Virus record (IMG/VR): IMGVR_UViG_3300039412_000320
Length of the DNA: 47,493 nt
Reading direction: 5' to 3' (one strand)
DNA from: a virus
The notes under the pieces are model-generated. The model saw only the letters and a list, made by a program, of their open reading frames with translations, did not search any database and was not told the origin of the DNA. Below are positions 1 through 47,493 of this stretch, piece after piece. Numbering within the stretch: position 1 is the stretch's first letter; the number at the start of each line of letters is the position of its first letter. The position numbers were made by a program, and so were the translations under genes.

Positions 1-513
1 GTCATAGAGAGGGTCATCAACCCATTGCGGGTGGAAACACAGCTTGAAGTTGAACCACTTGAGCTTCAACCAATCCAGAGCCTTGAAGAACTTCTCCCTC
101 CGTTGTAGCCAGCGGGAAATGGGCGGTGCCGGGCGGATAATGACCGGTATGGAAGTTCCAATTACGTTTTTGTAAACAACGCTCTGAATTTCGGATAAGC
201 GGCCATTTACGATGAATGGTTCCTTACCTCTCCCGTCAGTACCAACTAACATCTGAGGAGGGCGGTCTAAAAGCTCCGCTTGCCGGGCAGCGGCTTGTCC
301 CGCTCTACCGGGGAGAGTGGCTTCAACCTTCCCATCCCCGCCGCAGCACTCACAGGTCTTGTAATTGTAGCAGGAGCAAGGCTGCTCACAACCGCAGCGC
401 TCCTCATCGGTGAGAGGGACTTCCCCCTCCCCTTTACAATCGGGGCACTGGTCGGTAAACCCCAAATGTTTGCTGTTCTCGTAAACTTGCAGGGAATCGT
501 CTTGGTTACCCAT
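1..513 (-). CDS. Partial CDS, runs off the left edge. Cys-rich protein with DnaJ-type CxxCxGxG zinc-finger repeats.
   Basis: I translated this ORF manually. It starts at ATG 513..511 behind an SD (GGAAGGAAAGGATAAAAATG) and stays open to position 1. It contains CPDCKGEGE and CECCGGDGK motifs. The ORF track omits it because no stop lies in the window. Confidence 0.5.
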   Translation of the reverse strand, partial: MGNQDDSLQVYENSKHLGFTDQCPDCKGEGEVPLTDEERCGCEQPCSCYNYKTCECCGGDGKVEATLPGRAGQAAARQAELLDRPPQMLVGTDGRGKEPFIVNGRLSEIQSVVYKNVIGTSIPVIIRPAPPISRWLQRREKFFKALDWLKLKWFNFKLCFHPQWVDDPLYD

Positions 514-970
514 TTTTATCCTTTCCTTCCCCCATCTGAATGAACGGAAGGGGACTCAATCCCGCTTCCATGGCATGAGTGGGGAGATTATGACGCATGT
601 ATCTTTGTAGAAGGGATTCGTCGTCAACCTTGAAATGCCGGGCGACGGGCTTGAGGAAATACATCAATCGTTTCTGCCATGTGTCCAACTTGGCTTCTTT
701 CATGAACGGATGGTCTTTCTCATCCACGATGGACTCCAAAGATTCACGAGCGTTCATCTCGTCTTCTTCCTTGCGCCAATCCTCTTGCGTGGCGTTGCTC
801 TTCTCTCTGATGCAGAACTCATGCCCGTGAATAACCAGGCACCCCGGATTGCAAGCCAACTTGACCATCTCGAAGAAGAGGTCTGTATTTTCCTTTGTTG
901 TGAGGACACGTCCGGTCCTGTCTATCTCCATAATCTTGTCGATGAACATCTGCTGGGCACTGTTACTCAT
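506..970 (-). CDS. hypothetical protein, 154 aa
   Basis: The ORF sits behind an SD (GGAGATAAAAG ATG), has a sensible composition and is tightly spaced with its neighbours. Confidence 0.5.
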   Translation of the reverse strand: MSNSAQQMFIDKIMEIDRTGRVLTTKENTDLFFEMVKLACNPGCLVIHGHEFCIREKSNATQEDWRKEEDEMNARESLESIVDEKDHPFMKEAKLDTWQKRLMYFLKPVARHFKVDDESLLQRYMRHNLPTHAMEAGLSPLPFIQMGEGKDKNG

Positions 971-1154
971 CTTTTATCTCCAGAACGTGTTTCAACAGAC
1001 TAGCCTCCATACGCTGGATAGATTGCTGGATTTCCCGATAGGTGCTGGGATTAGCCCAATCCTTGGGGTCCTGCAATAGCCGGACAAGGTGCCGCTTGGC
1101 GGGACCCAAGTCTCCGAGAATGAACTCAGCTTGCGCAAGGGTGATTGTCGCCAT
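963..1154 (-). CDS. small hypothetical protein, 63 aa
   Basis: This short ORF fills the gap between flanking minus genes and overlaps the upstream gene end by 29 nt. Confidence 0.3.
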   Translation of the reverse strand: MATITLAQAEFILGDLGPAKRHLVRLLQDPKDWANPSTYREIQQSIQRMEASLLKHVLEIKDE

Positions 1155-1806
1155 GTTGACCCTTCATGGGATACTTGTAGATGGCATCCCGGATTTCGTC
1201 GGCGAGGCGGGCGAACTGACGTAGGAAATAACCTCCGTCCCTACCTTCCAGAACGGCCTGCCCGCCATATGAGCAGCCGTCCAGAGCTTCCTGATAAAGG
1301 TCTTTGAGGCAATCCCTGCCGTTATGGGGACGAAGCCGCTGACCGTATTTTTTCTCCCCCCACACGATACGAGCCTCATGGTCCTCGGCGACCCGCTTGA
1401 GGTGCATCTCAGTCATCACCCGCTGTACATACCGGCCCACGTCTTCTTCATTGGGTGGGGCGGTGGGCATGGGTTCGGCGAGCGTGGGGTCCAGTTTTTC
1501 AGGGAGAGTAACTACGTTCTTGCCATGAAGGTCACCACCCTCCTGATATCGAACATAAGTCGGCGGCTGGTATCTAAGGTGTGAACGAATATTCCGGTCG
1601 CCTTGAGGGATATTGGAGATGGTCTCATATTTTCTCCCCGGTCCCACCTCTATCATTCCACCATGCTCATTGATGATGGGGATGACTTCCCAATCCGGCG
1701 TAATAGACTGGCTAAACGCTTCCCACGCCTCCGGCTCTCCCGGCGCTTCGATGAAATACTGAGTGTAGTTGTCTTGACAAAAGAACGTGCGGTACCCTTT
1801 GCTCAT
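1126..1806 (-). CDS. hypothetical protein, 226 aa
   Basis: A strong SD (GAGGAGGG) precedes the ATG at 1806. No motif was recognised. Confidence 0.6.
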   Translation of the reverse strand: MSKGYRTFFCQDNYTQYFIEAPGEPEAWEAFSQSITPDWEVIPIINEHGGMIEVGPGRKYETISNIPQGDRNIRSHLRYQPPTYVRYQEGGDLHGKNVVTLPEKLDPTLAEPMPTAPPNEEDVGRYVQRVMTEMHLKRVAEDHEARIVWGEKKYGQRLRPHNGRDCLKDLYQEALDGCSYGGQAVLEGRDGGYFLRQFARLADEIRDAIYKYPMKGQHGDNHPCAS

Positions 1807-1829
1807 CTGCCCTCCTCATCCTCTTATTA

Positions 1830-1843
1830 CTCAAATTTTTGAG
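1830..1843. promoter_or_regulatory. Inverted repeat CTCAAA-TT-TTTGAG in a divergent intergenic region; a candidate operator.
   Basis: Perfect 6-bp half-sites lie in the 103-bp gap between divergent genes 1126..1806(-) and 1910..2623(+). Confidence 0.3.
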
Positions 1844-1909
1844 CTTTCTAGAGTAACAAATGACAATGACCGAATAACTTAACTTTCTATTTCTTATGTA
1901 GGGGGAGCT

Positions 1910-2623
1910 ATGTTCACCGTTTACAAAATCACTTGCCTTGAGAATGGAAAATTGTACATCGGCTACACAAAACTTTCCTTGAAGGAACGATGGTGGAATC
2001 ATATAAAGTATACAAACCGTGGGGCAACCACCAAACTGGCTAATGCCATAAGGAAACATGGCAAAGATGCCTTTAGGATTGAGCCTATTGTACGTACCCC
2101 CGACAAATCTGAAGCCATTGAGCTGGAAATCTCATTGATAGCTGAAAACCACACACGGGGAAATGGATACAACATAACACCCGGTGGTGATGGTGGTCCC
2201 ACATCACGGGCACCGTTCAGTGCTGAGCGCCGTAAGCATATGAGCGAGGTTCTCAAGGGAATTCCTAAATCTCTTGAGCATCGTGCTCACCTGTGTGGAC
2301 CACGGCCTTGTATAACAGGCAAAAACAACCCGTTCTACGGGAAACACCACACTGAAGAAACTTGTAAGAAAATTGGTAACCGAAAGTATGCCCGTGGCAA
2401 AAACCACCATCTGTACGGAAAACCAACCGTTACCTCATTCAAGTCTGGATTCCTTCACCCAAGGTCAATACCGATAACGATAAACGGAAAGAATTATGGG
2501 TCTATTTCTCTTGCAGCCAAGGACCTTAACATAACACGTCCTAAACTAATGAGGCGGTTGAAATCGGGTAAGCCTATTCCACCCGTCCAGAACTCTTTAA
2601 ACTCTCTAAGTATTCCAACCTAG
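1910..2623 (+). CDS. GIY-YIG homing endonuclease (I-TevI-like, with NUMOD3 repeats and a C-terminal HTH)
   Basis: The N-terminus reads VYKITCLENGKLYIGYT...ERWWNH (GIY-YIG). NUMOD3-like GKNNPFYGKHHTEET and GKNHHLYGKP repeats follow. An SD (GGGGGAG) precedes the start. Confidence 0.85.
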   Translation: MFTVYKITCLENGKLYIGYTKLSLKERWWNHIKYTNRGATTKLANAIRKHGKDAFRIEPIVRTPDKSEAIELEISLIAENHTRGNGYNITPGGDGGPTSRAPFSAERRKHMSEVLKGIPKSLEHRAHLCGPRPCITGKNNPFYGKHHTEETCKKIGNRKYARGKNHHLYGKPTVTSFKSGFLHPRSIPITINGKNYGSISLAAKDLNITRPKLMRRLKSGKPIPPVQNSLNSLSIPT

Positions 2624-3191
2624 TAGGCATCTTGGACTCCATTCTCTGTATAACTTGTTCGATAGAAACAGGGTAGAAGTTATTGCAATCAACTCCTACA
2701 TCCATAGAGAGAAGGTGCGGCTCATCAGGGAGCATTCCATGAGAATGCCCATAAAGATGATAGCTGTTATAGCAAGAATTTCTCCACGTGCGCATGGCAT
2801 AGTGGCAGAGCGTAACCATCTTCTTGCTCTTGTCATCAAACCATGGCTGACCAATTTTGATTTCCTCAAGCTGGCGTATCCAGACAAAAGAGTTGTGTTT
2901 CTTCATCATCTGAACAGCAATACCGTCGTGGTTTCCCTGTATGACGTAGAAGTTGCCGTTGAGTCGTTTCTGGATTTCCACGCACTGCTCCAGTTTCATC
3001 TGGAGGTAGAGGTCCCCGAGAACGTAGACAAGGTCCCCCTTCTTAACTACAGCGTTGTGGTTGGCGATGTACGCCTCGTTCATTTCCTCCACGCTGGAGA
3101 AGGGCCGCTTCTTGGTGGTGATAAAGTACCGGTATCCCAAGTGCCAGTCGGCGGTGACCCATAGATTCGGTTGTCCGTTAAGGATTATCAC
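2574..3191 (-). CDS. calcineurin-like metallophosphoesterase, 205 aa (GTG start)
   Basis: The ORF carries the ordered motifs DWHLG, GDLY, GNHD and GHSHG. The GTG start overlaps the upstream stop (GTGA). Confidence 0.75.
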   Translation of the reverse strand: MIILNGQPNLWVTADWHLGYRYFITTKKRPFSSVEEMNEAYIANHNAVVKKGDLVYVLGDLYLQMKLEQCVEIQKRLNGNFYVIQGNHDGIAVQMMKKHNSFVWIRQLEEIKIGQPWFDDKSKKMVTLCHYAMRTWRNSCYNSYHLYGHSHGMLPDEPHLLSMDVGVDCNNFYPVSIEQVIQRMESKMPTRLEYLESLKSSGRVE

Positions 3192-3511
3192 GCTATGTTC
3201 GTACCTTTCTTCGGTCTCGCATCCTCGGGCGGTGGGATAGTGGGAAGCTGCGGCATCGCATTGCCAAAAGGCGGCATCAGGAATGGACGCAGCATCTTAA
3301 ACGCATCCTGTATGCACTCGCCCTGTGTCTCCACCTTAATGGTATCAGGATGAGCATTCTTCCACGCCCGGAGGTAGATAAGCTCGGCGTGTTCAGCCGC
3401 CTGCTCGCACTGCCCGGCGTACTCGCTGTATTGGTACGTCACCATGACAAGCAAGAGAGTGAGAATTATCAAGACAGCGGAGACTACCTTCATGATTTTT
3501 TCGCTGTTCAT
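3188..3511 (-). CDS. small secreted/membrane protein, 107 aa
   Basis: The N-terminal hydrophobic segment KVVSAVLIILTLLLVMV suggests a signal peptide or TM helix. The ORF is translationally coupled to the downstream phosphoesterase. Confidence 0.5.
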   Translation of the reverse strand: MNSEKIMKVVSAVLIILTLLLVMVTYQYSEYAGQCEQAAEHAELIYLRAWKNAHPDTIKVETQGECIQDAFKMLRPFLMPPFGNAMPQLPTIPPPEDARPKKGTNIA

Positions 3512-3996
3512 GGCATTTGGCTCCTCATATCCTTTGCTATCTTATCTATTTCGTCATAAGCAAGGTCAAGGCCGGGCACGATGACATCAGCGTGAGCGAC
3601 CAGCCAAGGACTTGGATTGTCATCATCGCAGATGACAACAATCCACTTGTCCAATTCGTGAGCGTACATGATTTCCATTGCCGTGCCCCAGCTTGGCACA
3701 GGACAGTAAGTGAGGACGATATCCGACTGAGTAATGGAAATCTTATCCCGTTTGATTACCCAAAGAGAAGCGGACTTGAGGTCAACATCATCTCGATATT
3801 GCATACGGCTGGGGACAATGATATTCACTCCGTAGTGAAGGCATTTGCTGGAGGCTTGAAGCTCCTCCGGGGCCATACCGCTGTGCCCAAAGCCCCCTGT
3901 GGCAAGTTGATAGTGCTTAATGACGGCCTTTCGCCAGCCGTAAGCTTGCTCGTCAGTTAACCCCTTAATGCCGCCCGATAGATAGATGTTTATCAA
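3508..3996 (-). CDS. nucleoside 2-deoxyribosyltransferase family protein
   Basis: Family motifs are NIYLSGGIKG near the N-terminus and the catalytic-Glu motif GTAMEIMYAHELDKWIVV near the C-terminus. I chose a TTG start at 3996 behind an SD (AAGGAGACTATTTG), just after the stop of the upstream small ORF. The ORF track extends this ORF to 4116 from an ATG. Confidence 0.55.
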   Translation of the reverse strand: MINIYLSGGIKGLTDEQAYGWRKAVIKHYQLATGGFGHSGMAPEELQASSKCLHYGVNIIVPSRMQYRDDVDLKSASLWVIKRDKISITQSDIVLTYCPVPSWGTAMEIMYAHELDKWIVVICDDDNPSPWLVAHADVIVPGLDLAYDEIDKIAKDMRSQMP

Positions 3997-4007
3997 ATAG
4001 TCTCCTT

Positions 4008-4208
4008 CTACCTTTGCCCGAAAGTATCCCGTGATACCGCTACCAGCGTGAGCTTGTTGAGGCTGCGGACCATCACCGAGAGTCCCTTCATGTAAAAACC
4101 CTTGACGATATTCCACAGTTGTTCCTCGGCTACTTCAATGACCTCGTTATGCTTGTAGGGAAGCACCAAGTCTTCTTCACCGAACCACGAGTAGATGCTG
4201 ATTTTCAT
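4008..4208 (-). CDS. small hypothetical protein, about 66 aa
   Basis: The ATG at 4208 overlaps the stop of the SbcD-like gene (ATGA). The longer 84-aa version would overlap that gene by 58 nt. Confidence 0.35.
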   Translation of the reverse strand: MKISIYSWFGEEDLVLPYKHNEVIEVAEEQLWNIVKGFYMKGLSVMVRSLNKLTLVAVSRDTFGQR

Positions 4209-5209
4209 AGGCCGCATAGCTCCTTTACCAGCATTAGCAACCGGATATCTTCCTTGGGGCAAAGCTCCCTGAGAACCTCGCCGGGGTCGGATGTTTCCAC
4301 ACCACCCACGGCTACTTCCATCTGCGTCAAGAACTGTTTGACTTCCTCCGACTTGTCGATATGACGGACTTCCCGGTCGGCAGTAACGAACGCCTCCGCC
4401 AATGGCTTTACGGGCAGGGCGATTTCCTTGTACTTCGGTCCCTGCTCGGAGAATGACAGCACGGCTACAGACACGGGGCGCTCCGCTTGGTCGCTGTCTA
4501 ATGCCGCTCGTGCGAGACTCCCCAAATGCACATGGGTGGTGTTACCCACCTTCTTGGTTTCCTGCCGCCCGTGGTCATGACCCCAAAGCAAAAAATCAAA
4601 GTCTGAGCCAGCAAGTTCGTCGTAGCCGATGACCCGTTCACCAAAGTAATCGCTGGGTCCGCCCGGCTGACCATAGGCATGAACGATGCCCACAAAGTAG
4701 TTGGCATCCCCATGTCTGTGGGAAGCCTTTATCCTATGCAGCGTCTCCTGACCGTGGTCATAGGGAAAGGACTGTACCTGTACCTTCAAGGAAGCAAACT
4801 GCGAACTCACCATCAGGCACTCTTCGGTCAGGTCCGCATAGGCCCCGGAAGCGATAAGAAGGCCGAGGGGCTGACCCGAGAGCGAATCCATCCGCTCGCC
4901 CCATGCCAAGTCGTGATTGCCCACCGCCCCATACACCCGGCCCATGGGGAACTTCCGCAATGTCCGCAGCGTCCGCACAAGGAGAGACAGACTGTTAGCA
5001 GGGTGGTGGGCCTTTTTCACGTGGAATACATCCCCACCACAGAGTGCGAAACCCTTAACCTTTTCGGTCAAGTCCCGGATGAAATCAAGCTTCTCCAAAA
5101 TGACCGATTCATAGTCATCGCCACGTTGTCCGGGCGGAATGGCGCTAAGATGCCAATCTGTTGACCAAACAAAATTGATTTTCACATATTCCGACTTTTC
5201 GATTCTCAT
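4205..5209 (-). CDS. SbcD/Mre11-family DNA repair nuclease (T4 gp47-like metallophosphoesterase)
   Basis: The ORF carries the ordered motifs DWHL, GGDVFH, GNHD, GHDHG and HVHLGS and is about 335 aa. The first in-frame ATG is at 5209; the track start at 5218 is a TTG. Confidence 0.75.
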   Translation of the reverse strand: MRIEKSEYVKINFVWSTDWHLSAIPPGQRGDDYESVILEKLDFIRDLTEKVKGFALCGGDVFHVKKAHHPANSLSLLVRTLRTLRKFPMGRVYGAVGNHDLAWGERMDSLSGQPLGLLIASGAYADLTEECLMVSSQFASLKVQVQSFPYDHGQETLHRIKASHRHGDANYFVGIVHAYGQPGGPSDYFGERVIGYDELAGSDFDFLLWGHDHGRQETKKVGNTTHVHLGSLARAALDSDQAERPVSVAVLSFSEQGPKYKEIALPVKPLAEAFVTADREVRHIDKSEEVKQFLTQMEVAVGGVETSDPGEVLRELCPKEDIRLLMLVKELCGL

Positions 5210-5211
5210 AT

Positions 5212-5910
5212 ATGACAACTCGTTGTGGAATCTATCGTATAGTTAATACTGTCACGGGGGTGTTTTACATTGGAAGTTCTAAAAACATCCCCTGTCGATG
5301 GAGAACTCACCTTAAACAACTGAGACATAATACACATGGAAACCAAAAATTACAAAACTCTTGGAATAAGCATGGAGAACAAGCCTTTTCTTTTGAGGTA
5401 ATCGAACCATGTCCAGAACAAGGGATGAGGGAACGAGAAACCTATTGGATTCAGGCGACATGGATGTTCAACTACAATTTGAGCGAAAAAGGAACCGGGA
5501 ATGTAAGGCGAGGTTGGCACCACACCCCCGAAACAATAGCTAAGATGAAAAGTAAAAAACACCGTCCATACACGGAAAAAGAAAAATTAGCACAATCTTT
5601 GCGTCTAAGGGGTATACCTAAAACTTATGAGCATAGACAAAATATATCTAAAGCAAAAAAGGGCAAGGATTCCCTCTCCCCAGAAGCCCACAAACGACAA
5701 GCTATAAGCCTAAGCCAAACCATTAAAGGAGAAAACAATCCTAACTTTGGGCATAGGTGGGGTGAAAAACAAAGGAACAAGATGTCTCATACCTTAGCTA
5801 CCAAAACATATAACTTTACCTGTGACCATTGTAGCCGGATATTTACGGGAGTGACTCGTTCTTCCTATGGGGGACATCGTAGAAAATGTCTCCTTTATTC
5901 AAGCACCTAA
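5212..5910 (+). CDS. GIY-YIG homing endonuclease
   Basis: The N-terminus reads GIYRIVNTVTGVFYIGSS...RWRTHL. NUMOD3-like repeats follow (GENNPNFGHRWGE). The gene diverges from the SbcD-like gene with only 2 bp between the two start codons. Confidence 0.85.
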   Translation: MTTRCGIYRIVNTVTGVFYIGSSKNIPCRWRTHLKQLRHNTHGNQKLQNSWNKHGEQAFSFEVIEPCPEQGMRERETYWIQATWMFNYNLSEKGTGNVRRGWHHTPETIAKMKSKKHRPYTEKEKLAQSLRLRGIPKTYEHRQNISKAKKGKDSLSPEAHKRQAISLSQTIKGENNPNFGHRWGEKQRNKMSHTLATKTYNFTCDHCSRIFTGVTRSSYGGHRRKCLLYSST

Positions 5911-5960
5911 TCACCGCTTCTCTGATATCGACCGATACGGTAATCATAAGGGTTATTACT

Positions 5961-6152
5961 CTATTCTGAAGAATTTTCCGGTTTGGCGTGAGCAATAGCG
6001 TATTCGATGGCGTCAACGTCTTTCCAAGCGTCTAAGTACTGTTGCCCCACCACCACATCACATTTGGCAAACCGGGCGATAATCAGCAGGTAGTTGTATC
6101 TGCGTAAGGTTGCAAGCCCGAAGAACTCTCCATATTCCTTCGGGACCTGCAC
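5961..6152 (-). CDS. small hypothetical protein, 63 aa
   Basis: Called on ORF and spacing only. Confidence 0.35.
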   Translation of the reverse strand: MQVPKEYGEFFGLATLRRYNYLLIIARFAKCDVVVGQQYLDAWKDVDAIEYAIAHAKPENSSE

Positions 6153-6175
6153 CCTATCAACCTCTGTCCAATCCG

Positions 6176-6652
6176 TCAGTCACCACTTTTTCCACGGTAC
6201 AGGGCATCGGCGGCTACGCTTACTTCCCCCTCTCCCTCTCCATGTAAGCCGGGGGAAGTAGAAGAGTCCCCCGCCTCAAACCATGCTTTGGGAACTTGGG
6301 GGAAAGCATACTCGATACCGACGAAGTTACCGTAATCCAACACATACTCCCGGTTTCCCGGTTTGACGATTCCTCCACGGGTTTCTCCCCCTGCTGTATA
6401 AAGAAGCAGGCGTTTGAATCCTGAGAGGATGGCGTTGGCGTTCGCTGTAGTGCCCTTATCGTCTTTCCACCGCCCCATCAAGGCCCCGATGGTATCATTC
6501 AGGTCTTTAAGGAATGCCCGGCTGTAACGTCCCCGGTAGTTGTTCTTGTAATCCCCGTAGGAATAAAACGCCATTTCCATACGGTCAGTCATGCCCTTCA
6601 AATACTCGAAACTGATTTGGTCATTCTTACTTACTAAAGTGATTTCAGACAC
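6176..6652 (-). CDS. hypothetical protein, 158 aa
   Basis: An SD (AGGAGGGTACC ATG) precedes the start. Confidence 0.6.
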   Translation of the reverse strand: MSEITLVSKNDQISFEYLKGMTDRMEMAFYSYGDYKNNYRGRYSRAFLKDLNDTIGALMGRWKDDKGTTANANAILSGFKRLLLYTAGGETRGGIVKPGNREYVLDYGNFVGIEYAFPQVPKAWFEAGDSSTSPGLHGEGEGEVSVAADALYRGKSGD

Positions 6653-6711
6653 GATGGTACCCTCCTGTTGAGATACAAGCCGACGCCCTCCGGGGGCACC
6701 CTCGCCCTGCT

Positions 6712-7278
6712 CTACTGCTGCGGTTGCACTGACGCCGGGTCAGTGGTCCGACTAAGCTCTTCCGCATCCCACTTCTCATGCCGTGCAATCTCTTTTTCCA
6801 CCCACTCATATTGACTGGGGTCATGAGCAAACTTCTGGCGAGCTTCTTCTAGCGTAAGCTCTAAATCTACCACCCGCTCACCGACGAAGTGTTTCCATAT
6901 CGCCTGAAAGACCGGCTCACAGATGTACAGATGCCAGAGGCTCCCCACATCATCTCCGAACCACTCTCCGAAGGTGCAGGGGTGCTCTTTGTCGTCCTCA
7001 TCATAACTTCCTTGAATGTTGGTGATAAACTTGGGTAGGGGAACCTCACCGAGCCAATGACAGAGCCACTGTTGCCAACCCCACAGCCAGTCGGCAAATG
7101 CCCAATGCCAGAGGCGGGATTCGCACATTACGATAACCCGGACTTCATCCCCCTTCCAGCCCTTCATGGAGGTATGCCAATTCTGAACACGGCGGCTGAG
7201 AATGTAGTCCGGCACGGTGCCAAACATAAACCGCAGCGGGGAGTACAGGATGTTTCCGAATTCTGCCAGTTTACCCAT
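6712..7278 (-). CDS. hypothetical Trp-rich protein, 188 aa
   Basis: The start overlaps the upstream gene stop (TAATG). Confidence 0.6.
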   Translation of the reverse strand: MGKLAEFGNILYSPLRFMFGTVPDYILSRRVQNWHTSMKGWKGDEVRVIVMCESRLWHWAFADWLWGWQQWLCHWLGEVPLPKFITNIQGSYDEDDKEHPCTFGEWFGDDVGSLWHLYICEPVFQAIWKHFVGERVVDLELTLEEARQKFAHDPSQYEWVEKEIARHEKWDAEELSRTTDPASVQPQQ

Positions 7279-7619
7279 TAGATGTTGATGATTCTGCCCG
7301 GCAGATTATCGCTGACGGGGGGCTTGCGCAGGTTAACGAACCCCGGCTCAAAGTTGAATATGCGGATGATTCCCGCCGCCGCTCCATCGGCTATACCAGC
7401 AATGCCGGAATAGATGATGTCTTGGTCTGCTCGAACCCGCTGTGCCAACACCAGAAAATTTGCTGCCCGGATGGCGGTCAGTATGCGGTCACGAACCTCC
7501 GACTCCATGTCGGGACCGGCCTTGGGAAACGCCAGATGGGTGTTTTGCTGACCCGCTAGAACCTCGGGTTCCGCAACCTGCTTCTCTTCTTTGTAAACAT
7601 CAAGCTTGGTAACTGCCAT
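7278..7619 (-). CDS. hypothetical protein, 113 aa
   Basis: An SD (AGGGGGC) precedes the start. The stop overlaps the next start. Confidence 0.55.
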   Translation of the reverse strand: MAVTKLDVYKEEKQVAEPEVLAGQQNTHLAFPKAGPDMESEVRDRILTAIRAANFLVLAQRVRADQDIIYSGIAGIADGAAAGIIRIFNFEPGFVNLRKPPVSDNLPGRIINI

Positions 7620-7647
7620 ATTAGCCCCCTAAGAATATTACTGAACT

Positions 7648-8418
7648 TTAACTCTTTTCTTTTAGCTCCGTGGCTAAAGCGGTCAGTCCGGCGTTCTTGA
7701 GCATCAGGTCAAGAGCATCGGCTATCTCCCGTGCATATTTGGCGGCGGGGGCAATGTGTTTGACCTCGTACTCCATCTCTGTCAGTGCTTTGACCGCCAA
7801 CGCTACATTACCAAGGCTCCAGCGGTCAGCAATCTTGACCCCCGAGACAGCCTCGAACTTGTCTACTTCCCCCCTGAGACGCTTGTAATCGCCGCCCACG
7901 CACTTCTTCCCATACTCCACCCCCTCTGCGTACTGTTTCTTGGCTTCTTCATCCGGGCAGTAGGCTTGGTTACGGAGGAGTGAGGCTACAAACAGCCGGT
8001 CAAGGGGAACGGGGGTTAGAGGCAATGCCGGGGCGTCAACACGCAGAACCCCACCATGCATGGAGAGTTGCCCCCATGTCGATGGAAGCTCCCCGGTCTT
8101 GACTATGGTGGGGTCGGACAATACCAACCACCAGCGGTCACAGTACTTGGCAATAGACTCAGCCTTGTCAGGGTTCTTGAGTTCATTGAGAAAATCGTTG
8201 CGGCTGGTCTTAACCTCGAAGCCATGCACTTCCAACCCCCGGCTGGGGTAGCAGTTCATCGCTACGGCGGCGGCGGTGAGGGGCAACTGAGCGAACCCGG
8301 TGCCATTCCTTAACTGCGGGAAGAAGGCCCACTCCGGGGCTGGATGCCGCTTAAGAAGGGCGGCGACAATGTCTTGCTCAGACCAACGAACAGCGGGAAT
8401 TGGGGGTATTTTAGGCAT
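7648..8418 (-). CDS. MmcB-like PD-(D/E)XK family nuclease / DNA repair protein
   Basis: The segment EVKTSRNDF...KYCDRWWLVLSDP resembles the MmcB family core (E.K.S..DF....YCDRF.F). Confidence 0.5.
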   Translation of the reverse strand: MPKIPPIPAVRWSEQDIVAALLKRHPAPEWAFFPQLRNGTGFAQLPLTAAAVAMNCYPSRGLEVHGFEVKTSRNDFLNELKNPDKAESIAKYCDRWWLVLSDPTIVKTGELPSTWGQLSMHGGVLRVDAPALPLTPVPLDRLFVASLLRNQAYCPDEEAKKQYAEGVEYGKKCVGGDYKRLRGEVDKFEAVSGVKIADRWSLGNVALAVKALTEMEYEVKHIAPAAKYAREIADALDLMLKNAGLTALATELKEKS

Positions 8419-8869
8419 AGGCAGTGCGTATCAGAATGTCAGCATCGGTAGCATTTACTTTTCCAAGCAGAGCATCGGAGGCAACTCTCGCCAGCTTGGG
8501 ACGAAGCCCCTGCCGGACGGCGTTTGCCGCCAGTTTGACTACTATGCTTTTAGTGACCGTGGGACCATTATCCCCGGTAAACCTTTTCCAATTATAGGTT
8601 TTCTTATTGATAAGAGCGTCCTTGCCTTCGGCAAGAATCTTATCTCCCAGTTGAAGGGGGGTTCCAAAGATAAAGGCAACCGTGCTCATCTCCACGAGAC
8701 TGGGAACGACCACAATGAAAGCCCGGTCACTGCTCTCCAGAAGTTTGATTTCCGTCTTGGTGCCTCCCCACCGAACCCGCACTGGGTCTTCCTTGATGTC
8801 GGCTAATGTAGAGGCTATCTCGGCAATCGTGGGTCCATGAAATTGGGGGTCAACTTCCAGTGTTACCAT
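8411..8869 (-). CDS. hypothetical protein, 152 aa
   Basis: The ORF has an 8-nt overlap with its downstream neighbour. Confidence 0.55.
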   Translation of the reverse strand: MVTLEVDPQFHGPTIAEIASTLADIKEDPVRVRWGGTKTEIKLLESSDRAFIVVVPSLVEMSTVAFIFGTPLQLGDKILAEGKDALINKKTYNWKRFTGDNGPTVTKSIVVKLAANAVRQGLRPKLARVASDALLGKVNATDADILIRTAYA

Positions 8870-9053
8870 TTATCCTCTTCCACTTTTCGTAGACCAAGAT
8901 TAGCCACGAGATAAGAAACCCAATGAACACGACGATGGGAGCAACCCAAAACCACCTCAGTGGGAGGTGGTAGATAAGAAACATCCCCACCCCTCCCCCT
9001 ATCCATAGCGGGGTGAGAAGCACAAGAAAGAATCGGCACCAGCCCGGCTTCAT
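8850..9053 (-). CDS. small membrane protein, 67 aa, two predicted TM helices
   Basis: The ORF has two hydrophobic stretches and a start overlap. Confidence 0.45.
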   Translation of the reverse strand: MKPGWCRFFLVLLTPLWIGGGVGMFLIYHLPLRWFWVAPIVVFIGFLISWLILVYEKWKRINGNTGS

Positions 9054-9892
9054 ACTCGTTCATCCTCCTCATCCGAAGGTGGGAGCCGCTCGTCATCGGT
9101 AATCAGGTGTATGGGACGGGCGTCTCCGGTCTTCTTAAATGCCCACTCTTTTTCAGGCGGCGGTTCCTCGGGAACAAAATCCTCCGGGGCTAGTGCCTCT
9201 TCAAGCTGGGGGTTGTGTTCGCCCAACAGCTTGCCGGGGGTGTCCGTCGTGATTTCGCCGCTGCCGTTGAATAGTGGCATGTGGGAAGTCCAACTGGCAT
9301 TCACTTGGTCTTTCCCCATGTTGTACTTGTCGGCCTGCGTGCGCTTATGCTCTTTGATTTCCCCCCGGAGAGACTTCACGGTGTTGATGAGGCTCTCCAT
9401 GGTGACATCAAGGTCGTTAGTCAAACGGGAAAACTCAGCGTCGGCAAGCTGTTTGACCTGTGCGGCATTCAGGCGGATGTATGCTTCTTCTTCCATGAGC
9501 TTGCTGGCGGCAAGAGAGTACCATGCCCCAAACTCCCCATGCAGCCGCTTGAGCTTGCCCTGTGCTTCTCGAATCTTGCTCTCGAACTTGCTCACCTTAT
9601 GGGATACCCGGTCGCAGTCGTCGGCGACCGTCTCCATCGCCATGGTAAGCTGGATGCTGTATTGGGACTCACCGCCCGGAGGGACCGACAATTCCAATTT
9701 GAGCTTAGGCAGCTTGTCAACCTCGGCAGCGAGGTCGGAATACATGTCCTCGTAGGAAATGGCGTCCCCGTTGGACTGGTAGGCAATTTTGGTGACCACC
9801 CCTTCGATATGCTCCAAGATGTAAGCTCCGACCAATAGCCGTTCCGCTTGGAAGGAGTCTATAGCCGCTTTGACATTGATAAGTCCCGTCAT
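9050..9892 (-). CDS. hypothetical coiled-coil protein, 280 aa
   Basis: The ORF shows ATGA coupling at both ends. Its C-terminus is acidic and proline-rich. Confidence 0.6.
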   Translation of the reverse strand: MTGLINVKAAIDSFQAERLLVGAYILEHIEGVVTKIAYQSNGDAISYEDMYSDLAAEVDKLPKLKLELSVPPGGESQYSIQLTMAMETVADDCDRVSHKVSKFESKIREAQGKLKRLHGEFGAWYSLAASKLMEEEAYIRLNAAQVKQLADAEFSRLTNDLDVTMESLINTVKSLRGEIKEHKRTQADKYNMGKDQVNASWTSHMPLFNGSGEITTDTPGKLLGEHNPQLEEALAPEDFVPEEPPPEKEWAFKKTGDARPIHLITDDERLPPSDEEDERV

Positions 9893-10251
9893 GAAGTTCC
9901 CTCTGATTGACCCTCTGTTCCTGCCGGGGGTCCGTTTGTGATTGGTTCACTCCCATCTTCTTTCCTGAGATAGGCTTGAACCTTCGTTGTCCGCTTGATA
10001 ACCTTCCGTACTTCATCCTGCATGGTTTTGCCGTCAATCTTGCCCTGCGCACACTTACTTCCGAGCAAAGATTTCCAAGCGGCCATAAACATGGTCAGGC
10101 TGTCATCGACCACATCAGCGACCTCTTCCAAGGGAGTGTCGCCCTCTTGGTAAGCCCCCTTGATATTGAAGAACCGGCTCATGCCGTTGCCAAACTCCTT
10201 GTCGGCAAGCTCCAAGGAGATAGTCACCGACCTAACCACCATATTGCTCAT
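9889..10251 (-). CDS. hypothetical protein, 120 aa
   Basis: The ORF shows ATGA coupling. Confidence 0.55.
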   Translation of the reverse strand: MSNMVVRSVTISLELADKEFGNGMSRFFNIKGAYQEGDTPLEEVADVVDDSLTMFMAAWKSLLGSKCAQGKIDGKTMQDEVRKVIKRTTKVQAYLRKEDGSEPITNGPPAGTEGQSEGTS

Positions 10252-10771
10252 TGCATTCCCCTTTATTATTACTGGATTTCTTTGAATTTTTCAAGATTTT
10301 TAGCAACTTTCCAATTTTCTTCATTTCATAATATGAATATACATTCCCCCTTACCCGGTTACATTCCCAACAACAAACAACACAGTTATCTTTAGAATAT
10401 CCAAGGCTATTGTTTTTTCTATCTAGGTTTGTTGCATGGGTACAACGCTTAAATGATTTTCTTGACTCCCATGAGACCAATGAGCCACAATATTCACAGG
10501 TTTCTATATGTGTGAATTCCAACAATTCTTCGTAGGATAAGAAAACGGGGTGATTTTGTCTTTTCAGATAGGTTAAGATGTGCTCAAATGGTTGAAGTTT
10601 GCAACTCCAAATTTTTCTATTTCCGCACGTGTGACAGTACCCAGGAGAGTCGTTTTTAGAAAGATAGCAACCTCGTCTCCAAATTTCCCGACCGCAACCT
10701 CTACACAAGAAGGCGTACTCAGTGTTATGCCCCCGTTTTTTCTTATTTATTGCCATGGATGGATTAATCAT
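10232..10771 (-). CDS. HNH homing endonuclease (HNH_3-type)
   Basis: The ORF carries NLDRKNNSLGYSKDNCVVCCWECNRVRG plus several CxxC pairs. It is AT-rich relative to its surroundings. Confidence 0.8.
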   Translation of the reverse strand: MINPSMAINKKKRGHNTEYAFLCRGCGREIWRRGCYLSKNDSPGYCHTCGNRKIWSCKLQPFEHILTYLKRQNHPVFLSYEELLEFTHIETCEYCGSLVSWESRKSFKRCTHATNLDRKNNSLGYSKDNCVVCCWECNRVRGNVYSYYEMKKIGKLLKILKNSKKSSNNKGECNEQYGG

Positions 10772-12680
10772 CCATTACTCTTTCGTCTTCTTTGCTAGAA
10801 ATTCCCAGAAACTCCCCCTTTAAGAACTTCCCCAGACTAAGTTTTTTGCAATGCGCCTTGAGTAGAGAACGAAACTCATTATCGGAGGCGGCGGACTCTA
10901 TACTACCAGCATCTAAATCAAGGCACTCCTCATTATCTAACAAGCCTGTTGTATAAGACCCCCCCAGAATCTTTGCAAAGACCCCCCTCTTGTTCTTAAG
11001 CGTATCTATGGCATATTCATCCACTGTTCCCCTTGCCGGAAGAATGTGTAGAGTACACACTGTGTGTGGAGACGCCATCCTTACCATCCTACCAACTAGT
11101 TGGAGCATGTCTCCAAACGACCAGGGGACATCAAGACATACCATATTGGGAGCTTGCTGAAGGTTAATACCCTCGAATCCAGCGGAGTTTATAACGATTA
11201 GGTCGTAGCCGGAATCAGGAGATTGAAACAACCGCTTACTTTCATTTCTTTGCTTCTCATTTTCCCGTCCTGTAATTCTGAGAAACTTGCGGCTAGTAAA
11301 GTGCCCATTTTTCGTCAGCCAGTCAAGCCGGTCTATAAAGGTTCGGTATTTAGTGAAAACAATAACTTTTTCCCCCAACAAATCACCATCCAGAAGGTCA
11401 AGCAACGACTCTTCTTTGGGGCTTAATGTTTTTATATGAAAGTCCTTCTCATTTGACGGGTCAAGCAATGCCCAATGATTTGCAACCAATTGCTGAACTG
11501 AAAGCTGAGTCATTTGGTTATCAGGGTCCCTCTCCTGCTCATAGACTTCCCCCGCTACTTTAACCAAGGATGGAGGAAGTTGGAATTTACCTGAAGGTAT
11601 ATCCTCCAGCAAAAGCTTTTTCTGTCTTTCGTCCAGTTCCACCGGATGGTAGATGGTGACTAGACGTGGAAGCGGCTCCTTGACTTGCCTCTGACTCCTA
11701 CCTAAGTAAAAGGGACGAATACCCTGCTTAAATTTCTCTACATTCTTATACCCAGCAAGAACCCGGATATGACGGCCTCTTCCAATATACTGCTTTCGGA
11801 ATAGACAAAATTCCTCATCAAAGTCCCATAAGCTCCCAAATGGCTTGATTCCGATTGCTGAAGCCACATTATAAAACTCATCGAGAGAGTTCTTCATAAC
11901 AGTTCCGGTAAGCCCCCACACCCACCGCCCCTGCTTGGCTAAAGCCATAACTAAGGCACGGGTCTGGGTGCCCCGACTTTTGAATCTATGGCATTCGTCA
12001 AATATCAGAATAGTCTTGTCTTTGTACTCTTTGAGAATCTCTGAAAATGTCTTTATCTCTTGCGAAATCCTCTCTTTTCCATTATTTACGGGATTTCCAT
12101 CTTCATCAAACCGTCCCTCTACTCTCTTCCTTACCCCTATCATAGAAGAGTATTTGCATATAAGTACATCCTTCTTATTTCCCATCAAGAAATCACGAAG
12201 TTGCTGATACCTGGATTCGGAGGATTTCTTCCCTCGATAAATATCCCGCATCACAAAAGGACGTAGGTTGCTGAATCGAGATAATTCATCGAACCACTGG
12301 TGGGTAGTACTCCTAGTCGTAATTACTACGGTCTTTATGTCTGGTAATCTATCCTTTAGCCAACAACAGGCAGCGATGGCATCAATGGTCTTTCCAAGTC
12401 CGACATTATCTCCATTTATAAAGCGGTTCATCCGTGATAGATGATGAATTTGAACCTTCTGATATTCCCTGATATTAAGGGGCTCCTCCTCTTGCCCGGT
12501 ATCAAAGTTGAGTACTTTGGTCCTTAGAAGAGACGGCCATTTGAATGGTATGGGAGTGATTTCTGGGTGGTTGGGGTCAATGTCCCACTTTCGGATAAGA
12601 TACAGTCTTTCAAGCACTTGCGGGTCTATTCCCAATTCGTTAGTGTATTGGGTTATAAGAGGACAAATGGATTCGCTCAT
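10764..12680 (-). CDS. SNF2/SWI2-family ATP-dependent helicase, 638 aa
   Basis: Motif I is GDNVGLGKT, motif II is DECH, motif III is LTGTVMKN and motif VI is LVGRMVRMASPH. Confidence 0.9.
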   Translation of the reverse strand: MSESICPLITQYTNELGIDPQVLERLYLIRKWDIDPNHPEITPIPFKWPSLLRTKVLNFDTGQEEEPLNIREYQKVQIHHLSRMNRFINGDNVGLGKTIDAIAACCWLKDRLPDIKTVVITTRSTTHQWFDELSRFSNLRPFVMRDIYRGKKSSESRYQQLRDFLMGNKKDVLICKYSSMIGVRKRVEGRFDEDGNPVNNGKERISQEIKTFSEILKEYKDKTILIFDECHRFKSRGTQTRALVMALAKQGRWVWGLTGTVMKNSLDEFYNVASAIGIKPFGSLWDFDEEFCLFRKQYIGRGRHIRVLAGYKNVEKFKQGIRPFYLGRSQRQVKEPLPRLVTIYHPVELDERQKKLLLEDIPSGKFQLPPSLVKVAGEVYEQERDPDNQMTQLSVQQLVANHWALLDPSNEKDFHIKTLSPKEESLLDLLDGDLLGEKVIVFTKYRTFIDRLDWLTKNGHFTSRKFLRITGRENEKQRNESKRLFQSPDSGYDLIVINSAGFEGINLQQAPNMVCLDVPWSFGDMLQLVGRMVRMASPHTVCTLHILPARGTVDEYAIDTLKNKRGVFAKILGGSYTTGLLDNEECLDLDAGSIESAASDNEFRSLLKAHCKKLSLGKFLKGEFLGISSKEDERVMDD

Positions 12681-12713
12681 TAACGGTTAATACTGTGGTT
12701 TGCTTACTTTTAA

Positions 12714-12974
12714 TTACAGTTCATCCCAGTCCAGTACTACCGGCGAGTCCTCTTCTTCGTCATCTTCCCGGCGACCCCGCTTGTGGTGCGGACGGATGTG
12801 TCCGTTTTCTCCAATTTCAAGCTCGGGGATAAGTTCTTCCTCTTCCTCTTCGTCAGACTCTTGGGATTCCTCCTCCGGGTCGTCAAAGAGAAGGTCGTCC
12901 CTCTCCTCCTCGGGAGGGGTTTCGTCTTGGAAAAGAAGCTCGTCTAGCTCGGGTTGTCTCTTCTTCTTAGCCAT
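12714..12974 (-). CDS. highly acidic small protein, 86 aa; possible DNA mimic or anti-restriction candidate
   Basis: About 45% of residues are D or E (for example DEEEEEELIPELE). The protein has a short basic N-terminus and lies immediately upstream of the SNF2 gene. Confidence 0.6.
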   Translation of the reverse strand: MAKKKRQPELDELLFQDETPPEEERDDLLFDDPEEESQESDEEEEEELIPELEIGENGHIRPHHKRGRREDDEEEDSPVVLDWDEL

Positions 12975-13245
12975 TTGGTTTTCCAGCCAAAATCGCTTTA
13001 AGTTCAGGAATACTTACGGTTCTCCAATCGCCGTTCCCTTGCTTTACCTCTAACTTAAAATCAGGAAGTCCGGGAATTCTAGCATCTTCCAAAGTTATCT
13101 CCCCCAAGCCGGGCATATGCTCCATGGGAGGTACTTCGATAACCACTTCACTGCCGCCAAAGGGGGAGCCATTGACCAGTTTGTTCCGCACTCGGGCCTT
13201 AGATATGTCAATGCCGTTTGCCCTGAGATAGAGCTTGTTTACCAC
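12967..13245 (-). CDS. hypothetical protein, 92 aa
   Basis: Called on ORF and overlap with the downstream start. Confidence 0.5.
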   Translation of the reverse strand: MVNKLYLRANGIDISKARVRNKLVNGSPFGGSEVVIEVPPMEHMPGLGEITLEDARIPGLPDFKLEVKQGNGDWRTVSIPELKAILAGKPNG

Positions 13246-13290
13246 TTGCCGCCTCCAGTCCGTCTATAAAAGATACTGATAGGGCAAACT

Positions 13291-13818
13291 TTACTGTTGG
13301 GGTTGGGAGAGCTTTTCTTGCAGGACGCCAATCCGGCGTTGATACCAGCGGATAAGGGACTTATTAGTCTTGCGGGCATTGGTGGTGGGGGCTATTCGCA
13401 TCTCTTTCCGCAACTCAAAAAGAGACTTTGGCAACCACTCCTTCTCCCCGGAGGCTACCCGGTATGCTGTGATGCGGGCACGTCCGCTTCGGAGGAGCAT
13501 CTTGTAGGCGTCCCGGTGAGTAATGACCAGTCCTGCCTCAGCCTGTTGGTCGATGTCTGATTGCTGGTCCTTAGCCGCTCCCTGCAACATAATCAAGCTG
13601 GCTACCAGACCGGTGTAGACCGCAGGATTGACCTCTTTGAGCTTGAGGAAACAACATTCGCCGATGGGCAGGGTTCCGCCCCACGGGTCCTTAAGCAGAA
13701 AGACAAATTGGATGGGTTGAGAACAGAATCGACACTTCATCCCGGAAGTCGGCCCGGCGTCATAGTACTGGCGGCGGTAGGAAAGCTCGGAAGCGATAAC
13801 CTGTGGAATAGTCTCCAT
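13291..13818 (-). CDS. hypothetical Cys-containing protein, 175 aa; apparently leaderless
   Basis: It carries the motifs CRFCSQP...GECCF. The ATG at 13818 lies only 6 nt downstream of the conserved TGGTATACT element. Confidence 0.6.
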   Translation of the reverse strand: METIPQVIASELSYRRQYYDAGPTSGMKCRFCSQPIQFVFLLKDPWGGTLPIGECCFLKLKEVNPAVYTGLVASLIMLQGAAKDQQSDIDQQAEAGLVITHRDAYKMLLRSGRARITAYRVASGEKEWLPKSLFELRKEMRIAPTTNARKTNKSLIRWYQRRIGVLQEKLSQPQQ

Positions 13819-13822
13819 ACCT

Positions 13823-13837
13823 ACAGTATACCACGAA
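13823..13837 (-). promoter_or_regulatory. Conserved extended -10 promoter element, copy 1
   Basis: The minus strand reads TTTCGTGGTATACTGTAGG directly followed by ATG. Confidence 0.5.
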
Positions 13838-13887
13838 ACTCCATCATTTTAGTGAAAAACCAAAAATCTACAGTTATCCTTAATGTT

Positions 13888-14622
13888 CTACGTTTTTGTT
13901 ATGTGTTTAGTTACTCTCTTGTTATACTTACCATCTATCCAAGCTCTTCTTATTCCCCCACTTATTTTCTTTCGTGATTCATCGGTTAGCTTTATACCCA
14001 TATGATACCTTTTTATTTTTTCAAGTCCTTGAGGAGTTAACTTCCATTTTTTACCCCTCTTTCTGCTTTCTTTAACCATTTTTCTAAAGTCGGAATTATC
14101 CCACAGTTTTTTGCTAATTTCTGAACGAAGGGTACGAAGTTCCGAGTTAGCCCATGTTTTAATTACGGCTTTAGTGACTTTAGCACGAAGGGTTGGATTT
14201 TTAGCCCACACCTCTCTACTGGTTTCACTTTTCTCGGCACGAAGTTTATTGTCAGACCATCTTTTTTTCTGAGCTTGGGACATTCTTTGGCGACTTTCTT
14301 GAGATACAGGCCCCGTAAATCCTTCCCCTTCTCGGCAGATGTTATAGCCATACTCTGAGTCTTGAGACTTTAGAAACTTAATAAAATCTTGTTCAATTTC
14401 ATTAAGTTCTTTTCTTGTCTGGATATCCGACCGGAGAGCATGAATAGACCAGACTTTAGGGTCAGGGTGTGCTCTCATTGAATTATAGAGGTGGGAACGG
14501 GTGGAGATTCCCGTCTGGGCATGATTGAATTTTTGCTGTAGATACTTTGTTAAGTTATTTCCCTTGTGCTGCCCAACATAGTATTTTCCTGTTATACTAT
14601 TGACGATTAGATAAATGAACAT
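13888..14622 (-). CDS. GIY-YIG homing endonuclease, paralog of 30648..31346
   Basis: It starts MFIYLIVNSITGKYYVGQHKG, carries EYGYNICREGEGFTGP and has a basic C-terminal tail. The start is the ATG at 14622 behind SD GGGGGAGG. The track start at 14637 lies inside that SD. Confidence 0.85.
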   Translation of the reverse strand: MFIYLIVNSITGKYYVGQHKGNNLTKYLQQKFNHAQTGISTRSHLYNSMRAHPDPKVWSIHALRSDIQTRKELNEIEQDFIKFLKSQDSEYGYNICREGEGFTGPVSQESRQRMSQAQKKRWSDNKLRAEKSETSREVWAKNPTLRAKVTKAVIKTWANSELRTLRSEISKKLWDNSDFRKMVKESRKRGKKWKLTPQGLEKIKRYHMGIKLTDESRKKISGGIRRAWIDGKYNKRVTKHITKT

Positions 14623-14658
14623 AACAACCTCCCCCATAATAGTATTAGGAAGTTGTTT

Positions 14659-14892
14659 TTAACAATTAAACCAGATTATGTGGGTGTAAAGCTCGTCAAA
14701 GTTGTGGTCCCACACGCAGGGGTTGATGCGCTCGTCTGACATCAAGGGAGGCCGGGCGTAGTATCCTATACCGTCGCTTCCCACCACGGGGGCAATGTTG
14801 CGATAAAAATCCTCAATGGTGTATACGTCCCCGTAATCCGGTATTGGACGCCACTCAGGTTCCCGTTTTGTCGGCGGTGGTCCCTGTATCAT
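14659..14892 (-). CDS. hypothetical protein, 77 aa
   Basis: The ORF shows ATGA coupling with the upstream gene. Confidence 0.45.
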   Translation of the reverse strand: MIQGPPPTKREPEWRPIPDYGDVYTIEDFYRNIAPVVGSDGIGYYARPPLMSDERINPCVWDHNFDELYTHIIWFNC

Positions 14893-15428
14893 AACTTTCT
14901 CATTTCCGGCAGTAAGTCCTCTTCTTGCATGTACTTGTCCACCAAGTAGGCGATGGCATAGAACGCCAGTTGGGGACCATGCTGGAGGGACGGGATGCCA
15001 AAGGTCTGCGTGTGCGGCACATGGTACTTCTCAATGGGAAGGGAGTACACGCCTTCCTTGGAGCCGTACAGCACCGCTCTTGGACCTCCTGCGGGGGCAA
15101 GGCTGAGGCCGGGCGGCGGACAGACGGCGATGAGGGATACACCTTCAAACTCTTTCTCAAGCTGCAATCGGTAACCGAACAAGCCGCCGACACCAATGCC
15201 AATGAGCAGAACCTTAGAATTCTCCACCGGCTTCCACGTCAGGGTAGTGCGGTCCATACCGGGCGTACCGGGGAGGTTGGGATTCATGACTTCCGGGGTG
15301 AATTTCTGGAAGAACGTGTCCGCAGGAAAGCGCTCCCGGAGTAGCTTACAAAGCTTGTCGGAAAACTCGATGGATTCCTCCCCCTTGTCAGTCAGAATAT
15401 AGTGGATATAGAATCGGCTCTGTTTCAT
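14889..15428 (-). CDS. hypothetical protein, 179 aa, with a Gly-rich loop (LLIGIGVGGLFG)
   Basis: The ORF shows coupling at both ends. Confidence 0.55.
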   Translation of the reverse strand: MKQSRFYIHYILTDKGEESIEFSDKLCKLLRERFPADTFFQKFTPEVMNPNLPGTPGMDRTTLTWKPVENSKVLLIGIGVGGLFGYRLQLEKEFEGVSLIAVCPPPGLSLAPAGGPRAVLYGSKEGVYSLPIEKYHVPHTQTFGIPSLQHGPQLAFYAIAYLVDKYMQEEDLLPEMRKL

Positions 15429-15748
15429 ATGTTGCTCCGTTCCCGAACGGGAACATCTGTCTCATTTGTCTCGTTTACAGGGCATTTGTTCCCGAGCGGT
15501 AACTTGAGGTTCTCGGGGTGTACCCACAACCCGAATCCATCGGGACACCTGAGAAAAAATCTCCCAAATATCACATCGTAATCAGTCAGCGTCCCGGAGA
15601 GACCGGTTGTGGTTTCCGCTTTGTCTCCCACCTTGAACATACCCATCTCCAAGTCTGAAAGGCTCGGTAGCGCCAATATCTCCACCAAGTCATCCCTATT
15701 GCCGTGCTGGCGGCGACCGCCGCCGCTGTCTGAGGTCAAAGAGCGCAC
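15425..15748 (-). CDS. hypothetical protein
   Basis: The long form overlaps the upstream HNH gene by 13 nt. An alternative start at 15640 (MFKVGDK) behind GGAG is possible. Confidence 0.4.
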   Translation of the reverse strand: MRSLTSDSGGGRRQHGNRDDLVEILALPSLSDLEMGMFKVGDKAETTTGLSGTLTDYDVIFGRFFLRCPDGFGLWVHPENLKLPLGNKCPVNETNETDVPVRERSNI

Positions 15749-16584
15749 ATTATGTTTCCTATGCCGAGACGGCTACATGCCTTCAACTTTTGATACCATC
15801 CCGGAAGCCAATCACGTATCTCGTCCAAGGTCAAGTCCTGCTTGACGGCGTTTGCCTTGTAGGTACACAGGACTACATTGCTCTCCTCATACCCCCGCTC
15901 TGGAACTACCTTGTCAAAGGACAATGATGTTCTTAAGCCCGCCACCTTTGAACGGGGGGCAAGCGCCATCTGTTCGCCTGTGTAAAAGCACTTACCCCTT
16001 TGTTCAGTATATATCCTCCAAGCGTCTTCTACCGTCAGTCTGAAAATGACCCCGAGTTTCCGGGACCTTGCCGCCAAGTCGTTCACCCGCTTGCGGAGAT
16101 AGGTTAACGGGTCGGATAGCCGCTTGAAGGTCTTATCTCTCTGGCACTCCTTGCAGAACGATGACTCGGATATCGTCCTTCCGTTTGACCTTGGAGAGCC
16201 GAACTCATCAGAGGACTTGGAGTGCTTGCATATAGAACAGATGATGTGACCATCCCCCGTGTATTGCCTTCTTGGCTTATGGTTGATGACCCGCTTCCCA
16301 AGCAAAAATGAGGAGACTGTGCTCTTTCCTATATCAAGTTCGCTGGCAATCTCCCAATCATTCAGGCCCCCAGCATGCAACTGGATAATCTGTCTCCGTA
16401 TATCATCGGTTATGGGGGTTTTGTCACCCTTCTTGCGCCTATGGACGACCCTCCTGCCCTCCAGATAATGCTGGACGTTGGTCTTGCTCGTTCCGAGCTT
16501 ATCGGCAATCTCCTTGTCCTTCAGCCCTTGCTGGTGCAGACTCAGGATTTGTGCGATTATACTATCATTAGTCTTAGTCGGCAT
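15736..16584 (-). CDS. HNH-family homing endonuclease with two N-terminal HTH motifs
   Basis: The HTH motifs are IADKLGTSKTNVQHYL and IASELDIGKSTVSSFL. The C-terminus carries SFDKVVPERGYEESNVVLCTYKANAVKQD. It is a paralog of 18552..19325. Confidence 0.7.
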   Translation of the reverse strand: MPTKTNDSIIAQILSLHQQGLKDKEIADKLGTSKTNVQHYLEGRRVVHRRKKGDKTPITDDIRRQIIQLHAGGLNDWEIASELDIGKSTVSSFLLGKRVINHKPRRQYTGDGHIICSICKHSKSSDEFGSPRSNGRTISESSFCKECQRDKTFKRLSDPLTYLRKRVNDLAARSRKLGVIFRLTVEDAWRIYTEQRGKCFYTGEQMALAPRSKVAGLRTSLSFDKVVPERGYEESNVVLCTYKANAVKQDLTLDEIRDWLPGWYQKLKACSRLGIGNIMCAL

Positions 16585-16645
16585 TTATGAACCCACCTAG
16601 TGAATTTGCATTTATCTAAGCACTGGGTAGTTCATTTTTTGATAT

Positions 16646-17899
16646 TCATTCTCCCTTGCCATCGAAATAGTATGTTTCCTCCCGACCATAGGGACGAACC
16701 ATCTTCCATAAAATCTCATAGGCTCCAACAATGTTGCCGTTCTCTAGCTTGATGGCAGCATTGACAATATCAACGGGAAAACACCCATGCAAGTAGTGCA
16801 GCCTGTTTCGGTGCTCAGGGTAGATGCCACGCTCTAACTCGTTGTAAGCCTTCTGTGCTTTCAGGGCTTGCAAAAGCTTATCGTGGAACGCCTTGTACAA
16901 TCCCATCTGCCAACCTTTGACCCATTTGGCAAAGTCCCTTGGAACAGACAAATCGTAGAGGACTTCACCTGTATTATGGTTCAGCTTGCTGTTATGGTCA
17001 AGCCAGGGAGACATGGGATTGTGCATTTCTTGCCAGATTTTCTGGGGTGTGACTCCCGTGACAATCCTGTGGATTCTACAGTACTCGGCGAGCTTCACCT
17101 TCGCCCGGACAGGCGGGAAGTGAGGCCGGTAGACGGCAGCAACATAGCCCTCCTCCGTCATGTCCTTGTCCGCCATGCACTCTTCCACCGACATGTCGAA
17201 CTTCGGCACCAACCGGCACCAGTCCCGGTCCTTGGCATAGCTGTTTAGCTGCTTGTGGAAAGCCTCAAGCTCGGGGTATTCCAATTCCTCCCCGGTCTCG
17301 TTGGCAATGGCAGCAATAAGCACCAGCCCCTCGAAGTTGTAGGGGACAACCACCTTGGTAATCTTGGAGATAATCTCAAAGAACAGAGTGGTATCCTCGG
17401 GAAGGAAATCAGCGAACGCCCTATACTTGACGAACTTCTGCACCTTCTCCGTGGCATACTGCGCCCCCGGCGAGTCAAAGGAACCCCGGCTGGCGACCCC
17501 GTAGATGCCCTCGTAGTGCCACGAGATTCCCGCCCACCCATCCAGCTTGCGGGTGATGGTTATAGGAGACCTCCACATCTTCGCCTGCCCGAGGAGGAAC
17601 TCTGGGGTGAACGTCTCGTCTTGAACTTCCAACTCCCCCTGATTGTTGCGGAAAATGTGGGGTCCTCTTTGGTTGAGGTTGAAAAATTTTGATGGGGGTC
17701 TGGATACAATCACCCCGGCGTCATCCACAATCAGACCACGGCAGATACAAGCTTCAAGAGACCAGTGATTCTCGAAAGTACAACGATTCGAGTAATTCAG
17801 GATTCGCAGGGGCAGTGCGGGGTGACGGCGCTCATTGATAAAACCCTCCCTGATTTGCTTGTTCAGTTCGTCAATGTTTAGCAGATTTTCAAGCTTCAT
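16646..17899 (-). CDS. RNA ligase, Rnl1-like (T4 RnlA-type)
   Basis: The KxDG adenylyltransferase motif I reads ITRKLDGWAG near residue 108. There is an EGLVLI motif-IV-like segment. The ORF is 417 aa and shares an operon with Pnkp. Confidence 0.65.
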   Translation of the reverse strand: MKLENLLNIDELNKQIREGFINERRHPALPLRILNYSNRCTFENHWSLEACICRGLIVDDAGVIVSRPPSKFFNLNQRGPHIFRNNQGELEVQDETFTPEFLLGQAKMWRSPITITRKLDGWAGISWHYEGIYGVASRGSFDSPGAQYATEKVQKFVKYRAFADFLPEDTTLFFEIISKITKVVVPYNFEGLVLIAAIANETGEELEYPELEAFHKQLNSYAKDRDWCRLVPKFDMSVEECMADKDMTEEGYVAAVYRPHFPPVRAKVKLAEYCRIHRIVTGVTPQKIWQEMHNPMSPWLDHNSKLNHNTGEVLYDLSVPRDFAKWVKGWQMGLYKAFHDKLLQALKAQKAYNELERGIYPEHRNRLHYLHGCFPVDIVNAAIKLENGNIVGAYEILWKMVRPYGREETYYFDGKGE

Positions 17900-18555
17900 A
17901 AATCCATCTCTTGTGCTTTAAGCAAGGCTTTCAGTCGTTCTATTTCTTTCTCCATTGCTAAAGGGTTACATTTTGGGTGGGCGAATCCATAGATTTCGCC
18001 TGTTTTATGGTCATGATGAAGGTGGGGAGTTTTTCCACGTGCTAACACTTTCCATGACAGTGTTTCTCCACAACATTCGCAGTTAGGCTCCTCCATCAAT
18101 TTACGAATTACCGTATGAGGGGTATCTTGAAAAATGGGTTGGTATCTCCCCTTTTTTGCTCTGTCATTAGAACCCTTGATAATGAAAGACACACGACAAA
18201 CATATTGTCTTTTCCCTCGATGAGTTCCTGCCATAGAAAACTTGTTTGAACCTTCTACAGGGAGAACTCCACTGCACCCACACGGAAAAGCGTGAAATTC
18301 TCCGGGATTCTGGACATTAAGTGGTTGGCTACCACGGTCCTTCCTGCACCGTTCTTTTTTACAAACTTTACACTCTCCTTGTCCACGGTTAGCAACAGAA
18401 AAACTAGATGTTAAAGATGTCAGTTTAATACCGCATCCGAAACAAGTGCCGTTGCCGTGACAACCACCTTTGGGACCATGATTATGTGGTCTAGTGCAGA
18501 TTCCCCGGTCGGCTCCATTCCTCGCTTTCGGCATTGGCTTGCCACAGATGCTCAT
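17896..18555 (-). CDS. Endonuclease VII-like HNH endonuclease
   Basis: It carries PHLHHDHKTGEIYGFAHPKCN, an EndoVII/HNH motif. The ATG at 18555 overlaps the upstream stop (ATGA). Confidence 0.7.
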   Translation of the reverse strand: MSICGKPMPKARNGADRGICTRPHNHGPKGGCHGNGTCFGCGIKLTSLTSSFSVANRGQGECKVCKKERCRKDRGSQPLNVQNPGEFHAFPCGCSGVLPVEGSNKFSMAGTHRGKRQYVCRVSFIIKGSNDRAKKGRYQPIFQDTPHTVIRKLMEEPNCECCGETLSWKVLARGKTPHLHHDHKTGEIYGFAHPKCNPLAMEKEIERLKALLKAQEMDL

Positions 18556-19325
18556 AAGACCCTCTTGAACTTTTCCGCCCGAGCATACCAATCGGGCATC
18601 CAAGTCATCATTTCCTCCAAGGTTACATCATTTTTTATGGTGTTCACCCGTTTACCACAGAGCACGACATTTCCTTTGACATACCCCCCTTCCGGGACTA
18701 CCCTGTCAACCGAAAGGGTTAAAGCTGCATTAGGCTCCAAACTGAGTGGATAGTCGGTATAGAAACACCTACCATCCTGTTCTTCATACTGTCGATATAG
18801 GTCCTCTGGGTTGATGCTGAAAAGCACCTTGTTTTTCTCAGAACTTTTTCTAAGCCTGCCCCATCTTGCTTTCAGGTATTTACGAAAATCAGAGGCCATT
18901 CTGAGAGTGCTTTCTTTTTCTCGGCATCCACGGCACACCGACTCCCTGTATGGGTCATTTCCCGGTCGAGCAACCAACTTGAAATCACCGACAGGCTTCA
19001 CTTCTTTACACTTCCAACATCTCGCCCGTTCGGCATCTATGATATCCAGCCTATGCCTGATACGGGAGCTTGACCTTAGTCCGTGCTTACTCAGTGTTTC
19101 TCTGACCGTGTTTCTCGATACGCCAAATTGCAGAGCAATCTTACGATTAGACACCCCGTCTTTGTTGAGGCTTACTGCTTGTTCTTCTTGTTCTGGCGTC
19201 AAAGCACGGCTCTTGATTCCTGAACAAGTTTGGCATATTGAGCCGTCTTTAATCGCTTGCCAATAGGAGCTATACCGCTTGTATTCCCTTTCCTTCCCAC
19301 AGCGTGGGCAGTTCAGTTTCCACAT
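18552..19325 (-). CDS. HNH-family homing endonuclease with HTH, paralog of 15736..16584
   Basis: It has an N-terminal zinc ribbon (CPRCG...CQTCSG), an HTH (IALQFGVSRNTVRETL) and LSVDRVVPEGGYVKGNVVLCGKRVNTIKND. Confidence 0.7.
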   Translation of the reverse strand: MWKLNCPRCGKEREYKRYSSYWQAIKDGSICQTCSGIKSRALTPEQEEQAVSLNKDGVSNRKIALQFGVSRNTVRETLSKHGLRSSSRIRHRLDIIDAERARCWKCKEVKPVGDFKLVARPGNDPYRESVCRGCREKESTLRMASDFRKYLKARWGRLRKSSEKNKVLFSINPEDLYRQYEEQDGRCFYTDYPLSLEPNAALTLSVDRVVPEGGYVKGNVVLCGKRVNTIKNDVTLEEMMTWMPDWYARAEKFKRVL

Positions 19326-19339
19326 AGTCTATGAATGCT

Positions 19340-19374
19340 CTATTGGAGCACCCCCCAATATAGGCATCCAATAG
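19340..19374. other. Hairpin or palindrome CTATTGGA-(19 nt)-TCCAATAG between Pnkp and the HNH gene
   Basis: An 8-bp perfect inverted repeat lies in the 57-bp gap. Confidence 0.3.
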
Positions 19375-19382
19375 TTCAGTCG

Positions 19383-20471
19383 TCAAAAATCTTCGTAGGC
19401 TCCGCATCGGGGGCAATGCCTCCAACCTTTCTTTTCCGGCTTGAACTGGCAAGTAGCAGAGTGGTCCGTGGTTCCGCCCACAGGGTAAACCTTGAACCCC
19501 ATGTCCTTCCACATACGGATTACTTGCCATCTGTCATCAATCAAAAAAGCTATTCGTTCCTTCGGAATGACCCGGAGTATCGTCTCCATAATCCGTCGCT
19601 TGACGATATAATCGTGGTCAAAGTTGGTAGCCGGGCGCATCAAGAGGAGGTCGAATGGCACCCGATAACAACTCAGCCAAGAACAAGTGTCTGTCGAGCA
19701 GGAGTCGTGTCTTCCACTGAGAATTCCGATATTGTGGGTGCTGTACAGTCCCCGGACCCACTTCGCCACGCCCTCCCGGCAGGAGTCCAGCAGGACCTTC
19801 GTCTCGTCGAACTGGTTCCGCTCGCCCTCGTTCTCGGCAAGGCTGCCGTCCACGTCGCAGAACACCCACGGTGCGCCCGGCAGGCGCTCGTGAAAGTCCC
19901 TGCCCCCGGCGATGACGGCGTTAAGCTCGTTCCAGTCGTCTACCGCCCGGTTGGTTTCATCCAGACCGTAGCCAGCCGGGCGGACGGTTGTTTCCCGCAG
20001 CCGCTTGAACTGTTGGTCGATGGCTTCCTCGGGCACGCATTCTTTGCCGGTGCGTAGGGCGTTCCGCCGCTTACACTCTTCCTTGTCCACGTTCATGACA
20101 TGCAGGCAGAACTTTACCCGAGCGCCACGGGCAATCTCTTCCAGCTTTTGCCGGGTGCGGGACACGCAGTTGGTGTCATCCACGATGACGTTGAGTCCCA
20201 TGGCGAGGAACATACGGATGCCCTCTTCCTCATACTTGCGGACCACATCTTCCTTCGAGTGGTTCCACGGGGAATCACAGTAGAGCATGGCACGGATGGT
20301 GTCCCGGTTTACCCGGACGGTCGCTCCCGCTGCCCAGTTGACAAGACTGCGGGCATGGGTGGACTTTCCTGAGCCAGCCGGGCCGACCATAACGGTCAGC
20401 GTGGGGGCATTTTCCTTACCCCCGGAGTAATCCATGTACTGTTCACTGTGCGATGTCTTTTCGAGTTCCAT
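19383..20471 (-). CDS. Polynucleotide 5'-kinase/3'-phosphatase (T4 Pnk-like, bifunctional)
   Basis: The N-terminal Walker A is VMVGPAGSGKST. The C-terminal HAD phosphatase motif is VFCDVDGSLA. The gene has its own promoter element plus SD GAGGAG. Confidence 0.85.
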   Translation of the reverse strand: MELEKTSHSEQYMDYSGGKENAPTLTVMVGPAGSGKSTHARSLVNWAAGATVRVNRDTIRAMLYCDSPWNHSKEDVVRKYEEEGIRMFLAMGLNVIVDDTNCVSRTRQKLEEIARGARVKFCLHVMNVDKEECKRRNALRTGKECVPEEAIDQQFKRLRETTVRPAGYGLDETNRAVDDWNELNAVIAGGRDFHERLPGAPWVFCDVDGSLAENEGERNQFDETKVLLDSCREGVAKWVRGLYSTHNIGILSGRHDSCSTDTCSWLSCYRVPFDLLLMRPATNFDHDYIVKRRIMETILRVIPKERIAFLIDDRWQVIRMWKDMGFKVYPVGGTTDHSATCQFKPEKKGWRHCPRCGAYEDF

Positions 20472-20485
20472 AGGTCTCCTCAGTA

Positions 20486-20500
20486 ACAGTATACCACGAA
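20486..20500 (-). promoter_or_regulatory. Conserved extended -10 promoter element, copy 2
   Basis: The minus strand reads CTTCGTGGTATACTGTTACTGAGGAGACCT ATG. Confidence 0.5.
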
Positions 20501-20501
20501 G

Positions 20502-20774
20502 TCAGGCGGCAGTGGAGGAAAATGTGCTGCGTTTCTTTGCCCACGCCTTTTTGTCCTTGGGGGTGCTGGTCAGGCCATGGGAGATAACGTCCTTCAAAAC
20601 CCCCATAAGTTCAAGAATCTTAGCAACATCCGCCTCTTCAAGGTAGACATTGTTGCCGTCCCGGCTGATGACTCGGGCGTAAATGGTGTTGGGCGCTCCA
20701 AAGCAGTCATCGCCCCGTTTGTTGATTTGGACGCTGTTACATCCCACGGTGCAAGTCAGTGTTCCAGTGCTCAT
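20502..20774 (-). CDS. hypothetical protein, 90 aa
   Basis: Called on ORF and coupling to the upstream gene. Confidence 0.45.
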   Translation of the reverse strand: MSTGTLTCTVGCNSVQINKRGDDCFGAPNTIYARVISRDGNNVYLEEADVAKILELMGVLKDVISHGLTSTPKDKKAWAKKRSTFSSTAA

Positions 20775-21058
20775 ACAACCTCCTTGGCCCTGATAGCCGC
20801 CCGAGTTTCCTCCGGGTCGATGATGCGCATATGACGCATGTTCCCCATGATATCCATGGGCATGAAATCATCCTGCCGCAGGTCCTGGTAATCTGGCAGA
20901 CCCTTCCACTTGTGGGTGTCGGCGGTCCGATGGCAGCATGGTGTTTTGAATACGTCACAGTCGGCGTGGCGGGCGATTGGTTCCGTGGCACACAGGTCGT
21001 AGACCGCTCCGCAATGCAAGCAGACCACCGGGCTTAACATCTGAATTTTCTTTCCCAT
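20771..21058 (-). CDS. hypothetical Cys-rich zinc-binding protein, about 95 aa
   Basis: It carries CLHCG...CDVFKTPCCH. The ATG at 21058 sits behind SD AGGAGACGT. Confidence 0.45.
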   Translation of the reverse strand: MGKKIQMLSPVVCLHCGAVYDLCATEPIARHADCDVFKTPCCHRTADTHKWKGLPDYQDLRQDDFMPMDIMGNMRHMRIIDPEETRAAIRAKEVV

Positions 21059-21065
21059 ACGTCTC

Positions 21066-21488
21066 CTACTGGTAATTCTCGTCTTGAATGATTCCAAACT
21101 TGCTGAAATAGCGTAAAGGACGCCACTTGTGCCCCTTCACGTAGAATCCCCACTTATGGTAGGGCCGACCACAGAAGAGCAAAGTCCAAGCCCCGCCTTT
21201 GGGAATGTCCAAGTAGTGACGGCGCAAGGCGTCCGATTTCCAGATAGACCCGGCCTTAACCTCGAAGGTCCCATCCGGGGTCACATTCTTGTAATGACCT
21301 TTGAGAATAATAGATACGAAATTGCTGGCATGGTCGTGGAAAAAACGCCGGTCATCTGACCGGAGCCAGTGATGGAGCCGGATGGAGAACCCGAAGATGA
21401 TAAGCGTCCACCGATAAAGGTAGGGGCACTCGGGTCTGCCGAGTGCCTCCTTCCAACGGATTTGGAACACCTTTCCAAACGGGGTCAT
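21066..21488 (-). CDS. hypothetical protein, 140 aa
   Basis: Called on ORF only. Confidence 0.55.
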   Translation of the reverse strand: MTPFGKVFQIRWKEALGRPECPYLYRWTLIIFGFSIRLHHWLRSDDRRFFHDHASNFVSIILKGHYKNVTPDGTFEVKAGSIWKSDALRRHYLDIPKGGAWTLLFCGRPYHKWGFYVKGHKWRPLRYFSKFGIIQDENYQ

Positions 21489-21496
21489 GGTTGTCC

Positions 21497-21784
21497 TTAA
21501 CCACCGGCACGCTCGCAGGGTCCTTCATTGTACCAAGCCCAAAATCCCTTGCCATAAAGGGTACTCATGACTTGCTCGAACACATAGTGCTCGAAGTCCT
21601 TGGCATAGCCGTCTGGCTTGGAGATTTCCTCAATCTGGCTCACCACGAAAGCTTTCAGATTGTTCCAGTCGGGTTTCTCAAGCAGCGGGGGAGGCGCATT
21701 TCCCTCCGCTTCCCGAGCTTCAAGTTCGGCTTCCAACTCCTCGGTGCTCAACCTTGATAGATGGGGATTACGCTTCGATGCCAT
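21497..21784 (-). CDS. hypothetical protein, 95 aa
   Basis: An SD (AAGGAGG) precedes the start. Confidence 0.5.
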   Translation of the reverse strand: MASKRNPHLSRLSTEELEAELEAREAEGNAPPPLLEKPDWNNLKAFVVSQIEEISKPDGYAKDFEHYVFEQVMSTLYGKGFWAWYNEGPCERAGG

Positions 21785-22154
21785 ACAGCCTCCTTGAAAT
21801 TTGGGCGGGCTTAGGGTTACCAGCCCTTTGATACGGAGATTGGAAATCTCACTCCGCCCTCATGTGAATGAGGGTGCTCTCTACCCGATTCCGAAAAGGC
21901 TATGGTCACTAGCCTCCCCGGCCTCGAATAAGTCTCAGACTGGCAACGATGGCCTATCGCCCTCCAGTCTAAGAACTCCAACTGAGCTACCCGCCGAAAA
22001 CTCTGCGCCCATGGTCGGCGGCTCCATCCGAGTCGAACGGATGCCGGAAGGTTATGAGGCTTCTGGCTTTCCTAAAAGAGCCGTCCCTGTTTCCCCACCG
22101 TAACGTCAGACCCGTGGCGATGCGAGTCCTACAAACCGGCAGGGGCCGGGCAAC
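21785..22154 (-). ncRNA. ORF-free structured region with tRNA-like elements; candidate ncRNA or degenerate tRNA gene(s)
   Basis: There is a perfect hairpin CCCTCAT-GTGA-ATGAGGG at 21858..21875. At 22018..22083 (minus) the sequence reads CGGCTCT..GAAGC-CTCATAA-CCTTC..ATCCG-TTCGACT-CGGAT-GGAGCCG, i.e. acceptor stem, a CAU anticodon loop and a canonical T-arm, but the D-arm is too short. At 21978..21996 (minus) there is a CGGCGGGTAGCTCAGTTGG motif that looks like a tRNA 5' end. Confidence 0.3.
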
Positions 22155-22634
22155 TTAATGCTTTTTGCTCCATTCCTTCAAAAGCTTTTTGCGATAATGC
22201 TTCGGCATCCTCTGAATAAAAAGAATTCCGTTGATGTGGTCCTCTTCGTGTTGAGCGCAATGAGCGTCTAAACCCGTGAGTTCCAAAGTCGTTTCTTTCC
22301 CGCTCATTGGCTCTTGATAGATAATTGTACATTCATCCCGTCGAGAAACAGGTCCGTAAAAATTTGGGAAGGACAAGCAACCCTCCTCAATAATCTTATA
22401 CTCACCTTTAGGCGTAATTTTTGGGTTGACAGCAATTATTTTTTTACCGTCCGCAAGTTTCATGATAAAGACTCTTCGACTAACACCCACTTGGGGAGCA
22501 GCTAAACCCAAACCGTTGTAAGATAACATTATTTCTATCATTTCATTGCACAGTTTTACTAAAAATTCGCCAAATTCCGTAACCGTCTCAGACCTTTGGA
22601 GTAAAATCTCTGTGGGATAGTATAGGATATTCAT
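22155..22634 (-). CDS. def: peptide deformylase
   Basis: It carries the three PDF motifs GLGLAAPQVG, EGCLSFP and HEEDHINGILF. The ATG at 22634 overlaps the HNH stop. The gene is AT-rich. Confidence 0.85.
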   Translation of the reverse strand: MNILYYPTEILLQRSETVTEFGEFLVKLCNEMIEIMLSYNGLGLAAPQVGVSRRVFIMKLADGKKIIAVNPKITPKGEYKIIEEGCLSFPNFYGPVSRRDECTIIYQEPMSGKETTLELTGLDAHCAQHEEDHINGILFIQRMPKHYRKKLLKEWSKKH

Positions 22635-23341
22635 TATTTTAACCCCAATCTGTATTTCGCTATGCGCTCCACCCAATGCAGAAACTCATCAACGGAATCC
22701 GCTTTCTTCCTCTCATTACATTTCTTACAAGCGGGAACGATATTATCTTTTAAATATCCGAGGTCGTTGTTTAAGCGGTCGATTCCATTGCACATAAAGT
22801 ATCCGTATCCCGTTGCGAGCCGCACTTCCCGCTGTGGTGGAGACCCACAGTACCAACAGTCTTTTTTAAGGATATCAGTCGCTTCCTCATTAGTAAGACC
22901 AAAAACAAGGTTTCTCGCCACGGCGTTACGTTCATACTGTCTTACAGTTTTTCTGGCAGCGGATGCACCAAAGGCTTTACGCTCGCTCTCTCGGGTTTGC
23001 GTGTACAAGCACCCGCAACTCCTTGTGTGACTGTCCAACAACTTGCATCTACCGACAACGGTTATTTTTCCACAATCACAAAGACATTCAAAGAAAGTTT
23101 TTTGATTGTGTATCTCCTTTAATCCAAGGACGGTAAGGTATCCGAATCGTTTACCGACAATGTTTTCAAACCCCCTACAACCACAGCTACTCCTGACCCC
23201 GGAGTTTAGCTTTCTTCCCTCAACGCAGCATTCTTTGCCGCAATCACATTTGCATACCCACTTTCGGGGTATAAATTCATCTCTTCTTAATGCAACTAAA
23301 TGCCCCAACCTCCTGTTTGTCAAATCTCCAACTCTTTTCAT
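22634..23341 (-). CDS. HNH homing endonuclease with N-terminal Cys-repeat DNA-binding module
   Basis: It has two RxGxL.VL...W.C.CDCG...SCGC repeats and the C-terminal HNH motif GIDRLNNDLGYLKDNIVPACKKCNERK. An SD (AGGAGG) precedes the start. Confidence 0.8.
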   Translation of the reverse strand: MKRVGDLTNRRLGHLVALRRDEFIPRKWVCKCDCGKECCVEGRKLNSGVRSSCGCRGFENIVGKRFGYLTVLGLKEIHNQKTFFECLCDCGKITVVGRCKLLDSHTRSCGCLYTQTRESERKAFGASAARKTVRQYERNAVARNLVFGLTNEEATDILKKDCWYCGSPPQREVRLATGYGYFMCNGIDRLNNDLGYLKDNIVPACKKCNERKKADSVDEFLHWVERIAKYRLGLK

Positions 23342-23417
23342 ATAACCTCCTATAAAGGATATACATAGTTGGAAATTGGACTAGCTACCCCTTAGATGGG
23401 TGGAACTTTTTATAAAT

Positions 23418-23897
23418 TTATAATCGCCCTCCAATCAGGCGCTCAATTTCGGATTTCTCAACGCCCCACCAGCCGGGGTCGCTGTAGTACTTGTAACTGC
23501 CTTTTTCGCCTTTGAATTCCATGATGGAGTAGTCATCCCGGTCGGGATGGCTGGAATAGCTCCGGTTATCATAGTGTTCCACAAGGATGTTGGTGCGGTC
23601 GGACGTGGGGCCGAATACGTGCCCAAGGCTAAACTGCTCTTCGACGGCATCAGCGACCATTTCAATTCCATTGGTGATGGAACAACCGGGGTTGGTGTCA
23701 ATCTCCGTGGCGATAAAGACTTTGCGGTCGGGGCCTACATAGGCGTCCAGATGACAGGCAGCGATTTGTCTGCCGTAGCCCTTGTAGTTGAACTTTCCTG
23801 AAAAAATTAGGGCGAGGGGTTTGCTGGAAGGTTCCAGCTTTAGGTCTTCCAATGTGATAGGCGATACAGCCTGCGCTTTGGTAAAAGCCATAGACAT
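23418..23897 (-). CDS. hypothetical protein, 159 aa
   Basis: The conserved promoter element plus SD GAGGAG lie upstream. Confidence 0.55.
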   Translation of the reverse strand: MSMAFTKAQAVSPITLEDLKLEPSSKPLALIFSGKFNYKGYGRQIAACHLDAYVGPDRKVFIATEIDTNPGCSITNGIEMVADAVEEQFSLGHVFGPTSDRTNILVEHYDNRSYSSHPDRDDYSIMEFKGEKGSYKYYSDPGWWGVEKSEIERLIGGRL

Positions 23898-23910
23898 GTT
23901 CTCCTCAATT

Positions 23911-23925
23911 ATAGTATACCACGAG
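23911..23925 (-). promoter_or_regulatory. Conserved extended -10 promoter element, copy 3
   Basis: The minus strand reads TCTCGTGGTATACTATAATTGAGGAGAACA ATG. Confidence 0.5.
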
Positions 23926-23936
23926 AAGAGAGGAAT

Positions 23937-26264
23937 TTAGGGATTTTTTTCAAGCGGTAGGATTCTCTTGGGGTTGAGCAAGTCGTTGGAGGCCACTCGA
24001 TTGGTCAGGGAGGTGTAGTACTTCCCTTGTGCCTTCGCCTCCCGGCGCTTGGCATCACGGAAATCTTCCAATTTATTCAACAGGATAACGCCTTCGGGCC
24101 AGTCCTCACCATTTTGACGAAGCCAGCGTACATACTCGGCAATCTCGTGCGCCGGATACCACAAGGGGTCATCCCGGTCAGGTTCGGGGTAAGTGGTCTC
24201 CTGTCGATACTCAGCCTCGGCAATCCGTTCCAGCTTATCCTCATAAGGTTGGCTACGCTGTTTCAGGATGTCTTCACCATCCGGCCATACCCCCACAACC
24301 GGCTCCATGGGCTTATTCCAGTTGGGAACCTCATAGGTGTGCTTTTCGGGCTTAAGCAGATTGAGATACCCGGCAACCAAAGCTTGGTTGCTCTGCCACA
24401 TGTCGGGATAATCCTTGTATCTTTGAAGAAGAACCGCCTCCAACTCAGGCCAGCGGCCCTTGATGACATCTTTGATATATCCCCCCATGGCACCGGGGAA
24501 CTTGTCATCGTGGTATGAGTTACGCTCCAGACGCTCAAAATCATCCGGGATGAGTTCATTCTTTTTATCCCTCATCTCGTTGAGGTATCGCTCCTCCAAC
24601 TCAGGCCAGCGACCCTTGATAATCTGCTCAGCGTAGTCGGCCCTCACGGCATCTTTATTGACATATTTCGTGGTCGATTTCGTGGCGGGGACCACAGGAT
24701 TTCCGGGATTATCACGCATCCACTGCCTCCGGTCCCGCTTATCCATAGGCTCTTGAACATTGTAGAAAACTAACTTGGGTTGGGTGAGCATGGCTTCCAA
24801 CCGGGGGTCTCTCGCTCCCCCTTTCATGTTATTCAAATAGTCAAAGTAGGTGGTATAGTTGTGGTCAGCAAGCAGAATTTCTCCCAACTCGTCCCACGAT
24901 TCAATGTGAAACGCCTTGGCATACTCCATGGCTTCCTTGGGAGCATACTTGCACATGAGCATTTCAGGCCGGGGCATACCGCCGAACTCGAAAGACCGTT
25001 GCGTGGATATTTCCCGCCACGGCTTTTTGATAATCTTCAAGGCATACTGAACAGCCAGTTTACCCATGGTCTCATTGCCAGCGGTAGTCCAGAACTTGTG
25101 CTCCAACGCTGTCCAACGTCCTTTGATGACCGTGGCAGCATAATTCAGTGCCCGTGTGGCGTTGTCGTTGTCTATCGCCGCCCGGCGCAGGAGGGTGGGT
25201 TCAATGGCAGGCCAGCGACCACGGATATGGTCATTGACATATTCTACAGCCGTTCCAATGTACTTGCCAAGGTTCTTAAGCAGAACATACTCGAACAACT
25301 CCCACCGCTGCCTCGGATAGAACTTGTCTGCATACCTCTTAAGCTTGGGGATTCCCACCGAAGGCCACTGGATTTTAAGATACTCCATCTCCTCTGGGGT
25401 GAGCGGGGTGCCGGTCAGTATATGACCATCTATCCAGTGGTCATTACTGGTGAGAAGCTGTTGACCCAGTATCACTGGGTCACTAAGGCTCTGCTTCTTC
25501 ATCCACGCATCCACCTGCGGGTCCACAGCAGCGATGTAGTCCGCTGCTTCCCGAGCTACCGGATGGGTGATGGCGGTACCAATGAGGGGTCCCGGAACGT
25601 CCTCGTAGTGCCCCCAACCCTTGTAACGCTTGCTCGTACTCGGCTGATGATATTGCACGATGAGAGACTCATCCCTGCGGTCCTTGTACTGATTGCTGGA
25701 GGGGTGAAGCTGAGCGAAGGGAAGTCCTCGGTAGAAAATCACATAGCTGGGTCCGGTTCTGAGGTAGCTGCTGGCGGCACCATGGCGGGTACACCATTCC
25801 GTTGAGTCGGAGAGAATGCGGAGCGCCTCGGGATTGGTCACCTTGAAGATAACGAAGTCACCCTTTTGAACGATGATTTGCTGTCCCGGCAAGTTCTTGA
25901 AGGTGTCAAAATTCTTGGAGCGAATGACCGTCATGGCATTCGCTTCGAGGGTCCGGGCAAGGTCTCCGGGGGTCTTATAACTGTTGATGTCCTTGTTGCC
26001 GCCAAAGCCCGGCTGGCGCTTCTGCGTCTGAAAACGGGAGAGGTTCTCCTTGATACCCTCGGCGTCCTCGGGGAGACGGATGAGACCACCCTTCACCATC
26101 CGGGCAAGCCAAGTCACAAAATCCGTTTGATTGGGGCTGGGGTCGGCGGCGATGCACATTTCCACCTGTTCCTTGGAAAGCTGCATCTGCCTCGTGAGGA
26201 GGTCGATTTTGGCATCCGAAGGGCGGGATGTGATGAGAAAGCTGGCTGTAAAGCTTAGGCCCAT
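23937..26264 (-). CDS. large hypothetical protein, 775 aa, with four internal (I/V)(I/R)KGRW(P/T)(E/A)(L/I)E repeats
   Basis: It is a long ORF with clean composition. The repeats are HIRGRWPAIEP, VIKGRWTALEH, IIKGRWPELEE and VIKGRWPELEA. The antisense 341-aa ORF was rejected. Confidence 0.65.
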   Translation of the reverse strand: MGLSFTASFLITSRPSDAKIDLLTRQMQLSKEQVEMCIAADPSPNQTDFVTWLARMVKGGLIRLPEDAEGIKENLSRFQTQKRQPGFGGNKDINSYKTPGDLARTLEANAMTVIRSKNFDTFKNLPGQQIIVQKGDFVIFKVTNPEALRILSDSTEWCTRHGAASSYLRTGPSYVIFYRGLPFAQLHPSSNQYKDRRDESLIVQYHQPSTSKRYKGWGHYEDVPGPLIGTAITHPVAREAADYIAAVDPQVDAWMKKQSLSDPVILGQQLLTSNDHWIDGHILTGTPLTPEEMEYLKIQWPSVGIPKLKRYADKFYPRQRWELFEYVLLKNLGKYIGTAVEYVNDHIRGRWPAIEPTLLRRAAIDNDNATRALNYAATVIKGRWTALEHKFWTTAGNETMGKLAVQYALKIIKKPWREISTQRSFEFGGMPRPEMLMCKYAPKEAMEYAKAFHIESWDELGEILLADHNYTTYFDYLNNMKGGARDPRLEAMLTQPKLVFYNVQEPMDKRDRRQWMRDNPGNPVVPATKSTTKYVNKDAVRADYAEQIIKGRWPELEERYLNEMRDKKNELIPDDFERLERNSYHDDKFPGAMGGYIKDVIKGRWPELEAVLLQRYKDYPDMWQSNQALVAGYLNLLKPEKHTYEVPNWNKPMEPVVGVWPDGEDILKQRSQPYEDKLERIAEAEYRQETTYPEPDRDDPLWYPAHEIAEYVRWLRQNGEDWPEGVILLNKLEDFRDAKRREAKAQGKYYTSLTNRVASNDLLNPKRILPLEKNP

Positions 26265-26272
26265 ATTCGTCT

Positions 26273-26938
26273 CTAATTTTGAAACGAATAGTTATTTACA
26301 CTCATTTTACTCCTGTATTCTATCACCGCCTTCATTGCTACTTTCATTTCTTCGTGGGTAAGGTACTTGTTTTTTATTCTATTGCAAATCACACAACAAG
26401 GTACAACGTTTTGTAGAGTATACCCGCTTTTAGGAATTTTCTTGTCTAACCCGTGTCCAGATTCATTTAGCAACCCACCACAATACCAACAAGGGTTTTT
26501 AATGAGGTTAGAATATGCGGGCAGGTCTATGTCTGAAGGAACCCCACTACACTTTATTGCTCTCTTCAAGTTGCTCCAACGTCCCTTAAGACTGCGAAGC
26601 CACTTTTTGCCGATAGCCGATAGCTCTTCCTTGTATTTCTCATAGTAATGCTGTTGACACAGTCCTCGGCCCACTGCCCTAAGCCCACAATGACAGAACA
26701 CTCGGTCCTTACGGTTTCTGCCTGCGCACAGACGACACCTACCTGTGTGGGTTTTTAGTTTTTGGGGATATACTGAAATTTCTTTTCCACAGCCTAACAC
26801 ACAGGGGAATATATATCGTAGTCTTTTAACAAGCTTCTTTATTCCATGTGAATTCCCCTGTTTTAAGATACTTTCAACTCGGATAGCATTTTCTCGTAGT
26901 AACATAGAACCCCCATACAAAGGGGGTTTATAGTTCAT
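26273..26938 (-). CDS. HNH homing endonuclease
   Basis: It carries GLDKKIPKSGYTLQNVVPCCVICNRIKN and is an AT-rich island. Confidence 0.75.
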   Translation of the reverse strand: MNYKPPLYGGSMLLRENAIRVESILKQGNSHGIKKLVKRLRYIFPCVLGCGKEISVYPQKLKTHTGRCRLCAGRNRKDRVFCHCGLRAVGRGLCQQHYYEKYKEELSAIGKKWLRSLKGRWSNLKRAIKCSGVPSDIDLPAYSNLIKNPCWYCGGLLNESGHGLDKKIPKSGYTLQNVVPCCVICNRIKNKYLTHEEMKVAMKAVIEYRSKMSVNNYSFQN

Positions 26939-27037
26939 TTTTAGGTTACAACTTTTGTTTCTTCCCCCTTCGGTGTATCTTAGTCTTAATATTTCCGCTG
27001 AGGGGTTTCTTACAATAATGGCACACTGGTCGCCTAC

Positions 27038-27733
27038 TCACTTCTCCTCCTCAATCCCCCCATCCTTGTCCACGTTGTACATCCGCACACCGTGCTTATC
27101 AACAGTAAGAAAAGTACTGGGGATGTCCATCCAACACCCGGAGTTGTAATACATGACCTGCCCCTTTTTCTTACTTATCCGGTGGGTATGACCGCAGATG
27201 ATGTGCCGTCCCCTCATCTCCCCGTAGGCCAGAGCCTTCGTGGCAACCTCCGTAGACAGGCGGAGCCATTTCTTGCTAACCTTCTTGACGAACCGGCTGA
27301 ACCGATGAGTCTTCTTATCCATCATCTGCAACGTGAAGTAGATAGCGCACGCCACGTTAGTGACAGTCTTATACTTGTTGATGAAGTGGTCAAAGCGGTC
27401 GCCATGCTCGGCGTGGTATCTCTCCTCGCCTTCCTCCCATTCATACTCCTGCACAAGCTCTATGCCGAGCAAGTGGGCTACAACCTCTGCTACAGGGTCA
27501 TCGTGGTTTCCTTTCACCCATATGACCTTGGCGTGCTTGGTTAGCTTACGAAGATAGGATAGGAGTTTCCAATCCTCCTTTGTCAACCGGGTGAAAGCGA
27601 GGTCATTAAACAGGTCGCCATCTATCAACAAGGTGTCGAACTCCACCTTATCCAGAAGTTCTATGAGTTCTCTCGCCCGGCTTACAGGAGAACCGACATG
27701 GATATCTAACACTACGAGGATGTGGGTTTTCAA
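27038..27733 (-). CDS. calcineurin-like metallophosphoesterase, 231 aa
   Basis: It carries the ordered motifs DIHVG, DGDL, GNHD and GHTH. Confidence 0.75.
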   Translation of the reverse strand: MKTHILVVLDIHVGSPVSRARELIELLDKVEFDTLLIDGDLFNDLAFTRLTKEDWKLLSYLRKLTKHAKVIWVKGNHDDPVAEVVAHLLGIELVQEYEWEEGEERYHAEHGDRFDHFINKYKTVTNVACAIYFTLQMMDKKTHRFSRFVKKVSKKWLRLSTEVATKALAYGEMRGRHIICGHTHRISKKKGQVMYYNSGCWMDIPSTFLTVDKHGVRMYNVDKDGGIEEEK

Positions 27734-27735
27734 AA

Positions 27736-28188
27736 TTAGTCCTTACCCCGTTTGGCTTCCGCCATCAGGATGGCAATGAAGTAATCAATGATTTGGTCCC
27801 ACTCAAAGTTCTCGCAGAAGATGAGCAACTTGCCTTTGAAGGTGGTGCAGTTCGCCTTGTGAGGCCGGTCATCAATCAGGAAGTCCCCATGGTCGCCGAG
27901 CAGGCCCTTGTCATGCGTCAGGATGATGTGACGCTGCATCTCAGGCATGTGGTTCAACACCCACTGCGCCTTCTCAGCGTAGGCGTGCGACACGCCCGTA
28001 GGCGGCTTGGTAGCGATGATGGGTTCGTATCCCATCTTGGCAAGATGTCGGATAGCGGCGACGGCTCCGGGGATTTCCTCCATAGCGAGGTACGCCCCCG
28101 GCTGCATCTTAATCCACTCACCCGGCTTGCCGTGTTCCCGCTTGTAGCGGTCGAAGTCCACCACGACACCGTCAAGGTCAATGAATAT
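27736..28188 (-). CDS. HAD-superfamily 5'(3')-deoxyribonucleotidase-like protein; start unresolved
   Basis: The HAD motif I (IDLDGVVVDFD) lies upstream of the first GTG and upstream of the track start at 28164. The reading frame is open back to a TGA at 28189..28191. An in-frame ATG AAT precedes that TGA. The upstream gene stop overlaps at ATTGAC. Confidence 0.5.
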   Translation of the reverse strand: MFIDLDGVVVDFDRYKREHGKPGEWIKMQPGAYLAMEEIPGAVAAIRHLAKMGYEPIIATKPPTGVSHAYAEKAQWVLNHMPEMQRHIILTHDKGLLGDHGDFLIDDRPHKANCTTFKGKLLIFCENFEWDQIIDYFIAILMAEAKRGKD

Positions 28189-28426
28189 TCAATTCATTTT
28201 CTCCACCTTTCCCGTAAGCCTGACACTCCGCACAAGTAAAGACTCTCCACCTGAAATGCTGGCAATGGCAATTATGCCCAAGGCAATCAATGTGCTTGCC
28301 TTCTTTACAAGGCGGGCATACCACGTGCCCGGTCATTATGGCGTTGCACTCTGCGTCATCACATTCGCAGTAATGCCCCACACACATGAAGTGGTTGCCT
28401 CGCTCACAGCCTTCGCAGAGCCGCAT
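28178..28426 (-). CDS. Cys/His-rich zinc-finger protein, 82 aa
   Basis: It contains many CxxC and HxxC pairs (CEGCERGNHFMC...CPPCKEG...CAEC). Confidence 0.5.
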   Translation of the reverse strand: MRLCEGCERGNHFMCVGHYCECDDAECNAIMTGHVVCPPCKEGKHIDCLGHNCHCQHFRWRVFTCAECQAYGKGGENELNIH

Positions 28427-28433
28427 ACGCCCC

Positions 28434-29270
28434 CTATTCCTCTCTCACAAACTGTCCGGCAAGCTCTTTGAGACGCCCCCGGAACCGATTGAACTCCTTC
28501 TGGTCAATACCAAGCTGGTGACCAGAATGCAAGCCGGACTGGACTTCTTTCTCGGTCGCCAACCAGTCACAGGTGGTACACCAAAAACGCCGGGTATCCG
28601 CAAAGCTGCCCCCGGAGCGAAGAACGGCGGTCAAAAGCGGGGCAACCTCCGGGTTCCTATCAACAACAAAGTCAATGAACTCCCCGGTAAACATTTGGTC
28701 GTCCTGCGATTTGGCTTCCTTATCAGTGCCCAAGGAAAGCTCGGTGGAATTCTTGTAGACGTACTCGTCCACACCACCCGACTGCATGATGAATTCGTCC
28801 TGTTCCGCTGCCGACAAAGACACGTTATCCATACGGCTCAAGGGGTTGCGGAAGAATTTGCTTCCCACTGTGAGAAACTTCCGCATGAGGCACACGTTCA
28901 GGAAGTGACGGAACCGGCGCTCGCTCGCTCCATACTGACGGAAGGGGTCGAACACCTGCACAAGGTCTGTCTTGCCCGCATCCCGGTGCTTGGATTCGTC
29001 AGGAAGAGATTGTAGGTGGATAAGAAGGTCCTGTGTCCAATCCTCTACTTCATTGTTCGGCTGAGTGGACAGGCGCTTCTTGACCCAATTGCGAACCATG
29101 GTCGGGAACCGCTCGTAGAACTCCACAAAGTTCTTGGGAACTACGAAACCATCATCCCCGATGTAGTGCCCGTCTTTGGCAATGTAAATGATGTCCCCCG
29201 TATACCCGTCTTGAGTAGCTACCACCGCTCCCTCGGGTGGAGGTACGGTGGGAGCAAAAACAACCTTCAT
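28434..29270 (-). CDS. hypothetical protein, 278 aa; weak resemblance to ECF sigma region 2
   Basis: The segment DLVQVFDPFRQYG...FRHFLNVCLMRKF resembles sigma region 2.1/2.2. This is speculative. Confidence 0.55.
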   Translation of the reverse strand: MKVVFAPTVPPPEGAVVATQDGYTGDIIYIAKDGHYIGDDGFVVPKNFVEFYERFPTMVRNWVKKRLSTQPNNEVEDWTQDLLIHLQSLPDESKHRDAGKTDLVQVFDPFRQYGASERRFRHFLNVCLMRKFLTVGSKFFRNPLSRMDNVSLSAAEQDEFIMQSGGVDEYVYKNSTELSLGTDKEAKSQDDQMFTGEFIDFVVDRNPEVAPLLTAVLRSGGSFADTRRFWCTTCDWLATEKEVQSGLHSGHQLGIDQKEFNRFRGRLKELAGQFVREE

Positions 29271-29314
29271 TGGAGCTTGTTTGATTTTACCCTAAGTCTC
29301 TTGTTTTAAGGTAA

Positions 29315-30055
29315 TTAGCCATCCTCCAGAGGAGCGGGTGCGACCGGTTCCGTCTTGGGAACCTGTCCCGTCTCTGGAGGATGCTTGAGGTAATAGGTAG
29401 CTTCAAACTCCGCTTTGGGAATAGGAGGAAGCCCCTTGTTCTTGCGCAGAAGATTTGCCTGCGCCCACAACTTACGGCACTTGTAATGAACGCTCTCCGT
29501 GTCGCTCTTGTAGGTCGCCGGACGACCACCCTTCCGGGGCGGCTTAGGCACTTTGACTTTCGTGGGTTTCCTACCCCGCTTGGGTTTCTCAGGCGGTGGT
29601 TGTGGCGGCGGTGGGTCACCCGGCTGAGTCCATGGAGCAGGCGGCGGCTCGGGGACGGTTTCTTCCACCGGCTCCGGGACCACCACTGGTTCAGGGGGAA
29701 CCTCTATCACCGGTTCAGGAGTAACTTCAATTACCGGCTCCGGGGTTGGGGCAGGCGGAACGGCTGGTGCTGCCTCGGGAATCTGTATAGGCACAATGCC
29801 CGGAAGAACAACAGGTGGGGTGGGTACAACTTCCTCCACAATGGGTCCAAAATGCCAATCGGATATGATGGCCGGTGTGGGGGTTTTAACCAAACCGGTC
29901 AATTCGTTGAGAACCTCGGCCTTGACTTCATCTTTAAGCTGCTGCTTAAGCTTCATCAAAAAGGGAGCTAGAAGCGAGAGCAACTCATTGATTTCAGGCG
30001 GGTACTCCTCGGGAACAAGCCTAATGATAGGTGGACCCTTGCGAGTAATTTCCAT
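29315..30055 (-). CDS. proline-rich protein with AT-hook-like KRGRKP / RKGGRP motifs
   Basis: The likely start is the ATG at 30055 behind SD GGGAGGA. The longer GTG-initiated form reaching 30193 is unsupported. It contains PEPVIEV tandem repeats. Confidence 0.5.
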   Translation of the reverse strand: MEITRKGPPIIRLVPEEYPPEINELLSLLAPFLMKLKQQLKDEVKAEVLNELTGLVKTPTPAIISDWHFGPIVEEVVPTPPVVLPGIVPIQIPEAAPAVPPAPTPEPVIEVTPEPVIEVPPEPVVVPEPVEETVPEPPPAPWTQPGDPPPPQPPPEKPKRGRKPTKVKVPKPPRKGGRPATYKSDTESVHYKCRKLWAQANLLRKNKGLPPIPKAEFEATYYLKHPPETGQVPKTEPVAPAPLEDG

Positions 30056-30229
30056 ACTCAATCCTCCCAAGCTAATAGTGGATACCGGGGAATAAAGACA
30101 CTCCCGGCTAATAATAATACCAGAGAAATCATGGAAAAATCGGCAATTCCTTAGACGCATCAGAGGCGCATAAAGTTTCACCCTCCTTTCCACGGACTGC
30201 CAAGCAGCCCGGAAAACATCTTCCCACTT

Positions 30230-30244
30230 ACAGTATACCTCGAA
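30230..30244 (-). promoter_or_regulatory. Conserved promoter element, copy 4 (AGG variant)
   Basis: The minus strand reads TTTCGAGGTATACTGTAAGTGGGAAG ATG. A 13-codon uORF follows, and the main ATG is 170 nt downstream. Confidence 0.4.
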
Positions 30245-30299
30245 ATTGGGGTAAAAAACCGAAATTTTAACTACCTACCCCATCTAATAGGAGAGTGTC

Positions 30300-30596
30300 A
30301 TGGGTAAGCTGCGGATGCAAGTGCCCTTTGGACTAGAAACATCAAGGCTTTTCAACTTTCTACCCTCCTCGGGAATCCCGAGGGAGTTGTTGCGTAAAGC
30401 TGCCTCTCTCGGGCTTTCCCGCTGTGCTGGGAACACGTTCATCTGCGAAAGCAGCAAGGACTTCTGGCAGATACGGGGCAACAAAATTGTTCGGCTGGTA
30501 GGAGATGAGGTTGATAACGGTGACCATCTCCCGGCTGCACCGGAAGACAATCCGGCTGGTTTTATGGATGAAATATTGGGAGATTTAACCTTTTAG
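30300..30596 (+). CDS. hypothetical protein, 98 aa
   Basis: An SD (AGGAGAG) precedes the start. Confidence 0.45.
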   Translation: MGKLRMQVPFGLETSRLFNFLPSSGIPRELLRKAASLGLSRCAGNTFICESSKDFWQIRGNKIVRLVGDEVDNGDHLPAAPEDNPAGFMDEILGDLTF

Positions 30597-30647
30597 CCTT
30601 GTAAAGTAAAAATGGACTTTCCACAGTGTTATTAAAGGAGAGTTCAA

Positions 30648-31346
30648 ATGTTTATCTATTTGATTGTTAATCATAAGACTGGAAAGTACTATGTCGGTCA
30701 GCATAAAGGAAGGAATCTAAGGGCTTACTTGCAACGGAAGTTGTCCGCTGCAAAACACAATGAAGGAAAGGGTGGTTCTTATTTATTCGCTTCCATGCGC
30801 AAGCACCCGGACCCCCAAGTCTGGTCCATTCATGCCCTTCGTTCGGATATCCAGACCCGTGAGGAGCTTGATGAGTGCGAACGGGAGTTCATTCGGTTTT
30901 TGCGGGCGCAAGACCCCGAGTATGGATATAACATCTGCCGGGGAGGGGAGGGGTTTACGGGACCACATAACCCATCTTTTGGAATTAACCAAAGCCGTAT
31001 CATGAAAGAAATTTGGGAACGACCAGATTTCCGGGAAAAGATGGCAAAAAGAAAAGGACGTTTGGGGAGTAAAGCTTCGGAGAAAACACGAGAGAGGTTG
31101 AGACTCAGTCATTTAGGTATAAAGCCCACAACAGATGCTTTGAAAAAACGGGCTGAAACAAGGAAGTTGAAAGGAATAAGGTCGCCAATGTTAGGAAGAC
31201 ACCACTCGAATGAAACTAGAAAGAAGATGGTTGAAGCTCATTCCCATAGAGTGTGGTCCGATGAACAAAGGGAATCTCTTGCTATTAGGATGCGTGAAGT
31301 GAGAAAACTAAGTCCAAGAGGAAACAAGGGAGTGGAGGCGGTATAA
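30648..31346 (+). CDS. GIY-YIG homing endonuclease
   Basis: It starts MFIYLIVNHKTGKYYVGQHKG, carries EYGYNICRGGEGFTGP and has a basic C-terminal tail. Confidence 0.85.
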   Translation: MFIYLIVNHKTGKYYVGQHKGRNLRAYLQRKLSAAKHNEGKGGSYLFASMRKHPDPQVWSIHALRSDIQTREELDECEREFIRFLRAQDPEYGYNICRGGEGFTGPHNPSFGINQSRIMKEIWERPDFREKMAKRKGRLGSKASEKTRERLRLSHLGIKPTTDALKKRAETRKLKGIRSPMLGRHHSNETRKKMVEAHSHRVWSDEQRESLAIRMREVRKLSPRGNKGVEAV

Positions 31347-31347
31347 G

Positions 31348-32994
31348 ATGGCACAACAAAAGGTTTATAGTTCAATCATTGACGAATTTCTCTCAGACCG
31401 GAAACCCGACTGGGATTTGGTCGGTCTCAAGGACGCCGTAAAGTCTGGCGAGGAGCAACAGGACCGTACCCAGCAGTACGTTGATGAGAGTTTCCTTGAC
31501 GACCTCGCCGGGGAGTCCAAGCATACCGAACTTCCGTCCGACTCTAAGTCCGCCACGCTCCTCAACCGTATGGCAGAGAAGGAAGCGGCCCTCCCCCGGC
31601 TGGGTGCCGGACAAACGGGAAGGACCCGGCTCGCCACTCATGCCGAGGACTACAAGAATGAACGGGGCAGCGATGAATCTCTATTCGATGAAATCACCAT
31701 GGACTTCGAGAAGGCCCACAGTGAAGCAACCTCCAAGGATGAGCATGGACGGGAAGGGGTCGCCAACCGTAACCGGTCTGACGCCGAAATCCTTGCCTAT
31801 GTGAAGAAACTCCTCAATCAAGGAACGCCGCCCGCACGGGTTGCCGCCCTTGTTCAGAAAGTCGCTGAAATCGAGCTTCTGGACAAAAAGGACAACATGG
31901 GGATGTCCTATCTGAATAATAACGCCGGGGTTCTGGGCCTCGCCTACATGGAACCCGGTTCCTCCGAGGGTTTCCTCCCCAACTCCCAGATGGACATGGA
32001 AAGCCCGGCCTACGAGAAGAACAACCAAGTCATCGCCTCGGAAAAGAAGAACTTCTGCCGTCACTGCAACAAGGAAGTCAAGCCGAAGTTCCGGGACGCC
32101 GTAGCGCTCTGCCCGGAATGCTCCAAGCCGGTGTTCACCATCCCCAAGCAGGGGTCTCGACCGGTAAGCTCCGCCGACTGCGTCCGGCAGTTCAACGCTT
32201 GGAAAGCCGCAGGAATCAAGCCCCGTGCCGCCTCCGTGAAGAAGGTAGCCGGGTGCGAGGGCTGCGCTTTCTTTAAGGCCAAGACTTGCAACCTCTACCA
32301 CCTACCCGTGGTAGCAAATGCCAAGGAGCTTGCCACGGTTGTCAACCGGCTGACCGCAGGCGTGCCAGCCGGGTCCAAGAAAGCGGCTTTGGTCGCTCTT
32401 GCCAACCGGGATGGTATGCGGGTAGAACCCAAGCACTTTGCCAACCGTCAGGTTCAGAAGACCTCGGCAAAGACCATAGAGAGCCTACGGGTGGAGAGGG
32501 AAGAACAGCACAAGACAGCCTCCGCTCCATTCACTGTCGCTACCATTGAAAAGATGCACAAGGAAGGAAAGTCCCTTGAGTCCATCTACCAGCATGGTAT
32601 CAATAAGATAGGGTCGGTACACGCCGGGAGAGCAATCAAGGAATTCGTCGCCTCTCTTAAGGCGAAGGGCCTCAAGATTGCCCTTTCTCAAATCGACTGC
32701 AAACTCCTTAAGCAGAAGCTTGCGGTCAACAACGCCATCATCGGAGCGGTCAAGTGCGCCGATTGCGTCTACCGGCAAGATATGCACTGCGGGTTGACGG
32801 GCGGAACCTTGGTATCCTTCCCCGGTATGGAAAAGACGGGAAAGGTAGCCTCGGCAAAGGCTCCCACCGATGCCAAGAAGCTCATGGAAGAGTATGACTT
32901 GACTTCCCGGAGTGAGGTGGGGGATATCGAATACAACACCCCCGAGCGGCTTGATGTAGAGATAGGCAATGTGCCCACAGCAGGAGATATCTAA
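31348..32994 (+). CDS. hypothetical protein, 548 aa, with zinc-ribbon motifs
   Basis: It is a long clean ORF behind SD GGAGG, with CRHCNKE...CPECSKP. Confidence 0.7.
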   Translation: MAQQKVYSSIIDEFLSDRKPDWDLVGLKDAVKSGEEQQDRTQQYVDESFLDDLAGESKHTELPSDSKSATLLNRMAEKEAALPRLGAGQTGRTRLATHAEDYKNERGSDESLFDEITMDFEKAHSEATSKDEHGREGVANRNRSDAEILAYVKKLLNQGTPPARVAALVQKVAEIELLDKKDNMGMSYLNNNAGVLGLAYMEPGSSEGFLPNSQMDMESPAYEKNNQVIASEKKNFCRHCNKEVKPKFRDAVALCPECSKPVFTIPKQGSRPVSSADCVRQFNAWKAAGIKPRAASVKKVAGCEGCAFFKAKTCNLYHLPVVANAKELATVVNRLTAGVPAGSKKAALVALANRDGMRVEPKHFANRQVQKTSAKTIESLRVEREEQHKTASAPFTVATIEKMHKEGKSLESIYQHGINKIGSVHAGRAIKEFVASLKAKGLKIALSQIDCKLLKQKLAVNNAIIGAVKCADCVYRQDMHCGLTGGTLVSFPGMEKTGKVASAKAPTDAKKLMEEYDLTSRSEVGDIEYNTPERLDVEIGNVPTAGDI

Positions 32995-33614
32995 TGGAAG
33001 AGTTGGGAACAATACCGGAGATGGAAAAACCACAGGAGCCAGTGGAAGCCAAGGTGGAATCCACGGCAGAGATAAAGCCCATCGACTTCGATGAGGCTGG
33101 AAACTTCAAGGCTCCCGTATCTTTGGACGTTAAGGTCCTATCCAATGGTCAAATTGTAGAGAGTCTCAAGGCACCAGAGGATATGACCCTAATGGACAAA
33201 GTCCGGGATATGCTCCGGGACCCCGAAGCTGACCCTTCCGAGACCTGCCGCTTAATCACACAGGTCATTCACGATGTCAGCGCCGGGTTGGTCAAGCTTC
33301 GTAACGATGCCACTATGAGTGAGTCGTGGAAGCTACGGACTTACACGGAAGCGGTCAAGGGTCTCAAAGAAGAGCGGGCGTCCATTATGGACACGGAAGC
33401 TCTCAGCAAGCGGGACATCTTCAACTTTGACGGTCCCAAGGTGGGTTTTTATACCTCAACCTTACTCGCATGGTTTACCGAGGCTATGAAAGCGGCGGGT
33501 GTTCATGAAGAGGCGAGAAACGGTGTAATGAAAAATTTTCGTGATATTTCTGAAATTAAAGAACCCGCTCTACGAAGGGATATATTGCAATTGGGGAATT
33601 TGAAAAGACGGTAG
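32994..33614 (+). CDS. hypothetical protein, 206 aa
   Basis: The start overlaps the upstream stop (TAATG). Confidence 0.6.
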   Translation: MEELGTIPEMEKPQEPVEAKVESTAEIKPIDFDEAGNFKAPVSLDVKVLSNGQIVESLKAPEDMTLMDKVRDMLRDPEADPSETCRLITQVIHDVSAGLVKLRNDATMSESWKLRTYTEAVKGLKEERASIMDTEALSKRDIFNFDGPKVGFYTSTLLAWFTEAMKAAGVHEEARNGVMKNFRDISEIKEPALRRDILQLGNLKRR

Positions 33615-33625
33615 GAGGAAATAGG

Positions 33626-34303
33626 GTGACCAAGGAACGTTACAGGAAGAATATAGCTGCGGGACTCTGCGGTCGATGTGGTCAGACCGCTATTATTGGT
33701 GAAACTTCCTGTCAAAGATGTAAGGACAAGAATAAAGCGGTAAAAGAAGAACGGGTGAAGGCTGGATTATGCACAGCATGTTCAAACTTAGCCAAGCCGG
33801 GTAAAATTCATTGTCAGGTACACTTGGACATGAAAAACAAAAATGCGAGGATACGACAAACTAAGCTTATAAAACAAGGACTTTGTAGGCGATGTTACGC
33901 CCCTGTCTCAGACCGTAATAAAGTTTACTGCAATAGCTGTGCTGAGTCTTCTAGACTTCGCCATAAAGAATGGCATTTTAACCTAAAACTCCAAATAATA
34001 AAAGGTTATGGAGGTAGGTGCTCATGTCCCGGATGTGAAATTACAACCCCTGAGTTTCTGACTCTTGACCATATAAACAATGATGGGTCTAAACTTAGGA
34101 AGTTGTTTGGAAACAAAAAAATTGGAGCCTCGCTTTACCAGCGGCTCATCAAAGAGCGGTTCCCAAAAGACACCTATCAACTATTATGTTTTAACTGCAA
34201 TAGTGCAAAATCGTTTTTCGGAAGATGTCCGCATATGGCACAAGTTAATTTTTCCATAGCGGAAGAAGGAGAATCAAAATGCCAGTTAGCGGCAATAGCA
34301 TAA
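33626..34303 (+). CDS. HNH homing endonuclease
   Basis: It carries LTLDHINNDGSK...LLCFNCNSAK and multiple CxxC pairs. The GTG start sits behind SD AGGAGG. Confidence 0.8.
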   Translation: MTKERYRKNIAAGLCGRCGQTAIIGETSCQRCKDKNKAVKEERVKAGLCTACSNLAKPGKIHCQVHLDMKNKNARIRQTKLIKQGLCRRCYAPVSDRNKVYCNSCAESSRLRHKEWHFNLKLQIIKGYGGRCSCPGCEITTPEFLTLDHINNDGSKLRKLFGNKKIGASLYQRLIKERFPKDTYQLLCFNCNSAKSFFGRCPHMAQVNFSIAEEGESKCQLAAIA

Positions 34304-36153
34304 ACGCAAAGAGTTTTCAGAGCTTTCAAGTAAGCGAGGAGTTGCTCCAGAAGGTCACTGAGGCAACCGTTCAAGGAGAAAAGAAGGCCCGTTCTTCTGG
34401 AGATGTTATCTCTTTTGAACTTTTCTACCTTGGTTTCCGACAGAACATTTCCATAGGTCGTCTATTCGTTATTCCTGCAAGTATTTGTTCTAAGCCCAAG
34501 GATTTCCCTATTGCCCTCCTTTACGGGACAGTGGTGAAATTGCTCAATCTCGGCAGCGAGGCGGCGGACCTTATCGCCATGCAGACCGGCAGTGAGTTCG
34601 ATGAAGAGGAAGATGTCAAAGCTCATCTCACCTCCCTCAAGGAGAAGGCATTCACCACCGAGGATGGTAAGGAAGTATCCCTTATCCTCTTTGCCCCCAA
34701 CTGGGTGGGAATCCGGGAGTACGTGGCCTTCCAGTTCACCGATGACGAAGAGAAGCTCCGTAACCTCCTCCGTCACTTGGTATTCTGCGTCTATTACAAC
34801 CCTGCGGTCTCCAGTGGGTTCGATGCTTTGATGACCACGGCGGACACGTGGAAGCTGGATGTCACCGACATCACGCCGAAGCTGACCTACCCGGCCATTA
34901 CGGAAAGTCCCTTCCGGGCCTACCCGGAACTGCTCAAGGCGGCAAGCAGCAAGAAGCGCATTTTCCTCACCGCCAAGACGGCGGACGCTATCGCCAAGGA
35001 ACAGCTTGAGCCTGCGGAGATGGACGCCTTCCAAGCACTGGAGGATGCTCTCGGCGGAGCCTTGACCAAGACCAAGGCACCGGAGGATGCCGCCGACAAG
35101 GACTATAAGAAGCCCGCCGTGGGAGCAGAAGTTCCCAAGTCGGATGAGGGCACCGGGACCAAGAAGGCCGACTACAAAGAGGGTCCTTATACCGTCAAAC
35201 CCATGCCCAGCACGCCGATGAGCAACGAGGAGATGCAGGGACAAATGGATTACGTCGGCACCATGTTGGACGGCGTTGAAACCGTCCCCGAGGATGAACT
35301 GGAGTGGACGCCGGAATACCGCAGCCGGATGTTCAAGGAGAAGGATGGTTCCAAGAAGGCGGATTTTCCGGGGCATCCCGAGCCACAAGACGGAAGTGTG
35401 GTAGTCAAGCAGGATGGTCAAATCAAGGCCGGTCCATTCAGCATGAATGAGGCTCTGGATTGGATTATGGATGACCAAGCCAATGGTATTGGTCTCAGCC
35501 GGGGAGGATACGAAATTGAGGAAGCCGGGGCGGAGGAAGCGGCTCCCATGATGCATCCGCCTGAAATGGCGATAGCCTCCAAGTTGGGCTACGCCCGCAA
35601 GCGGGCACGCACGGGGGACTTCTTCTTGGATTCCTACATCGAAACCGCACTATGGTCCAGCAATGATGAGAGCACCCCGCAGGGCGGCGAGCCTATAGAC
35701 AAGAACTACGGGCCGCAGGACCTTGCTCTCGAGACCGTTGAGGCAATGCGGGAGGATTGCGAGGCGTTTCAGAACAACAATCAGGAACTCATCAATCGGG
35801 CAGTGACCGAGGATGGGGCATCTTTCCCACAGGTTGCTCATGACTTCTGGCTGACCCGCAATGGGCACGGAGCCGGATTTTGGGACGGTGACTACCCCAT
35901 AACGGGGAATGAACTCACCAAAGCTTCCAAGGTTTTCGGTGAAGCCAATCTTTACATCGGTGATGATGGCATGATTTACCAATACGAATCTTCACACGGC
36001 GAAGTGCCGGTACGTGCCAGCAAGAAGACGGCTGACACCGCTGACAACCCGTCCAATGAAGCGGGGGGGAAGAACCCCATTCACCCCAAGACGGATGCTG
36101 AGAAGGCCAACACTCGGGGTAAGACTCCCGAGATGGCACCCGAAGGGTATTAA
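34279..36153 (+). CDS. hypothetical protein, 624 aa; the C-terminus carries the ADTADNP..NE.GG..PKTD.EK module
   Basis: An SD (GAAGGAG) precedes the start. The antisense 364-aa ORF was rejected. Confidence 0.7.
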   Translation: MPVSGNSINAKSFQSFQVSEELLQKVTEATVQGEKKARSSGDVISFELFYLGFRQNISIGRLFVIPASICSKPKDFPIALLYGTVVKLLNLGSEAADLIAMQTGSEFDEEEDVKAHLTSLKEKAFTTEDGKEVSLILFAPNWVGIREYVAFQFTDDEEKLRNLLRHLVFCVYYNPAVSSGFDALMTTADTWKLDVTDITPKLTYPAITESPFRAYPELLKAASSKKRIFLTAKTADAIAKEQLEPAEMDAFQALEDALGGALTKTKAPEDAADKDYKKPAVGAEVPKSDEGTGTKKADYKEGPYTVKPMPSTPMSNEEMQGQMDYVGTMLDGVETVPEDELEWTPEYRSRMFKEKDGSKKADFPGHPEPQDGSVVVKQDGQIKAGPFSMNEALDWIMDDQANGIGLSRGGYEIEEAGAEEAAPMMHPPEMAIASKLGYARKRARTGDFFLDSYIETALWSSNDESTPQGGEPIDKNYGPQDLALETVEAMREDCEAFQNNNQELINRAVTEDGASFPQVAHDFWLTRNGHGAGFWDGDYPITGNELTKASKVFGEANLYIGDDGMIYQYESSHGEVPVRASKKTADTADNPSNEAGGKNPIHPKTDAEKANTRGKTPEMAPEGY

Positions 36154-36155
36154 AC

Positions 36156-37106
36156 ATGAAAATGGGACGCCCCATTGTCGATTTAACAGGTAAGAAGTTT
36201 AACATGCTGACGGTTATACGCCAGACTGATAAACGATGGGGAACATCCGTCCTATGGGAATGTCGTTGTGATTGTGGAGGAAGTATTCTAGCAGTTGGTT
36301 ATAAGCTCAGGAACGGTAGAGTAAAGTCATGTGGGTGCTATAGGAAAAGGATTATCCTTGAAAAAAACACGGTTGATTTGACAGGCAGACAGTTTGGAAG
36401 ATTGACCGTCATAAGTAAGGCTGACGAAATGAAAATTAATAGAGATGGTAGCCAAAGGAAGCTATGGAAATGTTCCTGCATATGTGGTAAAACTAAGATA
36501 ACGAATACTACAGCATTAACTAGTGATAGTGTATCATCTTGTGGATGTATACGAAAAGAGCCTCCGGTAAATTTTAACAATCTAGTAGGCAGAAGATTTG
36601 GTAGACTTACTGTAATTAGTAGAGGAGTGATTGATAAAAAATACCAAACACGCTGGTTATGCCGTTGTGATTGTGGAATGGAGAAATCTTTTCTAGCGGC
36701 AGATTTAGTTAGAGGACTTACACAATCATGCGGGTGTTTACGCCAATTAATATATAGCGGAATGAACTGTCGTTTTTATCAGCATGGAAGAACGGGAACA
36801 GAAGAGTTTAACCACGAAAGACGGGCTAAGCGCCGTTCTTTTGAGAATTTGGCCTCTATAGAACCAATTCCGGTGGGGGCTATATCCCACAGAATGCGGG
36901 TTGAGTTTGAAGGCAAGTGTATTTATTGCAATGACCCATATGAAGCGGTAGACCATTTAACCCCTCTAAGTAAAGGTGGGTTACATGCATTGTGGAATTT
37001 GGTGCCAGCATGTACATTTTGTAATTCATCTAAAAAAGATAGGTTATTGGGCAGCGGGTGGTGGCCCAAAGCTTGGAATGTGGAGGTTTCTACTAATGTT
37101 AATTAA
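36156..37106 (+). CDS. HNH homing endonuclease with three N-terminal Cys-repeat modules
   Basis: Three copies of the G(K/R)xFGxLTV...W.C.CDCG...SCGC repeat are followed by the classical HNH motif CIYCNDPYEAVDHLTPLSKGGLHALWNLVPACTFCNSSK. Confidence 0.85.
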   Translation: MKMGRPIVDLTGKKFNMLTVIRQTDKRWGTSVLWECRCDCGGSILAVGYKLRNGRVKSCGCYRKRIILEKNTVDLTGRQFGRLTVISKADEMKINRDGSQRKLWKCSCICGKTKITNTTALTSDSVSSCGCIRKEPPVNFNNLVGRRFGRLTVISRGVIDKKYQTRWLCRCDCGMEKSFLAADLVRGLTQSCGCLRQLIYSGMNCRFYQHGRTGTEEFNHERRAKRRSFENLASIEPIPVGAISHRMRVEFEGKCIYCNDPYEAVDHLTPLSKGGLHALWNLVPACTFCNSSKKDRLLGSGWWPKAWNVEVSTNVN

Positions 37107-37578
37107 ACTAGCTTATGTTGCTTACGTGAAAAACCATCGAGATTCAAAAGGAAAGGCCGCTCCTTGGGTTGTCAAAGACCATAAAGACGACCATATTATT
37201 TCCTCGCATAAAACAGAAACCGAGGCTAAGACTCATCTCCAACAGATGCACGTCCATTCTGGTTCTATCAAAACCTCTGATATGATGACACAAACCACTG
37301 TACGCCTTGTCGATAAGAATGGATATAGTAACGGAGAATGGTATGTAAAGCCCGGAGATACTGCTAAGTTGACCTATATTCAAAAGCAGTTGGCATTAGC
37401 TCAAGAGGAAGAACCCCAAGGGGGTTGGAAATTACAGACACGTGGAACCTCCCTCGGATGGCACGACTGGAACAAAAACTTTGAAGACCCCTACACTAAG
37501 AAAGCCTATGGCGTACACCCGGAAGGTTGTGAGTGTGGTTTCTGCAAGAAGAAGGGGGACATCGGGGGCAAGAAGTAA
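37096..37578 (+). CDS. hypothetical protein, about 160 aa
   Basis: The ATG at 37096 sits behind GGAGG and overlaps the HNH stop. The longer 36976 form would overlap the HNH gene by 130 nt. Confidence 0.5.
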   Translation: MLIKLAYVAYVKNHRDSKGKAAPWVVKDHKDDHIISSHKTETEAKTHLQQMHVHSGSIKTSDMMTQTTVRLVDKNGYSNGEWYVKPGDTAKLTYIQKQLALAQEEEPQGGWKLQTRGTSLGWHDWNKNFEDPYTKKAYGVHPEGCECGFCKKKGDIGGKK

Positions 37579-37635
37579 GAGAAGGACGAAAAGAAGACCG
37601 CCGCCGAGAAGCCGCTCTCTCCCATTGAAAAGAGG

Positions 37636-40122
37636 TTGATGGAGAGGGGATTCCGCTACACGAAGGAAAATCACCCCTTCCTCACCGACCTTAAAATCCC
37701 CACCTATATCCGGGGAGACGGCCCCGGTGCGGACGTGATTTTCATTTTCCAAGGAAAGCCGCTTACTTCCGACCAGATGTACGAGGAAGTCAAGAACAAC
37801 TGGCGTCCTGCCCGGAGCGATGAGAGGAACTGGCTAGCATCCGGTGGATTGGAGCGCTACTTCATCAAGAGTCAGCCCAAGGCAGCCGGACGTTCTTCCA
37901 CCCCCAAATTCGTTCTGCGAATGCACGTGCCGGGATACCACATCACCGACTCGGCATGGAATGTCGGTGGTGGACATGGACAGGTGCCGGGAATGGGTCG
38001 GCCTTCACCCGAAAGTCTTGCTCGTTACATTGACTCCTTCATTAAGAGCACCCAGCCGGGCGGAACCAATGAACACCTTGGACCCATGGTCCCCACTGAT
38101 GCCGCCATCTATCTGAATGACGGCACCTACACCAACCCGGTAGCGGTATGGAAGAACCCCAAGACCGCCGCCACGCCCATCAAGAAGCGGGTGCAGGCGG
38201 ACACGGCAGACAATCCCGCCAACGAACGGGGCGGGGAAGGAGCCATGGACCCCAAGACCGACAAGGAGAAGAAGGTTACAGCCTCCTTAGACCCACTGGT
38301 AGTAAAGTACGGGAAGGTCAAAGACTCACTGGGAAAAATCAAGGAAGGGTGGTTAATCCTTGATGGCAGCCAAGTCCGGGGAGTTCACGCCACTAAGGAA
38401 AAAGCAGTAGGTGCGGCGGAGGGTATCGCCAGCATCAGCATCGTGGGCGGGGTCAAGTGTCCCGTTAAGGTTGCAAAGACCGCCGAAGCCCAGATGCACT
38501 GTCCCATGTGCAAGGGAACTGCCCGCAAGGCAAAGCCCGAAGACGAGCAGTACTTCTGCTCGTGCGGATGGAGGTCTGGTACAGCGCAGGAAGTCTCCGA
38601 AATGCGGCGTCCCAAGGACCAAAAGAACGCCACGAAAAAGACGGCCTCTGTTGACGCAGCCGAACTGATTGCCGAAGAGCTTATGCGTGCGCCGGATGAG
38701 GAGGAAGATGTCATTGTCGCTTCCACCAAGTTCAAGCAAGCGTCGGCTCAACGGGAATCGGCTCTCCGTCACAACCGCCGCCAGCACAAGCTGGATGGTG
38801 AGGACGGGGACGACTTCTACGGCGTTATCGACGCCGCATGGAACGGCCTCAAGGATAGTATGCGGGCACGGTGGGCTTCTTTGGAAGTAACCAAGGTCGC
38901 CGACCAATCCGTTGAACCGGACATCTTCGAAGCCAAAGCGGCCATTGAGGGCGAGAGCAAAGCTGACCTCTCACAGGAGAAGAGCGAAGGCGGACCCGAG
39001 GTTGCTACCAAGACCACCGAAGTCTGCGAGCTTGCTGACCAGAAGACCTCGCCGGACCACGGCGGGGTTCCCCGGCTGGCAGGAGACATCAACATCTCTG
39101 TATCCACCGATGACAGCAAGTCCAAGGTAAAGTCCAAGCTCCCCCTTGGAGATGGCAAGGAAGACAAGAAGGAAGACAAGAAAGACAAGAAAGACAAGAA
39201 AAAGAAAGCCGACCTTGGCAGCGCCGGTAACCTGATGGACCAGCGGGATAAGCTCTACTCCGCCCTGTCCACCGCTACCCCGGCGAGGAAGACTACCCTC
39301 ATGCGGGAAGTGGAGAAACTCAATCGAGCCATTGAATCCGAAGGGGTGAATGACCGGAGCCTGAATTCGGCTCCTTCCGAGCCGTGGGGAAAACTGACCA
39401 GTGCCAAAACCAAGAATGCTGACCAATCGGTGACCCCCGACATCAGTAAAGCCAAGTCCAAGCTTACCCATGGGGCAAAGGAGACCATTGGGGTATCCAA
39501 TGACCCCACCTACAAGGAAACCAAACAGCCCATTGAGCTAGCCAAGCAGGCTGACCAATCGGTTTCCCCGGATATTGAAAAGGCTCGGGCGGCGGTCAAG
39601 GGTCAATCCAAAGACCAGTTAGCTGACAACCCGGACGCTACCAAGACCACCGATGCTCGGGAGCTTGAGAAGCAGGCGTGCGCACCCCTCGGCGATGACC
39701 TTGACGAGGCGGTGGAAGTTGGCTACATCGGTGACCTTGCTGACCTCGGAGCCAACCTTCCCGAAGTAGCCAACAGCAAGGAGGAGCCGCATGAGAGCTA
39801 TCAGGCGGGCGAGGGCGGGCTGAACAATGAACCAAAACAGGCGGGTAAGACCGCCGCTTCCCCCGAAGCCTTGGAAAAGGCCCAGTGGCTCATCGACAAC
39901 GATGATGAAATCATCTACGATGTCGCCGCCAACGTTGGTCAAATCGTAGACAACGTGAAGCACATGCGTTGGTTCCTAAACGCCGTGGCGGATGAAATCG
40001 AAGAGGGTGAGAACGTCAACATGGCGGTGGAGGGGGAACTTCCCGGCAAGCGGGAGATGAAGAGCAGGACTACCCCGGCTGACATTCCGGTGCAGCCTGA
40101 GAGAAAAACAAGGGGAATGTAA
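37636..40122 (+). CDS. large hypothetical protein, 828 aa
   Basis: It has three ADQSV(E/T/S)PDI..AK repeats, a K/D-rich tract (KEDKKEDKKDKKDKKKK) and a second copy of the ADTADNP..NE.GG..PKTD.EK module near residues 180-215. Confidence 0.7.
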   Translation: MMERGFRYTKENHPFLTDLKIPTYIRGDGPGADVIFIFQGKPLTSDQMYEEVKNNWRPARSDERNWLASGGLERYFIKSQPKAAGRSSTPKFVLRMHVPGYHITDSAWNVGGGHGQVPGMGRPSPESLARYIDSFIKSTQPGGTNEHLGPMVPTDAAIYLNDGTYTNPVAVWKNPKTAATPIKKRVQADTADNPANERGGEGAMDPKTDKEKKVTASLDPLVVKYGKVKDSLGKIKEGWLILDGSQVRGVHATKEKAVGAAEGIASISIVGGVKCPVKVAKTAEAQMHCPMCKGTARKAKPEDEQYFCSCGWRSGTAQEVSEMRRPKDQKNATKKTASVDAAELIAEELMRAPDEEEDVIVASTKFKQASAQRESALRHNRRQHKLDGEDGDDFYGVIDAAWNGLKDSMRARWASLEVTKVADQSVEPDIFEAKAAIEGESKADLSQEKSEGGPEVATKTTEVCELADQKTSPDHGGVPRLAGDINISVSTDDSKSKVKSKLPLGDGKEDKKEDKKDKKDKKKKADLGSAGNLMDQRDKLYSALSTATPARKTTLMREVEKLNRAIESEGVNDRSLNSAPSEPWGKLTSAKTKNADQSVTPDISKAKSKLTHGAKETIGVSNDPTYKETKQPIELAKQADQSVSPDIEKARAAVKGQSKDQLADNPDATKTTDARELEKQACAPLGDDLDEAVEVGYIGDLADLGANLPEVANSKEEPHESYQAGEGGLNNEPKQAGKTAASPEALEKAQWLIDNDDEIIYDVAANVGQIVDNVKHMRWFLNAVADEIEEGENVNMAVEGELPGKREMKSRTTPADIPVQPERKTRGM

Positions 40123-41879
40123 TGCGTAAGCGAGCCGAGGTGGAAGGTTGGACCGACTGGCAGACGATGGTTGTCTACAGTTACATCTCCAATGACCAGC
40201 GGGACCAGAAGAAAGCCCAGACCATGGCGTTGCAAGCGTTGCAGCAGCGTGGTAAGGGCAACTTCAACCTCGATACCTTGGCTAATCAGTTCGCCCAGAC
40301 GTTCAGGAAGTACCGGAATCAAGTCAAGCAGCAGTGGGATGAAGAGGACGCCGAAGCTTTACAGGAGCGGGGAGAGTTCGAGGCTCGCCAGATAGAGGGT
40401 AAGACGCCAGAACCGACCGGCAACCGGGCAGCGGATATTTTCGCTGAGATAATCGACCTGATGAAGGCCGACCCCGGCATGGGTGGTGGGGGTCCGAGGG
40501 AGTGGGTAGAACCAAACTGGAAGGAAATAGCTTCCTTTTACATGGATGAAGCTGAGCTTGAACAGAACTATCAGGACAGTCTTATGGGCAGGACAAGAGA
40601 GCGGGAACTTCCCCCGGATATGACTGAGGGGATGAAAGCCATGGGTATTCAAGGGGCATACAAGGAGGCTAGAATGGAAGTCAAGTACACGTTGAAGGGT
40701 AAGAAATATACTTCAAACTTTGCCAACGCCAAGCAGGCGGGGAGCTTTGTTGTCAAGGCGGCAACGAAGTGGGGTAACGACTTCAAGGCAGAGCCAATCA
40801 CATCCGGCATCAGCTATGTGGATGGAGCCAAGCCTGAGAACATTGTAACCGCCAAAGCCCTCGGCGCTCCTGTCGAGAAAGAACCTGCCGCCACCTCTGT
40901 CACTTGTTCCAAATGCCATCAAGTGGTACGAAAGGGAGAAAGCTGCGGATGTGGCGAGATTGAAAACTGGAAAGCCCCCGATAAGAAGGCGGGCTTCAAC
41001 TTCTTTTTCCCCGGTCAGGCGCTCCGGGAATTCTACCCGGAAATCCAACATGAGATAGTGGATTACCCAAACGCCACGAATGCTCCTATGGACGCCGACA
41101 TTGCAGGCAATACTTTAGATGCCCCGTCCTTCCACGGCAATGAACCCGAGGGACCCGGTTTCCTCACCGCTGCTTTGGATAACACTTTTGATAACCTGAC
41201 CAAGGTTTCTTATATCAGCACTTCCCCGGCTGGAGCGGCGGGATTGGGGCTGGACTACAAACCGCAAATTCCCGAGGGACAACAGCAGACTTCCCCGGAT
41301 GAAATCAGGCGGCACAACGAGATGGAGGATTTCCCCAAGGCAGGAAACGAGGGAATCGACCCCCTCCGCAGCGAGAACGAAATTAAGGGCGAGGGATTCT
41401 CCCAAGAGTTTGGCAGCCAGTACGGGGGCGCACCTGACGCTCTTACCGTCCTTGCCGGTCTGATGAAGACCGCAGGCACGATGCAGGATAAGGAGAAGTT
41501 CAGCACCTTCCTCAAGCACGTCATGGCGGAACTCGCAGCGGCTTTCATCTCCGCCTACAAGCTAACTAGCCGACCGCCTCTGGATAAGATTCCGGGCATT
41601 GGCGAGGTCCAGTTAGACCAAATGGAACAACAGCAATTGCAGGGAGGCAGCACTACCCTGAACATCACCGGCAGCCGGGTCAAGGCGCTGGTGGAAAAAC
41701 TGACTGATTCAGAAATCCAAGAGGCGATAAACGATGGCTGGGCACAAGCTGCCGTCTGGTGCAGTTCTCCGGGCGGGGGATTTGTGTACGAGGTCTTTGT
41801 CCGGGCGGAGACGCTCGATTCTGAGTCATTGCTTCTTAAGTATCGTTTCGTAACTGGTACTAGGGACTCTAATGCTTAG
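40122..41879 (+). CDS. hypothetical protein, 585 aa, with a zinc ribbon (CSKCHQ...CGCGE)
   Basis: The start overlaps the upstream stop (TAATG). Confidence 0.7.
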   Translation: MRKRAEVEGWTDWQTMVVYSYISNDQRDQKKAQTMALQALQQRGKGNFNLDTLANQFAQTFRKYRNQVKQQWDEEDAEALQERGEFEARQIEGKTPEPTGNRAADIFAEIIDLMKADPGMGGGGPREWVEPNWKEIASFYMDEAELEQNYQDSLMGRTRERELPPDMTEGMKAMGIQGAYKEARMEVKYTLKGKKYTSNFANAKQAGSFVVKAATKWGNDFKAEPITSGISYVDGAKPENIVTAKALGAPVEKEPAATSVTCSKCHQVVRKGESCGCGEIENWKAPDKKAGFNFFFPGQALREFYPEIQHEIVDYPNATNAPMDADIAGNTLDAPSFHGNEPEGPGFLTAALDNTFDNLTKVSYISTSPAGAAGLGLDYKPQIPEGQQQTSPDEIRRHNEMEDFPKAGNEGIDPLRSENEIKGEGFSQEFGSQYGGAPDALTVLAGLMKTAGTMQDKEKFSTFLKHVMAELAAAFISAYKLTSRPPLDKIPGIGEVQLDQMEQQQLQGGSTTLNITGSRVKALVEKLTDSEIQEAINDGWAQAAVWCSSPGGGFVYEVFVRAETLDSESLLLKYRFVTGTRDSNA

Positions 41880-42447
41880 AACTTGTTTGAAATGTCAAAA
41901 AGAACTAGACCTAGAAAATAACTTTTCTCGTCGTCCTTGTACTCTCGTTTCCGGTGAAGTGCGGATTTATTGGAGTAGGAAATGTAAAGCTTGTAGGGCT
42001 GGTAAACGCCATGGTATTTGTTCTCTTTGCAAAAAGCAAAAGAAACTAGAGGGGGGAGGAATCTGTGGAAATTGCTATTTCAAGACAGAGATAGCTGTCA
42101 ATCCCGAAAAGCTCAAGGCATATCAATCTATCGCAAGAGCACGACACTTGCTCAGAAAATATAAAATGACATTAGAGGAATATGCCTCTTTATTAGTCAA
42201 GCAAAACGGAAAATGTGCTATTTGTGGGGTTTCTGATAATGGAAAGACCAGAGATGGAAAGAATAACCTGCCCTTTATGGTAGACCACGACCATCTAACT
42301 GGAGAAAATCGTGGACTCCTGTGCGCTGCTTGTAATTTTCTAGTGGGTCTCCTAGAAGCAAACCACATGCGCTATGAAGCCGTCAAAATCTATCTTGATA
42401 AATATCATAACAAAACCACTCTTGCTATAAATGCTAAGGAGACGTAA
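41872..42447 (+). CDS. Endonuclease VII-like HNH endonuclease
   Basis: It carries CAICG...MVDHDHLTGENRGLLCAACNFLVG, the EndoVII signature. Confidence 0.8.
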   Translation: MLRTCLKCQKELDLENNFSRRPCTLVSGEVRIYWSRKCKACRAGKRHGICSLCKKQKKLEGGGICGNCYFKTEIAVNPEKLKAYQSIARARHLLRKYKMTLEEYASLLVKQNGKCAICGVSDNGKTRDGKNNLPFMVDHDHLTGENRGLLCAACNFLVGLLEANHMRYEAVKIYLDKYHNKTTLAINAKET

Positions 42448-42752
42448 TGGTTTTCCTGACCCGAGGGGGAATGAAGATTGCGGGAGAACTTCCGTGGCAG
42501 TCGTTTCAATCGGAAGACTTCGGGGAGAATCCCCTACTTACCTTGGATGTCCTTGATTCTGACGATGAAGTTTGGAGTGTCGTGGCGGAGTGGCTGGATA
42601 TGCATCCCCACGAGCCTGCGGACTTCGAGTACAAGCCCGAAGTAGAACCACAGAAAGACTCCGGTGTGCGCCGGTCCATGCTTCCCTACAGTCTCAGCCC
42701 TATGCTACGCCGGGCATCTGCGGCGGGCTACCCTGCGTTTCGTCGGGGGTAG
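42447..42752 (+). CDS. hypothetical protein, 101 aa
   Basis: It shows TAATG coupling. Its 3' end overlaps the convergent gene. Confidence 0.4.
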   Translation: MVFLTRGGMKIAGELPWQSFQSEDFGENPLLTLDVLDSDDEVWSVVAEWLDMHPHEPADFEYKPEVEPQKDSGVRRSMLPYSLSPMLRRASAAGYPAFRRG

Positions 42753-43209
42753 TTGAGAAATCATTCATGGCATCGTAATACTCAAAGTTGAACGGACCCT
42801 TGGGGGATTCGACTGTGTAGTCTTTTTTGTCGTAATAATCCAAGTCATGTGGTCGATGGTTAGGAGGAGTAAAGGACGTGCTTCTCTCGGGGATGACCTG
42901 TTCCTCCATGAACTCCGCTGTGTCCTTGCTCACCCCCCAAGACTTGATTACCCCGATAGCAGCAGACAGGGGCAACTTACCCACCGCTACCAAATTGCGC
43001 AAAGTTATCAAATCAGGCTTGCGGGGTGAGGTAGGGAGACAATACTCCGGGAGAGTAACCTTCACTCTTACAAAGCGCCTCATGTTGTGCTTACGCTTGG
43101 GAAGAGGGTGGTTCGTAACACTGAGGTAAACACGAATAGGCGGGTAGTCTTGGTTTAATACCCGAGGGTGAAAATCAAGAGTCCCAATCCGCCAGACCAT
43201 CTTTTTCAT
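42700..43209 (-). CDS. hypothetical protein, about 169 aa
   Basis: The ATG at 43209 lies 2 nt after the upstream stop. The longer form would overlap the upstream gene by 248 nt. Confidence 0.45.
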   Translation of the reverse strand: MKKMVWRIGTLDFHPRVLNQDYPPIRVYLSVTNHPLPKRKHNMRRFVRVKVTLPEYCLPTSPRKPDLITLRNLVAVGKLPLSAAIGVIKSWGVSKDTAEFMEEQVIPERSTSFTPPNHRPHDLDYYDKKDYTVESPKGPFNFEYYDAMNDFSTTPDETQGSPPQMPGVA

Positions 43210-43210
43210 A

Positions 43211-44002
43211 CTAGACCTCTCCCCAATCCTGTGGACAAGGGATGGGCGCTGCCGGACCTTCAACCGCTGAGGGGGTTCCTCCGTGCCTCGCATAAAAGTC
43301 AGCCATGAAGGCTTCCTTGGGTAGGGGAGCAAGCCCCTTCTTCCGACGCACCAGACAATTCTGGACCCAACAGCGGCGTGCCCGGTAATGCAACCCCCTG
43401 CGGTCACCTTTACCCATGTTGGGACGGCCCCGGTGCCTGCGGGTCTCCACCACCCCAAACTCCTCCGCTGCTTTGAAAACCGTGGAGACGCTTATGTTCA
43501 GAGAGTCAGCAACCTCTTGGTAAGAGGCTTCGGGGTTCCGCCTGAGAACCTCCGCCAGAATCCGTCTGTATTCAAATTGTTCTTTCTGGAGGGGAGTGAA
43601 ACTACGGGACTCCTTGTACTGTTGGCGATTGACGGGGGTGACCACTGCGTAGCTCCGTAATTTGTACTTCTTGGCGATTTGCTGCACCGTGCTATTCCAT
43701 TTGAGTTCGGCAAGCTTGGCAATCTCGCCATAAGATAAAGTACTGCTTTTCAGGAGAAAAACGGTGAGGTCCACTTTATCTTGAGGAACGTCCTTATCCC
43801 TTAGCCGGACCCTCTCAGGCTTATCCATGGGTTCGGGGGGATTGACCGCCCCGCCCACCGCCCGGTCATACCACTCCAAGGTGGGCACCCAACGCCGGTT
43901 TGGCGGCAGGGAGTGGCTTTGATTAGGGTCTAAAGCATCTTCCACGAGCAGCCTATCGTAAAGGGACAGGTCAGCCCTTCGCAACTGAGTTTCTACTTTC
44001 AT
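43211..44002 (-). CDS. DNA-binding protein with two sigma-70 region-4-like HTH motifs (homing-endonuclease-like binding module without a nuclease domain)
   Basis: The HTH motifs are SYGEIAKLAELKWNSTVQQIAKKY and SYQEVADSLNISVSTVFKAAEEFG. The ATG at 44002 sits behind SD GAGGTG. The track's longer start at 44206 would overlap the upstream gene. Confidence 0.5.
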   Translation of the reverse strand: MKVETQLRRADLSLYDRLLVEDALDPNQSHSLPPNRRWVPTLEWYDRAVGGAVNPPEPMDKPERVRLRDKDVPQDKVDLTVFLLKSSTLSYGEIAKLAELKWNSTVQQIAKKYKLRSYAVVTPVNRQQYKESRSFTPLQKEQFEYRRILAEVLRRNPEASYQEVADSLNISVSTVFKAAEEFGVVETRRHRGRPNMGKGDRRGLHYRARRCWVQNCLVRRKKGLAPLPKEAFMADFYARHGGTPSAVEGPAAPIPCPQDWGEV

Positions 44003-44009
44003 ACACACC

Positions 44010-44363
44010 TCAACGTTTAAGTGAATGCTTCTCCCGCAGGGGAGAGTGATACACCGCTCCAAGCTCCGCTCCTGTGCCGATTTTCCCCGATTCCTTCCCC
44101 ACCGCCCCCTCGCCTTTACCGCCGAAGGTCGCCAGTGGACCGAAAGAACCACGATTCTGCGCCTTATTAAAACGCTCAGCCTCTTTTCGATTGTCCGTGA
44201 TTTCAATGATTTGCGTGTGTTTTCCGTCCCAAGCGACCTTTGCCATTTTCATTTCGGTAGTCTCTTCCGAGCAGTTGGGACAATGGGTCGATAACCCCGG
44301 TTTGCCGGGGAGTAGGACAAAATCACGATAGCACTTGATACACGTGCGGACTTGAGCAGGCAT
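44010..44363 (-). CDS. zinc-ribbon protein, about 117 aa
   Basis: It carries CIKC...CPNC. The ATG at 44363 sits behind the promoter element plus SD GGAGG. Confidence 0.5.
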   Translation of the reverse strand: MPAQVRTCIKCYRDFVLLPGKPGLSTHCPNCSEETTEMKMAKVAWDGKHTQIIEITDNRKEAERFNKAQNRGSFGPLATFGGKGEGAVGKESGKIGTGAELGAVYHSPLREKHSLKR

Positions 44364-44376
44364 GGTGCCTCCACTT

Positions 44377-44391
44377 ACAGTATACCACGCC
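44377..44391 (-). promoter_or_regulatory. Conserved extended -10 promoter element, copy 5
   Basis: The minus strand reads GGCGTGGTATACTGTAAGTGGAGGCACC ATG. Confidence 0.5.
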
Positions 44392-44421
44392 GGTAAAAAA
44401 ATCCTCATAAAATTGTGGGGA

Positions 44422-44436
44422 GTGAGGTATACTGAG
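44422..44436 (+). promoter_or_regulatory. Conserved promoter element, copy 6; the only plus-orientation copy, divergent from copy 5
   Basis: The plus strand reads GTGAGGTATACTGAGAGTGGAGGGATAT ATG. Confidence 0.45.
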
Positions 44437-44449
44437 AGTGGAGGGATAT

Positions 44450-44923
44450 ATGACCAATGAACAGGACCCCGTAGCCCGGCTCAAAGCCAAAATTCTAGCA
44501 AAGGAATACCAGATAATGGAGCGCCGGGGGTTACCGATTGCTCCTCCAGAGATTCAGTTGACGGCAGCGGACGACAAGTTTCTCGCTACGCTCAAGGTCG
44601 CATGGGAGCCGGAAGCGGTTCCGGGATTCATCCTGCCTTACAATCTCACCGAGTTTTTGAACATGTACCCCAACAAAATCCGGGAAGCTACCGCCATGAT
44701 CGCCAAGGAGTTCGGCTACGAGCCGCTGAATGACTCCCTTGACGATTGGACGCAGGAAATCATCGCCAACTTCTTGATGTTCAAGGAAGAGAAGTTTGAA
44801 GACATTATCGAAATGTACATCACCGCCCCTCCCCGGATGCCGGGGCAGTCGGTGTCAAGTCATTTCATGGGATATGTGAAAATGTGGGTCCGGGCCTTAT
44901 TCCCCGTCGTCATCGGGGACTGA
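44450..44923 (+). CDS. hypothetical protein, 158 aa
   Basis: The ATG at 44450 sits behind SD GGAGGG and the promoter element. Confidence 0.55.
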   Translation: MTNEQDPVARLKAKILAKEYQIMERRGLPIAPPEIQLTAADDKFLATLKVAWEPEAVPGFILPYNLTEFLNMYPNKIREATAMIAKEFGYEPLNDSLDDWTQEIIANFLMFKEEKFEDIIEMYITAPPRMPGQSVSSHFMGYVKMWVRALFPVVIGD

Positions 44924-45751
44924 CGTTTCGACTTTCCATTTCCGCCTCCGCCGCCGCAACATAGCCTCCGATAAGGCACGGGATGACAGGTATGACTGTG
45001 TTCCCGAGGGCGTGAGTTTGCTCCAGCCACGTGGAATTCCCAAAAAATCTTCGCACAATTCCATCGTAGGTTCGAGCGTAGGATTCTGAATCACCGCTCT
45101 CACCGCAAGTTCTTGTGCCCAGTTCATGCTTCGCTCGTGCCCATCTTCGCTGCGCTTCCGCAATCTCCCGGATTTGAGTTGGAAAAAGTCTTGCGGCCTC
45201 CACTCCGGGAGCGGGAACATAATCGCTGTCGGGGTCGTGGCGGTGGGCAAGCACAAAGACCCGTTGCCTCTTATGTGGTGCTCCGCAATCCGAAGCTCCC
45301 ACCACGAGCGGCACCCTTTCGTAACCCTCCGCTTCCAAATCGGCGAGGACGGTATCCCCATCGTCTCTAAGCATGAGCCTAACCACATTCTCAACCAGAA
45401 CCCAAGCAGGTCTGAGTTCATGGATGATGCGACGGAAATGGAACCATAGGCCGCTGCGGTCGGTGGGGCTATCGGGAGTTCCGAGTCCTTCCAGTTTTCC
45501 AGCTTCGGAGATATTCTGGCAAGGAAATCCTCCGCTGATAAGGGTAACAGGTTCAAGATTGTGTCGTCCACAAGACCTCACATCGCTGAACTTTTGAGTA
45601 ACCGGCCAATGCTCCCGGAGCAGAGCTTGGCAGTACTCGTTATTCTCCACCTGCCAAACCGTTTTCCATCCCGCCAACTCCAACCCGTAATCCATCATAC
45701 CAGTCAAATGCCTGAGAAGAGGGACCCGTGGGTCAATATTTTCTCAGGCAT
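44910..45751 (-). pseudogene. DNA (cytosine-5)-methyltransferase with an apparent frameshift in motif I
   Basis: A strong SD (AAGGAGGTG) precedes the ATG at 45751. Translation gives MPEKILTHGSLFSGI (motif I, FxGxG, interrupted) and then hits TGA. In the -1 frame the protein continues LTGMMDYGLELAG...GGFPCQNIS (motif IV), ENV (motif VI), QRRQRVF (motif VIII) and GNTV (motif X). Confidence 0.55.
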
Positions 45752-45784
45752 TTGGCACCTCCTTATCGGTCGTAGTCATCAGCA

Positions 45785-46597
45785 TTATTTCTTAGGGAGG
45801 TTGGGAGATGCTCCCTCAGCGCCGAAAACTGTAGCGGGCGGGGCGTCCGGGTCGGCCCTATACCATTTGTATTTTCCCGTAGCAAGCTGCTCTTGAAATT
45901 TGATGAGTCGGGATACTGGCATGGCTATCATGGTAGTCTCGGCAATTGACCCGACAACGAAAGCGCATATGGCGTGTTGCTCTACGCACACCACTGACGA
46001 GCCACTGGAACCACCATTTACTCCAAACTCCTGCAACAAAACCGTTCCCGTCCATTGGATATCATCCTCCGTTACCGGACGGTCCAAAATGGGACTGCTT
46101 ACGGAGCCGAGGAATACCTGCTTACCCAGTCCGAGCGGACCTCCCACGTTGATTATGCTATCGAGAAGCTTTGGGTCTTTGCCAAGTGGAATGACTGGAA
46201 AGGGTATCGTTTTGTCGATGGTAAGGAGGAAAAAATCATCTCCCTTGGTTCGGTAACCGCAACCCTTCACCGTCGCCTTCAAGTAGATTTTATTTCCGGG
46301 AGAATCGGGACTTATGAAAAAGAATCCCTTCTCAGGCGTGACGATATTTTTTGATGGGTCATCTTTGCAACCGCAGTGAGCAGCGGTGACCACCGTATAG
46401 GTTTTGTCATCCTGCCCGATGGTAGTAGCGGTGCAGCGCATATCCATAGCGCCCTCGGCGGTCTGAATGTACAACAGCGATGTGGCGGGCCACAAGGTTT
46501 TGTTGACATAGGTTTTTTCTACTTCCGGTAACTGAGCCATCCCCAATCCAGCAAAAAGCAGAATGACCATCAGTACTCTCAAAATTGTACTTTTCAT
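45785..46597 (-). CDS. secreted trypsin-like (S1 family) serine protease
   Basis: It has the signal peptide MKSTILRVLMVILLFAGLGMA. The catalytic His lies in TAAHC, the Asp in DDFFLL and the Ser in GGSSGS. An SD (AAGGAGGGTA) precedes the start. Confidence 0.7.
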   Translation of the reverse strand: MKSTILRVLMVILLFAGLGMAQLPEVEKTYVNKTLWPATSLLYIQTAEGAMDMRCTATTIGQDDKTYTVVTAAHCGCKDDPSKNIVTPEKGFFFISPDSPGNKIYLKATVKGCGYRTKGDDFFLLTIDKTIPFPVIPLGKDPKLLDSIINVGGPLGLGKQVFLGSVSSPILDRPVTEDDIQWTGTVLLQEFGVNGGSSGSSVVCVEQHAICAFVVGSIAETTMIAMPVSRLIKFQEQLATGKYKWYRADPDAPPATVFGAEGASPNLPKK

Positions 46598-46680
46598 CTT
46601 ACCCTCCTTGAATTCATTCCTGCCACTATGTCGTCCTATTAGGGCTGTTGATAGTCAAAAAATCAACAACCAAGTTAGAT

Positions 46681-46869
46681 TCACTTCACCCTCTTGATGG
46701 TAAAAGAGTTATTGCCGTGAAGGTGAATAAAAGCGGGGAATTGCTTGCGGACGTAATCCTTCGCCTGCTTCATCCTCACGCAGTCCACGAGGCAGTGATA
46801 GCCCCCGATATTCACCCGGAACGTGCTGAATGTCTTTCCATCGGCCTTTTTCGTCTTCCAACCTTTCAT
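46681..46869 (-). CDS. small hypothetical protein, about 62 aa
   Basis: The ATG at 46869 sits behind SD AGGAGGAATC. Confidence 0.35.
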   Translation of the reverse strand: MKGWKTKKADGKTFSTFRVNIGGYHCLVDCVRMKQAKDYVRKQFPAFIHLHGNNSFTIKRVK

Positions 46870-46877
46870 GATTCCTC

Positions 46878-47493
46878 CTAAGACCTTCTTGCAAAGACTT
46901 GTCCTAATTCCCATCCATTAGTAAGAAAAGAATCAAGGTTTTCATATTTAACCCTAACCTCTTTTCCATTTTTGTTAATCCACTTCAAACCCTTTCTTGA
47001 ACAACCACAGCTTTTAGCATTGCCGGTCATTAGGGTATTAGTTTTAACAACCGTGTGGTTGCCGCAACTACATAGACAATCCCATAGTCGTTGTTGTCTC
47101 TTATTCCTTCCCGCCTCACATTGGACAACCAATTTACCGAAAACCTTTCCAACCATATCTAGTTTAGCCCAACGTTTTTGTCCGGCTTCACTAATCAAGC
47201 AACCACAACTTTTGATGGAACCAGCCGTCAGCGGGTTTGTTCTTATGATTGTATGATTACCACAATCACATCGGCAGTCCCACAGCTTCTTTCCTTTGTC
47301 ATCTCTTCCATGCTCAGACTGTACCGTCAACTTGCCAAATGTTTGCCCCACTAAACTTCGTCGAATCCAATATGCTCTATTAGCAGCGAGAAACTTCTCT
47401 TTTTCTTTAGAAGAAAGTGGTCCTGTTCTCCCCTCCCCACCCCGGCATATATTGTACCCATACTCGGGCTCCTGCGACCGCAGGAACTTGATG
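46878..47493 (-). CDS. Partial CDS running off the right edge. The C-terminal half is a Cys-repeat DNA-binding module; the upstream part is a GIY-YIG endonuclease domain, so this is probably a GIY-YIG homing endonuclease.
   Basis: The frame is open from 46878 to the window end. The translation near the edge, ..SQEPEYGYNICRGGEGRTGP.., matches the catalytic-domain segment of the GIY-YIG paralogs at 13888 and 30648. It is followed by two FGKLxV...W.C.C.CG...SCGC repeats. The track's M is a GTG. Confidence 0.65.
   Translation of the reverse strand, partial: IKFLRSQEPEYGYNICRGGEGRTGPLSSKEKEKFLAANRAYWIRRSLVGQTFGKLTVQSEHGRDDKGKKLWDCRCDCGNHTIIRTNPLTAGSIKSCGCLISEAGQKRWAKLDMVGKVFGKLVVQCEAGRNKRQQRLWDCLCSCGNHTVVKTNTLMTGNAKSCGCSRKGLKWINKNGKEVRVKYENLDSFLTNGWELGQVFARRS

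Follow-up and report, generated by a model that had tools for sequence, protein, structure and literature searches.

A DNA module of about 51 bp recurs six times in the 47,493-nucleotide viral stretch analysed here (the window), which is part of the genome of an uncultivated jumbo phage of about 364 kb. Judging from their sequences, these modules are probably −35-independent extended −10 promoters used by a bacterial-type holoenzyme of the sigma-70 family, most likely one with the host primary sigma factor. Exactly six copies were found, five on the minus strand and one on the plus strand, the number given in a preliminary description of this DNA. The matrix search proposed there used a 22-nt matrix derived from the six sites, for which the scores are 24.5–33.6 bits, and the next best position in the 47.5 kb reaches 14.2 bits; the scores of the six and of the rest of the window are bimodal. 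Allowing at most one mismatch, TGGTATACT occurs 20 times (5.3 expected), a count that none of 100 shuffles attains. All six copies are intergenic, with intergenic DNA making up 6.6% of the window, and they face the gene starts previously assigned to them (13818, 20471, 23897, 30219/30193, 44363, and 44450). The class is genome-wide, as at least 29 copies are present in a close relative (about 364 kb). Nine of those lie within a 12.6-kb cluster of small ORFs, and one to three small ORFs stand behind each copy. In 596 Gb of bacterial genomes, the motif scan of genome contigs gave four chance-like matches to the module and nothing else, so that it is not a bacterial genome motif. A first motif scan of IMG/VR used a 14-mer, and its matches were mostly due to chance. 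The candidate L050 was ruled out as an independent phage with the motif; its sequence supplies the other 48 kb of the same genome (316,945 + 48,273 ~ 364,142), with an ORF order in common with L142. GTATAC was rejected as a restriction site or operator palindrome, since it is not depleted (12 sites vs 11.6 expected). Megablast of 20 kb against phage records and the protein scan of the genome contigs gave no match, and tRNA and Rfam scans over the window found none.

Module 1 (13812..13862, minus strand) has TATACT at 13830..13825 and TGG at 13833..13831, and its predicted +1 (13818) is the A of the ATG. The −10 hexamer lies 6 nt from this ATG, which agrees with the earlier prediction of a leaderless mRNA. 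The first gene of the unit (13291..13818, minus strand) starts without a leader and encodes a 175-aa protein that has a CxxC motif and no family match. The homologous site in the distant relative L115 reads GGTGTATAAT-aggggt-ATG, so that the leaderless spacing (−10, 6 nt, ATG) persists although the spacer sequence differs; the marker protein is 45% identical, and the protein behind the site is 64% identical over its first 66 residues. Module 2 (20475..20525, minus strand) has TATACT at 20493..20488, a predicted +1 at 20481, the Shine-Dalgarno sequence GAGGAG, and the ATG at 20471 (+11). It is kept at the homologous spot in L001 and L112, and it serves Pnkp (19383..20471, minus strand), a polynucleotide kinase-phosphatase with AAA_33 and HAD_PNKP domains; this unit thus has its own copy, as had been noted. 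The RNA ligase gene (16646–17899) is located downstream of Pnkp. Module 3 (23900..23950, minus strand) has TATACT at 23918..23913, a predicted +1 at 23906, and the ATG at 23897 (+10). Its A-block, GAAAAAAATCCCTAAATTC, overlaps the end of the gene for a 775-aa protein. In L001 and L116, substitutions in this module fall in the −27..−17 spacer and at −2, leaving the blocks untouched, and the corresponding position reads CCGAGGTATAAT.. in L117 and CCGGTGTATATT.. in L115. The first gene of unit 3 (23418..23897, minus strand) encodes a predicted 159-aa protein without assigned function and is followed by that of a peptide deformylase (22155–22676).

Module 4 (30219..30269, minus strand) has TATACT at 30237..30232 and a predicted +1 at 30225, and the ATG at 30219 (+7) opens a 13-codon upstream ORF (uORF). 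Modules 5 and 6 are the divergent pair recognised earlier at 44.4 kb, and their −10 hexamers are 43 bp apart. Module 5 (44366..44416, minus strand), which is kept in L140, has TATACT at 44384..44379, a predicted +1 at 44372, the Shine-Dalgarno sequence GGAGG, and the ATG at 44363 (+10). Its unit (43211..44363, minus strand) encodes a 117-aa zinc-ribbon protein (44010–44363) and then a 263-aa orphan with two helix-turn-helix motifs (43211–44002). Two homologues of the latter were found; as a candidate sigma factor it was rejected, having weak matches to sigma-region-4-like or generic helix-turn-helix profiles only and no real family. Module 6 (44396..44446, plus strand) has TATACT at 44428..44433, a predicted +1 at 44440, the Shine-Dalgarno sequence GGAGGG, and the ATG at 44450 (+11) of a gene (44450..44923, plus strand) for a 157-aa protein without assigned function. 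The two modules use one common A/T block, read in opposite senses. Four of the window copies carry GGAGG or GAGGAG, as the preliminary description stated; this sequence begins 7 nt after the −10 hexamer, and the −10-to-ATG distance clusters at 15–17 nt. This clustering, the kept leaderless spacing, and the conserved T−1/G+1 lend the predicted start site indirect support.

A sequence logo was built from 27 sites. The element had been given as 16–25 nt long; it instead spans about 51 bp (−44..+7), gaining A/T blocks upstream. The core is CGTGG-TATACT-GTAAGT-GGAGG at −17..+7. TATACT is present in 27/27 sites and satisfies TAnnnT with A−11 and T−7. In the logo, of which some columns are fixed by the retrieval patterns, G−14, T−12, A−11, T−10, T−7, and T−1 are invariant, G+1 occurs in 26/27 sites, and T−15 occurs in 23/27 with A in the other four. 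In the window, four copies have TGG and two have AGG before the −10 hexamer. The conserved TTCG described earlier is really (T/C)-C-G, of which only G−16 is invariant in the six window copies; its invariance across the 27 sites is partly set by the retrieval pattern. Upstream lie a block AnAAAWWYC at −44..−36 (87% A+T) and a second block AAAWW at about −32..−28, extending to −27 (77% A+T), whereas the neighbouring segments have 40–48% A+T. The conservation of these blocks is not imposed by any search pattern, and the A/T block is also kept in L115 and L117. The proposed absence of a −35 element stands as regards the hexamer, but the claim overlooked the conserved A/T block. No TTGACA-like hexamer is present at 16–18 bp: the mean best match is 2.85/6 compared with 2.39/6 at random positions, and matches of at least 4/6 occur in 11% of both. 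A consensus scan shows no enrichment. The description of a promoter-like class, having an extended −10 element and lacking a canonical −35, is supported.

The pattern of variation is consistent with recognition by a sigma factor of the sigma-70 family. Four variant copies carry TATAAT or TATTAT and differ at −9 and −8 only, keeping A−11 and T−7. At homologous spots, more distant relatives carry a plain TATAAT, in the order G(G/T)G-TATAAT, 5–6 nt, TG(A/G)GGAG, and ATG; TATATT is also found among the relatives' hexamers. The invariant positions, the restriction of variants to −9/−8, and the relatives' TATAAT all fit such recognition. Bacterial extended −10 (TGn) promoters share with the module the TG one base before TAnnnT, the lack of a −35, the invariant A−11 and T−7, a start about 7 nt on, and Y−1/R+1. 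The −16 region (TRTG) of Gram-positive bacteria resembles the RTG preceding the module's hexamer. The module differs from these promoters in being far more uniform, in a conservation that takes in the discriminator and extends to the Shine-Dalgarno sequence, and in having the A/T block at −44..−28, and its recognition is predicted. The preliminary description had suggested a phage sigma factor or RNA polymerase. This is not supported. The invariant A−11 and T−7, the TG at −15/−14, and Y−1/R+1 are positions read by sigma-70-family holoenzymes.

The T7 promoter is a long uniform word ending at +1, and the length and uniformity of −17..+7 recall promoters of this type. If the module were read by a polymerase that the phage encodes, be it a single-subunit (T7/N4-like) or a multisubunit (phiKZ-like) enzyme, a contiguous word of ~24 bp ending at the start would be explained; some jumbo phages have polymerases of their own (PMC7318152), and the 775-aa protein and a 1600-aa protein have no family assignment. 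We nevertheless regard this origin as improbable. The module core obeys the sigma-70 −10 rule in both its variable and its invariant positions, relatives carry TATAAT, and the spacing in the leaderless layout is the one that separates the −10 from the start in bacteria. In the 775-aa protein, about 175 residues forming the N-terminal quarter match a PA5oct-type structural protein (about 27–30% identity), and the counterpart of the 1600-aa protein in Tunturi_5 is a DarB-like gene. Neither the window nor the best 25 of 39 families for the 60 largest ORFs in the close relative's sampled loci yielded an RNA polymerase or sigma domain. A phage gene of either kind may lie in the roughly 210 kb of the relative's genome beyond the sampled loci.

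The A/T block bears on whether the polymerase is redirected by the phage. Relative to the textbook proximal UP subsite it is shifted downstream by a few base pairs, and it occupies the position that a −35 or an activator box would have. The −17..+7 region contains about 30 bits, far above the need of a host sigma, and C−8, G−16, G−6, A−3, and G−2 are unexplained by sigma-70 contacts. A host RNA polymerase redirected by a phage sigma factor or a MotA/AsiA-type activator, acting at the A/T block or the CGTGG/GTAAGTG flanks of a middle-type class, would account for a conserved block at that place, for the information content and invariance of positions that sigma-70 does not contact, for the lack of the exact module in bacterial genomes, and for the orphan helix-turn-helix proteins encoded beside copies. 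We consider it possible, though on the unlikely side, because in relatives the TATAAT core and the spacing are retained and the flanks vary freely, no sigma, MotA, or AsiA family match was found in the scanned ORFs, and clusters of ORFans with one promoter per gene resemble early regions. In T4 middle promoters, the MotA box (a/t)(a/t)(a/t)TGCTT(t/c)A centred at −30 replaces the −35. The module has no TGCTT in its logo at −36..−26, and its block, without a TGCTT-like MotA box, is centred near −40. A second promoter-like word, AGTATTA (12680..12694, minus strand), is outside the six-copy class. It has a leaderless layout, with TATTAA and 6 nt preceding the ATG at 12680 of an SNF2 helicase gene, and in L001 both the word and the distance are retained at the homologous site (21375), where the spacer differs. 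Lacking TG and often being leaderless, AGTATTA is a better candidate for a factor-dependent class than the module. The genes behind it are not structural, so no temporal label can be assigned. No convincing late-gene motif was found upstream of the plus-strand block at 30300. A bolder proposal, which we hold to be rather doubtful, is that the module is the site of a phage-specific device (an unrecognised sigma factor or a sigma-appropriating activator contacting the A/T block and CGTGG..C−8..G−6..AAGTG) in a new jumbo clade, and also a portable promoter/ribosome-site/recombination cassette that shuffles host-takeover genes.

With recognition by a sigma-70-family holoenzyme, the module would work as follows. 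The polymerase would use the extended −10 (T−15, G−14, and TATACT at −12..−7) in place of a −35 hexamer, aided in binding by the UP-like phased A-tract block (−44..−36 and −32..−28), and would initiate at the conserved T−1/G+1, 7 nt after the −10. The proximal subsite of UP elements is AAAAAARNR at −46..−38. Compared with this alpha-CTD site, the module block is about 2 bp further downstream and lacks a distal subsite, and alpha-CTD binding is putative. The 5′ end of the mRNA would be the Shine-Dalgarno sequence itself (5′-GGAGGGAA-N3-AUG), or in one unit the AUG, making each copy a complete start module for transcription and translation. We infer firing, start position, and recognising sigma from the sequence, and timing from gene content only. 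Behind the copies stand small ORFans and genes for nucleic-acid enzymes, a content typical of early regions; the class is thus probably early, and the earlier suggestion that it may be middle or late is not supported. A T4-type late promoter has TATAAATA at −10 and no other element, from which the module differs by its core GGTATACT with conserved flanks. Middle and late promoters of the Thermus phages P23-45 and phiYS40 also lack a −35, have an extended −10, are used by the host polymerase, and frequently give leaderless or very short leaders. Their use requires phage proteins that prevent recognition of a −35, the genes they drive are middle and late ones, and their words differ from those of the module. 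PA5oct, a jumbo myovirus relying on host RNA polymerase, has about 32 highly conserved copies of a sigma-70-like promoter, but with TTGAC at −35 and TATAATA at −10 (PMC7318152). As a promoter type the module is familiar and fairly ordinary, and it leaves the view of how phage promoters work unchanged. It provides a transcription map for a phage of about 364 kb whose genes mostly lack homologues, locating at least 29 unit starts and indicating which start codons are true, which genes are leaderless, and where the early region probably lies. If active in culturable hosts, its 51 bp (A-tract, extended −10, fixed start, and 5′-terminal Shine-Dalgarno sequence) could be a strong portable expression signal.

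Copies of the module mark recombination junctions. L160 and L171 lack 2.65 kb, and the junction falls in the common 28-nt core. At site 1 in L001, the upstream flank is replaced and the motif is kept from the TTCG onward, the replacement beginning at the motif edge. Selection for strength, together with homogenisation through inter-copy recombination, best accounts for how nearly identical the copies are. That the module is not a promoter at all, being a translation-initiation or RNA-processing signal in long transcripts or a recombination or homing target that spreads cassettes, seems to us very improbable. The Shine-Dalgarno sequence within it, the coincidence of copies with indel and mosaic junctions, and the abundance of homing endonuclease genes in the window would suit such a role; yet the leaderless copy keeps the whole upstream part without a Shine-Dalgarno sequence, conservation with fixed spacing reaches 44 bp upstream of plausible RNA signals, and the invariant A−11/T−7 and the A/T block common to the divergent pair are features of promoters at the DNA level. 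Where promoters are repeated, recombination between them is known to occur as a by-product (PMC2839356). T4-type early promoters and PeSL cassettes likewise have many near-identical strong copies with A/T-rich upstream sequence ahead of ORFans in plastic regions, and PeSL copies are the crossover points for deletion and replacement of gene cassettes (PMC2839356, PMC4122927). PeSL has a −35 and a GC-rich stem-loop terminator, whereas the module has neither. Folding of −134..−40 at 25 sites revealed no common hairpin (mean z −0.38). The statement that copies delineate operons is only half true, the copies having neither terminators nor stem-loops beside them. The break points of mosaicism in this genome, which is outside the T4 group, are likewise promoter copies.

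The leader after module 4 (30056..30225, minus strand) is about 170 nt long and contains the uORF (30178..30219). It precedes a gene (29315..30055, minus strand) for a 246-aa protein without assigned function, and the JGI gene call is also 246 aa. The uORF reported earlier has 13 codons in the window, but in two close relatives a T run of 5 nt instead of 4 joins it in frame to the gene. Its reading as a frameshift artefact is weakened by the distant relative L117, which has stops in all frames there. Nucleotide blocks of the leader are conserved with L117, including the word TGGTATTAT and a CCGGG..CCCGG hairpin. The main start, the ATG at 30055, has a strong Shine-Dalgarno sequence, is preceded by AGGAGGATTGAGT, and is itself conserved in all four genomes.

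We scanned the 47,493 bases of the window with a 22-nt matrix derived from the six reported sites. These sites scored 24.5–33.6 bits and the runner-up position scored 14.2 bits; therefore, the window holds exactly six copies of the module. Their −10 hexamers are located at 13825–13830 (site 1), 20488–20493 (site 2), 23913–23918 (site 3), 30232–30237 (site 4), and 44379–44384 (site 5) on the minus strand, and at 44428–44433 (site 6) on the plus strand. All six copies lie in non-coding DNA, which accounts for only 6.6% of the window, and each is directed into an ORF starting 6–16 nt past the hexamer. The matrix search, proposed as a check in the preliminary description, together with the ORF check, confirms its coordinates and gene starts, and its Shine-Dalgarno assignments and the divergent pair at ~44.4 kb are likewise correct. 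The word TGGTATACT with up to one mismatch has 20 matches in the window versus 5.3 expected. A seventh GGTATACT is found at 26417–26424 (minus strand) within an endonuclease ORF (26273–26938). It has a AAAATTCCTAAAAG tract immediately 5′, but with wrong spacing and no start downstream, and probably represents a chance occurrence or a decayed remnant.

The module was described by a logo of 27 independent sites aligned on the hexamer, which occupies −12 to −7 with respect to a predicted +1. It is composed of three conserved blocks, which are referred to as A, B, and C. Block A (−44 to −36) reads A-n-A-A-A-W-W-Y-C and is 87% A+T, block B (−32 to −28) reads AAAWW, and block C (−17 to +7) reads C-G-T-G-G-TATACT-G-(T/A)-(A)-A-G-T-G-G-(A/G)-G-G-G-A. 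The retrieval patterns predetermined several block C columns; no search pattern included any of block A or B, hence conservation in these two is unbiased. The picture is the same for the six copies of the window and for those recovered from flanks. No TTGACA-like hexamer is present 16–18 bp upstream: the mean best match is 2.85/6 versus 2.39/6 at random positions, and matches of at least 4/6 occur at 11% of both sites and random positions. The module thus lacks a −35, as had been claimed, but it cannot be said that nothing lies upstream, since blocks A and B are conserved. The distance from hexamer to ATG is mostly 15–17 nt; distances of 6, 19, and 23 occur once each, and 12 occurs in three cases, two of which are site 4 in the window and in a relative. 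The predicted +1 positions of sites 1 to 6 are 13818, 20481, 23906, 30225, 44372, and 44440. If transcription begins at the conserved G, most transcripts would start with 5′-GGAGGGAA, so that the Shine-Dalgarno sequence would be the transcript 5′ end and the AUG would stand at +10 or +11. Modules 5 and 6 stand back to back in opposite senses, with hexamers 43 bp apart and a single A/T block common to both; hence, simultaneous occupancy by two polymerases is hardly possible.

No close match to the window was found among deposited phages. Its family matches are few (SNF2 helicase, Pnkp, T4-type RNA ligase, peptide deformylase, phosphoesterases, and C5 methylase), and homing-endonuclease genes are numerous. 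A close relative, 77–97% identical to the window at the nucleotide level in a mosaic manner, is represented by two IMG/VR contigs (316,945 and 237,553 bp) and by ENA contig k141_1180871 of ERZ27249816 (364,142 bp); the rest of its genome lies on a contig of 48,273 bp that came from the same sample. Its IMG records (3300041809) are contig Ga0455670_0000114 and IMG/VR UViG 3300041809_000332. Gene order is shared with the 309-kb jumbo phage Tunturi_5, whose gp348 is matched by a 548-aa window protein (PMC11924767), and the N-terminal quarter of a 775-aa protein matches PA5oct-like jumbo phages. Together with the relative's contigs, these matches indicate that the window is part of an uncultivated jumbo phage of ~364 kb. 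Copies in the relative were collected by exact-word IMG/VR scans and then matrix scans of retrieved stretches, and the counts are lower bounds. At least 25 TATACT copies are present, two of them on the 48-kb contig and the others at 13.5, 14.3, 15.5, 16.6, 19.6, 21.6, 23.4, 24.4, 26.1, 38.46, 38.50, 50.3, 57.1, 60.3, 65.0, 125.3, 195.2, 195.9, 230.5, 231.3, 237.5, 260.8, and 310.5 kb, and four further copies have TATAAT or TATTAT. Nine copies form a 12.6-kb cluster, each 5′ of one to three small ORFs of no known function. Bacterial genomes totalling 596 Gb are essentially free of the long module word; none of its four matches there has a start codon at 6–23 nt or an A/T block upstream.

The window's 47 kb contain nine homing-endonuclease-like genes (GIY-YIG, NUMOD3, and HNH/EndoVII with HTH), located at 1910–2623, 5212–5910, 30648–31346, and 36156–37106 on the plus strand and at 13888–14637, 15736–16584, 17896–18603, 18552–19325, and 26273–26938 on the minus strand. 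Several of them are missing or replaced in the close relative, which has a radical SAM gene at the place of 26273–26938. The region 34279–40122 (plus strand) corresponds to a single gene in relatives (~1,600 aa) and in Tunturi_5 (gp350, labelled DarB-like antirestriction); in the window it is broken into 624-aa and 828-aa ORFs by the HNH endonuclease gene 36156–37106 and ~530 bp of extra sequence. Past the window's left end, a relative's stretch (L120, 16491–18932, minus strand) encodes an 813-aa phage protein with Major Vault Protein shoulder and vault-repeat domains (E values of 1e-21 and 1e-10).

In sigma-70 holoenzymes, A−11 and T−7 are flipped into sigma pockets, TG at −15/−14 contacts sigma region 3.0 and renders a −35 dispensable, and initiation is preferred at a purine ~7 nt past the hexamer with a pyrimidine before it. 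The invariant positions of the module are exactly those of these rules: A−11, T−7, G−14, and T−1 are invariant in the 27-site logo, and G+1 is found in 26 of the 27. Four variant copies deviate at −9 and −8 only. At site 1, the ATG is located exactly at the predicted +1 (TATACT-gtaggt-ATG). The homologue in the distant relative L115 (775-aa marker 45% identical; site-1 gene product 64% identical over the first 66 residues) reads TATAAT-aggggt-ATG, retaining the leaderless spacing with a different spacer sequence, which agrees with the leaderless start proposed at 13.8 kb. At their counterparts of sites 3 and 4, relatives with 43–45% marker identity have related words followed by ATG, namely CCGAGGTATAAT-atgag-TGAGGAG, TCCGGTGTATATT-gtggg-TGGAGGG, and TTCGGTGTATAAT, and the site-3 homologues have an upstream block, AAGAATCCCTGGAAATCC or AAAAAACCTGAAAAAAG. 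Among close relatives, substitutions at site 3 occur in the −27 to −17 spacer and at −2, sparing the blocks. The architecture is thus old and constrained while exact words drift, a pattern that fits reading by a general polymerase better than by a protein dedicated to this site.

We then inspected the candidates for the reader of the module. RNA polymerase and sigma domains were looked for and not detected, either in the window or among the 25 strongest of 39 families assigned to the 60 largest ORFs from the relative's sampled loci, a sample that leaves ~210 kb of the relative's genome outside. The HTH protein encoded downstream of module 5 is an orphan. PA5oct, a distant relative, relies on the polymerase of its host and carries 32 conserved sigma-70-like promoters (PMC7318152). 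On these grounds we favor, with moderate confidence, the host primary-sigma holoenzyme as reader and an early class. The main doubt is whether a dedicated phage factor, either a sigma or an activator, acts instead. The very high information content of the module speaks for such a factor, as do conserved positions that sigma-70 does not read (C−8 in 25 of 29 copies, G−16, G−6, A−3, and G−2) and a conserved block located where an activator box would be. Recombination between copies would homogenise their sequences and can account for such uniformity with no dedicated factor involved. The preliminary description was right about the kind of element, a phage promoter class, but probably not about the phage-encoded reader and middle or late timing it suggested. 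The closest known elements are extended −10 promoters, early-promoter cassettes of T4-type phages, and −35-less promoters of Thermus phages, and the module is a further case of a known promoter type in a very poorly known jumbo phage.

Downstream of site 4, ATG 30219 opens 13 codons in the window, as described for a uORF. This reading does not extend to the relatives: L001 and L116, two close ones, have a T5 run versus T4 in the window, which puts the ATG in frame with the gene (301 codons), and in the distant L117 every frame is closed. As the start at ATG 30055 (strong Shine-Dalgarno, 246 aa, the JGI gene call) is conserved and the L117 frames are closed, module 4 most likely feeds a ~170-nt leader. 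This leader (30056–30225, minus strand) exceeds the flanking proteins in nucleotide conservation with the distant relative. It contains a TGGTATTAT word, a CCGGG..CCCGG hairpin, and the conserved blocks TATGnGnCTCTGATGCGTCTAA, AATTGCCGATTTTT, and TCTGGTATTAnTAT.

The copies had also been thought to delineate operons. No terminator-like hairpin precedes them (mean z −0.38) and terminator-like sites are not enriched, so the copies would add transcription within co-directional gene arrays rather than bounding insulated operons. Two related stretches, L160 and L171, lack 2.65 kb present in the 317-kb contig. The homology blocks overlap by the 28-nt promoter core (L160 7503–7530 and L171 12170–12197, versus 23,373–26,027 of contig 3300041809_000571); hence, the junction lies inside the module. 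This deletion removes two promoter-gene cassettes and is direct evidence of recombination between copies. Further homology breaks in L160 start at copies, and at site 1, where the window has an extra NUMOD3 endonuclease gene upstream, similarity to the relative restarts exactly at TTCG. Copies serve alike as crossover points in the PeSL (promoter-early stem-loop) cassettes of T4-type phages, which, unlike the window's modules, have a stem-loop (PMC2839356, PMC4122927).

Another promoter-like word, AGTATTA, was counted in 11 upstream regions versus 1.06 expected, and often lies 5–6 nt ahead of the ATG, a leaderless layout. Its fuller form, (c/t)AGTATTA(t/a), shows an enrichment of about tenfold in regions 5′ of genes. 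On the minus strand of the window, it precedes the SNF2 helicase start 12680 (12680–12694) and lies 5′ of the phosphoesterase gene at 5218 (5243–5250); outside the window, it is found in the related stretches L148, L168, L169, L177, L050, and L134, with a back-to-back leaderless pair at L169 6143/6165. The word has neither the TG nor the distal A-block; among the genes that follow it are those for a radical SAM enzyme and an HU-like protein. AGTATTA may represent the factor-dependent class envisaged in the preliminary description.

Between peptide deformylase and the Pnkp unit lies a conserved gap that contains no ORF (21785–22154, minus strand). In relatives, this gap holds a tRNA-like RNA of 173–174 nt (L001 13700–13873; L115 4910–5082), for which ARAGORN and Rfam gave no match. 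It has an 8-bp acceptor stem with CCA, a D-arm-like hairpin, three extra hairpins, and a canonical T-arm (GGTTG-TTCGAGT-CAGCC), with an MFE of ~−85 kcal/mol (z −4 to −5); the stems are retained while sequences differ. The window's version has lost the T-arm, the 3′ acceptor strand, and CCA. This RNA may be a Y-RNA/YrlA-like tRNA mimic beside RNA-repair genes.

Follow-up and report, generated by a model that had tools for sequence, protein, structure and literature searches.

On its minus strand, a 370-base gap in a giant-phage genome holds a non-coding array of tRNA-derived structured RNAs (positions 21802-22145). The window in which it was found is the whole stretch of DNA analyzed here (47,493 nt; IMG/VR record IMGVR_UViG_3300039412_000320), and four other lineages of uncultured jumbo phages (L001, L005, L009, and L025) carry the same array. 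We propose that the modules of the array are co-transcribed, RNase P-processed, and non-decoding tRNA mimics or scaffolds of a small jumbo-phage clade, a reading to which we give about an even chance of being correct.

The minus strand of the gap folded at -158 kcal/mol (z = -3.9) and the plus strand at -132 kcal/mol (z = -1.7). A custom scan for a T arm with a matching 7-bp acceptor stem, run over approximately 120 kb on both strands, returned two elements only, which we refer to as E1 and tRNA2. The elements of the array were conserved in the related phages with compensatory changes, and G-U to G-C or A-U changes were consistent with an RNA from the minus strand only. The covariation set comprised five lineages, with most double changes on a single branch (L009) and low statistical power, and related sequences can outscore shuffles even without structure. 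The comparison across related phages, which an earlier sequence-only reading of this DNA had suggested as a check, supports the structure. We conclude that a real and conserved RNA structure is encoded on the minus strand.

E1 is a tRNA-like RNA of 75 to 76 nt in the form of a mini-cloverleaf (22012-22087, minus strand), delineated by covariance and by ARAGORN in its -mt mode. The parts that the sequence-only reading had listed for it were all in place on this strand, among them the acceptor halves CGGCUCU (22077-22083) and GGAGCCG (22019-22025), the CUCAUAA loop (22052-22058), and a textbook T arm, AUCCG-UUCGACU-CGGAU (22026-22042). The acceptor halves form 7 bp, which lengthen to 9 to 11 bp in relatives; the full stem (22077-22087 with 22014-22025) has 11 bp in relatives, and its outer 4 bp are broken in the window. 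All four E1-carrying lineages encode the CCA (22012-22014 in the window, where its spacing is non-standard). The T loop, UUCGACU, fits the UUCRANY pattern, and the T stem shows an A-U to G-C double change in L009. The anticodon arm (22044-22066) of the window closes on C·C and contains an A·C mismatch in its stem; its CUCAUAA loop, with U33 and A37, is shared by three E1 lineages, and L009 has CUCAUUA, with U37. The D arm had been described as 6 nt too short. The region, a 10-nt linker, in fact holds a mini D stem of 3 bp capped by an AGG loop of 3 nt (22068-22076), in which a U-A pair is replaced by C-G through a double change; it falls short of a canonical D arm, which has a stem of 3 to 4 bp and a loop of 7 to 11 nt with G18G19.

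In total, E1 accumulated four double compensatory changes, one in each helix, and 91.6% of its cells in the alignment were paired, vs 36 to 56% when the partner columns were slid. Relative to its most divergent copy, 11 of the 14 differences were compensated or structure-neutral (counted in alignment A2). A covariance model (R1) scored 94 to 105 bits in all four E1-carrying lineages and detected no further copies in approximately 140 kb. E1 is identical over approximately 85 nt in three lineages whose flanking deformylase is only 57 to 60% identical. A window-specific 4-nt patch in the E1 trailer (UCC to CCGA; 22015-22018, minus strand; alignment A2) disrupts the outer pairs of the acceptor stem and yields CCGCCGA-CCA, a complement of the 5' strand of tRNA2 (UCGGCGG); the minimum free energy fold of the whole gap pairs these two segments. 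E1 retains the tRNA "top half" (i.e., acceptor stem, canonical T arm, and CCA), with only a vestige of the D arm and imperfect pairing in the anticodon stem.

The second element, tRNA2 (21857-21996, minus strand), is derived from tRNA-Val. Its 5' exon-like part (21978-21996), CGGCGGG-UA-GCUCAGUUGG, had been recognized in the sequence-only reading as the start of a tRNA and comprises the acceptor strand CGGCGGG, U8 and A9, the D strand GCUC, and the D-loop start AGUUGG with A14, G18, and G19. The pairing had been thought to decay from there on. Instead, a 94-nt insertion of two hairpins follows G18G19 in the variable pocket of the D-loop (21884-21977), after which the D-loop end UAGA (with A21), the D strand GAGC, A26, and the anticodon arm CCCUC-AUUCACAU-GAGGG resume (21857-21883). 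Hairpin A of the insertion (21934-21973), with GGCC in its apical loop, is the AGACUGG/CCAGUCU stem noted earlier, and a further hairpin, noted at 21858-21875, was recovered at 21857-21874. The one placed at 21885-21900 is present but is only the 3' side of the larger hairpin B (21883-21929). The anticodon loop of tRNA2 has 8 nt in the window and reads U33-CAC-A37, i.e., Val.

In the four other lineages, tRNA2 is a complete tRNA-Val-type cloverleaf with a D-loop insertion of 94 to 115 nt. Removal of the insertion in silico left a clean cloverleaf in these relatives, and that of L025 was called tRNA-Val(tac) by ARAGORN. The relatives' copies have a 7-bp acceptor stem, a 4-bp D stem, a 5-bp anticodon stem, and a 5-nt variable loop, together with U8, A14, G18G19, A21, the T loop UUCGAGU, A73, and an encoded CCA. 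Covariation is seen in their T stem and also at the tertiary 15:48 pair, where G:C is exchanged for A:U, which argues for a real L-shaped core. The anticodon loop has 8 nt (or 6 nt) in four of the five lineages and the canonical 7 nt in L025; the 8-nt loop, AUU(U/C)ACAU, carries one extra nucleotide 5' of U33 relative to L025. U33, A35, C36, and A37 are invariant, and position 34 varies between C and U. The perfectly canonical tRNA-Val anticodon loop of L025 is an observation that counts against a non-decoding reading.

The insertion is placed identically in the D-loop of every one of the five lineages and folds into two hairpins in each (fold z = -5.6 in the window), and these hairpins show 3 double changes and 12 one-sided changes that keep the pairing. 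Identity between lineages was 52 to 72% in the insertion vs 87 to 95% in the exon-like parts. Hairpin B of L025 was more stable on the antisense strand. When spliced in silico, tRNA2 of the relatives matched assorted phage tRNAs at approximately 80% identity by BLAST. The insertion is an old structured feature; as it spares A14, G18, G19, and A21, the core of the tRNA may stay undisturbed.

In the window, tRNA2 has been truncated. Relative to the L001 and L005 lineages, an 88-nt deletion (junction at 21856/21857, minus strand; alignment A1) took the variable loop, T arm, 3' acceptor strand, and ACCA of tRNA2 along with the 5' half of a third module, E3, and joined the rest of tRNA2 to the 3' half of E3 (21802-21855, minus strand, from alignment and fold). 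This half comprises hairpin 2, with a GGAG/CUCC stem (21835-21855); hairpin 3, with an AGGG/CCCU stem and a 7-nt loop (21813-21827); and the closing strand GCCCGCC-CA (21802-21810), which pairs with GGCGGGU of tRNA2 (21989-21995). The C at 21807 is specific to the window (U in relatives) and turns a G-U pair of the closing stem into G-C. The fusion product takes the form of a multi-branched RNA with GGCGGGU/GCCCGCC as the closing stem. In L001, L005, and L025, E3 begins 4 to 7 nt past the CCA of tRNA2, and its structure is near-invariant across lineages, with no covariation support. The gap of the window is identical in two independent assemblies (L021 and L022), and this genotype is commonly assembled, its 95-aa ORF being indexed in 50 blocks of the collection. 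The persistence of a T-arm-less genotype with an improved closing stem is in keeping with a function carried by the inserted hairpins or by the scaffold as a whole, not with one in aminoacyl transfer.

Standard detectors passed over the array. ARAGORN in default mode found no tRNA in the window or at any other locus, and its tmRNA mode found no tmRNA in the window or in relatives. Relaxed settings, which had been recommended earlier, were partly rewarded: the -mt mode named E1 mtRNA-Met(cat), being the sole detector to call it, and tRNA2 of the relatives was called with long introns, but the tRNA2 of the window received no call even with introns of up to 200 nt. The recommended Rfam search found nothing. 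At gathering thresholds and at E <= 10 (window, L001, and L009), it yielded noise only (e.g., WT1-AS, engA, Guanidine-II, and a partial 17-bit tRNA-Sec match), and the tRNA model RF00005 detected neither E1 nor tRNA2. BLAST searches with the region and with E1 as queries found no match in 50,697 GenBank phages. Pattern scans of viral contigs and a single metagenome scan returned only contigs that were already known, and scans of genome contigs returned nothing or chance matches in coding DNA (a Pseudomonadota MAG and Allofournierella). The RNAs were absent beside distant homologues of the 95-aa ORF (L007 and L008) and of the deformylase (L014 to L016), and none was found in L026.

The array is flanked by a conserved set of genes. 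In the window and the four other lineages, its neighbors form a cluster of peptide deformylase, PNKP, and T4-type RNA ligase, with the PNKP and T4 Rnl1-type ligase genes (19383-20471 and 16646-17899 in the window, respectively) 1.3 to 4 kb downstream of the array. PNKP was syntenic at all seven loci examined (window, L005, L009, L012, L022, L025, and L026), and the Rnl1-type ligase was present wherever the locus extends far enough (window, L005, and the P0112 contig). Upstream, the deformylase is 57 to 60% identical to its relatives at the protein level vs 95 to 98% for the flanking proteins; an HNH gene (22634-23341) is specific to the window, and the genome is rich in homing endonucleases. 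A neighboring 775-aa protein, for which sequence searches of PDB, Pfam, and NCBIfam gave nothing useful, is only 42 to 45% identical in lineages that keep tRNA2 and the insertion. From the deformylase gene and the Shine-Dalgarno sequences, we judged the host to be bacterial.

The composition of the array varies around these genes. E0, a long irregular hairpin right after the deformylase stop codon (CCCCUGCCG...CGGUGGGG; 22093-22145, minus strand, from folds and sequences), was found in the window, L001, and L005; L009 and L025 have a different element or none. E1 is absent from L025 and E3 from L009, and small ORFs lie between modules. The spacer between E1 and tRNA2 (21997-22011, minus strand) ends in the leader GUUUU, which is conserved upstream of tRNA2 in all five lineages; the position of the spacer is occupied in relatives by unrelated small ORFs (57 aa in L001 and 32 aa in L009). 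At the other end, the Shine-Dalgarno sequence AAGGAGG and the ATG of the 95-aa ORF (21782-21795, minus strand) follow the array, with the ORF start region 6 nt past the closing strand of E3 and a Shine-Dalgarno-to-closing-strand measure of 7 to 12 nt. Neither a sigma-70-type promoter nor an intrinsic terminator was found in the gap.

For transcription, processing, the absence of decoding, and a cellular target, we infer the following course. The array would be transcribed with the deformylase operon. Host tRNA-processing enzymes would cut out the modules, with RNase P acting at the U-rich leader and 3' trimming proceeding to the encoded CCA, and the modules would remain as stable, non-decoding, tRNA-shaped RNAs. 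The tRNA frame may serve both as a scaffold for processing and stability and as a mimic for tRNA-binding proteins, with functional surfaces provided by the conserved extra hairpins or by the CAU and Val-type loops. The tRNA elbow contacts the ribosome, RNase P, and T-box RNAs, and a 94-nt domain beside G19 at the elbow argues against ordinary decoding. The 8-nt or 6-nt loop of tRNA2, the pyrimidine at position 37 of L009 E1, and the mismatches of window E1 argue in the same direction. A tRNA-like regulatory or processing RNA, as also envisaged in the sequence-only reading, is compatible with the data; nothing supports the packaging signal that had been offered beside it.

It is possible, and to us rather doubtful, that the modules are instead genuine decoding tRNAs and that the insertion in the D-loop is intronic. 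Its excision would be the work of an endonuclease (from host or phage) or of self-cleavage, and the phage PNKP and Rnl1-type ligase would heal and seal the exons. E1 would then read AUG or AUA, tRNA2 would be a tRNA-Val, possibly frameshift-prone, and the window copy would be a recent pseudogene. The exon-like parts alone do form a complete cloverleaf (tRNA-Val(tac) in L025) in which the tertiary 15:48 pair covaries, and their higher identity (87 to 95% vs 52 to 72% for the insertion) is what is expected for exons and an intron. C34/U34 wobble with invariant U33, A35, C36, and A37 resembles a decoding or ValRS-recognized tRNA and favors a spliced insertion. The synteny of PNKP at 7 of 7 loci and the presence of the ligase where the locus reaches it fit as well. 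In T4, Pnkp and Rnl1 mend broken tRNA with a chemistry that yeast Trl1 shares in tRNA splicing. However, T4 Rnl1 is specific for breaks in the anticodon loop. No bulge-helix-bulge (BHB) motif could be drawn by inspection, in which the junctions were unpaired with each other and the halves formed local hairpins. Rfam contained no group I or II intron or known ribozyme (hammerhead, twister, pistol, hatchet, or HDV-like) that matched the insertion, whose size is below that of a group I core. No splicing endonuclease (EndA family included) was hit by Pfam among approximately 38 neighboring proteins of the window, and no insertion-less tRNA2 allele was found in IMG/VR. The 8-nt loop and the oddities of the E1 loop are poor for decoding, and the commonest assembled genotype has no T arm. 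In the boldest form of this idea, the insertion would found a new class of bacteriophage tRNA introns, with protein-dependent heal-and-seal splicing that yields an 8-nt-loop tRNA-Val, which could reprogram the reading frame of phage genes; this form seems distinctly unlikely.

The intergenic position of the array in a same-strand operon, with neither promoter nor terminator in the gap, would also suit a cis-acting role in mRNA punctuation or translational control. The folds would recruit RNase P and 3' enzymes so that the transcript is cut between the deformylase and the downstream ORFs, the excised RNAs would be functionless, and the 3' half of E3 would set the 5' end or accessibility of the mRNA of the 95-aa ORF. 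Modules shuffled between lineages would behave like interchangeable processing cassettes, and the closing strand abuts the Shine-Dalgarno sequence. An acceptor/T-arm minihelix would be enough for such a task, however, which leaves the CAU and YAC loops, the 15:48 pair, the CCA, and the 94-nt domain unexplained; moreover, the tRNA2 remnant of the window is still retained despite having no T arm and being unusable by RNase P. We consider this explanation unlikely.

That the array consists of non-functional, decaying tRNA pseudogenes or recombination debris appears very improbable. The sequence-only reading had raised a decaying pair of tRNA genes, and it was right in that the elements are tRNA-derived and that tRNA2 of the window is truncated by the 88-nt deletion; abnormal anticodon loops, the mosaic breakpoint implied by a deformylase at 57 to 60% identity between flanks at 95 to 98%, and the window-specific HNH gene point the same way. 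General decay does not agree with the conservation of E1, whose approximately 85 identical nucleotides persist in three lineages with diverged neighbors, nor with the complete tRNA2 of the relatives. Every one of the four helices of E1 bears compensatory changes, as do the hairpins of the insertion, and tRNA2 with its insertion is kept where the 775-aa neighbor is only 42 to 45% identical.

Protein coding in the gap has virtually no chance of being the explanation, be it through a 100-aa plus-strand ORF (21801-22103), small minus-strand ORFs, or an alternative genetic code. A mechanical listing includes ORFs of 100, 54, and 30 aa, but they have no family hits, indels of 88 nt and approximately 190 nt (not multiples of three) break them in relatives, substitutions track base pairing and not codon positions, and the flanking genes read normally in code 11; the gap is thus free of genuine ORFs, as first described.

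Several other candidates were rejected. A suppressor tRNA with a UCA or UUA loop reading does not agree with G at the U33 site in L005, UAC in a 7-nt loop in L025, or code 11. In a circularly permuted or split tRNA (E1 T arm, CCGCCGACCA, and the downstream 5' half), GGAG separates the T stem from the acceptor, and the arrangement occurs in one genotype. The topology of an HDV-like or theta ribozyme fits neither E3 nor the insertion, and we found no CUGANGA/GAAA core of a hammerhead ribozyme and no room for an HDV P2 strand. A MITE or other transposon would not account for an insertion site that is the same in all lineages and has no terminal inverted repeats.

Comparison with known systems sets the modules apart in several respects. 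Only with the insertion taken out in silico, tRNA2 of the relatives resembles canonical tRNA-Val(UAC/CAC) in its stems, tertiary nucleotides, U33-YAC-A37 loop, and A73-CCA end; it differs in the 94- to 115-nt D-loop domain, the 8-nt loop of four of five lineages, the stem start C1-G72, and its being missed by default ARAGORN and RF00005, and the window copy differs further in having no T arm or 3' acceptor strand. E1 recalls the metazoan mitochondrial tRNAs that have lost the D arm or are miniaturized (e.g., mt-tRNA-Ser(AGY) and nematode tRNAs) in its reduced D region, tRNA-like outline, and 7-nt loop. Unlike these, it is phage-encoded and has a canonical bacterial T arm, CCA, an acceptor of 9 to 11 bp, anticodon-stem mismatches, and U37 in L009.

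D-loop introns exist in archaeal tRNA genes. For bacteria, a single case of a group II intron in the D-loop of a tRNA has been reported (PMC13011429; see also PMC3695527). With tRNA introns (archaeal BHB and bacterial group I/II), tRNA2 shares an interruption outside the anticodon loop; in contrast to them, it has no BHB and no group I/II core, an insertion of 94 to 115 nt, a bacterial host, and no splicing endonuclease in sight. The P3-P9 core of a group I intron usually takes at least 200 nt and sits in the anticodon loop, whereas the insertion consists of two simple hairpins in the D-loop. A search of the literature retrieved no report of a tRNA gene with such a folded D-loop insert.

The valine-accepting tRNA-like structure of turnip yellow mosaic virus (TYMV), the tRNA-like domain of tmRNA, the bacterial YrlA Y-RNA, and engineered tRNA scaffolds all join a tRNA top half to an extra domain. 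By analogy, our modules may likewise present an extra domain on a tRNA frame that is probably non-decoding, and the Val anticodon recalls TYMV; the extra domain of these mimics is placed at the anticodon arm, or there is a pseudoknot in the acceptor, whereas here the domain is in the D-loop. The 8-nt loop of tRNA2 is also reminiscent of the enlarged-loop tRNAs known from frameshift suppression and hopping, although here it is combined with a D-loop domain. A few natural tRNAs, some of them in a phage, have non-standard loop sizes, with frameshifting unproven (PMC5009743). Theta ribozymes 3' of phage tRNAs have been proposed to process tRNA trailers (PMC10879173). E3 is similar to these HDV-like ribozymes in starting 4 to 7 nt after a tRNA CCA and differs in its nested, cloverleaf-like fold closed by its own ends, in which P1, P2, and P1.1 could not be drawn.

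Phage tRNA genes are usually seen as helpers in codon usage or as answers to tRNA-cutting defenses. The array exposes a detection gap, i.e., tRNA-derived genes kept by a clade of jumbo phages are missed by detectors built on the standard cloverleaf, and it suggests that scans of viral metagenomes should allow insertions outside the anticodon loop. The elements are concrete substrates for tests with tRNA enzymes. If the insertion is removed, the array would represent protein-dependent tRNA splicing in a bacterial system, beside Pnkp and Rnl1, for which the only phage role known to us is tRNA repair. If it is retained, tRNA2 would offer a "tRNA scaffold" of natural origin, on which a functional RNA is displayed, and a new model for the remodeling of the tRNA elbow.

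At 21785-22154, a 370-nt gap separates a peptide deformylase gene (22155-22676, minus strand; Pfam PF01327, E = 1e-42) from a 95-aa ORF (21497-21784, minus strand). We consider it secure that its elements are tRNA-derived structured RNA genes, read on the minus strand and kept by selection. All motifs listed in the sequence-only reading were found in place on this strand, which folded at -158 kcal/mol (z = -3.9 against dinucleotide shuffles); the values for the plus strand were -132 kcal/mol and z = -1.7. Default ARAGORN reported neither tRNAs nor tmRNAs in the entire 47-kb window, Rfam gave no match on the gap at gathering thresholds (noise only at E <= 10), and BLAST of the gap region against 50,697 GenBank phage records returned no match. 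No sigma-70-type promoter or intrinsic terminator was found within the gap. A 100-aa TTG-initiated ORF (21801-22103, plus strand, antisense to the RNA array) was rejected as spurious because it had no family hits and was disrupted by indels in the relatives.

Using the 95-aa ORF, the deformylase, and a 775-aa upstream protein as handles in flanking-protein searches, we located the counterpart of this intergenic RNA region in four more uncultured phage lineages, typified by loci L001 (with L002, L012, L013, and L019), L005 (with L006), L009 (with L010, L011, and L020), and L025. Their contigs were 52 to 364 kb, and on this basis we regard the relatives as jumbo phages. Direct DNA-pattern scans of IMG/VR, JGI metagenomes, and one genome per GTDB species returned known contigs or chance matches only; the family is therefore rare among the collections searched. 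Two assemblies made independently, L021 (JGI) and L022 (ENA), carry the gap at 100% identity, and 50 indexed blocks of the collection contain the window's 95-aa ORF, indicating that the window genotype is real and commonly assembled. L025 is a more distant relative, in which several small ORFs separate a tRNA2 and E3 pair (9657-9965) from the deformylase gene upstream, and E1 is absent.

In 5' to 3' order on the minus strand, the RNA modules are termed E0, E1, tRNA2, and E3. E0 (22093-22145, minus strand) is a long hairpin that follows the stop codon of the deformylase gene and was not conserved in L009 or L025. E1 (22012-22087, minus strand) is a 75-nt mini-cloverleaf with an acceptor stem that spans 11 bp in relatives and would be 7 to 9 bp, followed by N-CCA, after processing, a D arm with an AGG loop on a 3-bp stem, the anticodon arm loop CUCAUAA, and a canonical T arm (AUCCG-UUCGACU-CGGAU). 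Of the ARAGORN modes, only the metazoan-mitochondrial one recognized it, with the call "mtRNA-Met(cat)." The anticodon arm is abnormal: position 37 is U in L009, and in the window the stem has a C·C closing pair as well as an A·C mismatch. Standard pairs made up 91.6% of pair cells in a four-lineage alignment versus 36 to 56% with the partner columns slid. Each of the four helices contained one double compensatory change, a value reached by 4 of 500 shuffles, and of the 14 differences that set L009 apart, 11 were compensated or structure-neutral (counted from the alignment and a per-pair table). Across the modules, covariation was assessed in the five lineages only, and the majority of compensatory changes fell on one branch. 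E1 was identical across approximately 85 nt in the window, L001, and L005 lineages, the deformylases of which are only 57 to 60% identical. An E1 covariance model found no additional copy in approximately 140 kb of sequence and none in L025. In relatives, but not in the window or L005, the segment between E1 and tRNA2 carries unrelated small ORFs, namely, a 57-aa ORF (MKYRYRFGSGW...; L001 2517-2690) and a 32-aa hydrophobic ORF (MSLPTKEDVWGKIIFAVIFTVAFAWMAYHLAR; L009 3654-3752).

The tRNA2 module (21857-21996 in the window, minus strand) follows a leader, GUUUU, that was kept in all five lineages. In L001, L005, L009, and L025, it reads CGGCGGG-UA-GCUC-AGUUGG-[insertion]-(U)AGA-GAGC-A and, directly thereafter, CCCUC-loop-GAGGG-AGGUC-T arm-CCCGCUG-A-CCA; with the insertion removed in silico, all four yielded a clean ARAGORN cloverleaf. 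The L025 copy has a 7-nt anticodon loop (AUUACAU) and was called tRNA-Val(tac). Outside L025, one extra nucleotide precedes U33 (AUU(U/C)ACAU or AGUCACAU), giving a loop of 8 nt, or of 6 nt if A and U pair. No change was seen in the acceptor, D, or anticodon stems, and the T stem covaried (U-A to G-C and U-G to G-U). Moreover, the tertiary Levitt pair 15:48 switched from G:C to A:U in L009, which argues that the core of tRNA2 would adopt the L shape of a true tRNA.

The insertion (21884-21977, minus strand; window length, 94 nt; longest in L025, approximately 115 nt) always occupied the variable pocket of the D-loop between G18G19 and A21. It folded as two adjacent hairpins, A and B, in all five lineages (sense-strand z = -5.6, -3.8, -2.1, -3.7, and -1.25), with the caveat that, for the longer hairpin B of L025, the antisense strand gave the more stable fold (z = -2.7 versus -1.25). 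Between window/L001 and L009/L011, 3 pairs had changed on both sides and 12 on one side with pairing kept; most of these pairing-preserving changes were G-U to G-C or A-U, which fit minus-strand RNA only. A self-complementary GGCC in the apical loop region of hairpin A (window apex, 21949-21953) was present in all five lineages, even on the unrelated stem sequence of L025, and could be a kissing-loop or protein-recognition site.

The window lacks 88 nt present in L001 and L005, a deletion that took the tRNA2 variable loop, T arm, 3' acceptor strand, and ACCA together with the 5' half of E3. Intact E3, found in L001, L005, and L025 and absent in L009, is a cloverleaf-like RNA with the closing stem GGUAGG/CCUGCC; it was 98.9% paired and near-invariant, so that its structure is not proven by covariation. 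In its hairpin 1 (L001 2868-2925), the 7-nt loop ACCGCAA was invariant in three lineages on a varying stem. The conserved linker GGUAGCGGAG immediately after the hairpin (L001 2926-2935) is complementary to this loop (CCGC/GCGG), and their pairing could form a pseudoknot, which would compete with hairpin 2. In the window, three E3 parts directly follow the tRNA2 anticodon arm on the minus strand: hairpin 2 (21835-21855), hairpin 3 (21813-21827), and the closing strand GCCCGCC (21804-21810). The resulting chimera was closed by GGCGGGU/GCCCGCC in both the MFE and centroid folds. Over the 57-nt 3' block, the window departs from L001 at position 21807 only, where a U-to-C change turns a G-U into a G-C pair exactly in this new closing stem. 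A window-specific 4-nt patch in the E1 trailer (22015-22018; UCC to CCGA) yields CCGCCGA-CCA, a perfect partner of the orphaned tRNA2 5' strand and 9/10 identical to the deleted tRNA2 3' end. Both changes raise complementarity to the tRNA2 5' acceptor strand, partnerless since the deletion, and may reflect selection, short-patch gene conversion, or chance.

The array lies within a minus-strand operon, with genes for a T4-type polynucleotide kinase-phosphatase (PNKP; 19383-20471, minus strand) and a T4 Rnl1-family RNA ligase (16646-17899, minus strand) downstream. PNKP was syntenic with the array in every relative examined, and a ligase was seen wherever the locus extended that far. HTH and EndoVII-like genes lie between the two, and the PNKP kinase domain gave subthreshold matches to Ser-tRNA(Sec) kinase (PSTK) and KTI12 models. 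Homing-endonuclease-like genes (GIY-YIG/NUMOD3, HNH, and EndoVII-like) were unusually dense and scattered across the window: HNH (36156-37106), GIY-YIG (30648-31346), EndoVII-like (17896-18603 and 26273-26938), and another at 13888-14637. A 235-aa HNH-type endonuclease (22634-23341, minus strand), located between a 159-aa gene and the deformylase gene, was present only in window-type genomes (window, L022, and L014) and absent from L005, L009, and L012. The window deformylase was 57 to 60% identical to the L012 and L009 alleles; the flanking 775-aa and 95-aa proteins were 98% and 95% identical, respectively. The coincidence of this endonuclease with a divergent deformylase allele thus places the RNA region at a recombination mosaic boundary, in what looks like homing-endonuclease-associated mosaicism ending there.

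The main alternative, possible if unlikely, is that the insertion is an intron and tRNA2 a working tRNA-Val. The canonical anticodon loop in L025, the confinement of tRNA2 loop variation to the wobble position, and the nearby Pnkp and Rnl1 genes fit such a gene, and between-lineage identity (52 to 72% in the insertion versus 87 to 95% in the exon-like parts) resembles an intron and its exons. However, the insertion lacks ribozyme, bulge-helix-bulge (BHB), and group I/II signatures, no splicing endonuclease was found among the roughly 38 neighboring proteins scanned, and IMG/VR yielded no intron-less allele. That the elements are purely mRNA punctuation or leader control is more doubtful still. 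The sequence-only reading had considered a decaying tRNA gene pair; as a class, the elements are securely neither decaying junk nor coding sequence. Pseudogenes are a very improbable explanation, and a coding gap deserves virtually no weight.

D-loop introns of the BHB type are known in archaea. Our literature searches turned up neither a bacterial or phage tRNA with a small conserved two-hairpin insertion in its D-loop nor a phage mini-cloverleaf with a 9- to 11-bp acceptor stem. The D-loop of a bacterial tRNA is the reported site of one group II intron (PMC13011429), and a review of noncanonical tRNAs describes no structured D-loop expansion (PMC7609411). Enlarged anticodon loops occur in a few natural tRNAs, some of them from phages (PMC5009743), HDV-like theta ribozymes can follow phage tRNAs (PMC10879173), and charged tRNA is usable by phage enzymes outside translation (PMC13219725). 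Unlike canonical tRNAs, group I introns, BHB introns, tmRNA, and known ribozymes, the locus lacks at least one defining feature of each. Since no matching report was found, we file it as non-canonical tRNA-like genes outside any named family.

We prefer, with moderate confidence, a reading as tRNA mimics or scaffolds because the canonical top half (acceptor stem, T arm, and CCA) is retained, the decoding half is abnormal in both tRNA2 and E1, and a domain of approximately 100 nt adjoins G19 at the elbow. The tRNA elbow is a contact surface for the ribosome, RNase P, and T-box RNAs. This reading also draws on the commonest assembled genotype, which retains the insertion and a compensated closing stem without the tRNA2 T arm. 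The modules would be transcribed together with the operon, cut out by host tRNA-processing enzymes, and then serve the phage in non-decoding roles.
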